From: Balanoglossus misakiensis
Lineage: Eukaryota; Animalia; Hemichordata
DNA length: 64,000 nt
NCBI GenBank assembly: GCA_040954595.2
Contig: CM082593.2
Location: 7,476,043 to 7,540,042 of the forward strand
Reading direction: 5' to 3'
Shown here: piece by piece, positions 1 through 64,000 of the stretch
Numbering within the stretch: position 1 is the first letter of the stretch
How the letters are laid out: each line of letters opens with the position of its first letter
Notes under the pieces: generated by a model
Databases searched by the model: none
What the model was told of the DNA's origin: nothing
The model's input: the letters and a program-made list of their open reading frames with translations, nothing else
Translations under genes and position numbers: made by a program

Positions 1-194
1 ATATTCAATTGTCTTTATTTTATTTTTAAATTAATTTAGTCGGACAAGGCTGTATGTTGCGTTCTCGCCAAAGCCTTCCCTACAAAGCATATGCGCGTGG
101 TTACTTTGAATAAGCCACGCGGGCTCAAGACGTGGCTTTTAGCACCCACAGTCACCAATAAACTGACGATAAAATAGTGTGTATGTGTACTTAC

Positions 195-218
195 CAGAAG
201 CACGCTGGCGAGGTCCAT
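195..218 (-). CDS. Probable first coding exon (MDLASVLL) of an eighth IL-17-like paralog; exon 2 lies outside the window
   Basis: Minus strand reads gaaaATGGACCTCGCCAGCGTGCTTCTG|gtaagt. The 24-nt length and phase-0 donor match exon 1 of six of the seven complete genes. An RFX-like GTAACCATGGCAAC (805-818) sits at a similar upstream distance to those of genes 1 and 2. Confidence 0.55.
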
Positions 219-1322
219 TTTCAAATCAGGTGGTCGATCCAGATTCGGAACACAAAAAATAATTTGACAGCTAGTGCAAAGTATTGCCCTGCAGTCGAAA
301 GACAGAGTGAGGCCCGGGCAAACATTCGGTGCGTGGATTTCAACCACAGAGGATACAATCTATACTCCTTCCACACAGATAAGATAAGACAGTTCAAAAT
401 CTTAAGATTTAGTTCAGAAGCATTGAAGTTTTATGCTAACTAGCCGTAACTTTACAAACAATTATTTTGTTATCTGTTTCAGGATAAGGAACATCTGATC
501 TGATTCGTATTGAAAGGTGAGATTATTTAAACTGTGTCCTTTTTACATTGTACTTGTACTAAAAATACAGTTCACCAGGGAGTACACCAAGAAGGAGTTG
601 ACTGAAATTTCTCATAAATTCTTTGAAAAATACTCAATACTCAATATAAACTTACAAACGTATATTGTCTTAAAATACTCTATGCAAGGTTATGATATCT
701 GTGGGCGGAGGGATACATATTGACATTTTGCGCCCAATTTTAAACTGGCCACTTCACCCATGCTGTCACCGCGTATGTATCAAAAGCAAAGCCGTTGTCG
801 CTTTGTAACCATGGCAACTCTCCCAACGCATAGTGTCCCAGGCTGTAATATAGTCGCAGTATCTGGGTATGGATGGAGAGGGGGGGGGGGGGGGTGTTCA
901 ATTCACAATATCCAAAGTCCATGTTATTAGGTAATGTGTTTTATTGTCACAAAAATAGACTAATCCGCTTGAGCTATCTGTAACAGTTACATTCCGTAAC
1001 CTTCTTTTTAGATAGTTCCTAAAATAGGCTTATTCATTAAGCTATCGTCTAACGGATTTATATGCAGTCAGCTGTATCTTTTTCACCCTGGATAACTCTA
1101 CTATCAGGTTAGGTCAGAACAATGGGTATAAGACGAAGCATTGTATAGATATAAGTATTGATATTTTATTGTACTGCGTCATCATTAAGCAAATCATATA
1201 TAAAAAGTATTCTCACGAAATTGGGTTTCAAACAAAGTAAGTTCACATATCTGTATGTAGAACAGCTTAGAAGAAACGTTTAAAAGACTGAGAAAGACGG
1301 ATATAGAGACAGACACATAGGT

Positions 1323-1496
1323 AGTTTATAAAACTTACACGTGTATCGTTACAAAAACGTAACTTACGTTGTATGACCCTGAACGCTACTGGCTTTTGCA
1401 ACACGATCGATCATGATGGATTCATCATATCAAAGTGCGAGAACTTTCAACGAAACATACAGGGTCATATAATAGAATCGAGCGCAATACTTGCGC
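1323..1496 (-). promoter_or_regulatory. Conserved structured 3'UTR module of IL-17 gene 1
   Basis: mRNA sense: GCGCAAGUAUUGCGC (1482-1496); stem 1460-1469/1372-1381; GUUAC-GUUUUU-GUAAC (1348-1363); AGUUU-UAU-AAACU (1323-1335). Confidence 0.8.
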
Positions 1497-1865
1497 GGAT
1501 ATTTTCAAAATAGTAACTTTTGACAAACTTTGTCTAGAAAATAAATATGAACGAACGCTACTTGAAAGGAAAACTTTCAAAAATAAATATAAATAAATAA
1601 ACATATTAGTATGGCTTAATTTACGGACGGAGTTCCATAATTATAAAGCGTAGTGCTACTGAAAGTTTTTTAAACTATTTAAAAGTTAAAAAAAATATGT
1701 TGTATGTTTTAAATATTCCTATATAAAGTTCACAGTTTATGCGAATGCAAAATTGCTTCTATTATTTAAAATAAATATGAAAATGTACTTTTTACTCGGT
1801 TTCCGACTGAATTTGCGGACAGTATTTTTTATCCTACGTATATTTCAAAACCTTAAATTGCAAAT

Positions 1866-2723
1866 TTAAACTCTTTCTCTCCCGCAAGTACAAGCCACTG
1901 CCAGCTTCACTGTGGTCGGTTCGTAGACATAAAACCCGTCAGAGTCACAAGCGCTGGTTTTCACTAAGACTGTCAGGTCAGCCGTGGTTATCTTCTCACA
2001 CCGCCATATTGGATGGTGGTCGCTGTTTTCCAGGAGATCCGTGATGCAGTTCGGACAATCGTAGCACTCGGCTTCAACCAGGGTTTGTGGGTAGCGGTCG
2101 GTATCTGTGTTTTCAACGTGGTAGTAAGGGCAGGTCGATCTGATTTCCAAAGGGGCGTCTGAACCGTAGGAAACCGGGCAGGTGGTCGATGAGGGCGGGC
2201 TGTAGGACCCAGGAGTGGTGGCAAACGAAAGAACATTTGGCGTGTACTGGTTCAGCTGGTCTTGTAAAGCGTCCTCGCTCGGCTGTTGGCAGTTGATTGG
2301 GTTACCATGGATACCACTCATGCTCGAAATGCCCAAAACGATGGCAATCTGGAAAAGATGTGCATTTGTCAGACGTTAACAAATGTTCGTGAACTACATG
2401 TGACAAAGGAAAATAACGCATGGCCAAAAGTCACAATTCTTGTTAAACTCTGCGCCTCTTCTAGTTTCATACAAAGCTTGACTTATTTTACTTGGCTAGC
2501 AACCCGTTGCTACGGTTATATACGAAGTCTCGCGAGATCTCGTAACGACTGGAAAATCATCTCTTGTGTTTATATCAATGATAGTGACTTGTTATACATT
2601 CAGTATTGCGTTATCCATAGATTTGTCAACTGAGCGAATGTATGTGATATTTCCTATAAAGACAACCTGTTGCGTGTGCTGGTCTTATAATATACTTACA
2701 AAGAATCCGTAAGCGCAGTCCAT
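1866..2723 (-). CDS. IL17: IL-17-like cytokine, gene 1 (exon 1 2700-2723 MDCAYGFF; exon 2 1866-2348; 168 aa)
   Basis: RSTCPYY..D.DRYPQTLVEAEC..C..C and C-terminal VACTC match the IL-17 cystine-knot signature (RSxxPW..DxxRYP..AxC..VGCTC). Hydrophobic signal peptide. gtaagt donor and ttttccag acceptor, phase 0. Confidence 0.88.
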
Positions 2724-3079
2724 GATTTTTTTTTAAAAAGATTCAAAGTATCTTAGAACAGTCAGGGAGGTGTCTGGTGATCGAGTGGTCTGTCTGGAAA
2801 CTCACTGTTTGAATTTTTGACATCGATGCTTCCAATTAAATATACTTTTCAGACGGATAATGTTAGATGATGATGTCATCTTTGATTTGCAGGGAAAGCG
2901 TGTATTTATTTCTTGTTTTAATGCAATCGTGGCCATTAATGAGGTATCAAGTACAGTCTATATTTAGAAAATTAGTAAATCTCAGGAAAGTGGTGATTTG
3001 AATATTATCTGTATGAGACAGAAGACACGTCTTGTGTAATTCATTTCCTATCGGTTTATAAATGTACCCAGATACCAGG

Positions 3080-3089
3080 GGGAAATCCC
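3080..3089. promoter_or_regulatory. NF-kB consensus site upstream of gene 1
   Basis: GGGAAATCCC ~360 bp upstream of the ATG; the identical decamer lies at an equivalent position upstream of gene 2. Confidence 0.55.
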
Positions 3090-3295
3090 TGCCATGAGAT
3101 GGCTAGAAGTTGTTCCAAATTTACAAGCTTATCATGTATTTACTGTCTGATAAAATACACTTAATAGTTTGCTTAAGGCTTATGGTGGCCGGTAACAGAA
3201 TACACGTGTGTATTGTAAACACTTCAAAGGACGATATTTTCGACTGGACACTTCCCGCCTAGTCTGTTTTCCGGTTGCCGGTGATTCGACAAAAA

Positions 3296-3370
3296 GCATT
3301 CGTCGCCATGGCAACAGACGTGAGGGTGAATTTCCAATGGAGGATAGTTTACTGCGAGGGTCGTGATTGT
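3296..3370. promoter_or_regulatory. Conserved upstream module (RFX-like CCATGGCAAC, ACGTG, kB-like GGTGAATTTCC, GTCGTGA)
   Basis: Same motif order recurs at 6550-6665 and 11713-11840. Confidence 0.5.
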
Positions 3371-4659
3371 CTGAGGGGTTTAGGGCGCATGAATGGAGGC
3401 AATATTGTATTTTTGACAAAGTGCAGACACAAAGCCGAGAACACCGGGGATTGATAAGGTGGACAGTGACGTTTTGTCATTGACTGGTTTTGTCACGATC
3501 CGAGAAATCAGCGCCGATTGCAGTTGGTTCGACGGCACTGTAGGACTGAAACGTGACCGTGGCACTATTGTAAATCTTGAACCAATAATCCAGGAAGTAT
3601 TTGGAAGTATTTTTCAATAAGCGATACTTCAAGAAGAACAAAGATGTCGTACTCTATACATTCATACGTACGACTCGTTTTGTATTGGCCAAGGCTATAC
3701 ACGACGTTATACAGGGTGTCTATGCGTCCAGCAAGTGTTGTTGTGAATACACTCCCTTAGTAGCCGGTCAAACAGTGACTAGTGAATAGCTGTAACCTTC
3801 CTTTTAATAGAGGAATAACGAAGTTACTTTTGAGAGAGCTCAGTAACTGTTGTCAAATAAAACTCATGAGAAACTGCACATGAAATGTGTTCATAGTACA
3901 ATACCTGTACATCGTACATCTAACGTGTACACGTATACATGAATTTACTGCTGTGGAAGACAAAGGTATCATCTACATTTTACATCTACCTGCACTTTGT
4001 CACAGGAAAGTAAACTGCATGTCAGAGATTGCAACGCGATGTTGTTGTTTACTGGTCCAAAATATGTCATATCACATAAATTCTTGAGAAGCAAACTTGA
4101 TGTGAATTATGCCTCAATTTCAATGAATATTTGATATTTGTCAACTTGGACTTTCATGGTCGTTATTTTGCTTCGTGTTGATTTTGATATGTGTCAGCGA
4201 AACAGGAATTAGTTTGCTTTAATATCGCTCTCTCTCTCTCTCTCTCTTACCAGTCAACTTACGCTCACATCGACTTTTTTTGTAACAAGTTTATTGTATA
4301 ACAAAAATAAAAGCATTAACTTATAAAAAGTTTGGGTAGCTGTACCCTTACAAACGTTATTATAGAAAATAGAAAAGTGCATTATGTATTCTTAATTTTC
4401 CAGCACCAAAGGCTGTGTATTTTACTGTCGTAAAATGTCGCAAAACATAAAAGTAGTTAAGTACCAATGGAAAACTTCATTACATGTGCTTAAAATATTG
4501 TATGGCCGGATATGAAAAGACTTTAATTATTTTGCAAGACTTAAGTTACTTCGAAACTTTACACTTCTTAAAATAAACTGGAAAACATTTTTTAAATATG
4601 TGTGTACATAGTATTTTGATTAAAATAGTATATCCACGTGCAAACAGCGAAGGCTTAAC

Positions 4660-4840
4660 AAGTTTATAAAACTTACACAGCGTTACTAAAACGTAACTGA
4701 CGATACATGACCATAAAGTTTTTTTAACGCGGTACACGTCAACCTGATTGAAACTTTGAGATATAACACCATTGTCCCACCAAGCTGAACGAAAATTGAA
4801 ACGCGAATGGTCATAGTAATATAGAACGCAATACTTGCGT
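4660..4840 (-). promoter_or_regulatory. Conserved structured 3'UTR module of IL-17 gene 2
   Basis: ACGCAAGUAUUGCGU (4826-4840); AUGACCAU/AUGGUCAU stem (4807-4814/4707-4714); GUUAC-GUUUUA-GUAAC (4682-4697); AAGUUU-UAU-AAACUU (4660-4674). Confidence 0.8.
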
Positions 4841-5177
4841 GGGAATCAGAAAAAAATGTAAACTTACACTGAAATAAACTTCCATGTTCTTAAAGTATGG
4901 TATGGCCGGAATAATCGAAATCAAGGTTAAACCTTCAGAAAGTGATGAATATGTAGCATGTTGGGAAACACTTCCACTTAAAAATTCAAATGCAGCGAAT
5001 GTAAACTTTGTTTACGAATTAATATGTTTCTCTATAAGTTAGTTCGATGTGTGAATAGAAATGGTCACGGTTCTCGACATAAAGAATAAAAAAATATATA
5101 ACTGTACTTTGCGTCCAATTTCGGTTAAATAAACACACAATACATTTCTAGATCTTAAATGTTTGGCTTTGAGACAT

Positions 5178-6049
5178 TTAAACTCTTTCTCTTCCACAAG
5201 TACAAGCCACTGCCAGTTTCACTGTGGTCGGTTCGTAGACATAAAACCCGTCAGAGTCACAAGCGCTGGTTTTCACTAAGACTGTCAGGTCAGCCGTGGT
5301 TATCTTCTCACACCGCCATATTGGATGGTGGTCGCTGTTTTCCAGGAGATCCGTGATGCAGTTTTGACAATCGTAGCACTCGGCTTCAACCAGGGTTTGT
5401 GGGTAGCGGTCGGTGTCTGTGTTTTCAACGTGGTAGTAAGGGCAGGTCGATCTGATTTCCAAGGGGGCGCCTGAACCATACGAAATTGGGCAGGTGGTCA
5501 ATGAGGGCGGGCTGTAGGACCCAGGAGTGGTGGCATACGAAAGAACATTTGGCGTGTACTGGTTCAGCTGGTCTTGTAAAGCGTCCTCGCTCGGCTGTTG
5601 ACAGTTGATTGGGTTACCATGGATACCACTGATACACCAGATGCACAAGACGGTAACAGCCTGGAAAAGTAGCATAAATGGGGGGTTAAAAGAGAACAAT
5701 TTGTTTGAACTCAGACAGCTACCGTAATTAACAACAACTAACAACCTAAGACCAGTAGACCTATCTTTCTCACGTTCGTCTCCTTCGGTGTGTATGTGAA
5801 CTGTGGGCGTCTGCAAATGACATCATTTTGATCATTGATATCAAGCGCTTTACGAAGTACTGTATTAGCAGTCTGTGGTATATACTATTATGATTGTGAT
5901 AGGTAAATGACTTCCACCACTTTTAATTGGCAAATTTATGTTATAATTGCCAATCAGTGAAATGCCCCAGAGGTCGGTGTGTATTTGCCGTGCTTTTGGC
6001 TGTTCCCGGGTAAAGTTATACTTACCAAAAGTCCGTAAGCAAAATCCAT
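5178..6049 (-). CDS. IL17: IL-17-like cytokine, gene 2 (exon 1 6026-6049 MDFAYGLL; exon 2 5178-5660; 168 aa)
   Basis: Near-identical mature region to gene 1. Exon 1 is homologous to gene 1 exon 1. Canonical GT-AG, phase 0. Confidence 0.88.
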
Positions 6050-6398
6050 TTTCAGATAAATCTGTGGCGTTTATGGAGAGGCGTTTGTGGATAGAATAGA
6101 GTTGAGGATTTTTGGCGTTTGAATTGAACATGGTTGCGCGGAATTAAATATACTTTGCGGGCTGATAAGATTGGCTTATGATTTCATCCTTAATTTACCA
6201 GGAAAACTCGGGTTTACTTCTTTTTTTTTAAATTCCATCATAAACGTTAGTCGTTCATGTTGTATTACACCTATATTTAGAGCGTTAGTGAATTCAAGAG
6301 GGGGGGGGGTATAATTTGGATATTTTCTACCAATGATAGGGGACGCATTTTGTGTTACGTAATGTTTGTCAAAGAACAAATCGCAGTCATACTTTACT

Positions 6399-6408
6399 GG
6401 GAAATCCC
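6399..6408. promoter_or_regulatory. NF-kB consensus site upstream of gene 2
   Basis: GGGAAATCCC ~350 bp upstream of the ATG. Confidence 0.55.
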
Positions 6409-6549
6409 TAGAAGTAATCTCAAACAAGTTAGCATCTCATACGCTGCTTGTCTGTGTGATCAACGATTGCTGTCCATTGTACACACTTCCAAAAAGGTAT
6501 TTTCAGCTGGGCGCTTCCGCATGTTTTGATTCCCTGTATCCGTCAACAA

Positions 6550-6665
6550 AGCTTCGCCGCCATGGCAACACACGTGGGGGTTGGTTTTCCAGTGAACTTC
6601 GACGGAAGGAGTGTTGGATATTTCGCAAGTCGTGACTTTCGGGGGCGTCTGACGACAATAGAAGG
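6550..6665. promoter_or_regulatory. Conserved upstream module of gene 2
   Basis: CGCCATGGCAAC-ACGTG...TTTTCC...GACGGAAG...GTCGTGACTTTC...ACAATAGAA, homologous to 3296-3370 and 11713-11840. Confidence 0.5.
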
Positions 6666-7119
6666 GAAACAATAGCGGCGGCTTGAATTGTCAAACAGTG
6701 GTCCGCAACCAGGTGTAACGGTTACTATTCAATTCGAGTTTCTTGGTACATGAATGCGGTTTCTCGGTACGTATACTGAGTAGTTGTGACTGAAAATACC
6801 TAAAGGAACCTGATACAATTTCTTGATTGACCAAATTGTTGAACAGGGCCACCACTGGGAAGGTAATTATAGATGGTTCAATGTTTATGATATCAGCTTA
6901 ATAAACAACCCGAATTGGAAGTTTAACGCGGATATGTTGTGTAGAATTAGCCAGCGCGTCGGAATGTAATTGTGTTTGTAAGTTCGTCATAACGGCAACC
7001 GTTACCACTTGAATCAATGCAGTTAACCTTGTATTTCTTTTGTAAATTGACAGTTACTTCCCGTTTTCCCTCCAGGTTATACGATTAGACACACTATTAA
7101 CTGAGAAAACGTATACCAG

Positions 7120-7241
7120 TTACGTACGTACGTACATACATGTACATACATACATACATACATGCATACATACATACATACATACATACATACATACATA
7201 CATACATACACACACATACATACCTACATACCTACATACCT

Positions 7242-7329
<88 letters not shown>

Positions 7330-7345
7330 ACAGACAGACATACAG
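7120..7345. repeat. Compound microsatellite (TACG)n(TACA)n(CA)n(CAGA)n
   Basis: Directly visible. Confidence 0.95.
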
Positions 7346-9042
7346 CACACATAAACGATTCGGCAAACCATTTTAAATTTCTTATAACAAACAACAAACT
7401 CGCAAATACATTTTACAGTGTACCACTTCCCCCTTCCAATCGATAAGCTCGAACCTATCATGAAAAGAAATGGGTCTAATATTAACAGCCTGCATTAACG
7501 CGCTGTTCTCAAATCTTGTACGGTTGAAGCCTGCTTTGGCTTCTGGCTTTGATATGTAAAATACATGTGTGTTTTTTTGCGGTGCAGTCGATGTGCAAAA
7601 TACTAAATGAGTAAAGTAGTGACTAAGACAACCGCCCATTTGACCACGAGTCCTGTCAGAACAAAAGATTTCGACTATAGGTCCATGAATGTCAATGCCA
7701 TGGACCACAAATGTACTACATCGAGAGTTGGCCGTCAAATACACGAAGTCTGTTGTATGTACGTATGTGCGATAGGTGGGTATTCTGGGCTTATTTAGCT
7801 CTTAGGTGAGCATTTAGATCGGTGTAGTGAACAGTGAGTATAGCGTTGATCTAATATAAAACATCCGCTTCCTTTAAATAGAGAAGTACCTGAGTCTATC
7901 CGTATCGAGCGTTCCTGCAATAAAATGCTGAGCGGCAAATTTTACTGCAAATACCAAATAGTTGAAATTTTCACGCACTGTTTTTATGATACCACGGTGA
8001 CATTTTTACTGTACTACATGCGGAAGGTGTGTAGATAAAATTAATTGGCGTTTAGCAAGTTAACTTCCACAGAAAGTACATGTGATTGACATAGGTTGCC
8101 CATTGGATAATATCCCTTGCCGTTTTGAGATTTGCAGATTTTGGTGTTGTTAGTCCTTCCATGGATGAAACCAAGTCACATCCATCGCGGTCTCTGAATA
8201 CGTATTAGAAGTTTACAAGATCAAACTACACATACGCCAAACAAGAAATGAACAAGGCAAACACAAACAAACAAGATGCATGGTCAAATCTATTAAAGAC
8301 AGGGCGAGTAAGGTGAAGTTTCAAGGGTGTAAGCATTTAGTCTTGTCCCGCATGTGTGGGACCCGACATATTTCGAACTCAGACTATCCTTAACAGTTTT
8401 TGTGGCTATATATAAACTATTCAATCAGCATGCGTACGTAACATTTATATGCTGACCTCCGGTGTCATTTTAACACATACGTCTTCCGCTTTTCGATCTA
8501 GTGGTATGCATTTTTAGGCCATATTGAATCACGCGAAATCTTAATCACGCCATATTGAATCACGCGAAATCACGCCAAATTACGCGAGACTTCGAAATAA
8601 CGTTACGCGTTCTTTTTGAGCCTAAACGTTTAACCACAACAAGACTACCAACTCATATCGTCTCTTTTTGTAAAATAAACATTTTATTATGGTAATATCA
8701 CTACAAAAAATAAATGTTGTACTTCGGGTATCATAGCATACCGTGAAAACATTACAATATAAAATCAATAAGTTGCAAGTGGATACATGACTGGTGTGAA
8801 ACAGAATAATTAATATAAGGTTCCTTTAGACTCTGGAATACTTTGTTATCCCTTGAGTTTTTATTTTGCCATCTCAGCATAACCCTACTGCTAAAAATCT
8901 CAATTTGCCATAAATAAGGCGCTGAAAATAAAGATTCAATAAAATTAAAATAACTAATTAAAGTCTGAATTCAGTGGAAATCTAGTAAAAGGAATAAGTA
9001 TGTAGTTTGTTTTAAGAAGAGTTCAAACAGCGTAAGACGTAA

Positions 9043-9217
9043 TAAGTTTATAAAACTTACATCGACGTTACTTAAACGTAACTGACTTAATATGATCCCA
9101 AATCTAGCAGTTTGTTTGGAACACGGTGGAATTTACGTGTCTTTCCACGAAGCAATTGTACTTTCAAACGAAGCAGATTGGATCATATACAGTAAATTTG
9201 AACGCAATACTTGCGTT
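9043..9217 (-). promoter_or_regulatory. Conserved structured 3'UTR module of IL-17 gene 3
   Basis: AACGCAAGUAUUGCGUU (9201-9217); AUAUGAUCC/GGAUCAUAU (9180-9188/9090-9098); GUUAC-GUUUAA-GUAAC (9067-9082); UAAGUUU-UAU-AAACUUA (9043-9059). Confidence 0.8.
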
Positions 9218-9408
9218 GGTATTGTCAAAGTATTAAAAAATACATACAAAATGAATAAATAAAACAATAAATATTTAAGTTAGGGTATAAGATAGAAATA
9301 AACAGGTAAATAGTTTGCAATACTTCTCATCAGTCTCGTAAATTGATAATGTGGTCGTGGCTAAACTTGTGAACGATGACATTTTGGTTTTCTTGTATTA
9401 GAAAGGCT

Positions 9409-10131
9409 TTAAACTCTTTCTCTCCCGCAAGTACACGCCACTGCCAGTTTCACTGTGGTCGGTTCGTAGACATAAAACCCGTCAGAGTCACAAGCGCTGG
9501 TTTTCACTAAGACTGTCAGGTCAGCCGTGGTTATCTTCTCACACCGCCATATTGGATGGTGGTCGCTGCTTTCCAGGAGATCCGTGATGCAGTTCTGACA
9601 ATCGTAGCACTCGGCTTCAACCAGGGTTTGTGGGTAGCGGTCAGTGTCTTTGTTTTCAACGTGGTAGTAAGGGCAGGTCGATCTGATTTCCAAAGGGGCG
9701 CCTGAACCGTAGGAAACCGGGCAGGTGGTCGATGAGGGCGGGCTGTAGGACCCAGGAGTGGTGGCATACGAAAGAACATTTGGCGTGTACTGGTTCAGCT
9801 GGTCTTGTAAAGCGTCCTCGCTCGGCTGTTGGCAGTTGACTGGGTTACCATGGATACTGCCGATAACAGAAATGAGGACGATAGCTGCAACCTGTAGAGA
9901 GACAAATTTCATGAGTAAATCGAGATAGTATACAAAAACTCAATGGGTATCATTTGTGACATTTCGCAAACTAGTTTTTAGTGCAACGCAAGGCGATCTG
10001 GATTGTCAGATACTAGCGACAATGTTAAGTAACCTGTTTGAAAGAAACGCATTGTATGATATACAATTTCGCAATCTGTTATAAGTTATGTCGAAAATCT
10101 AACTTACTGAAATTCTGTAAATAAAATTCAT
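9409..10131 (-). CDS. IL17: IL-17-like cytokine, gene 3 (exon 1 10108-10131 MNFIYRIS; exon 2 9409-9891; 168 aa)
   Basis: IL-17 signature. gtaagt donor and ctctacag acceptor. TATATATA at 10231-10238, ~100 bp upstream of the ATG. Confidence 0.88.
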
Positions 10132-11712
10132 GATGTTATATTCTTCTGGTAATGTTCTTCCTACGTCCAGATTTCTCGAGGAGAGCTTGGATTTTGCGAG
10201 TATGGTTAAAGTTACTTGGTGATCGTTGACTATATATACGCTCCATCTTCGTGTAAACTTGAGTGATGAGATAACGCAAAAAAGTTTAGGGAAAAATCGA
10301 AAATTCACAAGAGTTCATCTTGACCCTATGTGTTATCTTGGCCAGTTACATCACATTCTATATTTAGATTTCAAGTGTGTAAGGAAGGCCTTAGAATATC
10401 TCAATCAATCATGTGTATATAAAGCCCATTCATGTATTTGCCAGTCGTTATGCTTCCAAAAGACACACACCCATTTTATTCTTAGGGAAGATCTTAAATG
10501 TCCGTTCAAGAAAGCAATACTCAAACTGAATGCAATATAAAGCATGTTTGTTAACCTGTTCAGTGTTTGTGAAGGATTTCGAATACTATACACTACCGTT
10601 CCATTGCTGCGGGAAATAGCCCAAGTATTTGTATTGGTATATATTTCTCGTCACACACTTCCGCAGGCCTTATCAATGATACGTCGTCATCTGTAGTTGT
10701 CACAAAGGTCAATTGGCTGATAGTGGAAACGTTTAACGTGGCTGGCTATTACCCGTGGACACAGTCTCCTTGAAGTTTGCGCTGTAGTTAACATTTCAAT
10801 AAAGATATATAAGTATAGGATCAGAAAAAATGTTTCCATGGACACCATACGAAACCAGTGGCTGAATCGAAGTCTGGTCTAGTCTAGCCACATAAGAGGA
10901 CAGTATAGCTGTAACTTTTAGCCCTTTCTCAGTGTCAAGCTAGGTCGTTCGTTGATCGTAGAACTTGTGCTACTTCTGTTTAATCTTAAATGCATGATAG
11001 TATTCTGTTTGTCAGAACATGGTGTATATATGAAATTACCAGTGCTAAGGCTGACCTCAATGGCACGTACACACAAGCTGTGTCGACATGCTAATTACTA
11101 CATAGTTCATCGTACTCAGTCTAGGGAGTCGAACAAACTTTGGTTTTGATGCACAGAAGAAAAAATACTCGTTTGTTTGTTGTGTTCAAAAATACAATAC
11201 ACAACAACAAACAATAAATCGTGCAAGGATAACACAGAAAAATGCGAAGACTTATTTCCACTGAGCATGCTCAAATGAATCCAGTTGCTGGGTATTTTAT
11301 TTAAAAATAGAACTTCAAGTACAAGGTAAACAGACGTACTTTGTACATGCGAGATCAAGTGGTTTTGGAATTCGGTCGGGGCACGATTCGTATGTATTTT
11401 GAACTTGAGCTATTAATCATTGACCATAAACTTACTCTGTGTTTGGCTTCCGTGTGATGGTGGAGTATTCCTTATATTATATAAGTCTATATTGTCTAAA
11501 ATCTACCAATTTGTGTTTGAAGGACAAAGTTGCGTTACACAGGCAATAGGCTTACACCATCTTTTTCCGTCTGCACTGATCACATGTAAAGACCACACGA
11601 ACAAGGAATAGTTTGTACGAAAAAGGTTTATTTTTCCCAGAATTTTGAATTAAATACCCATGCGGACTCCACAAGCTACCTCAAAAGCAAGCTACAGCTT
11701 CCCTGTTGTTTT

Positions 11713-11840
11713 GTTTCCATGGAAATTTCAAACGTCACACGGAACTGCTCATCGCGGCAGTACGTGGGAGGAATCTCCAACGACGGAAGTTTTCACTCTT
11801 CACGCGTCGTGACTTTCCATAGCCGCTTTATTACAATAGA
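11713..11840. promoter_or_regulatory. Third copy of the upstream module, between divergent genes 3 and 4
   Basis: GTTTCCATGGAAA...ACGTGGGAGGAATCTCC..GACGGAAG...GTCGTGACTTTCC...ACAATAGAA. Confidence 0.5.
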
Positions 11841-13772
11841 ATGAGATCATCTCATTGTTCGACGATGCTTTCTGTTGTTATTAGTGGTTGCCTGGTGCCA
11901 GTACAGGGTTCCTTTGTAGTCGGTGCATTCCGAGAGCAGAATGGAAGATCAGTCATTCGAGAGAGCGCCTCCACCGACAGATCTCCACGCTCTGCAGCAA
12001 GACTGTGTAAATACTATGCGAATTAGCATAGTCGACCAAAGTACATGTAGTTGCTTAAAGAGCCGTCGAACGTCCTGTCTGATAATGTATTTGACAATTA
12101 ATGATATTGGCGACCGACTTCAAGGACGTTTGCGGAATTATGATTACAGAGTTTGCTGTCAGGGTCCGAGACCAATCATAGTAGGCCTATAGAGGAGGTT
12201 TAGTTACCGCAAAATGTATGGTTTGATCCACATACCTCCGAGTATTAGAGACTGTGTCATGTTATTCCACTATTTCGACGAATTCACAGAATTTCTGAGC
12301 TATGTAATTACATCAAAGCACAGTTACTCTGTGAACAAACTATCTGTGGTAATATGACAAGCAGTAGTTTAGTTTCAAAGAAGCAGCGTTTCGTTCCCTC
12401 ATCCGCAGTTGTTCGTCGAATCCGTGTTATTTGTGTACAAAAAGTAATCTCGCCCAACCCTAGACATACATGTATATATCAATACACGTAATTCACTTGT
12501 CAAGAGTTAATCACACCATGAAAAGGCTTCCGTAAAGCTACCTATGATCTACGTAAGAGAATATTGCATAATGAGAATAATAAATTTAAAATGGCGTCCA
12601 CTCAAACAGTGGAACGCCGCAGCGTAGCAACCGGTGACGGAGCCGGACTTCCGCCAATAATATAGGAACTTGACAAGCCCATGTTTACATACATCGAAGT
12701 CCATTTATTAATCCCTTGATCTCGCATCACAACTTTCATGATTTGTTAGTTTGTTTGTTTTTCTTCCGCATATGCTCAATGTTCACACAGTAAAACAATA
12801 TCAAAACACCATTAAAATGTCACCATTTAATATTAGTAGACACGACTACACATAACTTTTTGTAGTACTTAAAAAACAACTATGCCGAATTTTTTTTTTT
12901 CGTTGTAGCTTTCAGATCTTTTGTCAGCGATTTGTGTACACTAACATTTTGAAGATCTAATATTAGGAGTATAACATACAATTGTTCTCAAGCTTTATAT
13001 CTGAACGACAACGTGCATTTTCTCTAGAAAACACATTTCGATTTTATTCAGCACAGTCACAGACATACTGATATCTGTACGAATAACTGTTAACATTGTG
13101 AGTTTAAACGCCAATTTTTTTCTCCAGTCACGACATACAGATATATCCTTCATCAACTACCTGTGGAATAACCGAGCCTACTACGTACCGATTTATCTGT
13201 CGTGTATCGCTGATAGGAGTGCCCCGACAATCTCAACCCAATGACCTTTCATGATAAGCGGACATTCAGTTGTACGCTAGTTAATAAAACCAGCGGAAGT
13301 ACCTATCCGGATATACCCCATTTAATGGATTGATGAAAAAGACGGACTTCCTAGTGTTTGAAACGTTTCACGACCTTCTCCATTTTGACGAAGTCGTTCT
13401 CTTTCCCACACTTTTGCATGGTAAAAGTTTGAATGGGTTTTCAAAACAGCTACTAATTGGCCCGGCTTAACCCCATAGTGATATATAGCCCTGCCGTACC
13501 CAAACGCTCAGACGGAGGTTCAAAGTTTCCCCCAGGTATACAGGTATTCTAAAAATAGTCGTGATGTAACTGGTCGGAGATTTTTTATGGGGTGGAAGCT
13601 GTACCCAGCTTTCTGATTTTTCCCGAAAAACTTCGGCATTAGTTCATCATCCACTATGGTTGCAAACCGACATCGTCTATATAATCCACCGTCGAGTTCG
13701 TATGATAATAGACACCGCCATAAACGCAGAAAATAAACGTCATCCCGAGATTCGCCTGAAGAACATTCAAAC

Positions 13773-14703
13773 ATGGAATTTTTGTACCGATCATCAGTAA
13801 GTCATAATTACCGGCTAATGCTAAATGTTAACGCTTCTTGTGTTTTTGTGTGTGAGAGAGTGTGTTGTGGATTGGCCGGTTTAGTATGTTTCGGCCAATC
13901 TCAAACTCTGCGTTAAAATCTAGAACCTATAACAAGAATGTATGTCTTTCGTGGAAAACACTGGAAAAGGGAATTAAGTTCATTCAGTTTTACTTGCCGT
14001 TAAATCAGCTATAGTTTCCAGAACAGGACCACTAACTTGTCAGAAACAGAATCATAATTGAGCTGGCAATATAGTTTAATGCATCTGTGACAGTCTATTT
14101 TGTCTCAAATACCGAAGACATCTTCTGTTTTGATTGTTAGCGTCATGAGGATAGGTTTATATCTTTTAACATTTACACAAGTCACCTCATTATTAACAAA
14201 AAGAATTGTTCTGTCTACAGGTTGCAGCTATCTTCCTCATTTCTGTTATCGACAGTATCCATGGTAACCCAATCAACTGCCAACAGCCGAGCGAGGATGC
14301 TTTACAAGAGCAGCTGAACCAGTACACGCCAAATGTTCTTTCGTATGCCACCACTCCTGGGTCCTACAGCCCGCCCTCATCGACCACCTGCCCAATTTCG
14401 TATGGTTCAGGCGCCCCCTTGGAAATCAGATCGACCTGCCCTTACTACCACGTTGAAAACACAGACACCGACCGCTACCCACAAACCCTGGTTGAAGCCG
14501 AGTGCTACGATTGTCCGAACTGCATCACGGATCTCCTGGAAAGCAGCGACCACCATCCAATATGGCGGTGTGAGAAGATAACCACGGCTGACCTGACAGT
14601 CTTAGTGAAAACCAGCGCTTGTGACTCTGACGGGTTTTATGTCTACGAACCGACCACAGTGAAGCTGGCAGTGGCTTGTACTTGCGGGAGAGAAAGAGTT
14701 TAA
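13773..14703 (+). CDS. IL17: IL-17-like cytokine, gene 4 (exon 1 13773-13796 MEFLYRSS; exon 2 14221-14703; 168 aa)
   Basis: IL-17 signature. aaacATGG start, gtaagt donor, gtctacag acceptor. TATATAA at 13678-13684; AATAAA at 15308-15313. Confidence 0.88.
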
Positions 14704-14870
14704 ATGTAATGGCGGCATTTGTCGGTATAGTAAACACATACAAAATAATTAATACATTCTGTACGGTAAGGCGATCGGGTACTTAAAAAAAAACTAGCGT
14801 CTCACTAATTCATATTTGGTCAGTATATGTTTTCTTTGTATCTAGAAAACGATAACATCCCAAATGTTTG

Positions 14871-14970
14871 TACTTATTTATTATTTATGAATTTATTTAA
14901 AATTATTGTGTTTGAAAAACTACACAAACAAAACATTTACAACATTGTACAATTATTTATTTATTTATAA
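14871..14970 (+). promoter_or_regulatory. AU-rich elements (clustered AUUUA) in the gene 4 3'UTR
   Basis: ttatttattatttatgaatttatttaa and ttatttatttatttataa. A similar tract lies on the - strand at 1581-1600 (gene 1). Confidence 0.55.
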
Positions 14971-15070
14971 AATGTAATGTTCGTAGGTAGAATCGCATTT
15001 TGATGTCGAAATTAAGTTTTTTATGTATTAAGTTTTTAGAAATATTAATATTGTTATTTTGTCAATCCAC

Positions 15071-15203
15071 GCGCAAGTATTGCGTAAATATTGCCATTTG
15101 ATTCTAGCCGAATGACATTTACTGGTTAAACCAAAAAAGTGTTCGTCCAGGGTCATGGAGTGTCAGTTACGTTTTAGTGACATTTATGTCAGTTTTAAAA
15201 ACT
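15071..15203 (+). promoter_or_regulatory. Conserved structured 3'UTR module of IL-17 gene 4
   Basis: GCGCAAGUAUUGCGU (15071-15085); AUGAC..GUCAU (15112-15116/15152-15156); GUUAC-GUUUUA-GUGAC (15166-15181); AGUUU-UAA-AAACU (15191-15203). The module is inverted together with the gene. Confidence 0.8.
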
Positions 15204-15384
15204 CAATTTGCAGTTACACTCTTTGAGAGCTTTCCGATAAGTGTTAAGAAGTTTATATTTTTTGAAACCATTTCTAGTGAAATACATTATGAACTTGTTT
15301 TTATTTAAATAAACTTAAGAAAAGATACTATACCTATTGAAAATTTTTGTTCATTTTATTAAGATTACGTCATATGACAAAAGT

Positions 15385-18300
15385 TATGGCTGATGAAAAT
15401 TGGCAAAAATGACAAATTCTCGACTAAGCGAATTTTGATGATTTTGTCATTTTGGGCTATTTTTCATGGGTTATAGCTCATGAAAATTGTCAAAAATGAT
15501 AAATTACCGACTTTGCGAACTTTGGTGATTTTGTCTTTTTGGGATATTTTTCATAGGTTATTGCTCATGAAAATTGTTAAAAAAAACAACAACAAAATCT
15601 TGACCTTTCGAACTTTGGTAATTTTGTCATTTTGGGCTATTTTTCTTGGGTTATAGCTCATGAAAATTGTCAAAAATGACAATTTTTGACTTTGGGAATT
15701 ATCAAAATTTCTTCATTTTTGGCGAAAAACCATGGGTTATAGCCCATGAAAATCATCAAAAAATGTCAATTTTTCGACTTTGGGAATTATCAAATTTTCT
15801 TTATTTTTGGCGAAAAACCATGGGTTATAGCCCATGAAAATCATCAAAAAATGACAATTTTTCGACTTTGGGAATTATCAAAATTTCTTCATTTTTGGCG
15901 AAAAACCATGGGTTAGAGCCAATGAAAATCATCAAAAAATAACAATTTTTCGACTTTGGGAAGTATCAAAATTTCTTCATTTTCGGCGAAAAACCATGGG
16001 TTATAGCTCATGAAAATCATCAAAAAATGACAATTTTTCGACTTTGGGAAGTATCAAAATTTCTTCATTTTCGGCGAAAAACCATGGGTTATAGCCCATG
16101 AAAATCATCAAAAAATGACAATTTTTCGACTTTGGGAATTATCAAATTTTCTTTATTTTTGGCGAAAAACCATGGGTTATAGCCCATGAAAATCATCAAA
16201 AAATGACAATTTTTCGACTTTGGGAAGTATCAAAATTTCTTCATTTTCGGCGAAAAACCATGGGTTATAGCCCATGAAAATCATCAAAAAATGACAATTT
16301 TTCGACTTTGGGAAGTATCAAAATTTCTTCATTTTCGGCGAAAAACCATGGGTTATAGCCCATGAAAATCATCAAAAAATGACAATTTTTCGACTTTGGG
16401 AAGTATCAAAATTTCTTCATTTTCGGCGAAAAACCATGGATTATAGCCCATGAAAATCATCAAAAAATGACAATTTTTCGACTTTGGGAAGTATCAAAAT
16501 TTCTTCATTTTTGGCGAAAAACCATGGGTTATAGCCCATGAAAATCATCAAAAAATGACAATTTTTCGACTTTGGGAATTATCAAAATTTCTTCATTTTC
16601 GGCGAAAAACCATGGATTATAGCCCATGAAAATCATCAAAAAATGACAATTTTTCGACTTTGGGAAGTATCAAAATTTCTTCATTTTTGGCGAAAAACCA
16701 TGGGTTATAGCCCATGAAAATCATCAAAAAATGTCAATTTTTCGACTTTGGGAAGTATCAAAATTTCTTCATTTTTGGCGAAAAACCATGGGTTATAGCC
16801 CATGAAAATCATCAAAAAATGTCAATTTTTCGAATTTGGCAATTATCAAAATTTCTTCATTTTTGGCGAAAAACCATGGGTTATAGCCCATGAAAATCAT
16901 CAAAAAATGTCAATTTTTCGACTTTTGGAATTATCAAAATTTCTTCATTTTCGGCGAAAAACCATGGGTTATAGCCCATGAAAATCATCAAAAAATGTCC
17001 ATTTTTCGACTTTGGGAATTATCAAAATTTCTTCATTTTCGGCGAAAAACCATGGGTTATAGCCCATGAAAATCATCAAAAATGACAATTTTTCGACTTT
17101 GGGAAGTATCAAAATTTCTTCATTTTTGGCGAAAAACCATGGGTTATAGCCCATGAAAATCATCAAAAAATGACAATTTTTCGACTTTGGGAAGTATCAA
17201 AATTTCTTCATTTTCGGCGAAAAACCATGGGTTATAGCCCATGAAAATCATCAAAAAATGACAATTTTTCGACTTTGGGAAGTATCAAAATTTCTTCATT
17301 TTTGGCGAAAAACCATGGGTTATAGCCCATGAAAATCATCAAAAAATGACAATTTTTCGACTTTGGGAATTATCAAATTTTCTTTATTTTTGGCGAAAAA
17401 CCATTGGTTATAGCCCATGAAAATCATCAAAAAATGACAATTTTTCGACTTTGGGAATTATCAAAATTTCTTCATTTTTGGCGAAAAACCATGGGTTAGA
17501 GCCAATGAAAATCATCAAAAAATGACAATTTTTCGACTTTGGGAAGTATCAAAATTTCTTCATTTTCGGCGAAAAACCATGGGTTATAGCTCATGAAAAT
17601 CATCAAAAAATGACAATTTTTCGACTTTGGGAAGTATCAAAATTTCTTCATTTTCGGCGAAAAACCATGGGTTATAGCCCATGAAAATCATCAAAAAAAT
17701 GACAATTTTTCGACTTTGGGAATTATCAAATTTTCTTTATTTTTGGCGAAAAACCATGGGTTATAGCCCATGAAAATCATCAAAAAATGACAATTTTTCG
17801 ACTTTGGGAAGTATCAAAATTTCTTCATTTTCGGCGAAAAACCATGGGTTATAGCCCATGAAAATCATCAAAAAAAAACAATTTTTCGACTTTGGGAAGT
17901 ATCAAAATTTCTTCATTTTCGGCGAAAAACCATGGGTTATAGCCCATGAAAATCATCAAAAAATGACAATTTTTCGACTTTGGGAAGTATCAAAATTTCT
18001 TCATTTTCGGCGAAAAACCATGGATTATAGCCCATGAAAATCATCAAAAAATGACAATTTTTCGACTTTGGGAAGTATCAAAATTTCTTCATTTTTGGCG
18101 AAAAACCATGGGTTATAGCCCATGAAAATCATCAAAAAATGTCAATTTTTCGACTTTGGGAAGTATCAAAATTTCTTCATTTTTGGCGAAAAACCATGGG
18201 TTATAGCCCATGAAAATCATCAAAAAATGTCAATTTTTCGACTTTGGGAATTATCAAAATTTCTTCATTTTTGGCGAAAAACCATGGGTTATAGCCCATG

Positions 18301-21300
18301 AAAATCATCAAAAAATGTCAATTTTTCGACTTTGGGAAGTATGAAAATTTCTTCGTTTTTGGCGAAAAACCATGGGTTATAGCCCATGAAAATCATCAAA
18401 AAATGACAATTTTTCGACTTCGGGAAGTATCAAAATTTCTTCGTTTTTGGCGAAAAACCATGGGTTATAGCCCATGAAAATCATCAAAAAATGACAATTT
18501 TTCGACTTTGTGAAGTATCAAAATTTCTTCATTTTTGGCGAAAAACCATGGGTTATAGCCCATGAAAATCATCAAAAAATGACAATTTTTCGACTTTGGG
18601 AATTATCAAAATTTCTTCATTTTCGGCGAAAAACCATGGGTTATAGCCCATGAAAATCATCAAAAAATGACAATTTTTCGCCAAAAATGAAGAAATTTTG
18701 ATACTTCCCAAAGTCGAAAAATTGTCATTTTTTGATGATTTTCATGGGCTATAACCCATGGTTTTTCGCCAAAAATGAAGAAATTTTGATACTTCCCAAA
18801 GTCGAAAAATTGTCATTTTTTGATGATTTTCATGGGCTATAACCCATGGTTTTACGCCAAAAATGAAGAAATTTTGATACTTCCCAAAGTCGAAAAATTG
18901 TCATTTTTTGATGATTTTCATGGGCTATAACCCATGGTTTTTCACCAAAAATGAAGAAATTTTGATACTTCCCAAAGTCGAAAAATTGTCATTTTTGGCG
19001 AAAAACCATGGGTTATAGCCCATGAAAATCATCAAAAAATGTCAATTTTTCGACTTTGGGAAGTATCAAAATTTCTTCATTTTTGGCGAAAAACCATGGG
19101 TTATAGCCCATGAAAATCATCAAAAAATGACAATTTTTCGACTTTGGGAATTATCAAATTTTCTTTATTTTTGGCGAAAAACCATGGGTTATAGCCCATG
19201 AAAATCATCAAAAAATGACAATTTTTCGACTTTGGGAATTATCAAAATTTCTTCATTTTTGGCGAAAAACCATGGGTTAGAGCCAATGAAAATCATCAAA
19301 AAATAACAATTTTTCGACTTTGGGAAGTATCAAAATTTCTTCATTTTCGGCGAAAAACCATGGGTTATAGCTAATGAAAATCATCAAAAAATGACAATTT
19401 TTCGACTTTGGGAAGTATCAAAGTTTCTTCATTTTCGGCGAAAAACCATGGGTTATAGCCCATGAAAATCATCAAAAAATGACAATTTTTCGACTTTGGG
19501 AATTATCAAATTTTCTTTATTTTTGGCGAAAAACCATGGGTTATAGCCCATGAAAATCATCAAAAAATGACAATTTTTCGACTTTGGGAAGTATCAAAAT
19601 TTCTTCATTTTCGGCGAAAAACCATGGGTTATAGCCCATGAAAATCATCAAAAAATGACAATTTTTCGACTTTGGGAAGTATCAAAATTTCTTCATTTTC
19701 GGCGAAAAACCATGGATTATAGCCCATGAAAATCATCAAAAAATGACAATTTTTCGACTTTGGGAAGTATCAAAATTTCTTCATTTTCGGCGAAAAACCA
19801 TGGATTATAGCCCATGAAAATCATCAAAAAATGACAATTTTTCGACTTTGGGAAGTATCAAAATTTCTTCATTTTTGGCGAAAAACCATGGGTTATAGCC
19901 CATGAAAATCATCAAAAAATGTCAATTTTTCGACTTTGGGAATTATCAAAATTTCTTCATTTTTGGCGAAAAACCATGGGTTATAGCCCATGAAAATCAT
20001 CAAAAAATGTCAATTTTTCGACTTTGGGATGTATGAAAATTTCTTCGTTTTTGGCGAAAAACCATGGGTTATAGCCCATGAAAATCATCAAAAAATGACA
20101 ATTTTTCGACTTCGGGAAGTATCAAAATTTCTTCGTTTTTGGCGAAAAACCATGGGTTATAGCCCATGAAAATCATCAAAAAATGACAATTTTTCGACTT
20201 TGTGAAGTATCAAAATTTCTTCATTTTTGGCGAAAAACCATGGGTTATAGCCCATGAAAATCATCAAAAAATGACAATTTTTCGACTTTGGGAATTATCA
20301 AAATTTCTTCATTTTCGGCGAAAAACCATGGGTTATAGCCCATGAAAATCATCAAAAAATGACAATTTTTCGCCAAAAATGAAGAAATTTTGATACTTCC
20401 CAAAGTCGAAAAATTGCCATTTTTTGATGATTTTCATGGGCTATAACCCATGGTTTTTCGCCAAAAATGAAGAAATTTTGATACTTCCCAAAGTCGAAAA
20501 ATTGTCATTTTTTGATGATTTTCATGGGCTATAACCCATGGTTTTTCGCCAAAAATGAAGAAATTTTGATACTTCCCAAAGTCGAAAAATTGTCATTTTT
20601 TGATGATTTTCATGGGCTATAACCCATGGTTTTTCACCAAAAATGAAGAAATTTTGATACTTCCCAAAGTCGAAAAATTGTCATTTTTGGCGAAAAACCA
20701 TGGGTTATAGCCCATGAAAATCATCAAAAAATGTCAATTTTTCGACTTTGGGAAGTATCAAAATTTCTTCATTTTTGGCGAAAAACCATGGGTTATAGCC
20801 CATGAAAATCATCAAAAAATGACAATTTTTCGACTTTGGGAATTATCAAATTTTCTTTATTTTTGGCGAAAAACCATGGGTTATAGCCCATGAAAATCAT
20901 CAAAAAATGACAATTTTTCGACTTTGGGAATTATCAAAATTTCTTCATTTTTGGCGAAAAACCATGGGTTAGAGCCAATGAAAATCATCAAAAAATAACA
21001 ATTTTTCGACTTTGGGAAGTATCAAAATTTCTTCATTTTCGGCGAAAAACCATGGGTTATAGCTCATGAAAATCATCAAAAAATGACAATTTTTCGACTT
21101 TGGGAAGTATCAAAGTTTCTTCATTTTCGGCGAAAAACCATGGGTTATAGCCCATGAAAATCATCAAAAAATGACAATTTTTCGACTTTGGGAATTATCA
21201 AATTTTCTTTATTTTTGGCGAAAAACCATGGGTTATAGCCCATGAAAATCATCAAAAAATGACAATTTTTCGACTTTGGGAAGTATCAAAATTTCTTCAT

Positions 21301-24300
21301 TTTCGGCGAAAAACCATGGGTTATAGCCCATGAAAATCATCAAAAAATGACAATTTTTCGACTTTGGGAAGTATCAAAATTTCTTCATTTTCGGCGAAAA
21401 ACCATGGATTATAGCCCATGAAAATCATCAAAAAATGTCAATTTTTCGACTTTGGGAATTATCAAAATTTCTTCATTTTTGGCGAAAAACCATGGGTTAT
21501 AGCCCATGAAAATCATCAAAAAATGACAATTTTTCGACTTTGGGAAGTATCAAAATTTCTTCATTTTCGGCGAAAAACCATGGGTTATAGCCCATGAAAA
21601 TCATCAAAAAAAAACAATTTTTTGACTTTGGGAAGTATCAAAATTTCTTCATTTTCGGCGAAAAACCATGGGTTATAGCCCATGAAAATCATCAAAAAAT
21701 GACAATTTTTCGACTTTGGGAAGTATCAAAATTTCTTCATTTTCGGCGAAAAACCATGGATTATAGCCCATGAAAATCATCAAAAAATGACAATTTTTCG
21801 ACTTTGGGAAGTATCAAAATTTCTTCATTTTTGGCGAAAAACCATGGGTTATAGCCCATGAAAATCATCAAAAAATGTCAATTTTTCGACTTTGGGAAGT
21901 ATCAAAATTTCTTCATTTTTGGCGAAAAACCATGGGTTATAGCCCATGAAAATCATCAAAAAATGTCAATTTTTCGACTTTGGGAATTATCAAAATTTCT
22001 TCATTTTTGGCGAAAAACCATGGGTTATAGCCCATGAAAATCATCAAAAAATGTCAATTTTTCGACTTTGGGAAGTATGAAAATTTCTTCGTTTTTGGCG
22101 AAAAACCATGGGTTATAGCCCATGAAAATCATCAAAAAATGACAATTTTTCGACTTCGGGAAGTATCAAAATTTCTTCGTTTTTGGCGAAAAACCATGGG
22201 TTATAGCCCATGAAAATCATCAAAAAATGACAATTTTTCGACTTTGTGAAGTATCAAAATTTCTTCATTTTTGGCGAAAAACCATGGGTTATAGCCCATG
22301 AAAATCATCAAAAAATGACAATTTTTCGACTTTGGGAATTATCAAAATTTCTTCATTTTCGGCGAAAAACCATGGGTTATAGCCCATGAAAATCATCAAA
22401 AAATGACAATTTTTCGCCAAAAATGAAGAAATTTTGATACTTCCCAAAGTCGAAAAATTGTCATTTTTTGATGATTTTCATGGGCTATAACCCATGGTTT
22501 TTCGCCAAAAATGAAGAAATTTTGATACTTCCCAAAGTCGAAAAATTGTCATTTTTTGATGATTTTCATGGGCTATAACCCATGGTTTTTCGCCAAAAAT
22601 GAAGAAATTTTGATACTTCCCAAATTCGAAAAATTGTCATTTTTTGATGATTTTCATGGGCTATAACCCATGGTTTTTCACCAAAAATGAAGAAATTTTG
22701 ATACTTCCCAAAGTCGAAAAATTGTCATTTTTGGCGAAAAACCATGGGTTATAGCCCATGAAAATCATCAAAAAATGTCAATTTTTCGACTTTGGGAAGT
22801 ATCAAAATTTCTTCATTTTTGGCGAAAAACCATGGGTTATAGCCCATGAAAATCATCAAAAAATGACAATTTTTCGACTTTGGGAATTATCAAATTTTCT
22901 TTATTTTTGGCGAAAAACCATGGGTTATAGCCCATGAAAATCATCAAAAAATGACAATTTTTCGACTTTGGGAATTATCAAAATTTCTTCATTTTTGGCG
23001 AAAAACCATGGGTTAGAGCCAATGAAAATCATCAAAAAATAACAATTTTTCGACTTTGGGAAGTATCAAAATTTCTTCATTTTCGGCGAAAAACCATGGG
23101 TTATAGCTCATGAAAATCATCAAAAAATGACAATTTTTCGACTTTGGGAAGTATCAAAGTTTCTTCATTTTCGGCGAAAAACCATGGGTTATAGCCCATG
23201 AAAATCATCAAAAAATGACAATTTTTCGACTTTGGGAATTATCAAATTTTCTTTATTTTTGGCGAAAAACCATGGGTTATAGCCCATGAAAATCATCAAA
23301 AAATGACAATTTTTCGACTTTGGGAAGTATCAAAATTTCTTCATTTTCGGCGAAAAACCATGGGTTATAGCCCATGAAAATCATCAAAAAATGACAATTT
23401 TTCGACTTTGGGAAGTATCAAAATTTCTTCATTTTCGGCGAAAAACCATGGATTATAGCCCATGAAAATCATCAAAAAATGACAATTTTTCGACTTTGGG
23501 AAGTATCAAAATTTCTTCATTTTCGGCGAAAAACCATGGATTATAGCCCATGAAAAGCATCAAAAAATGACAATTTTTCGACTTTGGGAAGTATCAAAAT
23601 TTCTTCATTTTTGGCGAAAAACCATGGGTTATAGCCCATGAAAATCATCAAAAAATGTCAATTTTTCGACTTTGGGAATTATCAAAATTTCTTCATTTTT
23701 GGCGAAAAACCATGGGTTATAGCCCATGAAAATCATCAAAAAATGTCAATTTTTCGACTTTGGGAAGTATGAAAATTTCTTCGTTTTTGGCGAAAAACCA
23801 TGGGTTATAGCCCATGAAAATCATCAAAAAATGACAATTTTTCGACTTCGGGAAGTATCAAAATTTCTTCGTTTTTGGCGAAAAACCATGGGTTATAGCC
23901 CATGAAAATCATCAAAAAATGACAATTTTTCGACTTTGTGAAGTATCAAAATTTCTTCATTTTTGGCGAAAAACCATGGGTTATAGCCCATGAAAATCAT
24001 CAAAAAATGACAATTTTTCGACTTTGGGAATTATCAAAATTTCTTCATTTTCGGCGAAAAACCATGGGTTATAGCCCATGAAAATCATCAAAAAATGACA
24101 ATTTTTCGCCAAAAATGAAGAAATTTTGATACTTCCCAAAGTCGAAAAATTGCCATTTTTTGATGATTTTCATGGGCTATAACCCATGGTTTTTCGCCAA
24201 AAATGAAGAAATTTTGATACTTCCCAAAGTCGAAAAATTGTCATTTTTTGATGATTTTCATGGGCTATAACCCATGGTTTTTCGCCAAAAATGAAGAAAT

Positions 24301-27300
24301 TTTGATACTTCCCAAAGTCGAAAAATTGTCATTTTTTGATGATTTTCATGGGCTATAACCCATGGTTTTTCACCAAAAATGAAGAAATTTTGATACTTCC
24401 CAAAGTCGAAAAATTGTCATTTTTGGCGAAAAACCATGGGTTATAGCCCATGAAAATCATCAAAAAATGTCAATTTTTCGACTTTGGGAAGTATCAAAAT
24501 TTCTTCATTTTTGGCGAAAAACCATGGGTTATAGCCCATGAAAATCATCAAAAAATGACAATTTTTCGACTTTGGGAATTATCAAATTTTCTTTATTTTT
24601 GGCGAAAAACCATGGGTTATAGCCCATGAAAATCATCAAAAAATGACAATTTTTCGACTTTGGGAATTATCAAAATTTCTTCATTTTTGGCGAAAAACCA
24701 TGGGTTAGAGCCAATGAAAATCATCAAAAAATAACAATTTTTCGACTTTGGGAAGTATCAAAATTTCTTCATTTTCGGCGAAAAACCATGGGTTATAGCT
24801 CATGAAAATCATCAAAAAATGACAATTTTTCGACTTTGGGAAGTATCAAAGTTTCTTCATTTTCGGCGAAAAACCATGGGTTATAGCCCATGAAAATCAT
24901 CAAAAAATGACAATTTTTCGACTTTGGGAATTATCAAATTTTCTTTATTTTTGGCGAAAAACCATGGGTTATAGCCCATGAAAATCATCAAAAAATGACA
25001 ATTTTTCGACTTTGGGAAGTATCAAAATTTCTTCATTTTCGGCGAAAAACCATGGGTTATAGCCCATGAAAATCATCAAAAAATGACAATTTTTCGACTT
25101 TGGGAAGTATCAAAATTTCTTCATTTTCGGCGAAAAACCATGGATTATAGCCCATGAAAATCATCAAAAAATGACAATTTTTCGACTTTGGGAAGTATCA
25201 AAATTTCTTCATTTTCGGCGAAAAACCATGGATTATAGCCCATGAAAATCATCAAAAAATGACAATTTTTCGACTTTGGGAAGTATCAAAATTTCTTCAT
25301 TTTCGGCGAAAAACCATGGATTATAGCCCATGAAAATCATCAAAAAATGACAATTTTTCGACTTTGGGAAGTATCAAAATTTCTTCATTTTTGGCGAAAA
25401 ACCATGGGTTATAGCCCATGAAAATCATCAAAAAATGTCAATTTTTCGACTTTGGGAAGTATCAAAATTTCTTCATTTTTGGCGAAAAACCATGGGTTAT
25501 AGCCCATGAAAATCATCAAAAAATGTCAATTTTTCGAATTTGGCAATTATCAAAATTTCTTCATTTTTGGCGAAAAACCATGGGTTATAGCCCATGAAAA
25601 TCATCAAAAAATGACAATTTTTCGACTTTGGGAAGTATCAAAATTTCTTCATTTTCGGCGAAAAACCATGGGTTATAGCCCATGAAAATCATCAAAAAAT
25701 GACAATTTTTCGAATTTGGCAATTATCAAAATTTCTTCATTTTCGGCGAAAAACCATGGGTTATAGCCCATGAAAATCATCAAAAAATGACAATTTTTCG
25801 ACTTTGGGAAGTATCAAAATTTCTTCATTTTTTGCGAAAAACCATGGGTTATAGCCCATGAAAATCATCAAAAAATGACAATTTTTCGACTTTGGGAAGT
25901 ATCAAAATTTCTTCATTTTTGGCGAAAAACCATGGGTTATAGCCCATGAAAATCATCAAAAAATGACAATTTTTCGACATTGGGAAGTATCAAAATTTCT
26001 TCATTTTTGGCGAAAAACCATGGGTTATAGCCCATGAAAATCATCAAAAAATGACAATTTTTCGACTTTGGGAAGTATCAAAATTTCTTCATTTTCGGCG
26101 AAAAACCATGGGTTATAGCCCATGAAAATCATCAAAAATGACAATTTTTCGATTTGGGGAAGTATCAAAATTTCTTCATTTTTGGCGAAAAACCATGGGT
26201 TATAGCCCATGAAAATCATCAAAAAATGACAATTTTTCGACTTTGGGAAGTATCAAAATTTCTTCATTTTTGGCGAAAAACCATGGGTTATAGCCCATGA
26301 AAATCATCAAAAAATGACAATTTTTCGACTTTGGGAATTATCAAAATTTCTTCATTTTTGGCGAAAAACCATGGGTTATAGCCCATGAAAATCATGAAAA
26401 AATGACAATTTTTCGACTTTGGGAAGTATCAAAATTTCTTCATTTTCGGCGAAAAACCATGGATTATAGCCCATGAAAATCATCAAAAAATGACAATTTT
26501 TCGAATTTGGGAAGTATCAAAATTTCTTCATTTTCGGCGAAAAACCATGGGTTATAGCCCATGAAAATCATCAAAAAATGACAATTTTTCGACTTTGGGA
26601 ATTATCAAAATTTCTTCATTTTTGGCGAAAAACCATGGGTTATAGCCCATGAAAAGCATCAAAAAAATGTCAATTTTTCGACTTTGGGAAGTATCAAAAT
26701 TTCTTCATTTTTGGCGAAAAACCATGGGTTATAGCCCATGAAAATCATCAAAAAATGTCAATTTTTCGACTTTGGGAAGTATCAAAATTTCTTCATTTTT
26801 GGCGAAAAACCATGGGTTATAGCCCATGAAAATCATCAAAAAATGACAATTTTTCGACTTTGGGAAGTATCAAAATTTCTTCATTTTTGGCGAAAACCAT
26901 GGGTTATAGCCCATGAAAATCATCAAAAAATGACAATTTTTCGACTTTGGGAAGTATCAAAATTTCTTCATTTTTGGCGAAAAACCATGGGTTATAGACC
27001 ATTAAAATCATCAAAAAATGACAATTTTTCGACTTTGGGAAGTATCAAAATTTCTTCATTTTTGGCGAAAAACCATGGGTTATAGACCATGAAAATCATC
27101 AAAAAATGACAATTTTTCGACTTTGGGAAGTATCAAAATTTCTTCATTTTTGGCGAAAAACCATGGGTTATAGACCATGAAAATCATCAAAAAATGACAA
27201 TTTTTCGACTTTGGGAAGTATCAAAATTTCTTCATTTTTGGCGAAAAACCATGGGTTATAGCCCATGAAAATCATCAAAAAATGACAATTTTTTGACTTT

Positions 27301-30300
27301 GGGAATTATCAAAATTTCTTCATTTTCGGCGAAAAACCATGGGTTATAGCCCATGAAAATCATCAAAAAATGACAATTTTTCGACTTTGGGAATTATCAA
27401 AATTTCTTCATTTTCGGCGAAAAACCATGGGTTATAGCCCATGAAAATCATCAAAAAATGACAATTTTTCGACTTTGGGAAGTATCAAAATTTCTTCATT
27501 TTCGGCGAAAAACCATGGGTTATAGCCCATGAAAATCATCAAAAAATGACAATTTTTCGACTTTGGGAAGTATCAAAATTTCTTCATTTTTGGCGAAAAA
27601 CCATGGGTTATAGCCCATGAAAATCATCAAAAAATGACAATTTTTCGACTTTGGGAAGTATCAAAATTTCTTCATTTTCGGCGAAAAACCATGGGTTATA
27701 GCCCATGAAAATCATCAAAAAATGACAATTTTTCGACTTTGGGAAGTATCAAAATTTCTTCATTTTTGGCGAAAAACCATGGGTTATAGCCCATGAAAAT
27801 CATCAAAAAATGACAATTTTTCGACTTTGGGAAGTATCAAAATTTCTTCATTTTTGGCGAAAAACCATGGGTTATAGCCCATGAAAATCATCAAAAAATG
27901 ACAATTTTTCGACTTTGGGAATTATCAAAATTTCTTCATTTTTGGCGAAAAACCATGGGTTATAGCCCATGAAAATCATCAAAAAATGACAATTTTTCGA
28001 CTTTGGGAAGTATGAAAATTTCTTCATTTTTGGCGAAAAACCATGGGTTATAGCCCATGAAAATCATCAAAAAATGATAATTTTTCGACTTTGGGAAGTA
28101 TCAAAATTTCTTCATTTTTGGCGAAAAACCATGGGTTATAGCCCATGAAAATCATCAAAAAATGACAATTTTTCGACTTTGGGAAGTATCAAAATTTCTT
28201 CATTTTTGGCGAAAAACCATGGGTTATAGCCCATGAAAATCATCAAAAAATGACAATTTTTCGACTTTGGGAAGTATCAAAATTTCTTCATTTTTGGCGA
28301 AAAACCATGGGTTATAGCCCATGAAAATCATCAAAAAATGACAATTTTTCGACTTTGGGAAGTATCAAAATTTCTTCATTTTTGGCGAAAAACCATGGGT
28401 TATAGCCCATGAAAATCATCAAAAATGACAATTTTTCGATTTGGGAAGTATCAAAATTTCTTCATTTTTGGCGAAAAACCATGGGTTATAGCCCATGAAA
28501 ATCATCAAAAAATGACAATTTTTCGACTTTGGGAAGTATCAAAATTTCTTCATTTTTGGCGAAAAACCATGGGTTATAGCCCATGAAAATCATCAAAAAA
28601 CGACAATTTTTCGACTTTGGGAATTATCAAAATTTCTTCATTTTTGGCGAAAAACCATGGGTTATAGCCCATGAAAATCATCAAAAAATGACAATTTTTC
28701 GACTTTGGGAAGTATGAAAATTTCTTCATTTTTGGCGAAAAACCATGGGTTATAGCCCATGAAAATCATGAAAAAATGACAATTTTTCGACTTTGGGAAG
28801 TATGAAAATTTCTTCATTTTTGGCGAAAAACCATGGGTTATAGCCCATGAAAATCATCAAAAAATGACAATTTTTCGACTTTGTGAAGTATCAAAATTTC
28901 TTCATTTTTGGCGAAAAACCATGGGTTATAGCCCATGAAAATCATCAAAAAATGACAATTTTTCGACTTTGGGAAGTATCAAAATTTCTTCATTTTCGGC
29001 GAAAAACCTTGGATTATAGCCCATGAAAATCATCAAAAATGACAATTTTTCGATTTGGACAGTATCAAAATTTCTTCATTTTTGGCGAAAAACCATGGGT
29101 TATAGCCCATGAAAATCATCAAAAAATGACAATTTTTCGAATTTGGGAAGTATCAAAATTTCTTCATTTTTGGCGAAAAACCATGGGTTATAGCCCATGA
29201 AAATCATCAAAAAACGACCATTTTTCGACTTTGGGAATTATCAAAATTTCTTCATTTTTGGCGAAAAACCATGGGTTATAGCCCATGAAAATCATCAAAA
29301 AACGACCATTTTTCGACTTTGGGAATTATCAAAATTTCTTCATTTTTGGCGAAAAACCATGGGTTATAGCCCATGAAAATCATCAAAAAATGACAATTTT
29401 TCGACTTTGGGAAGTATCAAAATTTCTTCATTTTTGGCGAAAAACCATGGGTTATAGCCCATGAAAATCATCAAAAAATGACAATTTTTCGACTTTGGGA
29501 AGTATCAAAATTTCTTCATTTTTGGCGAAAAACCATGGGTTATAGCCCATGAAAATCATCAAAAAATGACAATTTTTCGACTTTGGGAAGTATCAAAATT
29601 TCTTCATTTTTGGCGAAAAACCATGGGTTATAACCCATGAAAATCATCAAAAAATGACAATTTTTCGACTTTTGGAAGTATCAAAATTTCTTCATTTTCG
29701 GCGAAAAACCATGGGTTATAGCCCATGAAAATCATCAAAAAATGACAATTTTTCGACTTTGGGAAGTATCAAAATTTCTTCATTTTTGGCGAAAAACCAT
29801 GGGTTATAGCCCATGAAAATCATCAAAAAATGACAATTTTTCGACTTTGGGAAGTATCAAAATTTCTTCATTTTCGGCGAAAAACCATGGGTTATAGCCC
29901 ATGAAAATCATCAAAAAATGACAATTTTTCGACTTTGGGAAGTATCAAAATTTCTTCATTTTCGGCGAAAAACCATGGGTTATAGCCCATGAAAATCATC
30001 AAAAATGACAATTTTTCGATTTGGGGAAGTATCAAAATTTCTTCATTTTTGGCGAAAAACCATGGGTTATAGCCCATGAAAATCATCAAAAAATGACAAT
30101 TTTTCGACTTTGGGAATTATCAAAATTTCTTCATTTTTGGCGAAAAACCATGGGTTATAGCCCATGAAAATCATCAAAAAATGACAATTTTTCGACTTTG
30201 GGAAGTATGAAAATTTCTTCATTTTTGGCGAAAAACCATGGGTTATAGCCCATGAAAATCATGAAAAAATGACAATTTTTCGACTTTGGGAAGTATCAAA

Positions 30301-33300
30301 ATTTCTTCATTTTCGGCGAAAAACCATGGGTTATAGCCCATGAAAATCATCAAAAAATGACAATTTTTCGACTTTGGGAAGTATCAAAATTTCTTCATTT
30401 TTGGCGAAAAACCATGGGTTATAGCCCATGAAAATCATCAAAAAATGACAATTTTTCGACTTTGGGAAGTATCAAAATTTCTTCATTTTTGGCGAAAAAC
30501 CATGGGTTATAGCCCATGAAAATCATGAAAAAATGACAATTTTTCGACTTTGGGAAGTATCAAAATTTCTTCATTTTTGGCGAAAAACCATGGGTTATAG
30601 CCCATGAAAATCATCAAAAAATGACAATTTTTCGACTTTGTGAAGTATCAAAATTTCTTCATTTTTGGCGAAAAACCATGGGTTATAGCCCATGAAAATC
30701 ATCAAAAAATGACAATTTTTCGACTTTGGGAAGTATCAAAATTTCTTCATTTTCGGCGAAAAACCATGGGTTATAGCCCATGAAAATCATCAAAAAATGA
30801 CAATTTTTCGAATTTGGGAAGTATCAAAATTTCTTCATTTTCGGCGAAAAACCATGGGTTATAGCCCATGAAAATCATCAAAAAATGACAATTTTTCGAA
30901 TTTGGGAATTATCAAAATTTCTTCATTTTTGGCGAAAAACCATGGGTTATAGCCCATGAAAAGCATCAAAAAAATGACAATTTTTCGACTTTGGGAATTA
31001 TCAAAATTTCTACATTTTTGGCGAAAAACCATGGGTTATAGCCCATGAAAATCATCAAAAAATGACAATTTTTCGACTTTGGGAAGTATCAAAATTTCTT
31101 CATTTTTGGCGAAAAACCATGGGTTATAGCCCATGAAAATCATCAAAAAATGACAATTTTTCGACTTTGGGAAGTATCAAAATTTCTTCATTTTTGGCGA
31201 AAAACCATGGGTTATAACCCATGAAAATCATCAAAAAATGACAATTTTTCGACTTTTGGAAGTATCAAAATTTCTTCATTTTCGGCGAAAAACCATGGGT
31301 TATAGCCCATGAAAATCATCAAAAAATGACAATTTTTCGACTTTGGGAAGTATCAAAATTTCTTCATTTTTGGCGAAAAACCATGGGTTATAGCCCATGA
31401 AAATCATCAAAAAATGACAATTTTTCGACTTTGGGAAGTATCAAAATTTCTTCATTTTCGGCGAAAAACCATGGGTTATAGCCCATGAAAATCATCAAAA
31501 AATGACAATTTTTCGACTTTGGGAAGTATCAAAATTTCTTCATTTTCGGCGAAAAACCATGGGTTATAGCCCATGAAAATCATCAAAAATGACAATTTTT
31601 CGATTTGGGGAAGTATCAAAATTTCTTCATTTTTGGCGAAAAACCATGGGTTATAGCCCATGAAAATCATCAAAAAATGACAATTTTTCGACTTTGGGAA
31701 TTATCAAAATTTCTTCATTTTTGGCGAAAAACCATGGGTTATAGCCCATGAAAATCATCAAAAAATGACAATTTTTCGACTTTGGGAAGTATGAAAATTT
31801 CTTCATTTTTGGCGAAAAACCATGGGTTATAGCCCATGAAAATCATGAAAAAATGACAATTTTTCGACTTTGGGAAGTATCAAAATTTCTTCATTTTCGG
31901 CGAAAAACCATGGGTTATAGCCCATGAAAATCATCAAAAAATGACAATTTTTCGACTTTGGGAAGTATCAAAATTTCTTCATTTTTGGCGAAAAACCATG
32001 GGTTATAGCCCATGAAAATCATCAAAAAATGACAATTTTTCGACTTTGGGAAGTATCAAAATTTCTTCATTTTTGGCGAAAAACCATGGGTTATAGCCCA
32101 TGAAAATCATCAAAAAATGACAATTTTTCGACTTTGTGAAGTATCAAAATTTCTTCATTTTTGGCGAAAAACCATGGGTTATAGCCCATGAAAATCATCA
32201 AAAAATGACAATTTTTCGGCTTTGGGAAGTATCAAAATTTCTTCATTTTCGGCGAAAAACCATGGGTTATAGCCCATGAAAATCATCAAAAAATGACAAT
32301 TTTTCGAATTTGGGAATTATCAAAATTTCTTCATTTTTGGCGAAAAACCATGGGTTATAGCCCATGAAAATCATCAAAAAACGACAATTTTTCGACTTTG
32401 GGAATTATCAAAATTTCTTCATTTTTGGCGAAAAACCATGGGTTATAGCCCATGAAAATCATCAAAAAACGACCATTTTTCGACTTTGGGAATTATCAAA
32501 ATTTCTTCATTTTTGGCGAAAAACCATGGGTTATAGCCCATGAAAATCATCAAAAAATGACAATTTTTCGACTTTGGGAAGTATGAAAATTTCTTCATTT
32601 TTGGCGAAAAACCATGGGTTATAGCCCATGAAAATCATGAAAAAATGACAATTTTTCGACTTTGGGAAGTATCAAAATTTCTTCATTTTTGGCGAAAAAC
32701 CATGGGTTATAGCCCATGAAAATCATCAAAAAATGACAATTTTTCGACTTTGTGAAGTATCAAAATTTCTTCATTTTTGGCGAAAAACCATGGGTTATAG
32801 CCCATGAAAATCATCAAAAAATGACAATTTTTCGACTTTGGGAAGTATCAAAATTTCTTCATTTTCGGCGAAAAACCATGGATTATAGCCCATGAAAATC
32901 ATCAAAAAATGACAATTTTTCGAATTTGGGAAGTATCAAAATTTCTTCATTTTCGGCGAAAAACCATGGGTTATAGCCCATGAAAATCATCAAAAAATGA
33001 CAATTTTTCGAATTTGGGAATTATCAAAATTTCTTCATTTTTGGCGAAAAACCATGGGTTATAGCCCATGAAAAGCATCAAAAAAATGTCAATTTTTCGA
33101 CTTTGGGAATTATCAAAATTTCTACATTTTTGGCGAAAAACCATGGGTTATAGCCCATGAAAATCATCAAAAAATGACAATTTTTCGACTTTGGGAAGTA
33201 TCAAAATTTCTTCATTTTTGGCGAAAAACCATGGGTTATAGCCCATGAAAATCATCAAAAATGACAATTTTTCGATTTGGGAAGTATCAAAATTTCTTCA

Positions 33301-35907
33301 TTTTTGGCGAAAAACCATGGGTTATAGCCCATGAAAATCATCAAAAAATGACAATTTTTCGACTTTGGGAAGTATCAAAATTTCTTCATTTTTGGCGAAA
33401 AACCATGGGTTATAGCCCATGAAAATCATCAAAAAACGACCATTTTTCGACTTTGGGAATTATCAAAATTTCTTCATTTTTGGCGAAAAACCATGGGTTA
33501 TAGCCCATGAAAATCATCAAAAAATGACAATTTTTCGACTTTGGGAAGTATGAAAATTTCTTCATTTTTGGCGAAAAACCATGGGTTATAGCCCATGAAA
33601 ATCATGAAAAAATGACAATTTTTCGACTTTGGGAAGTATCAAAATTTCTTCATTTTTGGCGAAAAACCATGGGTTATAGCCCATGAAAATCATCAAAAAA
33701 TGACAATTTTTCGACTTTGTGAAGTATCAAAATTTCTTCATTTTTGGCGAAAAACCATGGGTTATAGCCCATGAAAATCATCAAAAAATGACAATTTTTC
33801 GGCTTTGGGAAGTATCAAAATTTCTTCATTTTCGGCGAAAAACCATGGGTTATAGCCCATGAAAATCATCAAAAAATGACAATTTTTCGAATTTGGGAAT
33901 TATCAAAATTTCTTCATTTTTGGCGAAAAACCATGGGTTATAGCCCATGAAAAGCATCAAAAAAATGTCAATTTTTCGACTTTGGGAATTATCAAAATTT
34001 CTACATTTTTGGCGAAAAACCATGGGTTATAGCCCATGAAAATCATCAAAAAATGTCAATTTTTCGACTTTGGGAAGTATCAAAATTTCTTCATTTTTGG
34101 CGAAAAACCATGGGTTATAGCCCATGAAAATCATGAAAAAATGACAATTTTTCGACTTTGGGAAGTATCAAAATTTCTTCATTTTTGGCGAAAAACCATG
34201 GGTTATAGCCCATGAAAATCATGAAAAAATGACAATTTTTCGACTTTGGGAAGTATCAAAATTTCTTCATTTTTGGCGAAAAACCATGGGTTATAGCCCA
34301 TGAAAATCATCAAAAAATGACAATTTTTCGACTTTGTGAAGTATCAAAATTTCTTCATTTTTGGCGAAAAACCATGGGTTATAGCCCATGAAAATCATCA
34401 AAAAATGACAATTTTTCGACTTTGGGAAGTATCAAAATTTCTTCATTTTCGGCGAAAAACCATGGATTATAGCCCATGAAAATCATCAAAAAATGACAAT
34501 TTTTTGAATTTGGGAAGTATCAAAATTTCTTCATTTTTGGCGAAAAACCATGGGTTATAGCCCATGAAAAGCATCAAAAAAATGTCAATTTTTCGACTTT
34601 GGGAATTATCAAAATTTCTACATTTTTGGCGAAAAACCATGGGTTATAGCCCATGAAAATCATCAAAAAATGACAATTTTTCGACTTTGGGAAGTATCAA
34701 AAATTTCTTCATTTTTGGCGAAAAACCATGGGTTATAGCCCATGAAAATCATCAAAAATGACAATTTTTCGATTTGGGAAGTATCAAAATTTCTTCATTT
34801 TTGGCGAAAAACCATGGGTTATAGCCCATGAAAATCATCAAAAAATGACAATTTTTCGACTTTGGGAAGTATCAAAATTTCTTCATTTTTGGCGAAAAAC
34901 CATGGGTTATAGCCCATGAAAATCATCAAAAAACGACCATTTTTCGACTTTGGGAATTATCAAAATTTCTTCATTTTTGGCGAAAAACCATGGGTTATAG
35001 CCCATGAAAATCATCAAAAAATGACAATTTTTCGACTTTGGGAAGTATGAAAATTTCTTCATTTTTGGCGAAAAACCATGGGTTATAGCCCATGAAAATC
35101 ATGAAAAAATGACAATTTTTCGACTTTGGGAAGTATCAAAATTTCTTCATTTTTGGCGAAAAACCATGGGTTATAGCCCATGAAAATCATCAAAAAATGA
35201 CAATTTTTCGACTTTGTGAAGTATCAAAATTTCTTCATTTTTGGCGAAAAACCATGGGTTATAGCCCATGAAAATCATCAAAAAATGACAATTTTTCGAC
35301 TTTGGGAAGTATCAAAATTTCTTCATTTTCGGCGAAAAACCATGGGTTATAGCCCATGAAAATCATCAAAAAATGACAATTTTTCGAATTTGGGAATTAT
35401 CAAAATTTCTTCATTTTTGGCGAAAAACCATGGGTTATAGCCCATGAAAAGCATCAAAAAAATGTCAATTTTTCGACTTTGGGAATTATCAAAATTTCTA
35501 TATTTTTGGCGAAAAACCATGGGTTATAGCCCATGAAAATCATCAAAAAATGTCAATTTTTCGACTTTGGGAAGTATCAAAATTTCTTCATTTTTGGCGA
35601 AAAACCATGGGTTATAGCCCATGAAAATCATGAAAAAATGACAATTTTTCGACTTTGGGAAGTATCAAAATTTCTTCATTTTTGGCGAAAAACCATGGGT
35701 TATAGCCCATGAAAATCATGAAAAAATGACAATTTTTCGACTTTGGGAAGTATCAAAATTTCTTCATTTTTGGCGAAAAACCATGGGTTATAGCCCATGA
35801 AAATCATCAAAAAATGACAATTTTTCGACTTTGTGAAGTATCAAAATTTCTTCATTTTTGGCGAAAAACCATGGGTTATAGCCCATGAAAATCATCAAAA
35901 AATGACA
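15385..35907. repeat. 88-bp satellite array, ~20.5 kb, roughly 230 monomers
   Basis: Monomer AAAATCATCAAAAAATGACAATTTTTCGACTTTGGGAAGTATCAAAATTTCTTCATTTTTGGCGAAAAACCATGGGTTATAGCCCATG (e.g. starts at 16101 and 16189). Diverged monomers at ~15385-15680; four inverted blocks. Confidence 0.98.
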
Positions 35908-36027
35908 TACATACATACATACATACATACATACATACATACATACATACATACATACATACATACATACATACATACATACATACATACATACATACAT
36001 ACATACATACATACATACATACATACA
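35905..36027. repeat. (ACAT)n microsatellite fused to the right end of the satellite
   Basis: About 30 perfect tetramers, directly visible. Confidence 0.95.
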
Positions 36028-36105
36028 ATACATAACTTCAAATATTTTATTGCGTAGAAATTTAAGGCGCGACATTGTAATTTATTTTGCTTATGTTATC
36101 TGTAC

Positions 36106-36249
36106 AGTTTTTAAAACTTACGAAGATAGATGTCACGAAAACGTAACTGACAATGTATGACCCAGGCAGTACATTTATGTCGACCAAGCGATCGAATAAT
36201 TCATTTACTATTGAGTCATATATATAAACTTGAACGCATTACTTGCGTT
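36106..36249 (-). promoter_or_regulatory. Conserved structured 3'UTR module of IL-17 gene 5
   Basis: AACGCA-AGUAA-UGCGUU (36233-36249); UAUGACUCA/UGGGUCAUA (36212-36220/36156-36164); GUUAC-GUUUUC-GUGAC (36132-36147); AGUUU-UAA-AAACU (36106-36118). Confidence 0.8.
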
Positions 36250-36514
36250 GGAGTCATCAAAAAGTGTAATGTTTAAGTTTAACAGTGCAAATAGAGCGTT
36301 TGAAGATACTTTGCTATAGTAGAATGCAAGTTTTGATGATATAGAAAAACATAAATATTGAATTTATGTATTTTTGTATTCTCACTTCACATATCTGTAT
36401 ATCTTGTATGTTCCTGAGGCTTGAAAATGCAATTAGTATATAAGCTTTTTTCTGTTTATATGACAGTTCTGAAAATATTCACTCTATGTCTTTCTATCCA
36501 ATCAATGTTAACTT

Positions 36515-37837
36515 TTACACTCGCTCTCGTCCACAGGTACAAGCCACTGCCAGTTTCACTGTGGTAGGTTCGTAGACATAAAACCCGTCAGAGTCACAAG
36601 CGCTGGTTTTCACTAAGACGGTCAGGTCAGCCGTGGTTATCTTCTCACACCGCCATATTGGATGGAAGTCGGTGCTTTCTATCAGATCAGCAACGCAGTT
36701 CTGGCAGCTGTAGCACTCGGCTTCTACCAGGGTCGGTGGGTATCGCTCCGTGTCCGTGTTTTCCACTCTGTAGAACGGGCAAGTTGTTCGGATCTCCAAG
36801 GGGGCGCCCTGGCCGTAAGAAACCGGGCAGGTGGTCGATGAGGGCGCGCTGTATGAGCCGGGCGTTGCAGCGAACGAGAGGGCGTTTGGCACGTGCTGTT
36901 TCAACTGTGCGCGCAGGGCATCCGCGCTCGGTTGTAGGCAGTTCACCGGGTTGCCATGGATACCAATGATGTTAGAGATGCCAATAACGACAATCTGTAA
37001 AATAAAAACAATATGTGTATTTGAATTGTAACCCTGAAAAAGTGTATATTTGAAAATTAACTCTAAACATACATCATTACATGTTGACAGGCTAATTTAA
37101 ATAATTTGGTTCGCTCATAAAACGCCCTATAGGTTTAAGTCTGGCTGGGTTCAAGGGTTGATGATGATTCTTATCAATTTGCGCGTATATTAATACGATA
37201 GCATAATTTATAGACGTACCATAGATTACGTCACACGCTTCTTGTTTGCCGAGTTTCAACGATTAGAATACATGAATTATTGTTACACATCCTTGAACAA
37301 CTTCAAACAGGAACGAAAATGTCAAAAAGATAGAGACTGTCCTATATCTTGAAGTACGCGTCTCGAAAATCGTAGTCTTTGACGACGTTTCCTCATAATT
37401 TGCTCAAAGAAGCTTTAGATTATTTTCTCTGAGAATGAGAATTAAAAATAGGGGAGCCAAATTGACATAAATTTGAAATGGTGGCCAATCTCTGCGTTAA
37501 CTCTATACAGAAAAACTACAAGTGGTGTTTTTATGAAACCATGTTTTCTACTGTGATTTCAAAAAGACTAGTACTCCTCACACACTTTGATATAGCAAAG
37601 AATTGAAAGGTTTGGAGAACTATAGTTTTTAGCCTGCTGGTTGTAATGATTTCGATCAAGAAAATTTAGCTAATAATACAGGGAATATAAATAATTAAAA
37701 TAGTATAAAATTTACGGCTACTTTTCCTCTAAGACCCAGATTAATTGTGTAAACTTTTCTGTGGATTTCGTCATGATTTCTTATTAACAGGAACGTTTGA
37801 TACTCACCAAGGATAAAATTCTGCTTGCAAACTTCAT
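36515..37837 (-). CDS. IL17: IL-17-like cytokine, gene 5 (exon 1 37808-37837 MKFASRILSL; exon 2 36515-36994; 169 aa)
   Basis: More diverged paralog with all 10 mature Cys. gtgagt donor and ttttacag acceptor. TATATAAA at 37934-37941. Confidence 0.88.
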
Positions 37838-39595
37838 GTTGAAACGGGTCGTGTTAATTAAAGTTGTGTAGAGAGATCTAAGATGCGTTTGCTGCTTCGA
37901 CTGTATCTGACTTTCTAACTTGCAAGGGACACATTTATATAGGTTGCTGGTGTACCAGATTAGTTCATGATTGCGATCTGTAATCTCAAGGAAAATTGGG
38001 GAAAGGAACGGGCGAATCCGCGTTCTTAGTTTCCTTCTTCGTTTTTTTCACCTTGATCGATACCACTGTTTGTAGACGTTCTAAAAATAGACCATGAGTG
38101 TTCTCTGGAACGGTGACGCTTTGGACGTCGTTACCGGCAACAAGGTCATAAAGCATGAATTCCGTGTCCTTTGTAATCATTCTGAGACATTATTGTCACT
38201 GTAAAGTGGTTACTGACAGCTTACAAGGTTCAGCCGTGTGACCCCGTTGTTTGTATTATAACTGTCTGTGTAGCAGAGGTCCGGGAGTGTTGTTGACACC
38301 TTCAAAGAAGGGGCGGTAATTTCTATTCAAACACTTCTGCATGATACGTCTGTCTGTCTACCTAACACAATCACTGATGACATTTATGGTTGGTGATATC
38401 AATGCACAGATTAAACACTACCACGAGTAAGGCGGGAACCCACCACGGCGCAAAACTGTCAAGACAGGAAGGGTTATCAGCCAAGTGTTTTGCTCGGTTC
38501 TTTTGCAGCACTGAGCGAAGCGCCTATATCTGTGACCCTTCTTGTAGAACACATACCCACTAAGAATAATTAGAATATACCCTAGGTCATTTGATAGTAT
38601 TCGATTTTTTACTGGAAATTCGCTAACCATATTTAAATTCCTCTGCATTCGGGCACCAGACAATAACACAAGTCAATCTTTTATCCACGCGGGTAGTAAT
38701 ATTTCTTCAGTAATCAACCGTGATGTTTACACTGCATATTTCTGAATCACCATAATTATTCTGAAGACACGGAAATAAAGATGAGGGACGACAAAAGAGT
38801 TTTTCCTGGTAAAATACAAAGACATAACGTGATGCACACCTTGTTTAATACCCGGATCTTGACCATCAACTTCCACATTTTTTCGAAGTTTCGGACAAGG
38901 ACGTGGGATTTCCGAGCAATTAATGTGATGGCCAAGCAAGAATAGCATTTCGCTCGATCACAATATTAGAACTTTGATTTTGTAGCGCATATACTAGTAT
39001 ATGGGACTACCCAGGCTGATCATATAGTGCAGTGCATGGTTATCATATTACATAGCCTTACTGTGAGAATTTTGAGAAAACACATGCAATATTGTCATTT
39101 TCTTAATTTTTTCACACAAAGCGCCGAAAGAGGGGGTTTAATGTAAATGATATAAAGAAAACACTATGTCCCGGGATTGATTTGTTCACCATAGGAAAAC
39201 TATACTCGGGGTATAATGAGTGCAAGGAAAGTGCTGACTCAACATTTCCACAATATTAAGGATCCGTGGCTCAGTCATGTATTTTGAGGTCATTTTGGAT
39301 GACGTCTCTATAGGTGTAAATGGGTACCACGAGCCCAATGACCCGAATATTCAGTCCGGTCGGATAACCGGAAAGACAAACACACACCTGTGTTGGCGTT
39401 ATATATTTTATTCCGTCTATTAAAAACGCAATTGCAACGAACATAGATCATTTAACTTAATTGTGAGTAACACAAAATTTACATTCATTCTGGGTTAAAG
39501 TCTGCTTAATCTCCGCCGTGTTAAAAGAATAAGTCTACGCTACAATTACGTAAACTTACATTAAATTATATTTGTCATTTATACTGACTGTGTTC

Positions 39596-39793
39596 AAGTT
39601 TATGAAACTTACATTGATGTTACGAAAACGCAACCACCACGCACATTATGACCAATAACCGACGAAAATGTCGGTCACATTTGACTAGGCGGGCCTTGTA
39701 TGTATACCTGTGGTTGAATAATTCCAAATCGAAAACACACACTTCGTTTCGTGCCGCCTGGGTCATATAAACAGTGAGTGCAATACTTGCACT
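39596..39793 (-). promoter_or_regulatory. Conserved structured 3'UTR module of IL-17 gene 6
   Basis: AGUGCAAGUAUUGCACU (39777-39793); UAUGACC/GGUCAUA (39761-39767/39647-39653); GUUGC-GUUUUC-GUAAC (39619-39634); AAGUUU-CAU-AAACUU (39596-39610). Confidence 0.8.
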
Positions 39794-40378
39794 TTGCTCA
39801 ATATAAAGGTTGTATATAATGTTTCTGTCGCAAAAATAAATATATTGCGGATATCGCGAACGATCTTCCCTTGGAAACATGCGCGCAGAAGTTGACGAGC
39901 ATGCGCAGTTACATGACTGCTCTGCTCTTTGTAGTACTCTATAAGGTTCTTGCATTCTTTGTGGAATCGACTTTTATAAAAAAAAGTAAATAAAATGTAC
40001 TCCTATGATAATGAGATATGTTACAGATGTATCGTCTTCAGGATCGACATTGTACTCTTGTTGTATGAAAACTCATTATTATAAGTTAAATATACATAAA
40101 TATTATCAAAGGTACTTGGTGATTTGCTGTAATGAACTTTGTGCAAGGCGTCACGGTATTTTGCGGTGTTCTTTTGTCGCACGTGTAATGTTGCAAGATT
40201 GCGCAGGAAGGGCGGTGACTTGTGTACTTCATAGCGGAAAATGTTCAGACGACAGTTACTGTACCATGTGGCCTACATCAAGCGTAAATGACGTCATTTT
40301 GCCTATAAATAAAACTTTTAGGATATTCGCCCAGCTTTGCAATATTTTTCCGTTTATGTAAACTTTGTACAACTTCAT

Positions 40379-41458
40379 CTACACCCTTTCTCGTCCACAA
40401 GTACACGCCAATGCAAGTTTCACTGTGGTCGGTTCGTAGACATAAAACCCTTCGGAGTCACAGTCTTTGGTTTTCTCCAAAACTGTCAAGTCGCCCGTGG
40501 TTATCGTCTCACACCGCCATATTGGATGGTAGTCGCTGTGTTCGATGAGATCGGTGACGCACTTCCGGCAGTCGTAGCACTCGGCTTCAACCAGGGTTTG
40601 CGGGTAGCGGTCATCGTCTGTGTTTTCAACGTGGTAGTACGGACAGGTCGATCTGATTTCCAACGGAGCCCCCGAACCGTACGAGAGAGGGCAGGCGGTC
40701 GACGAGGGCGGGCTGTAGGTCCCCGCAGTGGCGGCGTAAGAGTGGGCATTCGGTGTGTATTGGTTCAACTGCGCGCGAAGAGCGTCCTGACTCGGCTGTT
40801 GGCACTTTGTTGGGTTGCCATGGATACCGACTATGCTACACATGATGGCAAACTGTAACGAAGAAGATAACAGCAAATATTACTACAAATTTCAGTCTTC
40901 ACATTAAAATATGTTTCCATGTACTGGGCGATCGAACGATTTGAATTTGCAAAATAAACCTGACGAAAACTTAGCAAACGTATAAATGTGAAGGTGATTT
41001 TTAGCTTTCTGTAAATGAGAGTACAGTATTTTTTGTTTCTCATCGTAAGGCTTATGACAAGTTTGTCATCTGGTAGGAAAATGGACATCTTATAGACGTT
41101 GGAATTACATGTACACCAATCAATCCAAAAAGGACAACAATAATAATCATGGAAAAAATAACCCAGCTCGGATGCACTGAGCTGTTGAGTGGCCATAGAT
41201 TTTCAAAGAGGGAACTTGAGTCTTTAAAATATTTCCACCACGTCCGCTTTCACGTTTTAAACTGGTGTGGAAGCATCTGTTAATCAGATTTCGAAAATTC
41301 GAACATGTGTCCGATGTACGTAGCCTTAGAGCCTTACTTTCCTAATTTTTCTGACATCTTCAACAAATGTTCGCTTTTTTCAGGCTGAAAGGGGGGATCT
41401 CATCGGCGCATGCGTGCACTGAGCTCTAACTCACCAGACAACTGTACGTGATTTCCAT
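40379..41458 (-). CDS. IL17: IL-17-like cytokine, gene 6 (exon 1 41435-41458 MEITYSCL; exon 2 40379-40852; 165 aa)
   Basis: IL-17 signature. gtgagt donor and cgttacag acceptor, phase 0. Confidence 0.87.
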
Positions 41459-43275
41459 GTCTAAATATGAATGACTTCTTCGCTGTGGTAATAGTATGAG
41501 TTACGTCCAGGAGTCGTGGTTGTCTAACTTGTGTTTGAATATCAAACTGCCTACCCCATTCTTATATTCCTGATCGAGCCTGTATCTTTAGGCTGTGAGC
41601 TCATTATTGTGGAGAATATTTTTAAAAAAAATCAGGGAAAAGAGGCAAAATCTAGGCGAGATGTCCACGCTAATTTTGCGACTCGGTAATCCGGTCTATA
41701 ATTAGCATGTGAATGGGTGCGGGAAATGATATTTTGAACCCGAGCTATCTGCACCAGCAAGACTTTAACCCCTTCGACCCGCGAGCCGCGCTAACTCCCT
41801 TCTGCTACACACATACACACCTGTTCAACTTAAACTTCTAAATTCTTGTTCAAATATCGTTAAAAGCATATGCATATGTAATTATCGGTCACGTAGTTCC
41901 ACATATTCCGCATACAAATCAAAAACATTCCTATTGTATAAGGATATCTAGGAACTAATCAAGAATTTGGAAGTTGAATTAATTATTTTTTTCGTTTAGT
42001 TCTAAATATAGGGTACTTCCCCGTACATCGCCCATCATGTAGACAAGGCACTATAATTATGTTCTATATTTTGTCCAATTTTACCTGGAAAGTTTTAATC
42101 ATCAGTGACCTGGTACCTTTGCAAGTAGTTGAAAAGTATACGCCTAGACAAATGTTGCCATTGAATGTTGAGATTTTTCCAATCACAGTTTTTCACTTGG
42201 GTGGCCACGCGAAAAAGTGTGCCGCCACGCGATCACACGATGGTAGACACGCCCTTCAACCACATTGAGGGCATACGTATGTTGGGGGGTCTGCATTCAT
42301 GTTGTATTGTCGTATGTTCTTTTGGACAATTTAAAACTATTGCTTGAGGACACTACATGTTGTCATGCCAACAGACTGAATTGTTACTTGGCAGATCTAC
42401 GCTCATAATCTACATTTTGACTTTTGACCGTTAGGTCGTGTAGGCCTATAACTGTGCGAAGCTTTTTTTCGGTATGCGACTTCCTCAAACACTGTATTCA
42501 CACGGAACTCGCCTATGAAGCGTGTAATGCCTGTATGCGTCGCTAATCATTGACAAAGAAGTCGTGATCGACTGATGTGAGTAGGTAGGACTGCAATGAC
42601 GTAACTTCTCTGATACGTAACATAACTTGCGTCCCCATGAAGTGCTTGCGTCATATTAACAGTGTGTGGGAAGAGTGACGTCAGAGATGGCGGTGATTCA
42701 TCATGGTGTAGTCAAGGAGAGAACAACATCATGAAAACAACACGTGGGTGCGGAACAAGAACAAAACCGTACCAAAAGCAGATTCAAGATGGCGATTTCT
42801 CGTGCCAGGAAATAACCAATCTCAAATGAAAGATACTCTAAAATTGGCAACAACAATTTTATGCTCTTTCAGCCCGAGTTCCGCAATATTCACACTTCCC
42901 AACAATGTATGTTCTAAACATCTTCGGGGTGGACTGTCCACTGTCACGGCACCCTGAATTGTAAATGTGGGTGTCGTGTTAGTATGATATTGGTCAAATA
43001 TGCACAACAAAGAATAAATGTCACATGAATGTGTCAAATCCTTTTTTTAAAAGAGGGACGTATTTACAAGTTTTTTCTTCACGATTTAGGGGAATTCAAG
43101 TTGGCTTTATGCTCGACATTACCAGACCAGTGAGAATTGGCCAAAGTCGCCGCGTACTTGAATAAAGAGATGGAGATCGGTAACAATTTTACAGGTTGTA
43201 TGTCTTTATTAATAAATATGTTTGAAGTATTTATAAATATATAAGTTAAATTTCAGTAGATAAAATAACTACGTC

Positions 43276-43325
43276 AAGTTTATAAAACTTACTGTGACGT
43301 TACAGAACGTAACTGACTAAGTATG
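43276..43325 (-). promoter_or_regulatory. Truncated 3'UTR module of IL-17 gene 7 (last two hairpins only)
   Basis: GUUAC-GUUCU-GUAAC (43299-43313); AAGUUU-UAU-AAACUU (43276-43290). Confidence 0.72.
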
Positions 43326-43834
43326 GAGGGCCTTAACAAATTAGTTGTCGACAGCCGTTTCATTTGGTTTTCTTTCTGAAATCTTGGACAAAAAAGCACA
43401 GTTACCATCTTCAAACGTTATCTTTCGCCGTTCTTTTTTTTTCATTGTCCTACTTGCTGTCCTGTCGGATCCTCTCAGCATCGCCTTCACCACGGCAACC
43501 ATTATGTCATGTCGTTTACAAACAAGCAGGATACAGAAAATTCTGACGACCAGAATTGCAGAACGTCTCAGAAAAAAAATTCTCAAGTGGATTAAATTTA
43601 CCCCTGTGGGGCTAATATCTATAGGAATATAAATAAATTTAGACTGTAAAAGTAGCGCTTATTTTCGTTACTAGTTTCTCTTTCCGTCTCTGATATGTAT
43701 GATACCAGCGCCATTTTCTTCTAGTTGAAGGGCACATTCCTGCATCTGAACTTTTAAACGATTGAATGTCACCTTGAGCTGATTTCTGTGTGTTGAATCA
43801 CTCTGTTGCAAACACTTCAGTTTCCACCTCACGT

Positions 43835-44884
43835 TTAAACTCTTTCTCTTCCACAAGTACAAGCCGCTGCCAGTTTCACTGTGGTCGGTTCGTAGACATA
43901 AAACCCGTCAGAGTCACAAGCGCTGGTTTTTACTAAGACTGTCAGGTCAGCCGTGGTTATCTTCTCACACCGCCACATTGGATGGTGGTCGCTGTTTTCC
44001 AGGAGATCCGTGATGCAGTTCGGACAATCGTAGCACTCGGCTTCAACCAGGGTCGGTGGGTAGCGGTCGGTGTCTGTGTTTTCAACGTGGTAGTAAGGGC
44101 AGGTCGATCTGATTTCCAAGGGGGCGCCTGGCCCGTAGGAAACCGGACATGCAGTCGATGAGGGCGGGCTGTAGGAACCAGGTATACTGGCATGCGAGAG
44201 AGCGTTCGGTGTGTATTGGCTTAACTGCTCTTGTAAAGCATCTTGACTCGGTTGTTGACAGTTCATTGGGTTCCCATGGATACCAATCACGCTGACAACT
44301 ACCATTGCTACAATCTATAAGAGACAGAATCATACATCAGTTAATTTCCTAGTAACACGGGAGCCTTCTTCAGTACGAGGGGATGCGGTCTGCAGGCTAT
44401 AAAAACGCCGACGAAATTCTCGATGTGAACAAAATGAACCAAATTTAATGCCCCTTTCCCATGTTTTCAGCAACTTATAGCATTGTACAGGAGAAACTGT
44501 AGTGGTAAATTAAGAAGCGTCTCAGCACGGCAACAATTAAAGTAGTTATCATGGGAAATAATCATTGTCTGACTCTCTAGAGTCTTAGCCGATGACAACT
44601 GCATACCTGGTCCGTCGTTATAGTCTAAATTTGCATTTGTTACTTTCATCGCCAAATATGGCAAAAAAGCCATAAAGGTAAAAGCAAAGTAATGTGATAT
44701 AATGTACGCAATAGTGTGAAATCCCCTTCTGTAAGAAATGGCCCTCCCAAATGAAAGAATGTTGCTTAGATGTGACTGGGTACTGCGACAGAAAAAAGTA
44801 CAGCAACATTATAGTGCAGTTAATTCTAATATCCTGAAGAACTACCAACTCCGAACTCACCATTACACTATGCAGAGAGTCCAT
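43835..44884 (-). CDS. IL17: IL-17-like cytokine, gene 7 (exon 1 44861-44884 MDSLHSVM; exon 2 43835-44314; 167 aa)
   Basis: IL-17 signature. gtgagt donor and ctcttatag acceptor, phase 0. kB-like GGACTTCCCC at 45171-45180 and GGGGCTTCCCC at 45933-45943 upstream. Confidence 0.87.
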
Positions 44885-46872
44885 GTCTTTGAAGTTTTCT
44901 TGTATCTTGGTAGTGATGGTATAACACGGTGAGTAGTGATGGAGGTAGTTGTTCTTGCTACAGATATTGTCTCAGTGATGTTCAGCTTCACGAGCCCCAT
45001 GTTTTTATTAACTGCTCAAAATCTGTGGTATGACCTCAACTTGCAATTTTTAGCCGGCGGGAAAACACAATCTACCTAAGATGTACTTAAACCCTAGCAA
45101 CAGCGTGTTTTGGTCTAAATACACTTGGCTTTTGTGATCCGGGTATGTATTGGAACCCGTATGTACACCCGGACTTCCCCTTCAGATTTCAACCCACCGG
45201 TGCTTTGTACTTCCGGTCTGACGAGACTCGTCACATAGATACTGTTGCTATGTGGAGGTACGCACAGTGATGTAACTGGCCAACCCACTTTGCAGGTGTT
45301 GACCTTTGAATTATGCAAATCAGTCATGTTTTGTGATGTTTGTAACATGTTCGCACGTGGCATTGAGCCCGTGATTGGAGGACAACGCGCGTCATACTGT
45401 TCCGCTTTTAATCGAATTGAAGCATTTGGCACGTTTATCTCGCTTTTGAAACGACTGTTGCGTCACAATCGTTATGCACCTGTGACTATAGATATAAATC
45501 AACACTGCAGATAACTGACAGAAGAAAAAAACTATCTAACGACGCATGCTCACACCTAAGTTGATTGAAAATACAATGTATAAGGCAAAAAAAAAGATTG
45601 GTTATCAAGTTGAATTCACGAAATTAATACTTTGTCATGCACGGATTTACATATCTATTAAAATGTAAGCGGAAAGTTGGAAAAAAAAACAAGTGGAATT
45701 ATACTGTAGTTTTTCACGCCATTACTGCTCTGGCCAGGAAAATTACCGAACGCGGGGGAGGGGGTGTATTTGGGGGTCTGTCCTATTTCCACTCTACCCC
45801 CGCGGAAAACATTGGGGAATAAAGTCTCACACAAACACACGTTTGCAGAAGCTAATGACACCGCAGTCGAAATATTTTGATTTTAGCCAACAGGCGACAA
45901 ATAGCAGGTCAAAGGTTCGGGTGTGGAATTTAGGGGCTTCCCCTTGGTTACCCAATTCAAATGATTAACATGTGATAAGATATACCGCTTTATGACGTAC
46001 TGGTATAGTCTGCTAGATATCCATGGATTCAAGCAGTCGTTGTAAAGAGCTTCTGAATATTACCAACGCTCAAACTGTTTCGCACTAAGAACAAAAGCAT
46101 GCAATGAAACTATTGGATTCCGGCCAGAATCTATTTACATGCTCTGTATGCTTGTTAATAGGTATGTGCGCAACAGTAGTAGCAACGAAAGTAGCGATAA
46201 ACTGACTGTAATATACGTTTTACCACCTTAAATCCGTATCAGTATCGTTGAGTCATATAGTGAACCCACCTTATAAGAAGGAAGAGAACGAGAATACTGA
46301 ATACGCGACGACAATTTCCTGTTACAAGGAGCTTGTTATGACACAAGGAGGTGTGAATGCTATGGCAATGAAGCAATAAACACGCCTTCTTTTTTCAAGT
46401 TCTTTTTAGCACGAAAGCGGAATTGAATCCGGTTCAACACTTCAACTTTCGGACAGATCACGAACAATCAAACTAACATGCTTGAGGGGCAAATTACTTT
46501 GTGGGATTATTCTCTGTATAATAATCATTATAGAACTATCGAACTTTTTTTATTATCATACATGCAACGCCTGTATTTGGCACTTTCTATTGTTCTCGCC
46601 CCGAAGATATTTAGGGGTTATCGAAATTCTCAATGCAAAATAATTGTTAACATGATATTTTGAAAGAGAACGTAAACAATTTTATTTAGAATGCGGATGT
46701 GCCCATCGTAATGAAAGCTGCCAACCCCCTTAAAATGATACTACGGCCCATACGTCATACGTCACAACATGCCTACTGCCGTGATCTAAGGGCGCCCGGT
46801 TCAAATTTGAAATTGTTTTTCTCGGCGCATTTCCGCAAATCGTACTGTTTTATAGGTAGGCATGTATGATAA

Positions 46873-47015
46873 AGGGGTTATTACACGAATTTTGGTCGAT
46901 AACGCGACGCATTCTCGTGATGTCCGTATTTTGACCCGCTGCTTCGCAACTCGTCAAAATACGGACATCACTCGAATACGACGCGTTATCGACCAACATT
47001 CGTGTAATAACCCCT
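46873..47015. mobile_element. Palindromic (foldback/MITE-like) element
   Basis: ~62-bp inverted arms AGGGGTTATTACACGAA...TATTTTGAC and GTCAAAATAC...TTCGTGTAATAACCCCT with a few mismatches and a short spacer. Confidence 0.6.
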
Positions 47016-47447
47016 AAACATTAAACGGTACGCATTTCGTGTCCCTATTTGACCCACCATAGTCTTGCCAGTTTCCTCTTTACAATGTGCTCGGGATCCC
47101 CTTTTCCGCTACGTACTTTGTCAATTCTTTTGAACAGTCAATAAACCCAGTGAAAATTGAAGACTTATGGAGTACATACTTCCGGGGTAATCCCGAAACA
47201 GGTATACATTTATTAAAAATACTAAAAGTACGAGGTGTGGCGCCTTTCAAAGTGACTTGAATACAAGTACGAGTGTACCTGTACCATGTTGCATGCGGGG
47301 ATTTTATTCTGTGTAATTATAAGCTCTGCAAACGCGTGTTTGTGTGACACTTTATCCCCCATGTTTTCAAAAATGACAAAATCACCAAAGTTCGCTGACT
47401 TGTTTTCACTTTGTATGGTGTAAAACGTAAGAACCTCGATTTTTCGG

Positions 47448-48013
47448 TAAGAACCGTGTAAATGCCTATCTAAGAACCTTCATGATCGGCCACGTGTATA
47501 AAATCGTATTTAAGAACCTTGATGATCGGCCACGTGTATAAAATCGTATTTATGAATCTTGATGATCGGCCATGTGTATAAAATCGTATTTAAGAACCTT
47601 GATGATCGACCACGTGTATAAAATCGTATTTATGAACCTTGATGATCGGCCACGTGTATAAAATCGTATCTAAGAACCTTGATGATCGACCACGTGTATA
47701 AAATCGTATTTATGAATCTTGATGATCGGCCACGTGTATAAAATCGTATTTAAGAACCTTGATGATCGACCACGTGTATAAAATCCTATGTAAGAACATT
47801 GATGATCGGCCCCGTGTATAAAATCCTATCTAGTAAGAACCTTGGTGATCGGCCCCGTGTATAAAATCCTATCTAAGAACCTTGATTATCGAACACGTGT
47901 ATAAAATCGTATCTAAGAACCTTGATGATCGACCACGTGTATAAAATCCTATCTAAGAACCTTGATTATGTCGGCCATGTATGAAAATGCCTATTTAAGA
48001 ACCTTGGTGATTT
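47448..48013. repeat. 40-bp minisatellite, ~13-14 copies
   Basis: Unit TAAGAACCTTGATGATCGGCCACGTGTATAAAATCGTATT (starts at 47471, 47511, ...). Confidence 0.95.
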
Positions 48014-51000
48014 CGGAGAGATAAATTATAATAATTAATAATTTTTAATGAGAAATTATCATCGCATCGACTGAAAATAAGACTTTATCTGCTAGAATAC
48101 TTACAGCCTACAAAGTCAAAATAAGTCAGTGTTCTAGCTGACAATTACGCCACCTGCACCACCCTCCACCTCCCCGCGATGTGGGGGTTTCTGTTCAGTC
48201 TATTACCACTCAAACCAGATAAGGTTAATATATCATACCAGGTCCCACTAGTCATCGCAGAATTTATATCATTGCGAGATATTATTTTTCCCGCGCAGAC
48301 CAGAAAGACGGCAGCTTTTCGCGCTCCCCAGCATCTAGTCTGGACTGCAGTACGTTGTCTCAGTTTTGTGGTACCTGGTAGCCGCACGCACGCTTTTTTG
48401 GTCACATGAGTCACCTTGAAAATAAAATATGCGGGTGGTATTTATTTTTGTAGACTAATATAGGGAGAGCATTGTTTAAAATCATTTGTGTTACGGTGTG
48501 TGTTGGGTGGCCATTGTGGAGGTACATGTACTACAGCCAGCTCGCCTGCACCGTTTAGTTTTCCCGGGGAACTGCCAAAAACCGGAGGATTGTAGGCCCG
48601 GGCTGTTTAGGGATAGGCGACGTTACACTATTCGACAAAAAACGGTAAATATTTTCTGCTTATTTGGCTTCCGTGATCCGTTGCAACATATTGAAGAATT
48701 GCGAGGCCGAGGTACGTTGTGGTAAACATGCACAAGAAGAATATCTCTTCAAAAAATATCCACAAGCGTGTTTACCCCCATGTCGTCACGTTGTTTGTCT
48801 ACATACATTTGGATATATCACATGAATATCAGTACAGTACTATACCAAAACCAAAAGTTGTCCTACCGTACACACGCACACACTGTCACAAAGATCCCAG
48901 GCTGAAAGCACCAATCTCTGTCCGTCAGACTAGCAAAATCTACATACCAATTGTGACCATTCGGAGTATTGCCGTGTTGATCTTCGGTACAATATGAATT
49001 AAAGTTGTGTAGCAGCACTCTTTGATCAACAGTTGAAATTACAGCATGAGCTTTCGGGAACATGTAGTCCCCTTCTTCAGATGCACTCGTGGAATGAACA
49101 GTGAATCAGAGAATCATGGGGTATTCAAAGTAGAAAATATGTGCAGGACCAGGTGCCTCGGAAAACAAAAGAAGGGGTGGGTGTGAAAATTGAACAATGG
49201 AAATGTTAATGGGACTGAAAATGTGTAAATGGGGTAGTAGACAGTTATTTGTAGTGTGACCAAATGTGGTAATGGTACATTAGTGAAATGAGCTGGCGTC
49301 GTTTAGAGGGGCCATTCTATTCGATAGAGTGATCAGGCCGTTATATTCAGAAAAGGGGGTCAGAAAATTCATTAGCTTCATCAAAACAAGCTGGCCACTA
49401 TACGGGCATGCCATATTTAACCTGTGTCAACGTGTATAGAGACCAGCTGCAATGCACCATACATGGATTTTCTCTTTCCTAGCGTCGATATTTTAGAACA
49501 ACGCATGGCCCTTCTAAATCTAGAATTATCGTTCGGTTGTGTGTCATATCTTATGCAGTGGATGGGTGAAGCGACCGGGGCAGGTTTCAACGTGCTTGTG
49601 GTTCGCACACCATCCATATTATAGACACATTATTTTTACATAAGCGGTTTTTCAGTTATTATTAACATGTAAATATCGCTTGGATTCCAATATGCATCGT
49701 TGCATAAACGGATTAATCATGATCAATTACAGCCGATTTCAAAACAGCATGAAGTTTCATTGTGACCGGAGAGGTAAAATGAATGCATTCTCCGACAACA
49801 AGAAAGTGTACCTCATGTGACACGTGTTGATTTTGCAATACTTGAACTAACTCTACGACCATTGTCCTGATTAAGAAAGATATTCATGATTTTGAGAAAC
49901 GCTTTATTCAGAATTTCACGATTCGGTAACTTTTCTAGCGATACGTTAATTGGTATATTGTCAAGCATCGTGTCAAATAATACGACTGAATGGTAAACTT
50001 TTAACCGCAATTGTTTTTCTAAGAATCGCTGTCAGAGAGAACATTAATTGGTTGTTTTGTAAAGTTTGAAAATCCACGAGACGAAGTATGCCTCTATCAA
50101 AAACCAAACGTAGGATTTGGTTTTTGCTAGACGAGAAACCTCTCACGTTGACGCGATGAAACTCAACGCAATTGTGGAATCGGTAGGCCTGCCTACCAAT
50201 ATTCGTGGTGCATTCTAAAACACGTGAGCAGTAACATTTCCCAGATTATGGATAGATGGTGTCCATTATTACAAAGGGAATCAATATTAAACTTTAAATA
50301 TATTACGACCATATGGAATCCCAACTACAAGTACAGATGTCTAACTTCTAGATTATGCATGCCAAGGTAAGGCGTGTGGGTCATGAAATTGACCCAGATT
50401 GTTTAATTTGTGACATGACAATCTGCGTGACGTTTGAAAATTGTCGGAATAATGGAACCCGCCCTCAAGCGACTTGTGCATGAGATTGGCGAGATTCTAA
50501 GCGCACTTCCTACATGTATACCTGAAATCTAGGCTGGACACATGGGTTTTTGCGGGTTTGCTGCTTTGGAGTGATGCTTAAAACATACTAGTAGTTACTA
50601 ACAGTGGTGTTTATGTCACACACAAAAGTTAGCCGATAGTGTCAGGGGAAAAACTGGGAAAGTACGATTCAATCGTATCGCGAAACAACTTGGGCAAATC
50701 ATCATGTGTTCCCGGTTTTAAAAAACAAGTTGCCCTTCCCATAATTTATGACACATATTTCAAGCCTGCAGTTTTACAAATAGGCCTAAACACAAAATTC
50801 GAAGGACAGAAAGTGCGTGTAGTTTACTTGAACTTGGAGGTGTGAGAGAGCACTGCGGCCAAGGCCATTTTCCCTTCGGTTGCCATTGGCAACGGTGAGA
50901 CCCGAACTCGCGATGTCTTACGTGTACGCACCATTGTATACTTCCAGTGTGAACTTTTGTATCTCAACGGTGTCGACATGTCATGGCCCAGTGGACGCAC

Positions 51001-51553
51001 TCTCTAAGAAAACAACCGACACGACAAATGTAAAGTGGAAATGCCAGCTCATATTTCACACCAGTCAGGGTGACTGAAGTGATGATCAGCGCTACCTACG
51101 GTGGAAATCGCGACGCCTTTTAATTAACACAGGCCAGGCAATGCGCATCACTGTCCCTATTCATGTATATGAAAGTTCCCACGCACTACGCATGTTCATT
51201 GTTATGTTAATCATATTCATCTGAAATATGACGGTAGGCGTAACTGTAGTGTTTTCATCACGATGCTTGATATTTTCCAGCCAGTCCGAACCGTTACACA
51301 TACGTGGATGAATCCGGACCGATAGGGAAGACATGAGGGTTAATGTTTAACCGCGGCTATCGGAAAAAAAACGTGTAGTCTGCGTTAAACATATTTAATC
51401 ACATACATGTATTGTATGTACGTACGCTCACCTTTCAACATGGCTGCTCGGGTGATAACAGTGATCAGGTGGTCGGCCTCTGTTTATCTCGACGAAAACT
51501 GATACTGCTGCTTGTTGTTGTTGTTGTCGCCGTCACGTGTGACATTGGCCAAG

Positions 51554-52038
51554 ATGATGAACGCCCTGTCCTCACCTGAGATCCGCGGCTCCGCTAGGTT
51601 TTCGTGGCCGCGGGCCGCGCCGCCGCCGAGAGCGCGCACGAAGCGGATGAGCGCTGGCCCCGCCACTGACGAGAAGCAGGCCGAGAGAGAAGTAACGCTG
51701 CAGGTTCAAAACGCCAACCCGCCCGCGGATGTATCGGTGCAGGCGTTCTACCTCACCTACATGGTGCACACGGCCAGGGCCATCCAACGGGCGATACTGC
51801 AGCGGATCAGCAAATCGGGCGCCGTCCCCAAAGTGAGGATGGTGCGAAGCGACCCCTCGCAGGACGCGGACAGCTTGTGGGCTGACATACTCTGCCAAAC
51901 CCTGGACAGCTACACCCATCTGGTTCACCAGTACGCCAACGGACAGCTCAAGCGCAAACTTGAAGGGGAATTGAAGAAATTCGATTACCGGGAAAAGTTG
52001 AATTTAATACTTCTGGGACACGAACACATCACCGTTAG
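51554..52038 (+). CDS. Probable first coding exon of a multi-exon gene; possible TRADD-N-like domain
   Basis: GC-rich ORF with GC3-biased codons in an AT-rich background. aagATGATG start with an upstream in-frame stop; ends at AG|gtaagt (phase 2). The domain call is recalled pattern similarity only. Confidence 0.65.
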
Positions 52039-55000
52039 GTAAGTCCCTAAACAGAAAAAAGATGGAGTCCCCGGCCACGTCTATTTGATTGTACGCTGCC
52101 AATACGTTCAAAAAGCAACTTACAATAGGCATTTGGGGTTTAGCCCTACAAACACCCCCTGCAAACAAAGCCCTGACTGTCGAGCAAATAAATGGGTCCT
52201 TGTTTTGTTGTTCGAGACCTCAAATAAACCCACTTTTCGTTTCTGAATATTTTCTCAAGGATGACAGAGCTGTTGACCTCAATTAAAACAATACCCGGCA
52301 GGGCATGATCATGTTTTGGGAGACGTCCGCGGGCTGTACCGCCTTCAGTTTATGCACCGCTATCTGCAAACGACATGACGTAATTCGATAATCTCGGATT
52401 GTCTGTACATGTCCACGCAGCATCGCCATCAAAACCTGCTATCGAAAACTATTGAAAATACTCAATGCTCTTAACTACTTAAGGGACATAAAATTCCTGA
52501 CGTCAATTTCCAGAAACGCACTTTTTTAAAATCAAAGATCCTACCGCCAAAGAGATTCGCGGGGAAATTTACCCAAATGTTTGTCTCACCAACTTACAGT
52601 CAATGTTTAATGACAAACGGTAGATGTGGGCAAAACATAAATAATCTGTAGTTTGGCGTGCTGTCAATACTAATACCTTCTCTGAAATGGTAGATGGTCG
52701 AACACTGAGGGGTCATGGGAAGGGATGCGAGCCCGCTTCGGTCCCGCCAAATTACTGCGATGAGATCTTTCAACCGAACGATTAACAAAGACAAAATCGA
52801 AGCCCTCTAATGGAACCAAAATTGCCCGTCACCATAAATTTCAGAGAAGAAAGGAAAAACAGGTCGTTCATGTCGGCCCGTTAATCTTTTAAACCCCACA
52901 CGACAATAGGGGTCCCAGTAATTGCGTTGAACTGCCATTAAAATCGGCTGGCTGTATAACGGTCCGATCACGTGACCGCCACCGTGAGTGAACATTTTGC
53001 AGGTGGTCCCATCAAACAAATTATCGAGTCAGAAACCCATTCCCTTTTTTTCCAATTGTCACATTATATCGGTAAACATTTCACACGAATCTTAATAGTC
53101 TCTGTTCTTGAACCACCTTGGAATGTATTACATGGTTTTGGTGATGACTTACTTCAGTATATATCGCTCTTAATAGAATGTTTGTTCATATGAAAAGCTA
53201 GGAATGGCAGCTGAAACAGCCGATAATAGAACATGGGGAAAAGACTGACTATAATGTAATAACGACGCATAAATGCTTCAGACCCAGGAGACTCAGAGCC
53301 ATTATGCACTGGAAGGTTGGCTTAGGGGTTGACCATTTGATATTCGGGAGGGGAGGGCTGGAAGATTCTTAAAAATGTTACCAGCCAACTGCGAAAAAAT
53401 GTTTGCCTTTGCAGTCCAACAGAAAAAATATTCAAGGGAGGCTGAACAAATTGCTGTGGCAAATCCTACGTCACAGTGGTATAAAAGGTTTTGTTTCCGA
53501 ACAGTTCCCCCGCCTCGCCACAACCAATATCAAATGGGTTGCCCCTAAGACGCACAAGCAGGATTTCGGCGATGTGTATAGAAAAGGGGAAATATTCTAA
53601 AAGCAGAGACAAACGGCAAACAAGGAGGCTGAGAACACAGGCAGAGCAAATATACGGCGTGGGGGCGTGGTCAAATTCGCGGACTATAAAACCAGACATT
53701 CCCACGAGGCCATTGCATTAACTTGTCACGATATTTGCCAAAACGATACCAAAATATTTACCACGTGAACTGCGCGTGAGTTCGGCTCTCCCCAAGTTTA
53801 CCTCGACGATGCTATCACGTATAGCCAATTATTAGACATAACATCATCTATTAGGAGTCGATAACCCACTTTTCGCTGATAATGGATCGTAACAGGTTAT
53901 CAACTCACAAGAATTGAGTACAAAAGGTTATTATTAGGCGTTGCTTAGTCTGAAATGATCTGAACCAAGGCCTCGGGGTACTTTTTTATGTCGTTGTCTT
54001 CATTTCATAGGATATCATTAAATTTTACACCGACTGCCTACAAACCACGCCTTTTAACAATATAAGCCGTGTCGATCGATAGTGACATGATCAAACCACA
54101 TATTGACTTATCGGTGTAGAAAACATCAGGCAAATTCAAATTCCAACTACAAAGCTATCAACAATAACCCATCACATCGTAGTGCCGATTGTTGGGTGCC
54201 TGAACATGCCTGGAAAATCATTTCTGGAATATGCACATTCTCTCTTCAGAAAAAAAAATTGCATATTGAACAAGAGGCCATTAGTTGCACTGGATACCGA
54301 ATACATGTATACACGTATCCCACTGTCCCATACGCAGCCCACGTCCCCCATACGCTGCCCATGGCCCCATACGCTGCCATACCACCCGCTTCTCGATATG
54401 TGCACGGGAGCGGTGACGTCATCGGTGCACGGGAGATGCTGAGTCAGCGCTCTTGTTAAAATATACGAGACCGATAACAAAACTGATGGAGGAATACTGT
54501 AAATTTCATATTATGATTATGATTTACACACTGTTGGTTGTTGTTGGCGGTATTGTGCGACAGGGCCAGGTGTGTCCCGGGTATGCATTTGAAAATGTGC
54601 CTTTTCATCATATAGCTGTCTTTCCCACCACAATGCAATGCTAGCCGCTCAATCGATTCATTACAGTATAATAACGCTTATACCAATTCCATTAATGTGT
54701 AATTGACACTAATTAGGGATGTCTTCCAATTACAAACGTCACATTAGCCCAGATAAAGGAACGGAATTGCGATGAGCTGGTTCATTATTATGTACTGCCC
54801 GTAGAAAACGAACGCGTGGTGACAGGCAAGCAAACGTGGCACTTTCAACTTAATCTTTGATGTATTGCATTGATGGCAGTTTGTTAGACCGATTGCATTA
54901 TTTATCACCAAAGTGCAGCCGCCATTTCTCTCTTTACATTATTTGATCTAAATGATTCAATAATCAATGAATAAAGTAATTTTGAAATTGAGTTGTATGG

Positions 55001-56915
55001 TCAAGTGCTTCCTGACGAGGGCATGAGAGATAGGGAGAGAGAGTGTGAGAGAGACAGACAGACAAACAGACAGATAGAGACAATTTAAATAAGTCATTTT
55101 GTGATTAATTTCTAACAATAAACACCTTCCAGTTATGTCCCTGATCAAAGTTCATTATCGTTCAAAACCTGAATAAATAGATGTGCTGGTATAGGGTGTC
55201 CATCATTATAAGGTCATACTTTGCATATACGTGTATCACGTGTCTATGTCAGTAGGTAGTGGTGTTTTTTAGTATTTGCGTTCAAGTTGTAGTTTATGAT
55301 CCAATGGCATGATCTGGCTATTCAAAGTTTAATTCGCTGATTCTTAATATTCCCTTTGACATGATTAGATATGGTACATAGGTAGACAGTTGTTAAATTT
55401 GACTCAACAGAAAAATTGAGCCGTCTCGTTTTTTTTTGGTGATAGCGGTAGTGTTATGCGTTATACGTATACGTGTTTACCTTTCTGACTTCGTGCAGCG
55501 TTTAGAAAATCCCACCACTCCGAATGAACGTGTCGCCACGTAGTTTGTATAAACACCCCCTTCGCGTTTTATTCCCTCGTCGTCTGCTTTTGACAAACGA
55601 CAGACTTTACGCTTTCACGACTTGCATGAAACCGATGAGAAGTTGACGCTGATGTTAAGACGGGTCGCATTCTTTCCGTGACCGGCACAATCGCAGCCAG
55701 TGTGTGAGGCTTGATCAGTTTGACAAGGCAGCGATAATGGTGTCTGGGCGCACAAAGGAGCGCCCAAAGTTCGATCCGGCTCAAGTCGTGCCGGTTTTGT
55801 CGGCGTATGCTAATCGCGGTAGCCGGGGATGTGTTTACGACTCGTGCGTGCTGTCATCAACGACATCACATCAGGTAGTAACGAGTTGGTGATATTCGAA
55901 CCGAGATGTCTGCTCGTATGCCTTTTCAGACGCAGCTCTTATCCCTTATTTGCTAGGCAAATAAAAAAATACCCACCCAATAATAGCTGTCTTATTTTGG
56001 ATACCGCATACATGAAAAAACGTGTACAAGATAGGTTTATATGAACGTCTAGATCATAATGTGTCATGGCAGTCTACTTCACAGGTTGTCTGCTATCAGC
56101 GGCTAGGTTAAGTCGGCTGGAAGTTAAACGCTGACAGTTTTCATGGATTTGTTGCCATGCTGCGAAAATTTAGTCTTTGCCAGGACGCGGGCCGAGAAAG
56201 GTAGGATGGGACGCAGTTTCACTGCGCATAGCTTCACTTGTGGCCCGTGAGAAAATATCGGTGGGGAATGTGAGCTATAGCAACAGAGATGTTGAAAAAT
56301 GCACCTTGTATGCCATGTATTGTCTTAGGGTTGGTCTACGCCAGGTAAAAACTGTACAATGTAAAAATCGGATTGATTTAAATTCTTAAAGACACATTTG
56401 TGTCAAGTTGAAGACTGGGTCTATATAATTAGACAACACCACTTGGAATTCGGTTATTTTTCTGTAAACGATCTTCCTTTATCACGTGAAAAGTATGGGA
56501 TGGGCAGTCTTTATTTTATAGATTCACGTCGTGTTTCATTTGCTGACGACGAGACCAGGGTCAACAACCGATGAATGATGTGGCCACAAGTTGACCATAA
56601 GTCACATTAGTTTATGGTTTCATTCCCCCAACAGTTGTTTGAAGTGCAATTCATCCATTGTTTAGTGACCGCATGTGCTTTGTGAGAAAAAAAAATTGTA
56701 TTCATGGCAAATGAAAACACTTCACCATGCATGTAAAGCGACTGTTCCCCAAAGATGTATCGCGAAAGTACACCTTTTTGTGACTGTTGGCTTTTATAGT
56801 ATCGTAAACACAGACGACAGTGTCTGGTCCACAATGCCACTACCGCAACCGTGATTGGGGTTGAATTTGTTCTTGTGCAATACTTGGCCTTATCGTAGTC
56901 AATAAAGCCAATAGT

Positions 56916-56983
56916 TCTCTCTCTCTCTCTCTCTCTCTGGCACTATACGGGTGGTAAAATCTTCACTCTCTCTCTCTCTCTCT
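56916..56983. repeat. Two short (CT)n microsatellites
   Basis: Directly visible. Confidence 0.85.
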
Positions 56984-59900
56984 TCCCCCCTCCCCGTTGC
57001 CTTGACATCTCTTCACACCAACTCTGCCTTCAAGCAGCTTAGCAAAGCAATGTCACACAGTCACAAACCACACTGTCTATATAAGCAGCATGCACACCAA
57101 AGTGCAACGTAGTCTATAGCGTGGGACCGCCGCACAAAGCTGTGAGAAAGACCACAGGGCAGGCTTTCACTATTGTCTGGTAGCGACAGTAGTAGTTCTG
57201 GATGGCTGGAGCATAAAAGCGTTGACAAAAGACCTTCATTAGTTTCAAGCTCACTACCATTCCCAGCGCAATATCCGAGACGTGTCTGTATATGTCGAAC
57301 AACAATAAAGGCGTCCTTAGTTCGGTAATGGCACACAAAGGCCAGGTACACAAACTTAGCACATTCCCAGGATCTCAGTGGACCGTGCATGTTGGACTCG
57401 ACTGGAGATATCGCGAGAACCATTTTATCATCTTATTCATAGCAAGAGTTATATCTTTGCCTTTTACCTTGCTATACCCATGCGATTGACCGGCGGTGTG
57501 TAAATATGTGGTGCAGGGTAACGTTTGCAACTGAAAGTAATGACTTATATGCACTTAGTATGCACTTTTGAACCTAACCCTCAGACTAGCAATGATTATC
57601 TCTCGCCATGACCAGGACCTGAGTCTCTTGCAGTCAGTTATCGCTGACTTGAATGCCTAAAATCAAGCCTAAGGACGTTTAAGAATTATCAACAGATTGT
57701 GTATTACTCTAGTTATTCGCTATCTGAAACCTTTACAGACATAATCGAATGTGGGGAGAGAATGCATAGTTCTAAACCCGTGCAAATTAACTCTTGTAAG
57801 TTGAATGCAAATTGTCAAAGGGGGGTATTTACTCTGAGGAACCTTGGTGTGTCAAAGAAAGAACAGGATTTCAGAAACGGCCTTTGGGGTTTCTGTGTTT
57901 TTGTGGCGGCGAAGAATACCTCTCGAAGCTGTCGGCCAGACAGCGACAAAGTATACATTGCTCGATTTCAGGAATTAACTCCATTGGGAGGTAGGGATTG
58001 TGTGGCGAGGCAGCCATGCGTATATGAGATACCGCCTGTCCCTACAGATAAGGGTTAACTATGATGTCACACTTTGCATATTAATGAGAAAAGATGGCGA
58101 TCACATCACCTACAGTAGAACAGACTTCACTTATCAATCATTGCTTGGCAAATTGATCAGACGATATAATTACCATTCAGCTCACCTTATCTGAAAGGCG
58201 GGTAATAATTCCATCAATATAATTGTAAAAAAAGATCCCCCAAGATAATAGAATCGTGACAGCATCCGAGAATTAACTTGGGGTATACTGCAAATGTGCA
58301 TAAAGCTTAGTGTAAACTGAAGATTTTCCTCTCATTGCGAGATCTCGTGAGATTTGGTTAAATACCGTAGTAACGGGTTGCTGGTCAAGTAATACAAGCC
58401 ATGCTAGAATTGTTCAGAGGTTTACAAATACGGTAACTTATGTGCTGTTTAATATGTGTTGTTTGTCCTGTGAAAATGTCCTTCAATATAAACTGCCTAG
58501 TCATGCGAGATCTCACAGGGTCTCGTGGTGTTCGGGAAATGGTCTATTCCTGACGTAATGAATCAGAGGTCGATTGCCAACCTATATTCTGTCAGACATC
58601 TGCCAGATGTGTCATGCTCGCTTGATCCGGTTCAGATGGTACAACGACCATCGTCAGTCACACTGAACATTTATCAATGTACACAGTGGGACTTTAGGCA
58701 AATAATATTACCTGTCTGCGTCCATTAATCTTGCAGATCATCAGGATTGTGCCCAGTCGATTGAAAAATAATTTACTCGTCGCGACAGAAATAAAACGGA
58801 AACTGGTATAGACTCGGGAGATGTGCTTTTAAAACGGAGACGCGCAGTAATCTTCCTATTATTTTGTTCGACAGATGCTCTAGTCACTTAGCAAAGTAAT
58901 GCCGGGGCTGCCATACAAATTGTTCGGACTAAATTTGGTTGAAGAGACCTACAGTGATATTACCATGGGAATTTCACGAGGTTTTATAATTCTTGACTTG
59001 TCGATCGTATATTCAGGGTAATGTATGATTTTGTGACAATACCGCCACTATGGCCGTAAACACTAAATGCAGAAGTACTTTTGGGATTGTAATGATCCAT
59101 CGGGCAACAAACACATCCGGACACGTAAATAAATTATAGTAACAATTCGTGTCAGTTTGACATAAAAAGTGGAAAAAACGCTCGAACCAGAACAGCCAAT
59201 ATAATGAGGTACTCGACACAAAATTAACCGTATACGGAAAACGTTATTTCAGATCAAATGTTCATCAGGGAAATTCATCCACTGGTTATGATTGATAGTG
59301 GCAATTACGGAAATTAAATTGGTGTCGCCACATGATACATTCGCTGTCCTGCTTCCGCTTCAAGAATTCTATATTTACAATGTCTGCAATTTGTGATAAA
59401 ATATGGACGTTTACCTGGGACCTTTCAAACGCCTCCAGTTGGAGGCCTAAAATCGTACATTCGTACATACATGCATGCATGCTGGTACTGAACATATAAA
59501 TGAATATTTCCTGATGGATAGATTTAATATTCTATCTTGACGTTTTATTATTTCCTAGTCAAGGCACAGTCAAATACATTACGAGACTAACCAACCGGAA
59601 ATAATAACACGCGAGCAAAATATCAATAACTCAACGAGGAAATACTTCCCGCCATTTTTGTTGTTTATTTAAGTATGCAATTCACAAGCACCTTGCTCCT
59701 GTGTGTGATCACTGGAATAATCAAGAATTACCCATTTTAACAGGAGATGTCGAAACATGGCTTGCCTTTGAGTAAAAACGCTAGTTTATTTATATCTCAG
59801 AAATAATGACAACTGTCGCACAGATATGTTCGTGGGGAGCAAGATGACATTGAATAAGTCTAAATATAGTACCATCATAAAAACATGCTGCCCGATGTTT

Positions 59901-62200
59901 GACTACGTGCCGTGGCCTTTAGAAAGTGTTGACCCAATAACTACATAAATGCAGGTTGTTATTCTCCCAGCACGTTGGAAATAATTAAAACAGAACGCAA
60001 ATTATTTACGTCCATAAAATATATTAATTTACTACCACTCATATTTGTTTTAAAGGTGGTTTAGAGATTTTAAATGATAAAATAATACATTTTATATTGA
60101 TAATTATGATAGTGTCAGTAATTTAAATAACAAAGCATACAACTTATCCTAGATTAATTTAAGGGCAAAAAATTACCAAAATGACAGAAATTATGTAATT
60201 TATCGCGCTGGGAAAACAGGTGGAGTTTGGTGTAGGGAAAACCACAGTTGTAATCGTCGACAAACATAGATTTCATCATCTGCTGTTTTTGTTAGGAAGA
60301 ATTCAAAGGATTTCAAACCCTTATAAAAACTGACACAGCACTGTGTGTCGCTATTTTTATCCATATTTTAATGAATTCAGCATGAGTCACATAGCCTGTG
60401 TCGCGCGCGATGATCGCACAGGCTGCGTGCCAAACTATCGTCTGTAACTGTGAAATTGTCAATTTTACGAGTATCAGTGCACAAAACTTGAACATGTCTG
60501 AATATTTGTATCAAACATGTATTTTGTGGACTAAAGTGAACTCTGACTGTCCTAGTTTAGGAAAAATTTCACGCTCGTTAAATTTTGACGTTGCAATATA
60601 ACAATAGGCCTAATATATGCATGATGCAATAACCTCGTCTAGTTTTGCGTAGCTGTATTCAGTGACACGCATATTTCGATTCTAATATCTGATTATTATA
60701 ATCAACGTCACTTTGACTTCTGAGTAATCATCCCAGATAATGTTGGGAAACAATCTATTAGAAAAAAATCACCACTGATCTGTCTGTCGTTGGTGGTGGT
60801 GTTTAACAACGGTAAGACGCCCTCATTTGGATGAAATTTTACATGAAGACCTATGCGTTGAAGCGGCAGATTTGCTGGTTTTTATAAGATCTTTGATTTA
60901 CGTATCACCTGAAGTTCAGTTACTCAATCACGAAAACACGGCCAGAATTTAGCTTAGAGACGCAGTCCATGCGTGTACATTCAGAATTCTTAGAAACCGA
61001 GTTTAGACTCACGCTTTAAGTCAAAAATAAAAGTGGCCGTTCTATAATATGGCGTTATTGACAAACGGCACAGTGGGCATCGTTAGCGCGGGAATGGGAA
61101 GTAGAAGAAAATCAAGTGGCCGATACACGGAACCAAAATACCGAAAATAGTCAAAAGTTACAACCACAGTCTGTAAATACAGCCACGTCGAGACACATAA
61201 TTGAAAACAAATCACAATCAATTGCGCGCACCATGTAGAAAACCAGCGTGACGCAGCCAACCTATATCTATGTATATTTCTAAAAATAAAATCGCAATGC
61301 AACGCAAACACAACCAAAACATATGGCCTCGATTCCGGCCGTACTTTAGTGTTCATCGCTCTATTCTCTATACGCATCGCCCACACATACATGTATACAC
61401 GCGTGTAACTGTATATTCATCCGCCATTAATGCATACATATTGATGCGGAGAAATTGAATCTAACCAACTAGGTCTTCTCGTATACCGTAAAAATTGAGA
61501 TGTGTTAACCGATAGATTTGCGTAAAATTCCTGATATACACGGCCTGACAAGCTAGCATCATGGCCGACAATGTGTCCAACATAACTTTTTACAATTTGT
61601 AAGTTCTAAACTGACGTTCAAAATAACGGTTCTGACACCGACAATAAATGCTGTTGTGCTGTTGTGGTCGTTCTCGCTCCCCGCACAGCAAGCTGTCACA
61701 TGATCGAGCAAAGCAAGTGTAAAACGATCCCGAATGCAATAGTCGTGAAAATATCATTTATGACAGATTTTCGGCTTGGCATTTCTGCAAGCTGATACCA
61801 GTAATACTTCAGGTACAGCTTCAGCATGTCGAAGAGAATATCCATCACATATTTTCCCCCAAGGAACAAGCGGTTTTGCATGGATCTGATTACATCCATC
61901 TCAAGAATAAATTATTATTCTTCGAGTCCGAAGGTAAAAAAACGCGAATGTCGGTGTAATGAGAATGGATGAGCGTTTCGTCTCCGTTCGTCAGATTTAC
62001 GTCAGAAAGTTACTTGCCAATTTCTCGCACTTAATGAAGAAAAACGAACCCCTGTCTGTACAGACAGCCAGAGACGGTGTTTATCCTCGAGATATAAAGC
62101 CAAACGAAATCAACCAGTGTTGTACGCAACTGTAAAAGCCCCCCAGGGCATGTAATCTCATCTTTATCTAATTGGGTTTCATCCTATATGCTTACGACAG

Positions 62201-62366
62201 GGAAGGTACGGATACGCCGCTGTCCCCTGCCAGCGTCAGTGGCAGCTCGTCGTCGGGGTATGAGACCCCGCTCACGGAGACCGGCTTGGCGGAGAAGACC
62301 TCTCTTCGAGAAAAGGTGGCCGAAGAAAAGAGGAATTTTGAGAAAACGAAAGAGATGAAGGTCGAG
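62201..62366 (+). CDS. Probable internal coding exon (EGTDTPLSPASVSGSSSSGYETP...EKRNFEKTKEMKVE)
   Basis: cttacgacag acceptor in phase 2, compatible with the 52038 donor. GC-rich Ser/Pro-rich then charged sequence; GAG|gtgggt donor (exact end uncertain). Confidence 0.55.
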
Positions 62367-64000
62367 GTGGGTAAACTGTGTGTTTTGCTTCGATGATGGG
62401 GATATAGTACATGTAATTGATAAAAGAAAGACTTGTATACTGCTGTGATGTGCAGGTGATGTGGAATGGGAGCAGTTTTACGTTACTCGTTACAAATGTT
62501 GATTTACATCGGTTTCCGCTTATCGATATGTAACCTGTAAAAACGTATAAGCCAGAACGAAAGATGAACATGGAAAAAAATCTCCTTTTGTTTTTCTTCT
62601 GGCAACCGACGCAGCAACCTCATAATTTTACGTGTCCTGGTGATCAAGTGGAGATATCTTTTTCTGCGTGACCCCAAGTGAAATGCTGTGATTGGTTAGA
62701 GATCACCTATCCGTGGCTAATGCGGCTAGATTATTTAATGCTTGTATTTTTTAATGTCTGCAGAAATGAAAGCACCCATGGTATGACGCAAATACGCTAT
62801 ATACATTAATTATTCCACTTCCACAATTTTACCTCGCGAACAAAAAAACCCTTAAATTGTTATTATTGGTCTTGGCACGCGTTATTCCAGCCTTTCCAGT
62901 CAAAACGGGAACCTTAGTGAATTTTATAAAATACATAGCTTAGGCTTCTAGTTCAAAACCCGATTGTATCCCGTCTATTCAAATTGGAGTACACAAAATT
63001 AGAATGATTGGTGTGTGATACGTGTATTTTGTTTGAGTTGCGCCACACAGCTCTCAGTATTTCGAGCTGTTGTCAGTTTAACAACAGCATTATCGCCCGA
63101 CACTGAAATTCAGCAGTGTTGGTTCTCCCAGGTACATGTATGTGTGGCGATCGAACAGGAACATCATTGTGGAGGAAAGCGCCCAAACACAGCGTGATTT
63201 ACAACTCCAGGCCGACCAGTCAACTGTGTGAACTTCCCACGCACAACGAGTTATTACCGCAAAACCCAACCACTGACTACATATATATACATTTTAAGAA
63301 TCCAGTATGTTTGACGACTGTTATCAATCCGAGTGACTTGACCATCACCGATTCTTCTGAATCCTTAATGTAATTACCGAAATGGGCGAAGTCAAGACTC
63401 TTTTATTGACCTCGCGCGAACCAGAACGTCTCTCTAGACTCTGACGTTAAAGACGCCGTCCGCCCTACTCTAAGATATTACACCAACTCCTTCACGCAAG
63501 GGATATTTTATGACTGTCACAGTTTCGAACTAGTAAATGGAACAACGATGCTGGCAAGCGTTACTGTGCATGTTTGTCAACATCCATTCTTTGCTATGCA
63601 CATCCAACCAGCCCCGTGTTTACTGCTACGCCGAGCAAATTTGCCTCGAAGAAAAAACTCGAGACGTCATAAATCGTTCCTCGGAGTATACAACGAGTCC
63701 TGTCCATTGTGAGAACGATTCACGACTATTTGGGCCGTCAATGTTGTTGACAGACTCTCATCATAAACCCACATGAGCTTTGGAGTGGCTCTTGATAGCT
63801 CGACCTTTGGATTGCCAGGATTATAAGCGATAACGCCGACTGACGATTTCGGTTGTCTGTTTGATAGGAGACATATTTGTAACCACACGACTGAAGGTCG
63901 CGCATGTCGCCGCGTGCAGTGACTCGTTTGGAAACAAAAGCGATATTCATTTAATTTTTTTCGTCGGAGATGGAAAGTTTAAAAAAATAATCGCTCATTT

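Follow-up and report, generated by a model that had tools for sequence, protein, structure and literature searches.

A cluster of seven IL-17 genes

The 64-kb window, which is the whole stretch of DNA analysed, contains seven intact two-exon IL-17 genes and no further copy, with gene 4 inverted relative to the others:

IL-17 gene 1: 1866..2723, minus strand; exon 1 2700-2723, exon 2 1866-2348; 168 aa
IL-17 gene 2: 5178..6049, minus strand; exon 1 6026-6049, exon 2 5178-5660; 168 aa
IL-17 gene 3: 9409..10131, minus strand; exon 1 10108-10131, exon 2 9409-9891; 168 aa
IL-17 gene 4: 13773..14703, plus strand (inverted); exon 1 13773-13796, exon 2 14221-14703; 168 aa
IL-17 gene 5: 36515..37837, minus strand; exon 1 37808-37837, exon 2 36515-36994; 169 aa
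IL-17 gene 6: 40379..41458, minus strand; exon 1 41435-41458, exon 2 40379-40852; 165 aa
IL-17 gene 7: 43835..44884, minus strand; exon 1 44861-44884, exon 2 43835-44314; 167 aa

All seven splice to frames of 165-169 aa that have hydrophobic N-termini (signal peptides were assessed by eye) and end in TAA or TAG. PF06083 scored above cut-off in each of the three copies scanned. The closest protein relatives of the seven are acorn-worm proteins, and the protein search yielded two relatives out of 44 candidates. Non-coding DNA motifs are also conserved upstream of the genes.

Exon 2 is 96-98% identical among genes 1-4, with dS of 0.04-0.11 within this group and 0.3-0.94 against genes 5-7. Across the stop codon, identity within this group falls from 0.90-1.0 to 0.26-0.29, and introns are not alignable (z -1.3 to 2.1). 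Because exon 2 is near-identical while post-stop identity is about 26% in these genes, the UTR flanks are old and the motifs within them selected. Paralogs homogenised in their coding sequences may differ chiefly in promoters and message stability. All four inner branches of an exon-2 tree were left open, and the tree was left out of our inferences.

A four-part motif set in the 3′UTRs

The original prediction described an ordered set of a hairpin (A), a long-range stem (B) and two further hairpins (C and D) in the 3′UTRs of these paralogs. We confirmed the seven sites and the A-B-C-D order on the coding strand, including the flip with gene 4. The full set is present in six of the seven copies, and gene 7 has C and D plus a decayed A:

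Module 1: 1323..1496, minus strand; A 1482-1496; B arms 1463-1469 and 1372-1378; C 1348-1363 (GUUUUU); D 1323-1335 (UAU, 5 bp); first AATAAA 1165-1170
Module 2: 4661..4840, minus strand; A 4826-4840; B arms 4809-4815 and 4706-4712; C 4682-4697 (GUUUUA); D 4661-4673 (UAU, 6 bp plus wobbles); first AATAAA 4290-4295
Module 3: 9045..9216, minus strand; A 9202-9216; B arms 9181-9187 and 9091-9097; C 9067-9082 (GUUUAA); D 9045-9057 (UAU, 7 bp); first AATAAA 8860-8865
Module 4: 15071..15203, plus strand; A 15071-15085; B arms 15097-15103 and 15151-15157 (weakest B, several G-U); C 15166-15181 (GUUUUA); D 15191-15203 (UAA, 5 bp); first AATAAA 15308-15313
Module 5: 36106..36248, minus strand; A 36234-36248 (pentaloop); B arms 36214-36220 and 36156-36162; C 36132-36147 (GUUUUC); D 36106-36118 (UAA, 5 bp); first AATAAA 36081-36086
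Module 6: 39597..39792, minus strand; A 39778-39792 (double change C-G to U-A); B arms 39761-39767 and 39647-39653; C 39619-39634 (GUUUUC); D 39597-39609 (CAU, 6 bp); first AATAAA 39407-39412
Partial module 7: 43277..43313, minus strand; C 43299-43313 (pentaloop GUUCU); D 43277-43289 (UAU, 6 bp); first AATAAA 43205-43210
Probable decayed A of gene 7: 43451..43457, minus strand; 5′ arm and loop, 3′ arm gone

Gene 7 had been credited with C and D only. Both are present and B is gone, but the A remnant is retained at the expected distance, 144 nt ahead of C (93-156 nt in the other genes). Modules begin 193-587 nt and end 364-782 nt after the stop codon, where ~270-780 nt had been claimed. B and C are 10 nt apart in five of six copies and A and B 13-17 nt apart, as would be expected of a geometry-dependent unit like the NFKBIZ core in the accessible text of bioRxiv 2025.09.19.677199.

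The best 13-mers shared by the seven UTRs fall in D, the C leader and A, with summed mismatches of 3, 4 and 8, compared to 13-16 for 12 sets of shuffled sequences and 15 for intron and upstream DNA. Module-block identity is 0.56-0.77 whether dS is 0.04 or 0.94. With filters off, a covariance model for A scored its six training copies at 41.8 bits or more and its next best match in the 64 kb at 12.8 bits; the corresponding values for a C+D model were at least 59.9 bits (seven training copies) and 13.1 bits. Within the window, both models thus recover their training copies only. This evidence base is one locus in one species.

Several other candidates were set aside. Four loose matches, A-like at 60415 and 60961, C-like at 986 and D-like at 1662, are not module copies, and an outer stem enclosing A and B was dropped as present in some copies only. 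Rfam models (IRE, SECIS, histone stem-loop and others) gave no match at gathering score in the window, and IRE, SECIS, Smaug and histone stem-loop identities were rejected from these searches and by-eye comparison with consensus sequences. The C+D pattern had one match in metagenomes, a chance occurrence inside a phage-like reading frame that lacks the stems. Viral contigs contained no match to the C pattern and one weak protein match (23%).

Evidence for selection at the RNA level

Covariation in A and B, a strand asymmetry in G-U pairing and the placement of poly(A) signals together give good support to selection on the module as an RNA structure in the 3′UTR. On the sense strand, the 174 helix cells comprise 153 Watson-Crick, 12 G-U, 0 A-C and 9 other combinations. 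The original prediction held that the G-U pairs work only in the mRNA sense; this count is biased because helix ends were picked on that strand, and inner columns contain just six of the 12 G-U cells. Compensatory stem changes, also anticipated, are double-sided in two columns of A and three of B and occur in none of the 12 columns of C and D, whose stems are almost invariant in sequence. The covariation score of A was equalled by 16 of 500 shuffles.

B arms enclose 55-115 nt of variable sequence; these interiors are unrelated to one another, and each of the six has a more stable predicted fold than its shuffled versions (z -0.9 to -2.2). Whole-module folding gave z -1.3 to -3.9 (0.16 for gene 7), and the antisense folds are equally stable in genes 1, 3 and 7. 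Some copies fold poorly in local context, including C and D of gene 4 (P 0.06-0.07; 0.11 and 0.36 in a second computation) and D of genes 6 (P 0.58 and 0.04 in two computations) and 7 (0.24 and 0.00).

In agreement with the prediction that the module precedes AATAAA, this signal is absent between stop codon and module in every gene. The 3,673 nt from stop codons to D contain neither AATAAA nor ATTAAA, where 4.0-4.6 AATAAA would be expected (P ~0.01-0.02), and the opposite strand of the same stretches contains 20 AATAAA. The first AATAAA follows D by 19-365 nt. In genes 1, 4, 5 and 6, D is preceded by weaker signals (AGTAAA, TATAAA), and TATAAA sits within D in genes 1, 2, 3 and 7. The module is very probably included in the mRNA.

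Comparison of the hairpins with Roquin and Regnase rules

Stem-loop decay by Roquin and Regnase is central to the restraint of mammalian inflammation. The D triloop has U or C at position 1, an invariant A at position 2 and U or A at position 3. The predicted Py-Pu-Py loop is found in five of seven copies, genes 4 and 5 having UAA instead; the relaxed YRN triloop is thus present in all seven and the strict YRU in five. The D stem comprises 6-8 Watson-Crick pairs in genes 2, 3, 6 and 7 and 5 bp in genes 1, 4 and 5, and the full relaxed CDE consensus is satisfied in four copies. The accessible text of PMC6294493 reports that ROQ tolerates YRN triloops, that a 5-bp CDE stem reduces activity and that Roquin has no stem-sequence preference. 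Invariant stems are also reported, in the accessible portions of the sources, for Nfkbid SL1 (PMC6145892) and NFKBIZ SL4.

The GUUUUA loop ascribed to C occurs in just two copies, and three belong to the hexaloop set enriched in sRBNS (GUUUUA twice, GUUUAA once), these loops being bound at 6 nM and 39 nM, respectively (PMC11609897). GUUUUU, GUUUUC (twice) and the pentaloop GUUCU are absent from the main-text list of the sRBNS paper, the supplement of which may include them. U2-U3 of the loop is invariant in all seven copies, in keeping with the sRBNS results. The C stem is 5 bp throughout, with one G-U in genes 4, 5 and 6, and ADE searches used at least 6 bp; we therefore class C as ADE-like rather than as a consensus ADE. 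For C of genes 1, 5 and 6, folding predictions favour closure of the loop to a UUUU tetraloop (P 0.68-0.97), and the mammalian ROQ domain rejected both tetraloop and pentaloop (gene 7) sizes in sRBNS. Gene 5 contains no element satisfying strict mammalian rules.

The proposed Roquin reading thus fares well for the D loop, holds for the D stem in four copies and for the C loop in three, and falters on the C stem. The loop substitutions in both hairpins match published ROQ tolerance, which supports it. Under the Regnase-1 rule (YRY triloop, 3-7 bp stem) the D loop fits in five of seven copies and A does not fit. Flanking sequence is conserved as well: an unpaired GUCA leader precedes C, and a GU that can form a basal stem in most copies precedes D. 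A 5′-splice-site-like hexamer lies ahead of D in six of seven copies.

The pentaloop fold first proposed for A (CGCA-AGUAU-UGCG) applies to gene 5 only; a 6-bp stem with a GUA triloop is better in the other five of six copies. GUA is no Roquin-type loop, while the antisense loop (UAC) would suit the relaxed CDE in four copies. Neither A nor B, with its long stem and variable interior, has a counterpart among the systems found.

Relationship to known systems

Four systems, compared here as the accessible text of each report describes them, share features with the module. In Ox40 (PMC9023295), a U-rich hexaloop hairpin (ADE) is closely followed by a YRN triloop (CDE), with more structure upstream. 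The IL-17 module differs in that C has a 5-bp stem rather than an extended bulged helix, published ADE loops occur in three of seven copies, A and B are without a stated counterpart and the host is an invertebrate cytokine gene. The NFKBIZ translational silencing element/TNU (PMC5934641; bioRxiv 2025.09.19.677199), compared by description rather than sequence, is likewise a ~180-nt multi-hairpin unit with upstream stems at fixed spacing and downstream UAU triloops; however, it starts at the stop codon and has short hairpins, whereas the IL-17 module begins 193-587 nt downstream and has a long stem with a free interior.

The six-stem-loop response element of Nfkbid (PMC6145892) contains cooperative ADE-like and CDE hairpins, some of them sequence-invariant, but all were studied as Roquin-related, whereas A and B have no Roquin-type loops. 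The C. elegans ets-4 element (PMC9371910) provides an invertebrate 3′UTR in which an ADE and an adjacent non-ADE hairpin (RCE) cooperate. These hairpins act through RLE-1/Roquin and REGE-1/Regnase, with the ADE and the REGE-1 cleavage hairpin both required; ets-4 differs in having two hairpins, no described CDE and a transcription factor as the target.

A candidate composite decay element and its alternatives

The resemblance of two motifs to the Roquin hairpins of mammalian cytokine messages likely points to an old message-decay switch. We lean towards the module being a composite Roquin/Regnase-type decay element like those of Ox40, Nfkbid, NFKBIZ and ets-4, and to a similar degree towards repression via Roquin and/or Regnase at C and D. 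The motif set of the six complete copies likely folds in the mRNA 3′UTR. The CDE-like D triloop, plus the C hexaloop where open, would then bind the ROQ domain of Roquin, for which invertebrates retain one gene (accessible text of PMC11172303), and lead to deadenylation. A and B might act upstream of these, either as a spacing-dependent helper or as a domain for Regnase cleavage, and the outcome would be a short-lived pro-inflammatory cytokine message. In the sea urchin, IL17-1 messages reach their maximum at 4 h and are down by 8 h (accessible text of PMC5457136). A Regnase-cleavage role for A and B is rather doubtful. Slightly less tentative is the broader idea that they form an undescribed spacing-dependent element coupled to the ADE-CDE tandem, either as the cleavage/licensing core of a Roquin/Regnase unit or as a site read by an unknown protein.

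An unlikely but more serious alternative is that other factors read the structure to another outcome, such as stabilisation, translation control, localisation or control of 3′-end processing. Arid5a-like or Act1 SEFIR-like proteins are candidate stem-loop binders. All of the RNA-level evidence is just as compatible with this alternative. No Roquin rule accommodates A or B, C complies in only three of seven copies and the stems and GUCA leader are conserved in sequence. Act1 homologs are moreover reported in hemichordates (accessible text of PMC5457136). For 3′-end processing, the overlap of D with TATAAA and the splice-site-like hexamer are suggestive, but the conserved GU before D can instead take part in basal pairing in most copies. 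Against other factors more generally, the C and D loop substitutions follow published ROQ tolerance, and a hexaloop with a YRN triloop 8-13 nt further on is the Ox40 layout.

A DNA-level downstream enhancer, in which palindromes within clustered transcription-factor sites mimic hairpins, is improbable. Palindromic sites are frequent for bZIP factors, the CAGTTAC word of C recurs in a motif common to the promoters of genes 3, 4 and 7, and upstream motifs are conserved as noted above. An enhancer would nevertheless sit poorly with double compensatory changes across the nucleotides enclosed by B, the G-U over A-C excess on the mRNA strand, the fixed orientation to the gene and a position always 5′ of the first AATAAA.

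It is more improbable still that the module is functionless leftover homology. Exon 2 of genes 1-4 is clearly subject to gene conversion, which makes short tracts conceivable in this tandem family, and gene 7 has lost A and B; yet the blocks, at 7-16 nt and with variable spacers between them, lack the length to seed conversion, changes within them keep pairing and their identity is insensitive to dS. An equally remote prospect is a dispersed repeat or miniature transposon with the B arms as terminal inverted repeats: the arms are short inverted repeats with an outer TA in most copies, but there is no copy outside IL-17 UTRs within 64 kb, the B interiors are unrelated and A, C and D lie outside the arms.

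If A and B are such an undescribed element coupled to an ADE-CDE tandem, composite stem-loop control of cytokine messages would predate vertebrates and adaptive immunity. A conserved pair of ADE-like and CDE-like hairpins on a cytokine of an invertebrate deuterostome would place this control before vertebrates. The time of ADE and CDE origin is stated to be open, with progenitor examples lacking (accessible text of PMC11730611). The literature searched, mostly without subscription papers or figures, contains no account of the A-B-C-D module, nor of any stem-loop decay element on an IL-17 of invertebrates. The proteins of the seven paralogs are nearly the same, but their loops form an allelic series (strong, weak, absent), and gene 7 is a natural A+B deletion; binding rules and the role of A and B are therefore directly testable in reporter assays.

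An additional hairpin in gene 6

One further hairpin lies within B of gene 6:

Extra hairpin: 39655..39678, minus strand; 9-bp stem, AUUUUC hexaloop

It fits the ADE rule (enriched loop, stem of at least 6 bp), and AUUUUC is a published ADE variant loop, shared with the Nfkbid element in the accessible text of PMC6145892. The hairpin is a single copy absent from the other modules, and 0.4 such matches are expected by chance in the seven UTRs.

A conserved, likely RNA-level module downstream of the IL-17 stop codons

The original prediction placed four ordered motifs (hairpin A, long-range stem B, hairpin C and hairpin D) 3' of the stop codon in six IL-17 paralogs, with only C and D in a seventh. 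The motif places and the A-B-C-D order on the coding strand proved to be as described in genes 1-6, and gene 7 holds C and D.

Module position and hairpin D in each IL-17 gene (stem lengths count Watson-Crick pairs)
Gene 1, 1323-1496, minus strand: D loop UAU, 5-bp stem
Gene 2, 4661-4840, minus strand: D loop UAU, 6-bp stem
Gene 3, 9045-9216, minus strand: D loop UAU, 7-bp stem
Gene 4, 15071-15203, plus strand: D loop UAA, 5-bp stem
Gene 5, 36106-36248, minus strand: D loop UAA, 5-bp stem
Gene 6, 39597-39792, minus strand: D loop CAU, 6-bp stem
Gene 7, 43277-43313 (partial), minus strand: D loop UAU, 6-bp stem

In gene 7 a remnant of A (its first seven bases) also survives 144 nt 5' of C, and from the 3' B arm CATAC persists, still in register. 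A and B have likely been lost secondarily from this gene, a loss that would make the A+B and C+D halves separable.

Composite Roquin/Regnase elements are already known from Ox40, Nfkbid, NFKBIZ and ets-4, and the kind of element is thus not new. Among the passages returned by a literature search, no such composite element was found for any invertebrate IL-17, and passages of two papers on invertebrate IL-17 contain nothing on one. As judged from sequence, the module is real and is probably a variant of this known class, with two additional conserved parts, A and B, at one locus.

Hairpins C and D as candidate Roquin sites

The most likely reading, and one we consider probable, is that Roquin would bind D, along with C where its loop stays open, and together with Regnase (an RNase that cuts stem-loops) would cut short the lifetime of the IL-17 message. 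In sea urchins, IL17-1 mRNA reaches its maximum at 4 h and is down by 8 h (PMC5457136), and one Roquin is retained in invertebrates according to passages that leave hemichordates unmentioned (PMC11172303).

Roquin binds triloop (CDE) and hexaloop (ADE) hairpins in mammalian mRNAs. The strict CDE loop is YRU, tetraloops and pentaloops being unbound (PMC11609897), and the relaxed CDE is a 6-8 bp stem with a YRN loop, 5-bp stems being weaker in activity (PMC6294493). D satisfies the relaxed consensus in four of seven genes. In ADE loops U2-U3 are invariant, with values of 6 nM for GUUUUA, 39 nM for GUUUAA and 111 nM for AUUUUC (PMC11609897). Hairpin C has a 5-bp stem. Its loop is a published ADE loop in genes 2, 3 and 4; folding predictions have it closing to a tetraloop in genes 1, 5 and 6, and gene 7 has a pentaloop. 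Gene 6 has an additional hairpin within B (9-bp stem, AUUUUC loop). Two further hairpins of the relaxed CDE type lie in gene 1 on the minus strand (~1854-1870 and ~1668-1684; all-AU 7-bp stems, YRN loops), one of which overlaps the stop codon. No element passing any strict Roquin rule was found in gene 5.

The best argument for assigning C and D to Roquin is that both loops vary at positions that Roquin tolerates; the best arguments against are the short C stem and the closure of the C loop. That the module serves a different RNA reader, or leads to a different outcome, is the strongest alternative and carries perhaps a one-in-several chance.

GU(C/A)AGUU stands 5' of both C and D in most copies, as if one hairpin were derived from the other or both had a sequence-read leader. 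AU-rich element nonamers lie upstream of the module in genes 1 (one), 3 (one) and 4 (three), and the gene 5 UTR has one AUUUA only.

Motifs A and B

In A a GUA triloop caps a 6-bp stem; B is a 7-10 bp stem enclosing a free structured interior. Their spacing is tight (13-17 nt from A to B; 10 nt from B to C in five of six copies). Neither motif matched Rfam, and a literature search by motif strings gave a single unrelated bacterial paper. In NFKBIZ the core cleaved by Regnase-1 is reported to be set by where its stems lie, not by what its loops read, and to be assisted by downstream UAU hairpins (preprint, bioRxiv 2025.09.19.677199), and C. elegans ets-4 requires an ADE and an adjoining cleavage hairpin (PMC9371910). 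By analogy with these two systems, A+B may tentatively be viewed as a helper or cleavage domain. On the antisense strand the A triloop reads UAC, and four copies satisfy the relaxed CDE consensus (1482-1496, 4826-4840, 9202-9216 and 39778-39792).

Pairing and probable position within the transcript

The anchored helices comprise 174 cells: 153 Watson-Crick, 12 G-U, 0 A-C and 9 other mismatches, mostly at helix ends. The opposite strand would turn the G-U pairs into A-C. The G-U count carries some bias, helix ends having been picked on the sense strand; 6 of 12 such pairs are in inner columns. Double changes occur in two columns of A, with a score reached by 16 of 500 shuffles in a lenient control, and in three columns of B, spanning 55-115 enclosed bases; C and D have none. 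B interiors are mutually unrelated, and all six fold better than arm-preserving shuffles (z -0.9 to -2.2). The predicted probability of formation is 0.8-1.0 for A and B in the isolated module, and for B it drops to 0.04 (gene 4) and 0.17 (gene 6) with 100 nt of flank.

Neither AATAAA nor ATTAAA occurs between stop and D in any of the seven genes (3,673 nt in total), where 4.0-4.6 AATAAA are expected and the other strand has 20. The first AATAAA lies 19-365 nt past D, and weaker poly(A) signal variants are present upstream of D. We infer that the module is included in the mature IL-17 mRNA; that it is instead a DNA enhancer seems unlikely.

Motif conservation in drifted flanks

All seven IL-17 genes, including the inverted gene 4, give frames of 165-169 aa when a 24-30 nt first coding exon is spliced to exon 2, and Pfam IL17 scored above cut-off in the three copies scanned. 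A protein search found two relatives among 44 candidates, both from acorn worms (Ptychodera flava, 70%; Glandiceps talaboti, 53%), which makes an enteropneust the likely origin of the locus. For every gene pair dN is ~1/10 to 1/2 of dS.

Within genes 1-4 (1866-14703) the last 450 coding bases are 96-98% identical (dS 0.04-0.11), and this identity covers exon 2 from mature-peptide start to stop; in the signal-peptide part, genes 1 and 2 group together, as do genes 3 and 4. Identity, 0.90-1.0 before the stop, is down to 0.26-0.29 by the first 15-nt bin past it. Introns are unalignable between genes (z -1.3 to 2.1), as are the UTRs of genes 1-4; over the first 180 UTR bases alignment z runs from -2.6 to 3.4, three of the 21 pairs scoring close to 3. 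The simplest reading is that genes 1-4 likely reflect exon-limited gene conversion between old duplicates. Module-block identity is 0.56-0.77 irrespective of dS. With coding identity high, flanks drifted and module blocks kept whatever the dS, the motifs stand out as footprints of selection in old DNA that has otherwise drifted, and leftover homology is very improbable.

A dispersed repeat is equally improbable: covariance models of A and of C+D, run on both strands with filters off, found no copies in the window beyond the known ones, and the next-best matches lay ~29 and ~47 bits lower, respectively. Because the models were built from the known copies, these are bound to match; the informative point is the absence of other matches. 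The A-then-B pattern occurs six times versus none in 100 shuffles. Across the seven UTRs the best-shared 13-mers come from D (3 summed mismatches), the C leader (4) and A (8); the corresponding figures are 13-16 for the best 13-mers of shuffled sets (12 sets) and 15 for upstream DNA used as a control.

Other features of the locus

3080-3089 / 6399-6408 and 3305-3315 / 6559-6569: two sites shared upstream of genes 1 and 2, which we take to be one kappa-B-like site and one X-box-like palindrome
10342-10352, 13563-13573, 45269-45279: 11-nt motif upstream of genes 3, 4 and 7, resembling a composite bZIP/Myb site; its CAGTTAC also occurs, on the opposite strand, in hairpin C
15383-35907: 20-kb satellite with apparent higher-order structure (~229 repeats of an 88-bp unit), separating the 3' ends of the convergent genes 4 and 5 and beginning ~70 nt past the gene 4 AATAAA
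46873-47015: imperfect palindrome, 143 bp
47467-48011: tandem array, 40-bp unit, 13.5 copies
51503-52042, plus strand: open frame with no Pfam match

In atlas look-alikes of this open frame (score 0.91, low recognition), 23-46% of members have a TRADD-like N-terminal domain, and the frame is possibly an exon of an immune adaptor gene adjoining the IL-17 cluster.

Follow-up and report, generated by a model that had tools for sequence, protein, structure and literature searches.

Seven IL-17 genes of the hemichordate Balanoglossus misakiensis are each followed, on the sense strand, by two adjacent RNA hairpins, C and D, whose loops resemble the two types of element recognised by Roquin, the alternative decay element (ADE) and the CDE. 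As judged by comparison with published binding data, the cassette to which these hairpins belong probably acts as a redundant Roquin/Regnase decay element behind the seven genes. The whole stretch of DNA that was analysed, 64 kb in length, is called the window below, and all positions refer to it. Published work cited by PMC number is represented by excerpts of the respective texts.

The IL-17 locus

One small gene is present in the window as seven tandem paralogs; gene 4 is encoded on the plus strand and the other six are on the minus strand. The two paralogs that were scanned, genes 2 and 6, match the Pfam IL17 family (PF06083), for which the cut-off is 24 bits, with scores of 46.3 and 44.9 bits (E-values 5.7e-12 and 1.6e-11, respectively), and the other five are tied to these two by 76-97% identity. 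Among eight candidates a protein search gave two relatives, both from acorn worms: a Ptychodera flava protein described as interleukin-17-like (67% identical) and one from Glandiceps talaboti (57% identical). In metagenome contigs, a protein scan for related loci matched 55 stretches, none of which was confirmed, and a DNA pattern for the C-D cassette found no copy. Tandem IL-17 arrays are known in Saccoglossus and in sea urchins; the excerpts of the two texts (PMC8353272, PMC5457136) do not mention Roquin. The main coding exons, with putative 5′ ends, are as follows.

1866..2348, minus strand, gene 1
5178..5660, minus strand, gene 2 (stop codon included; 5′ end placed by an acceptor AG)
9409..9891, minus strand, gene 3
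14221..14703, plus strand, gene 4
36515..36994, minus strand, gene 5
40379..40852, minus strand, gene 6
43835..44314, minus strand, gene 7

Over a core of 148 codons the proteins of genes 1-4 are 95.9-97.3% identical, that of gene 7 is 89-91% identical to these four, and those of genes 5 and 6 are 76-84% identical to the remaining paralogs. The initial annotation had described the proteins as nearly identical, which is accurate for genes 1-4 but too strong for genes 5, 6 and 7. The 444-nt coding core of genes 1-4 has 96.6-97.7% nucleotide identity, and directly 3′ of the stop codon only 6-9 of 30 bases agree (ungapped, four pairs examined). At the edges of the mature-domain cores (1866-2309, 5178-5621, 9409-9852 and 14260-14703) the signal-peptide codons and the UTRs diverge sharply. 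This sharp identity edge suggests gene conversion, and from the sequence pattern it is likely that the mature-domain exon of genes 1-4 has been homogenised in this way. In 17 of the 21 UTR pairs, similarity over the first 300 nt does not rise above the best of 30 shuffles. Short islands that are kept amid such diverged UTRs indicate selection and not passive similarity.

Other parts of the window also have recognisable features. The tail-to-tail genes 4 and 5 are separated by a 20-kb array (15647-35907) in which an 88-bp repeat occurs 229 times and after which comes an ACAT microsatellite; the array begins a few hundred bases past the predicted 3′ ends of the two genes. The motif GGGATTTCCC, which we take to be NF-κB-site-like, is found on the minus strand at 3079-3089 and at about 6399-6408, approximately 745 nt upstream of the main exon of genes 1 and 2. 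An open frame of 179 codons on the plus strand (51503-52042) has no Pfam match. Its language-model features resemble clusters of TRADD-like N-terminal domains with a score of 0.92 and a recognition score below threshold, and the TRADD-like label covers 23-46% of the members in these clusters. This frame is a possible exon of an immune-signalling gene adjoining the IL-17 array, and is given here as a lead.

Occurrence and sequence of hairpin C

In gene 2, whose sense strand is the minus strand, hairpin C has the sequence GUUAC-GUUUUA-GUAAC. The hairpin pattern has seven copies in both strands of the 64 kb, one behind each IL-17 paralog and always in sense orientation, and a covariance model built from the seven hairpins revealed no additional copy above 18 bits. 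Their positions and loops are listed here.

1348..1363, minus strand, gene 1: GUUUUU, in which a G-U pair is able to close a tetraloop
4682..4697, minus strand, gene 2: GUUUUA hexaloop on C-G with a 5-bp stem, strict ADE loop; open-hexaloop probability 0.96 in the whole predicted UTR
9067..9082, minus strand, gene 3: GUUUAA, extended ADE consensus
15166..15181, plus strand, gene 4: GUUUUA, strict ADE loop; stem probability 0.18, with a competing fold predicted
36132..36147, minus strand, gene 5: GUUUUC, predicted 6-bp stem with a tetraloop
39619..39634, minus strand, gene 6: GUUUUC, tetraloop predicted
43299..43313, minus strand, gene 7: GUUCU pentaloop

Loop positions 1-3 (GUU) and the closing C-G pair are invariant. 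The most variable position is loop position 6, which is A in three genes, C in two, U in one and missing in one. The stem is strictly 5 bp in all seven genes, and the next position is a purine-purine mismatch in every case. A pattern count over the seven genes bears out the loops, the C-G closure and the stem variants (GUUAC/GUAAC, GUUAC/GUGAC and GUUGC/GUAAC) that the initial annotation had listed. The letters of its six-base loops are correct, but genes 5 and 6 fold to a UUUU tetraloop and the loop of gene 1 is mostly closed by G-U.

The frequency of such hairpins by chance was estimated with dinucleotide-shuffled UTRs. A strict ADE hairpin with a stem of at least 5 bp appeared in 21 of 4200 shuffled UTRs, and in 1 of the 4200 such a hairpin had a YRU hairpin no more than 45 nt behind it. 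A post hoc calculation from UTR composition gives a probability of 0.001 for a strict ADE loop and of 8.5e-5 for such a loop together with a YRU loop. Outside the IL-17 UTRs, a lone 6-bp hairpin with a GUUCUA loop (about 48125-48142, near 48131, plus strand) adjoins a 40-bp tandem repeat. It is probably a chance occurrence and shows the background rate of strict ADE-type hairpins in the non-satellite window.

Evidence for RNA structure

RNAalifold analysis of the C-D alignment gave C and D as the sole consensus helices. In hairpin C all 35 of 35 stem cells pair. Three cells are altered, probably through two events; all three alterations are G-U pairs on the sense strand, and the three hairpins that carry them do not fold on the antisense strand. 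Two-sided covariation was looked for in C and D in the seven-gene alignment and was not found, and pairing of the two hairpins showed no excess over column shuffles (220 of 500 shuffles). Since C has no two-sided change and pairs at the level of the shuffles, its structural support is modest and leans on hairpin A and stem B, described below.

In the whole predicted UTR, the closing C-G pair has probabilities of 0.70, 0.96, 0.69, 0.18, 0.94, 1.0 and 0.30 in genes 1 to 7, respectively. When the hairpins are folded in isolation, loop positions 1 and 6 pair as G-C in genes 5 and 6 (0.98) and as G-U in gene 1 (0.75), and an open hexaloop is predicted with a probability of 1.0 in genes 2, 3 and 4, 0.24 in gene 1 and 0.02 in genes 5 and 6.

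Neighbouring elements

The order of elements behind the IL-17 genes is hairpin A, the long stem B, hairpin C and hairpin D. Hairpin A was found in six of the seven genes and has in all six a GUA triloop, which is neither YRU nor AAU. Two-sided changes occur in two of its seven pairs. In a shuffle control, which relatedness alone can beat, 15 of 500 shuffles attained the covariation score of hairpin A. The copies of hairpin A are at the following positions.

1480..1498, minus strand, gene 1
4824..4842, minus strand, gene 2: GUA triloop, non-YRU
9200..9218, minus strand, gene 3
15069..15087, plus strand, gene 4
36232..36250, minus strand, gene 5: closing pair broken
39776..39794, minus strand, gene 6: two-sided change from C-G to U-A

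Stem B is a long-range stem, of which the arms in gene 2 are given here.

4807..4815, minus strand, 5′ arm
4706..4714, minus strand, 3′ arm

The two arms span 49-105 variable bases, and seven consecutive pairs are intact in all five genes in which both arms are present. In the anchored table one arm was not found in genes 4 and 7, and a search behind gene 7 for hairpin A and stem B found neither. The substitutions in stem B comprise one change of C-G to U-A (gene 3) and two wobble changes. In a shuffle test on genes 1-3 the stem was matched by 6 of 500 shuffles for gene 1, 84 of 500 for gene 2 and 44 of 500 for gene 3, which is significant for gene 1 only. A reading of stem B as a SECIS element was rejected because the AUGA in it forms canonical pairs and the exon is not interrupted by an in-frame stop. 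An Rfam search of positions 4200-5200, which cover gene 2 only, gave nothing meaningful; the one match, to a bacterial sRNA, had an E-value of 1.6 and scored 15 bits, where the gathering score is 50.

Hairpin D starts 8-13 nt 3′ of hairpin C in all seven genes. Its triloop is of the YRU type in five of them, with UAU in genes 1, 2, 3 and 7 and CAU in gene 6; the UAA of genes 4 and 5 does not fit. The stem has at least 6 bp in genes 2, 3, 6 and 7 and 5 bp in genes 1, 4 and 5, compared to 6-8 bp for the reference CDE stem. The closing-pair probability in the whole UTR ranges from 0.01 to 0.65, gene 4 having the value of 0.01. The copies of hairpin D are as follows.

1322..1336, minus strand, gene 1: UAU loop, 5 bp
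4660..4674, minus strand, gene 2: CDE-type, UAU triloop, 6 bp and wobble pairs; closing-pair probability 0.55
9044..9058, minus strand, gene 3: UAU loop, 7 bp and a wobble pair
15190..15204, plus strand, gene 4: UAA loop, non-YRU
36105..36119, minus strand, gene 5: UAA loop, non-YRU
39596..39610, minus strand, gene 6: CDE-type, CAU loop
43276..43290, minus strand, gene 7: UAU loop

An unpaired GUMA lies 5′ of hairpin C in six of the seven genes and 5′ of hairpin D in all seven, and it is conserved letter for letter, as are the stems. The two hairpins also share their base, both stems starting with GUU and finishing with AAC. This GUMA and GUU...AAC base, which resembles a splice donor, may be a duplicated unit or the site of a second protein. 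Genes 4 and 5 (15166-15204 and 36105-36147), with coding cores only 81% identical, have both the GUGAC stem variant and the UAA loop in common. The GUUUUC loop is common to genes 5 and 6, whereas gene 5 shares its stem variant with gene 4. Such a mosaic suggests exchange among the UTRs or repeated change.

Probable position in the 3′UTR

Hairpin C lies 327-745 nt past the stop codon on the sense strand, upstream of the first poly(A) signal in all seven genes. AAUAAA and AUUAAA are absent from the 3673 nt that run from the stop codons to the ends of hairpin D in the seven genes. A mean of 9.96 such hexamers is expected in this sequence (1000 dinucleotide shuffles, none of which reached zero), and 22 are present on the opposite strand. 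In each gene a poly(A) signal first appears 19-184 nt 3′ of hairpin D; the candidate in gene 2, a sequence match, is listed here.

4522..4527, minus strand, AUUAAA, first poly(A)-signal-like hexamer past the cassette of gene 2

The absence of hexamers up to hairpin D and the presence of one soon after it make it most likely that the cassette lies inside the IL-17 mRNAs' 3′UTR, near its end. AUUUA pentamers occur upstream of the cassette, with 7, 5, 10, 6 and 3 copies in genes 1, 3, 4, 6 and 7, two in gene 2 and one in gene 5. These AU-rich clusters may offer a second, independent decay signal.

Comparison with Roquin binding preferences

The SELEX consensus of mouse Roquin contains CGUUUUAG, and the CGUUUUAG of hairpin C agrees with this core as given in the excerpts of PMC5603727. 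According to the same source a closing C-G pair gives threefold better binding by mouse Roquin than A-U, the G at loop position 1 is essential, and replacement of the last loop A of Ox40 by C produces a tetraloop with no detectable Roquin binding. For the ROQ domain, the excerpts of PMC11609897 describe U2 and U3 as invariant, position 4 as free, and U or C at position 5 as preferred over A. On the HOMEZ stem the dissociation constant is 6.0 nM for GUUUUA and 39.1 nM for GUUUAA, and reporter repression is weaker with A at position 5. In the same work, enriched hexaloops starting with G have A or G as the final base, CDE stems with tetra- or pentaloops showed no enrichment, and triloops were YRU or, weakly, AAU.

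Tested against these preferences, the loop of hairpin C conforms to the strict GUUYUA consensus in two of seven genes (2 and 4) and to the extended consensus in one (gene 3), while four (genes 1, 5, 6 and 7) fall outside. The proposal of the initial annotation that hairpin C matches the ADE hexaloop is partly supported, by the strict loops of genes 2 and 4 and the extended one of gene 3. The likeness to an ADE is also stronger than that annotation stated, in view of the SELEX core, the nearby CDE-type hairpin D and the probable 3′UTR location. Positions 1-5 obey the ROQ preference in all seven genes, position 6 does not, and the changes that occur at position 4 (C) and position 5 (A) are of a kind tolerated by mouse ROQ. 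The off-consensus loops still have intact stems, and gene 5 has kept the entire cassette with no consensus Roquin loop. When C and D are taken together, at least one consensus loop is present in six of the seven genes, with both in gene 2 and neither in gene 5.

With its 5 bp in all seven genes, the stem of hairpin C is shorter than the 6-8 bp of the Roquin search consensus (PMC6294493, in which 5-bp CDEs showed lower activity). That rule comes from CDEs, and the Ox40 ADE has an upper stem of 4-5 bp with a bulge beneath (PMC11730611), so that the short stem lowers the case for ADE membership and does not exclude it. The letter-for-letter conservation of the stems and flanks exceeds what a Roquin that reads shape would need.

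The suggestion that loop variants could tune Roquin affinity for each paralog has to be divided accordingly. It agrees with the values of 6 and 39 nM for GUUUUA and GUUUAA with the mouse protein (PMC11609897), but a GUUUUC loop that closes as a tetraloop, the change with which Ox40 loses binding, and the GUUCU pentaloop are predicted non-binders. These point to loss of the ADE in genes 5, 6 and 7 and not to tuning.

Possible mechanism

In the explanation that we prefer, hairpin C with its hexaloop and the adjacent hairpin D with its triloop would be redundant Roquin sites, an ADE followed by a CDE, that speed the decay of the cytokine mRNA. Extrapolating from mammalian data, the ROQ domain would bind hairpin C in genes 2 and 3 and, if folding permits, in gene 4, and hairpin D in genes 1, 2, 3, 6 and 7. 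Two Roquin molecules could occupy C and D, as described for the Ox40 tandem of an ADE and a CDE (PMC9023295). Bound Roquin would then recruit deadenylation or decapping (PMC11609897). Regnase may also take part, as it does on nematode ets-4 (PMC9371910), and either hairpin A or the arm that stem B encloses could then be its helper element. The excerpts of PMC11172303 give a single rc3h gene for invertebrates, amphioxus and nematodes among them, and do not mention hemichordates. Repression is predicted to decrease in the order gene 2, gene 3, then genes 1, 4, 6 and 7, and finally gene 5.

The pattern of kept and lost consensus loops fits two redundant sites, one of which may decay. The loop differences would then most likely represent partial loss of one redundant site, with mRNA half-life altered as a by-product. 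Differences in half-life between the paralogs are plausible from the mammalian affinities. Of the four off-consensus C loops, three are found in genes 5, 6 and 7, which encode the divergent proteins and not the near-identical ones. Within one genome, tuning by selection would look the same as the decay of one site in a redundant pair.

A stronger form of the redundant-site explanation, which can hold beside it, is that all loop variants function as Roquin sites whose affinities were selected, giving near-identical proteins different half-lives. The near-identical genes 1-4 indeed carry GUUUUU, GUUUUA, GUUUAA and GUUUUA, their coding exons appear homogenised while the UTRs remain distinct, and mouse ROQ affinity differs 6.5-fold between GUUUUA and GUUUAA, with repression that tracks affinity (PMC11609897). 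We nevertheless consider this proposal doubtful, in view of the GUUUUC and GUUCU loops that are predicted not to bind and of a comparison that covers one genome, the scan of metagenome contigs for related loci having given no confirmed ortholog. Promoters, AUUUA counts (1 to 10 per UTR) and hairpin D vary among the paralogs as well, so loop C alone need not set half-life. In a version modelled on Ox40, the ADE-CDE pair would serve as a dial: conversion would keep the mature IL-17s near-identical, and single-base loop changes would grade the sites from two strong ones in gene 2 to none in gene 5, setting half-life for each copy. This version, too, is tentative and rather unlikely to be correct.

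Alternatively, the cassette could be read mainly by another protein, a Regnase-type nuclease or a different one, through the GUMA-GUU...AAC module, with the ADE match in two of seven loops being secondary. The stem letters and unpaired flanks are constant while loop size and position 6 vary, hairpin A covaries despite its non-YRU loop, all four elements are retained in gene 5, where no Roquin loop fits the consensus, and in nematodes the stem-loop beside an ADE serves Regnase (PMC9371910). Such a reader would leave unexplained the invariant unpaired GUU, the ROQ-tolerated changes at positions 4 and 5 and the YRU loop of the neighbouring hairpin D in five of seven genes; we judge it improbable as the main function, and it would be compatible with Roquin binding as an extra layer. 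A very improbable option is that GUAAGU or GUCAGU acts as a 5′ splice-site-like sequence that binds U1 snRNP or opens a 3′UTR intron, controlling polyadenylation or nonsense-mediated decay, with the hairpins masking it. GUAAGU is present 5′ of D in six of seven genes, GUCAGU or GUAAGU is present 5′ of C in six of seven, the candidate exon-1 donors of genes 3 and 4 likewise read CA/GUAAGU (the slash marking the splice position), and a poly(A) signal is close behind. The splice-donor consensus has G at position -1, and G is found there in none of the 13 sites. Nor would this option account for hairpin A, stem B or the invariant bases of the loop. Finally, the hairpin motifs could form no RNA structure and instead be DNA palindromes bound by dimeric transcription factors as part of a downstream enhancer. 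Two-sided covariation is absent from C and D, as such sites would allow, and the GTTAC/GTAAC and TTGCG half-sites presumably resemble bZIP half-sites. We give this possibility hardly any credence, as substitutions preserve pairing on the sense strand only, stem B pairs over 49-105 variable bases with two-sided changes, and the avoidance of poly(A) signals upstream of the cassette is limited to the sense strand.

Relation to known Roquin targets

Roquin ADE-CDE cassettes are already known, as is an invertebrate ADE in C. elegans. The closest likeness to the IL-17 cassette is found in mammalian Ox40 (Tnfrsf4), where a U-rich hexaloop on C-G with a short upper stem lies 5′ of a hairpin with a YRU triloop (PMC5603727, PMC9023295, PMC11730611), and both cassettes are located in a multi-element structured 3′UTR of an immune gene. 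The IL-17 cassette differs in that it belongs to a secreted cytokine of a hemichordate and is repeated over seven paralogs, that C has no conserved lower stem and that four of seven hexaloops are off consensus. The excerpts on Ox40 state no counterpart of hairpin A, of stem B or of the shared GUMA flanks. An independent origin of the two cassettes is more likely, and common ancestry is not claimed. In the tentative version with a dial, the common GUMA-GUU...AAC base would further suggest that the ADE and the CDE of the IL-17 genes arose by duplication of one hairpin.

In the 3′UTR of C. elegans ets-4 an ADE bound by RLE-1 is accompanied by a REGE-1 cleavage element (PMC9371910), the ADE loop being GUUGUA (PMC11609897). 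As in the IL-17 cassette, an invertebrate ADE here stands beside another stem-loop, which in ets-4 is required; the differences, as far as the excerpts describe them, are that ets-4 is a single transcription-factor gene and its neighbour a Regnase cleavage hairpin, whereas the present case concerns a cytokine family with a CDE-like neighbour. This nematode transcription-factor mRNA is the sole invertebrate ADE that we found in the literature excerpts (PMC9371910). The minimal response element of NFKBID has six cooperating stem-loops (PMC6145892, PMC11609897). By their description it is similar in that several hairpins cooperate, some of them off consensus, and a weak ADE-like loop works beside a strong CDE; it differs in the gene and in the number and order of hairpins.

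No ADE or CDE on invertebrate IL-17 mRNAs was found among the literature matches listed, which cover subscription journals thinly. A search for papers on Roquin acting on vertebrate IL17A mRNA found none, and for this reason ancestral control of IL-17 is not claimed. A 2024 study of the Ox40 ADE reports, in the excerpts, high affinity for mammalian versions only, ties ADE evolution to advances of the immune system and states that no progenitor ADEs are known (PMC11730611).

Implications

The seven paralogs form a natural series of variants whose affinities are partly predicted by published data, which makes the proposals of Roquin binding and of tuning directly testable with short RNAs and reporters. 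If the redundant-site explanation is true, Roquin-type decay would target cytokine mRNAs directly in an animal that lacks adaptive immunity, far outside the vertebrates, and the two-site layout of an ADE followed by a CDE would have arisen independently.

Follow-up and report, generated by a model that had tools for sequence, protein, structure and literature searches.

The window, which is the whole 64,000-nucleotide stretch of Balanoglossus misakiensis DNA analysed here, carries seven paralogous two-exon genes in which the IL-17 domain is encoded by the second exon. The coding sequences end at positions 1869, 5181 and 9412 for genes 1 to 3, which are on the minus strand, at 14700 for gene 4, on the plus strand, and at 36518, 40382 and 43838 for genes 5 to 7, on the minus strand. 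Both IL-17 genes that were tested, two of the seven, match the Pfam model PF06083, with an E value of 7e-12 for exon 2 of gene 3. This exon (9409-9891, minus strand), whose acceptor was placed from the sequence, encodes the mature cytokine through the stop codon, and the coding part of the predicted first exon (10108-10131, minus strand; sequence prediction) consists of an ATG and seven codons followed by a GT donor. Genes 1 and 2 have the motif GGGATTTCCC, presumably a kB-type site, about 360 nucleotides upstream of the ATG, in keeping with inducible genes, and the motif has no match in four of the seven IL-17 genes. The closest IL-17 proteins are those of Ptychodera flava (69%) and Glandiceps talaboti (56%), the only two matches when 12 candidates were searched, and tandem IL-17 arrays of hemichordates are already on record in PMC8353272.

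Genes 4 and 5 converge on a 20-kb satellite array (15647-35907), in which an 88-bp unit is repeated about 229 times (93% matches) and which starts a few hundred bases beyond the poly(A) hexamers of both genes. A 40-bp tandem repeat of 13.5 copies is found at 47467-48011, and an open frame of 179 codons on the plus strand (51503-52039), which has a higher GC content and no Pfam match, is possibly an exon of a neighbouring gene. Pfam has no match for eleven other long open frames of the window.

The mature-peptide coding sequences of genes 1 to 4 (1869-2310, 5181-5622, 9412-9853 and 14260-14700) are 97-98% identical and differ at 1-9% of fourfold sites, unlike the signal peptide, the intron and the UTR of the same genes, which have all diverged. 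Because the high identity begins near the end of the signal peptide and ends at the stop codon, it looks like gene conversion limited to the mature-cytokine coding sequence. In all 21 pairs of paralogs, alignments of the introns, of the first 150 nucleotides after the stop codon and of the 100 nucleotides after hairpin D, described below, are at the level of shuffled sequence, and paralog UTR identity is 0.45-0.57 versus 0.47-0.52 after shuffling. An in-frame AG further on shifts the intron of gene 6 by about 20 nucleotides, which should leave the identity result unaffected. A tree of the seven coding sequences has support for none of its four inner branches.

Hairpin D of gene 3 (9043-9059, minus strand) is a CDE-type element with a 7-bp Watson-Crick stem and a UAU loop, whose closing pair has a predicted probability of 0.60-0.74, and its sense strand reads TAAGTTT-TAT-AAACTTA (RNA UAAGUUU-UAU-AAACUUA). 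The pattern AGTTTNNNAAACT, which describes the AGTTT-NNN-AAACT core, matches the window eight times versus 0.17 expected and a largest count of two in 100 shuffles, an excess that measures conservation and not seven independent events, since the seven D copies are homologous. Each IL-17 gene contributes one positional homologue, seven in all. The remaining match (1664-1676, in the UTR of gene 1) was set aside, being at a non-homologous position and having the loop AAA on the sense strand. On the minus strand, the other copies of D are found in gene 1 (1323-1335, UAU loop, 5 bp), gene 2 (4661-4673, UAU, 6 Watson-Crick bp and two G-U pairs), gene 5 (36106-36118, UAA, 5 bp), gene 6 (39597-39609, CAU, 6 Watson-Crick bp) and gene 7 (43277-43289, UAU, 6 Watson-Crick bp), and on the plus strand in gene 4 (15191-15203, UAA, 5 bp).

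The first-pass annotation of this DNA had described an AGUUU/AAACU stem that is invariant in the seven genes, and this is borne out, all ten stem columns being identical in the seven paralogs; the loops it assigned, UAU in genes 1, 2, 3 and 7, CAU in gene 6 and UAA in genes 4 and 5, are also correct. It had placed D some 7-13 nucleotides past hairpin C, and the gap is indeed short, with a lower bound that has to be raised, since the cores are separated by 8-13 nucleotides (12, 8, 9, 9, 13, 9 and 9 in genes 1 to 7). The contiguous Watson-Crick stem measures 5, 6, 7, 5, 5, 6 and 6 bp in genes 1 to 7, and 5, 8, 8, 5, 5, 7 and 7 bp when G-U pairs are included. Across the seven genes, 10 of 10 columns are invariant in the D stem, 1 of 3 in its loop, 0 of 10 in the C-D spacer and 0 of 18 downstream, in an alignment anchored on the D motif, on which a Fisher test overstates the case. 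Position 2 of the loop is always A, position 1 is U or C and position 3 is U or A, and these are changes that the CDE mutagenesis of PMC6294493 finds tolerable.

Invariance extends to the GU directly 5' of the D stem, for which no pairing partner is common to all the genes. Both C and D are preceded by GU(A/C)A (in gene 3, 9083-9086 and 9058-9060, minus strand) and begin with the same pairs, G-C, U-A and U-A, and GUMAGUU occurs at six of the seven C sites and at all seven D sites. This shared base would mean either that D was duplicated from C or that both stem bases are recognised by a single factor. Genes 4 and 5 (15162-15203 and 36106-36151) share two changes of the module, a U-G wobble in C and the UAA loop in D, and they are 85% identical in the module block and 81% identical in coding sequence, gene 4 being close to genes 1 to 3 in the latter. 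The UAA loop of both genes is likely to come from a single event, and the UTR and coding histories of these two genes seem to differ.

Neither AATAAA nor ATTAAA is present between the stop codon and D in any of the seven genes, and the first poly(A) hexamer is found 32-197 nucleotides after the start of D in all of them. In gene 3 this is the AATAAA at 8860-8865 (minus strand), the first past the stop codon, which is the predicted polyadenylation signal and is 3' of D. In base-shuffled sequence, a hexamer-free segment from the stop codon to D arises with a chance of 0.17-0.39 per gene, the product of which is 6.5e-5 if the genes are taken as independent. D is presumed to be within the 3' UTR of the IL-17 mRNAs, as part of a module, A to D, that is about 200-790 nucleotides downstream of the stop codon. 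The UTR of gene 4 has 11 AUUUA pentamers in 1100 nucleotides, with an overlapping cluster at UTR positions 255-267 (14876-14967, plus strand), and these may supply ARE-type decay in a gene whose D is weak. The UTR of gene 1 (1503-1870, minus strand) contains three further YRN-loop hairpins of 5-7 bp with the loops UGC, UAG and UGA, which are not conserved in the other IL-17 genes.

Hairpin D is the last unit of this four-part module, which is made of hairpin A, helix B, hairpin C and hairpin D. Hairpin C of gene 3 (9067-9082, minus strand) has a 5-bp stem and the hexaloop GUUUAA, an ADE variant loop. Its other copies are in gene 1 (1348-1363, GUUUUU), gene 2 (4682-4697, GUUUUA), gene 5 (36132-36147, GUUUUC), gene 6 (39619-39634, GUUUUC) and gene 7 (43299-43313, GUUCU pentaloop), all on the minus strand, and in gene 4 (15166-15181, GUUUUA) on the plus strand. 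The C stem has five contiguous pairs in all seven genes, fewer than the at least six that the ADE rule sets under a hexaloop, and its two changes are both to G-U on the sense strand. The loop begins with GUUY in 7/7 genes, and it is GUUYUA or a variant accepted in sRBNS only in genes 2 and 4 (GUUUUA) and 3 (GUUUAA), the loops of genes 1, 5, 6 and 7 being off the published list. In genes 5 and 6, folding predictions (p 0.91-0.99) shrink the GUUUUC loop to a tetraloop closed by a G-C pair, and the same loop-to-tetraloop change abolished ROQ binding in the Ox40 mutant A14C (PMC5603727). Gene 6 alone has an extra hairpin (39658-39675, minus strand) inside helix B, with a 6-bp stem, the hexaloop AUUUUC, which is an NFKBID-type ADE variant, and a closing-pair probability of 1.0. 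It is the only element that combines at least six pairs with an accepted hexaloop, and it possibly replaces the collapsed C loop of this gene.

When D, C and the extra hairpin are counted together, all the genes but gene 5 have one or more loops predicted to be acceptable to ROQ, which is only suggestive, given seven related genes. A tandem ADE-plus-CDE arrangement had been proposed from the first reading of the sequence; this is only partly borne out, as the C loop is an accepted one in three of seven genes and a good C loop coincides with a good D loop in no genes other than 2 and 3.

Helix B is a long-range helix, formed in gene 3 (9092-9186, minus strand) by the arms AUGAUCC and GGAUCAU around an 83-nucleotide insert. 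Six of the seven genes have 5-9 contiguous Watson-Crick pairs from the anchor of B, with inserts of 33-107 nucleotides, and there is one compensatory pair, C-G to U-A, in gene 3. Hairpin A, which in gene 3 (9201-9217, minus strand) has a 7-bp stem and a GUA loop that is not a CDE loop, is present in six of the seven genes and has double-sided changes in two of its seven pairs, a modest covariation whose score is reached by 20 of 500 shuffles. The loop of A, GUA or AGUAW, is conserved and outside both the CDE and the ADE rules, and the hairpin, which has the best covariation of the module, is a candidate Regnase-1 cleavage hairpin or a site of another factor. In gene 7, hairpin A was not found and the arms of B are not recognisable.

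By the definition in PMC6294493, a CDE has a YRN loop, ideally YAU, on a stem of 6-8 Watson-Crick pairs, stems of 5 bp being weaker, and the mutagenesis of the same work reports U as the best base at loop position 3 and some activity for YRN. In the sRBNS results of PMC11609897, YRU is the sole significantly enriched triloop class, along with AAU weakly, and no tetraloops or pentaloops are enriched; the accepted hexaloops of this source include GUUUAA and AUUUUC, and its Table 1 gives a binding value of 39 nM for GUUUAA when the HOMEZ stem carries it. The Regnase-1 rule, as cited in PMC5603727 and PMC5934641, is a 3-7-bp stem with a Py-Pu-Py triloop. The assignment of D to a CDE/Regnase-1-type triloop, made in the first-pass annotation, fits these rules. 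Its loop is YRN in 7/7 genes and YRU in 5/7, including 9043-9059, and the full CDE consensus of 6-8 Watson-Crick pairs and a YRN loop is found in four genes (2, 3, 6 and 7), while genes 1, 4 and 5 have 5 bp. The Regnase-1 rule describes five of the seven copies, including that of gene 3, and genes 4 and 5 depart from it at loop position 3. In the seven UTRs there are four YRU loops on stems of at least 6 bp, whereas 200 shuffles average 0.275 and never exceed 3, and 61,800 nucleotides of window background contain three such hairpins; the four are homologous copies of D and not four independent events.

The expectation that the UAA loops of genes 4 and 5 are weaker agrees with both the mutagenesis (PMC6294493) and the sRBNS data (PMC11609897); their 5-bp stems are a second weakening feature, and D is predicted to be weak in these two genes. 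Roquin is reported to read the shape of the stem and not its sequence, so the full invariance of the D stem exceeds what the Roquin model needs. The stems of NFKBIZ SL4 are also fully conserved in mammals (PMC5934641). Invertebrates have one Roquin gene according to PMC11172303, which analyses amphioxus and whose main text does not mention hemichordates.

The closing pair of D has probabilities of 0.64, 0.58, 0.60, 0.10, 0.66, 0.34 and 0.19 in whole-UTR folds of genes 1 to 7 at 37 C. Known CDEs have folding probabilities of 15-98%, with 6% for UCP3 CDEI and a cut-off of 5% (PMC6294493), and D is above this cut-off in 7/7 whole-UTR folds at 37 C, although the measure used here is the closing-pair probability and the published cut-off refers to the loop probability. 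Folding of the module by itself at 25 C gives probabilities of 0.12 in genes 4 and 6 and 0.00 in gene 7, and the value is 0.06 in gene 4 at 20 C. The stability of the isolated 27-nucleotide D hairpin is unremarkable (z -1.78, equalled in 11 of 200 shuffles), and the pairing measures of D do not beat the shuffle control. Its five core pairs never vary and there are no double-sided compensatory changes, and invariant pairs are uninformative on folding, so the fold of D is predicted and not demonstrated by its pairs. The support for RNA structure comes from its neighbours, namely A, B and the G-U changes in C. ROQ folds the AU-pure UCP3 CDE1, which is unstructured on its own (PMC7367199), so taking a single-stranded signal from the free D segment in chemical probing as a refutation, as had been proposed with the original assignment, is too strict.

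Hairpin D resembles the Roquin CDEs of the TNF, UCP3 and CSF3 3' UTRs by its YAU/YRN triloop and its AU-rich stem with a 3' purine run (PMC6294493, PMC11609897), by its presumed 3' UTR position and by its inflammatory-cytokine host. It has the stem polarity of the TNF CDE (PMC5303829), with a basal G-C pair, then a run of U-A pairs, and purines on the 3' side. Unlike these elements, three of its seven copies have five contiguous pairs, two of seven have UAA loops, the closing pair is U-A, the GU 5' flank is invariant and the host is not a vertebrate. The Ox40 mRNA also has a C-G-closed GUUY hexaloop hairpin 5' of a triloop hairpin, and its ADE and CDE cooperate (PMC5603727). The acorn worm module differs from it in having an accepted C loop in only three of seven genes, a C stem of five contiguous base pairs and two more conserved helices, A and B, upstream. 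In NFKBIZ and NFKBID several conserved stem-loops act jointly and end in UAU triloops (PMC5934641, bioRxiv 10.1101/2025.09.19.677199, PMC11609897). As in NFKBIZ, one stem is fully conserved in sequence, and as in NFKBID there is an AUUUUC hexaloop, that of gene 6. The NFKBIZ element starts at the stop codon, unlike the module described here, which is distant from it, has a long-range helix and belongs to a ligand mRNA, and the likeness to NFKBIZ and NFKBID drawn here is one of layout. In Caenorhabditis elegans, ets-4 encodes a transcription factor. Its mRNA has an ADE and an RCE, which are, like C and D, adjacent hairpins of an endogenous invertebrate transcript, both are needed for ets-4 silencing, and the partner hairpin of this ADE, unlike D, is a cleavage element (PMC9371910).

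The consensus fit makes it probable, at roughly 60%, that D is a CDE-type triloop bound by Roquin that speeds the decay of IL-17 mRNA. D would fold, perhaps transiently, into the triloop, which would be captured by the ROQ domain, and, judging from vertebrate, fly and worm work, the capture would recruit CCR4-NOT and lead to deadenylation, decay and transient expression. The Roquin protein of flies recruits CCR4-NOT and represses a reporter that carries the TNF CDE (PMC5303829), and in worms RLE-1 binds the ADE and acts with REGE-1 via two adjacent hairpins (PMC9371910). D would add to a repression by A, B and C in which weak elements sum, like those of Ox40, NFKBID and NFKBIZ, and Regnase-1 would be a likely partner of Roquin on the module. 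Two reviews or introductions list IL-17 mRNA as a mammalian Regnase-1 target, and the table of PMC7582464 names the IL-17 receptors and not the ligand. The strength of the copies would be graded, from genes 2 and 3 as the strongest, with good C and D loops, to gene 5 as the weakest, with neither.

The module could instead be mainly a hub for Regnase-1 cleavage, NFKBIZ-like, in which stems and spacing are read, the cut is made in A, B or C, D is an accessory and its loop is of minor importance. The stem sequence and the C-D spacing of 8-13 nucleotides are indeed better kept than the loops, and C persists in four genes with loops that are unlikely to bind ROQ. According to the preprint bioRxiv 10.1101/2025.09.19.677199, Regnase-1 reads stems and positions, and a change of the NFKBIZ UAU loop to GAAA has a modest effect on cleavage, which means that neutral loop mutations of D would not refute a role of Regnase-1. 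NFKBIZ SL4 and SL5 act only together, in an order- and distance-sensitive manner (PMC5934641), and the worm ets-4 mRNA pairs its ADE with a REGE-1 cleavage hairpin (PMC9371910). This emphasis on cleavage is nevertheless unlikely to be right, given that the positions read by ROQ are kept, with a 3-nucleotide D loop with a central A and a GUUY start of C in 7/7 genes each, and that gene 6 carries an extra ADE-type hairpin where its C loop collapsed. It may also be compatible with the reading of D as a Roquin CDE, the two not being exclusive.

The invariant GU before D, which the CDE model leaves unexplained, can be accommodated if the selected feature is the linear GUAAGU on the 5' arm of D, a U1 snRNP site or 3' UTR splice donor that limits expression by a polyadenylation block or nonsense-mediated decay and that is masked by the hairpin. 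GU(A/C)AGU is present at 7/7 D sites, a similar GU(C/A)AGU precedes C in 6/7, and the D sites match the 9-nucleotide splice-donor consensus at 6-7 positions, like the seven true intron donors of the IL-17 genes, in what is a crude match. Such a donor is quite improbable, as it leaves the invariant 3' arm AAACU, the loop pattern and A, B and C unexplained, has a C at position +3 in D of gene 4 and in five C sites, lacks G at -1 in 7/7 copies (as do 3/7 real donors) and has no acceptor-like conservation downstream of D. C and D might also be DNA elements instead of RNA structures, namely palindromes bound by dimeric transcription factors within an enhancer downstream, for the D core is a perfect inverted repeat that has no wobble or compensatory change and folds on either strand. 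This is highly improbable, because both stem changes in C and a U-A/U-G change in the extension of D give G-U pairs on the sense strand only, helix B covaries across an insert of variable length, 33-107 nucleotides, and the block always precedes the first poly(A) hexamer. There is likewise only a very slight chance that the block is functionless and has stayed alike passively, through recent duplication or gene conversion. Homogenisation seems to be active in the cluster, as the near-identity of the mature coding sequences of genes 1 to 4 indicates, but this near-identity ends at the stop codon. Pairwise identity in the C-D block is just 70-88%, and what differs is the spacers and loops, not the stems, which makes selection a better reading than conversion. 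Hairpin D is real and conserved, and it is most likely functional; the reading of it as a Roquin-bound CDE is kept in what follows.

Rfam has only two sub-threshold chance matches over 8900-9420, no solved structure matches the sequence at an E value of 0.001, the C+D pattern has no match in metagenome contigs, and a match of 17 residues from a scan of proteins was set aside. The covariance model built from C+D finds only the seven copies on which it was trained, a weak hit at 1632-1694 (E 0.015) and two others with E above 1. A full-text search, outside whose reach most subscription papers lie, has among its listed titles and abstract openings none on hairpins in invertebrate IL-17 3' UTRs, and the term UTR is absent from the main text of the invertebrate IL-17 papers checked, PMC5457136 and PMC4517768 among them. 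The main text of PMC9371910, on ets-4, does not contain CDE as a whole word. The element class, the layout of an ADE with a triloop hairpin and an invertebrate ADE target, ets-4, are already known, and the mechanism itself has precedent. The novelty would lie in the host, an endogenous invertebrate cytokine mRNA that carries a conserved multi-hairpin module of Roquin/Regnase type.

A broader proposal, which is tentative and somewhat doubtful, is that A, B, C and D form a decay hub for Roquin and Regnase-1 on the IL-17 mRNA of a non-chordate deuterostome, in an Ox40-like order of hexaloop before triloop, so that the shut-off of cytokines through RNA hairpins would predate adaptive immunity and the paralogs would be graded mainly in half-life. 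If so, UAU versus UAA in D and GUUUUA versus GUUUUC in C would be a natural allelic series, in a cluster in which four mature proteins are near-identical. The discussion of PMC11730611 tentatively dates the origin of stable, high-affinity ADEs to that of adaptive immunity, and this suggestion would be weakened further if the hexaloop-plus-triloop pair of the acorn worm IL-17 genes works. The seven natural variants also let the rules on loops and stems be tested within one genome.

Follow-up and report, generated by a model that had tools for sequence, protein, structure and literature searches.

The IL-17 gene cluster

The 64-kb stretch of Balanoglossus misakiensis DNA analysed here (the window) codes for seven two-exon IL-17 paralogs, g1 to g7, and the Pfam IL17 domain (PF06083) was found in 7 of the 8 open reading frames scanned. 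Each paralog features a short exon with the ATG, a GT-AG intron and an open second exon, coding for a protein of 165-169 amino acids.

1866-2723, minus strand: IL-17 paralog g1, two exons, 168 amino acids
5178-6049, minus strand: IL-17 paralog g2, 168 amino acids
9409-10131, minus strand: IL-17 paralog g3, 168 amino acids
13773-14703, plus strand: IL-17 paralog g4, 168 amino acids
36515-37837, minus strand: IL-17 paralog g5, 169 amino acids (182 with an alternative acceptor)
40379-41458, minus strand: IL-17 paralog g6, ATG at 41458, exon 2 at 40852-40379, 165 amino acids
43835-44884, minus strand: IL-17 paralog g7, 167 amino acids, frame intact

Acorn worms supply the nearest proteins (12 matches), the species being Ptychodera flava (70% to g3), Glandiceps talaboti and Saccoglossus kowalevskii. 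Tandem IL-17 arrays are described in marine invertebrates, S. kowalevskii included (PMC8353272), and infection is described to activate sea-urchin IL-17 genes early and rapidly (PMC5457136).

Only 1-6 of ~68 four-fold sites distinguish the coding exons of g1-g4, showing that homogenisation acts in the cluster, while 32 of 58 such sites differ between g5 and g6. The second exons of g1-g4 (1866-2348, 5178-5660, 9409-9891 and 14221-14703) are near-identical at four-fold sites; hardly any alignment is possible for their introns, first exons and UTRs, and the likeness ends at the stop codon. These sequences suggest gene conversion restricted to the coding exon of g1-g4.

An 88-bp satellite array of ~229 copies (20 kb, 15647-35907) separates the 3' ends of g4 and g5, which are arranged tail to tail, and is followed by an ACAT microsatellite (35905-36034). 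This repetitive stretch comes within a few hundred bases of the predicted poly(A) signals of both genes. A 40-bp minisatellite of 13.5 copies is found at 47467-48011, and a G+C-richer open frame of 179 codons without Pfam match (51503-52042) is possibly an exon of another gene. The site GGGATTTCCC, which we take to be of the kappa-B type, is present at 3080-3089 and 6399-6408 (minus strand), ~360 nt 5' of the ATG of g1 and g2; for the other five IL-17 genes, 1.4 kb was scanned without a match to the kappa-B-type pattern.

A conserved hairpin downstream of six IL-17 genes

The sequence at 39777-39793 of the minus strand, AGUGCAAGUAUUGCACU, matches exactly the stem-loop that the initial annotation had placed there, named hairpin A. 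It was said to recur in six paralogs with paired changes at the stem base and a fixed apex AGUA(U/A), and the window indeed holds six copies with the same stem-base pairs.

1482-1496, minus strand: hairpin A of g1
4826-4840, minus strand: hairpin A of g2
9201-9217, minus strand: hairpin A of g3
15071-15085, plus strand: hairpin A of g4, G-U at the stem base
36233-36249, minus strand: hairpin A of g5, apex AGUAA
39777-39793, minus strand: hairpin A of g6, 6-bp stem and AGUAU apex

The 11-base core GCAAGUA(U/A)UGC is found in sense orientation in all six, always 3' of an intact IL-17 stop codon and at a distance of 195-589 nt from it on the coding strand. The exact matches of GCAAGTAWTGC are at 1484-1494, 4828-4838, 9204-9214, 36236-36246 and 39780-39790 (minus strand) and at 15073-15083 (plus strand). 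When one mismatch is allowed, two further matches appear elsewhere in the window, giving 8 matches against 1.65 expected, a number that none of 100 shuffles reached. In an ungapped alignment of 23 columns the AGUA of the loop and the GCA/UGC at the top of the stem are invariant in 6/6 copies and the flanks are variable: 10 of the 11 core positions are constant, as against 0 of the 12 outer columns. No more than four 7-mers are present in each of the six UTRs: GCAAGTA and a trio of T-rich words overlapping the third hairpin (see the module below). The UTRs share 11 words of 11 bases with one mismatch, where 40 shuffles gave none. A covariance model of hairpin A recovers the six training copies at 28-35 bits and finds nothing above 15.7 bits beyond them, the next match being in an AT/TACA-rich stretch. 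A metagenome scan yielded 90 pattern matches that reduced to one locus (L001), rejected as its 17-residue match lies in a frame with stops and has 0 of 3 motifs.

Hairpin A is thus a real conserved element. The case for it comes from conservation and context, not from folding stability: the predicted free energy of -5 to -9 kcal/mol is modest (z -0.9 to -3.5), the predicted pairing in g2, g3 and g5 falls to 0.01-0.34 at one of five flank lengths, and a separate fold gave 0.07 for g5. Folding the complete UTR jointly with the end of the coding region gives a pairing probability of 0.53-1.00. All these folds are model predictions.

The stem shows paired changes towards its base. Pair -1 is C-G in five copies and U-A in one, pair -2 is A-U (3), G-C (2) or G-U (1), and pair -3 is A-U in three copies and unpaired in the other three. 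In total 33 of 36 stem cells are paired (91.7%) and double-sided change is seen in two of the six pairs, while sliding the partners by 1-3 columns leaves only 14-50% paired. Shuffled controls reached the percentage paired in 5/500 cases, the covariation score in 12/500 and the number of double-change pairs in 65/500; with six copies this control is suggestive only and, given the last figure, covariation by itself is weak. The apex can close as an A-U pair around a GUA triloop in five of six copies, a form predicted at ~55% and 0.2 kcal/mol better than the pentaloop. The g5 copy has A/A at this position, which shows that the closing pair is dispensable.

The 5' arm and loop of hairpin A have a complement in the Cys-Thr-Cys codons found ~20 nt before the IL-17 stop (e.g. 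1884-1890). A duplex between this arm and the coding region is a weak lead.

Comparison with known RNA elements

The initial annotation held that hairpin A is not an iron-responsive element (IRE), a Smaug element, a histone stem-loop or a Py-Pu-Py triloop, and left an Rfam comparison to be made. Both the comparison of loops on the mRNA strand and the Rfam search agree with it: Rfam, including its IRE and histone stem-loop models, gave no match at gathering score in the 64 kb, and around the g6 copy (39550-39850) there was one chance match (E 7.8) outside hairpin A. The IRE has a loop of 6 nt with a pair between positions 1 and 5 (CAGUGN or UAGUAN), an upper stem of 5 bp, a bulged C and a lower stem. 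Its apex contains AGU, as does that of hairpin A. Placed in the AGU register, hairpin A has 7 bases between the paired flanks and A/A at positions 1 and 5; the fold predicts no lower stem with a single-C bulge, and the IRE reading was rejected. The Smaug recognition element is a CNGG(N) loop, which hairpin A does not have.

A Roquin constitutive decay element (CDE) was rejected because the loop is GUA or AGUA(U/A), not YRU or AAU. Read antisense, the loop would be UAC and thus YRY, but that strand is not the mRNA. The alternative decay element (ADE) was discarded as there is no hexaloop with invariant U2 and U3 and the loop is not of the GUUNUA type. In its closed form hairpin A resembles the LIN41/TRIM71 response element, with a GUA triloop and a purine at position III; that element is described to need a U-A (weakly C-G) closing pair and A-U is not among its contributing pairs (PMC5908797). 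The apex pair of hairpin A is A-U in 5/6 copies and A/A in 1/6, g5 being unable to close the triloop at all, and this assignment was also rejected. The Act1 element described in Hif1a (SBE, PMC8996325) shows by eye no resemblance to hairpin A, a comparison with a single example and no consensus.

Protein-read 3'UTR hairpins and modules for Roquin and Regnase are kinds already known. The loop of hairpin A and the four-part arrangement of these invertebrate IL-17 UTRs were found described neither in Rfam nor in open-access text, and no description of hairpins in invertebrate IL-17 3'UTRs was found in open-access text, figures aside. The accessible text of PMC5457136 and PMC8353272 does not mention 'UTR'. 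The exact 11-mer occurs in the open-access literature only under unrelated titles, and AGUAU is absent from the matches listed for open-access literature on pentaloops, hairpins and UTRs.

A four-part 3'UTR module

Hairpin A is the first of four parts, followed by a long helix (P2), an ADE-like hairpin with a hexaloop and a CDE-like hairpin with a triloop.

39647-39767, minus strand: P2 of g6, arms 39761-39767 and 39647-39653 enclosing ~110 variable nt
39619-39634, minus strand: ADE-like hairpin of g6, 5 bp, loop GUUUUC
39597-39609, minus strand: CDE-like hairpin of g6, loop CAU
1323-1469, minus strand: module of g1, with P2 at 1372-1469, ADE-like hairpin at 1348-1363 (GUUUUU) and CDE-like hairpin at 1323-1335 (UAU)
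4661-4815, minus strand: P2 and 3' hairpins of g2, ADE-like at 4682-4697 (GUUUUA), CDE-like at 4661-4673 (UAU)
9045-9188, minus strand: P2 and 3' hairpins of g3, ADE-like at 9067-9082 (GUUUAA), CDE-like at 9045-9057 (UAU)
15099-15203, plus strand: P2 (two G-U) and 3' hairpins of g4, ADE-like at 15166-15181 (GUUUUA), CDE-like at 15191-15203 (UAA)
36106-36220, minus strand: P2 and 3' hairpins of g5, ADE-like at 36132-36147 (GUUUUC), CDE-like at 36106-36118 (UAA)
43277-43313, minus strand: ADE-like hairpin (5-nt loop GUUCU) and CDE-like hairpin (UAU) of g7, 3' arm of P2 decayed
43451-43457, minus strand: probable remnant of hairpin A in g7, 7-mer GCAAGUA (5' arm and loop, no 3' arm)

Order and spacing are kept though the remaining UTR is unalignable. 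Hairpin A is separated from the 5' arm of P2 by 14-18 nt in 6/6 genes, P2 from the ADE-like hairpin by 10 nt in five of six (14 nt in g6), and the ADE-like from the CDE-like hairpin by 8-13 nt; the interior of P2 varies from 56 to 116 nt in the six genes. In the core of P2, 35 of 36 cells are paired, three of them G-U, a count biased towards pairing since the register was picked with a pattern, and a C-G to U-A double change is found in g3. The stems of the ADE- and CDE-like hairpins are paired in 70/70 cells of an independent MAFFT alignment, without double-sided change. The former have 5 bp in all seven genes and the latter 5 core pairs, extended up to 7-8 by A-U and G-U. Both stems carry GUU...AAC in 13 of 14 cases.

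The word GU(C/A)A precedes immediately the GUU at the start of the stem in 13 of 14 of these 3' hairpins (e.g. 36148-36151 and 36118-36121, minus strand), which suggests a repeated unit or a single-stranded contact. In NFKBIZ the residues C65, U66, G67, C69, A70 and G71 spell a similar word, situated there in a stem arm; according to a preprint the C65-G71 residues adjoin the Regnase-1 cut on its 3' side and are a mutation hot spot in lymphoma (bioRxiv 10.1101/2025.09.19.677199).

The two downstream hairpins, and not hairpin A, match or approach the loops preferred by Roquin. Oberstrass et al. describe for the human ROQ domain CDE loops of the YRU type (also AAU) and ADE loops GUUYUA with variants including GUUUAA, on preferred stems of 6-8 bp, and report no enrichment of true tetra- or pentaloops or of other triloops (PMC11609897). 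Compared to this set, three of the seven ADE-like loops are in the enriched group (GUUUUA in g2 and g4, GUUUAA in g3) and the others are off-consensus (GUUUUU in g1, GUUUUC in g5 and g6, the 5-nt loop in g7). YRU triloops are found in g1, g2, g3, g6 and g7 (UAU four times, CAU once), whereas the UAA of g4 and g5 is off-consensus. At least one loop of the published preference is thereby present in 6/7 genes and none in g5. The 5-bp ADE-like stems are shorter than preferred in all seven genes, and a U-A closing pair with a central A is the direction less favoured by Roquin. From the published consensus we infer that both 3' hairpins may be bound by Roquin. Invertebrates are described to have, in general, one gene each for Roquin and Zc3h12 (PMC11172303).

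Natural loss of hairpin A in g7

Paralog g7 is a natural variant, an intact IL-17 gene with neither hairpin A nor P2 in its UTR (43205-43834) and with 5 nt in the ADE-like loop. Its GCAAGUA lies 138 nt from the ADE-like hairpin, as compared to 86-149 nt in the other genes. The 7-mer occurs six further times in 87 kb of non-satellite sequence, so that the g7 occurrence is probably a remnant and could be due to chance. Hairpin A and P2 were lost together, with the Roquin-type hairpins and the reading frame kept, which shows at the sequence level that the first two parts are a separable 5' sub-unit.

Evidence for an element acting in RNA

The prediction that the element acts in RNA, within the IL-17 3'UTRs, is supported by three lines of evidence, one being the lack of an Rfam match. 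The mRNA strand has seven G-U and no A-C wobble cells in hairpin A, the P2 core and the ADE-like stems, corresponding to ~5 independent events. Between the stop codon and the module, AATAAA or ATTAAA is absent from 3673 nt of the seven genes (shuffle mean 9.8; 0/2000 as low), while the antisense strand of the same segments has 22; for AATAAA alone 20/2000 shuffles were as low. A poly(A) signal follows within 200 nt of the module in 7/7 genes; in g6 the first AAUAAA after the stop codon, the predicted signal, is at 39407-39412 (minus strand). Absence upstream and presence downstream put the module inside the predicted mRNA. Sense-only wobbles and the missing upstream signals favour RNA over DNA. 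Each UTR has 1-11 AUUUA motifs.

Possible roles of hairpin A

Hairpin A is probably engaged by a protein as part of a Roquin-type module, and it likely belongs to a system that shortens the lifetime of the IL-17 mRNAs. The explanation ranked first, and held tentatively, is that hairpin A and P2 form a positioning or cleavage element for a Regnase-type nuclease. Roquin is predicted to bind the downstream ADE- and CDE-like hairpins. P2 would loop out the 56-116 variable bases and bring hairpin A within ~25-30 single-stranded bases of the ADE-like hairpin, and the nuclease, a partner of Roquin, would cooperate with it to keep the IL-17 mRNA short-lived. This explanation is placed first because a 5' sub-unit agrees with the constrained spacing and with the disappearance of hairpin A along with P2 from g7. 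These two features, like the conservation, the order of the four parts and the sense-strand pairing, are read from the sequence, in a sample made of paralogs within one window, six of them with hairpin A. The Regnase role itself is proposed by analogy only, with the RCE and ADE of ets-4 and with the SL1-3 core and CDEs of NFKBIZ. Against it stands the invariant loop, which points to sequence-specific reading, while Regnase-1 is reported in a preprint to read stems more than loops (bioRxiv 10.1101/2025.09.19.677199). CLIP ties Regnase-1 to YRY triloops according to a 2026 review (PMC13732794), and the lack of such a triloop in hairpin A also counts against this reading.

Close behind comes the possibility that another RNA-binding protein, one with sequence specificity, recognises hairpin A, since the loop is invariant and Regnase-1 is tied to YRY triloops. 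Such a protein, for which no site of this kind is described, may perhaps gate the Roquin module, for instance by protecting the mRNA after infection, or add translational silencing. Its existence would account for the invariance of AGUA and of the stem top in 6/6 copies next to outer columns of which 0/12 are constant, and for a loop outside the classes enriched with the human ROQ domain (PMC11609897). Two precedents can be mentioned: the transferrin receptor TfR1 has protective hairpins interleaved with CDE-like decay hairpins (PMC6795136), and Act1, which is reported in hemichordates (PMC5457136), binds 3'UTR stem-loops and promotes expression of its targets (PMC8996325). On the other hand, no candidate protein emerged, the Hif1a SBE of Act1 is unlike hairpin A by eye (PMC8996325), and the fixed spacing to P2 and the ADE-like hairpin suits a geometric role at least as well. 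The initial annotation's reading of hairpin A as a binding site for an unidentified RNA-binding protein is supported in part: as the module holds Roquin-type hairpins, a new protein is no more plausible than a known Regnase-family nuclease or a purely structural role. The bolder proposal that hairpin A founds a new class of 3'UTR stem-loops, through which an animal RNA-binding protein not yet characterised would turn Roquin/Regnase-driven decay of cytokine mRNAs on or off, is unlikely. A structural role, where the loop docks on the P2/ADE-like helix or the 5' arm switches to the last codons, is improbable; it would explain the fixed spacing and the concerted loss of hairpin A and P2 in g7, and in 5/7 genes at least 8 pairs are possible between the 5' arm and coding sequence near the stop. 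However, a search for a loop-loop partner inside the module gave no conserved complement and was rejected. The coding-region duplex is modest, since 4 to 179 of 400 shuffles did as well; compensating changes are missing in g5, and the Cys-Thr-Cys codons impose a constraint. In each of the six genes with hairpin A, the local hairpin wins over the duplex (local 0.53-1.00).

It is very unlikely that the conserved feature is the linear motif GCAAGUA, or a microRNA seed match, with an incidental stem. GCAAGUA is among only four 7-mers common to all seven UTRs and persists in g7 without the stem, and the AGUAUU of hairpin A would fit a seed of the miR-8/200 family; but the stem has double-sided changes, and AGUAUU is broken in g5, is a 6-mer at most and is partly buried in the stem. 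A DNA palindrome independent of the transcript, such as a transcription-factor site in a downstream enhancer, has a very slim chance. GCAA-NNN-TTGC is a perfect inverted repeat in five of six copies, though its asymmetric spacer is invariant, its half sites, which we take to be C/EBP-like, face outward, the wobbles are G-U on the mRNA strand only, and the element belongs to a group of RNA hairpins that precedes the first poly(A) signal. The common orientation does not discriminate between DNA and RNA because duplicated genes retain it anyway. Least credible is a neutral relic kept alike by recent duplication or gene conversion. The near-identity of g1-g4 at four-fold sites speaks for it, but the core is common to g5 and g6 despite their 32 differences in 58 sites, so that recent duplication has no power to explain it; moreover, the UTR similarity is limited to short pieces of the module and the stem changes are paired.

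If the Regnase-type reading holds, Roquin/Regnase-type control of cytokine mRNAs through a multi-hairpin 3'UTR module would operate in hemichordates, outside the chordates. The module is a natural experiment on what directs Regnase beside Roquin sites, with six paralogs that keep hairpin A and the helix, g7 that lost both and g5 that has only off-consensus Roquin loops. Should another protein read the loop, the hairpin of 15-17 bases would be a ready bait for finding it, and if it were to act as a switch of decay the hairpin A class would be an IRE-like gate for inflammation predating vertebrates.

Relation to known decay modules

TfR1 is the model for a sequence-read hairpin that gates decay hairpins of the Roquin/Regnase type, its IREs doing so when bound by IRP (PMC6795136). 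Hairpin A differs from them: it has no IRE hexaloop, no internal pair between loop positions 1 and 5, and no lower stem bearing a lone bulged C.

The Regnase-type positioning or cleavage element finds its parallels in two other systems, the IL-17 module having likewise a hairpin and helical core 5' of Roquin-type hairpins at constrained spacing. In the C. elegans ets-4 3'UTR both the hairpin cleaved by REGE-1 (RCE) and an ADE bound by RLE-1 are required (PMC9371910). The deletion primers in the supplement of that paper, read by hand, put the RCE 5' of the ADE, ~37 nt away. The ets-4 F1S segment resembles the IL-17 module in layout, both being invertebrate 3'UTR elements where another hairpin precedes an ADE-type hexaloop hairpin on its 5' side; the IL-17 module adds the long helix and the CDE-like triloop. 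In NFKBIZ, SL1-3 add a silencing function to SL4/5 (PMC5934641), and a precise Regnase-1 cut is reported in a three-helix core 5' of the CDE hairpins, where helix spacing matters more than loop sequence (bioRxiv 10.1101/2025.09.19.677199). The NFKBIZ element lies directly behind the stop codon, its loops mattered little for cleavage, and its accessible text, figures aside, mentions no loop like AGUA(U/A). Both are nevertheless multi-hairpin 3'UTR modules of immune genes with a 5' helical core separable from 3' hairpins with UAU triloops, and the sensitivity to spacing in NFKBIZ has its counterpart in the near-fixed spacing of the IL-17 module.
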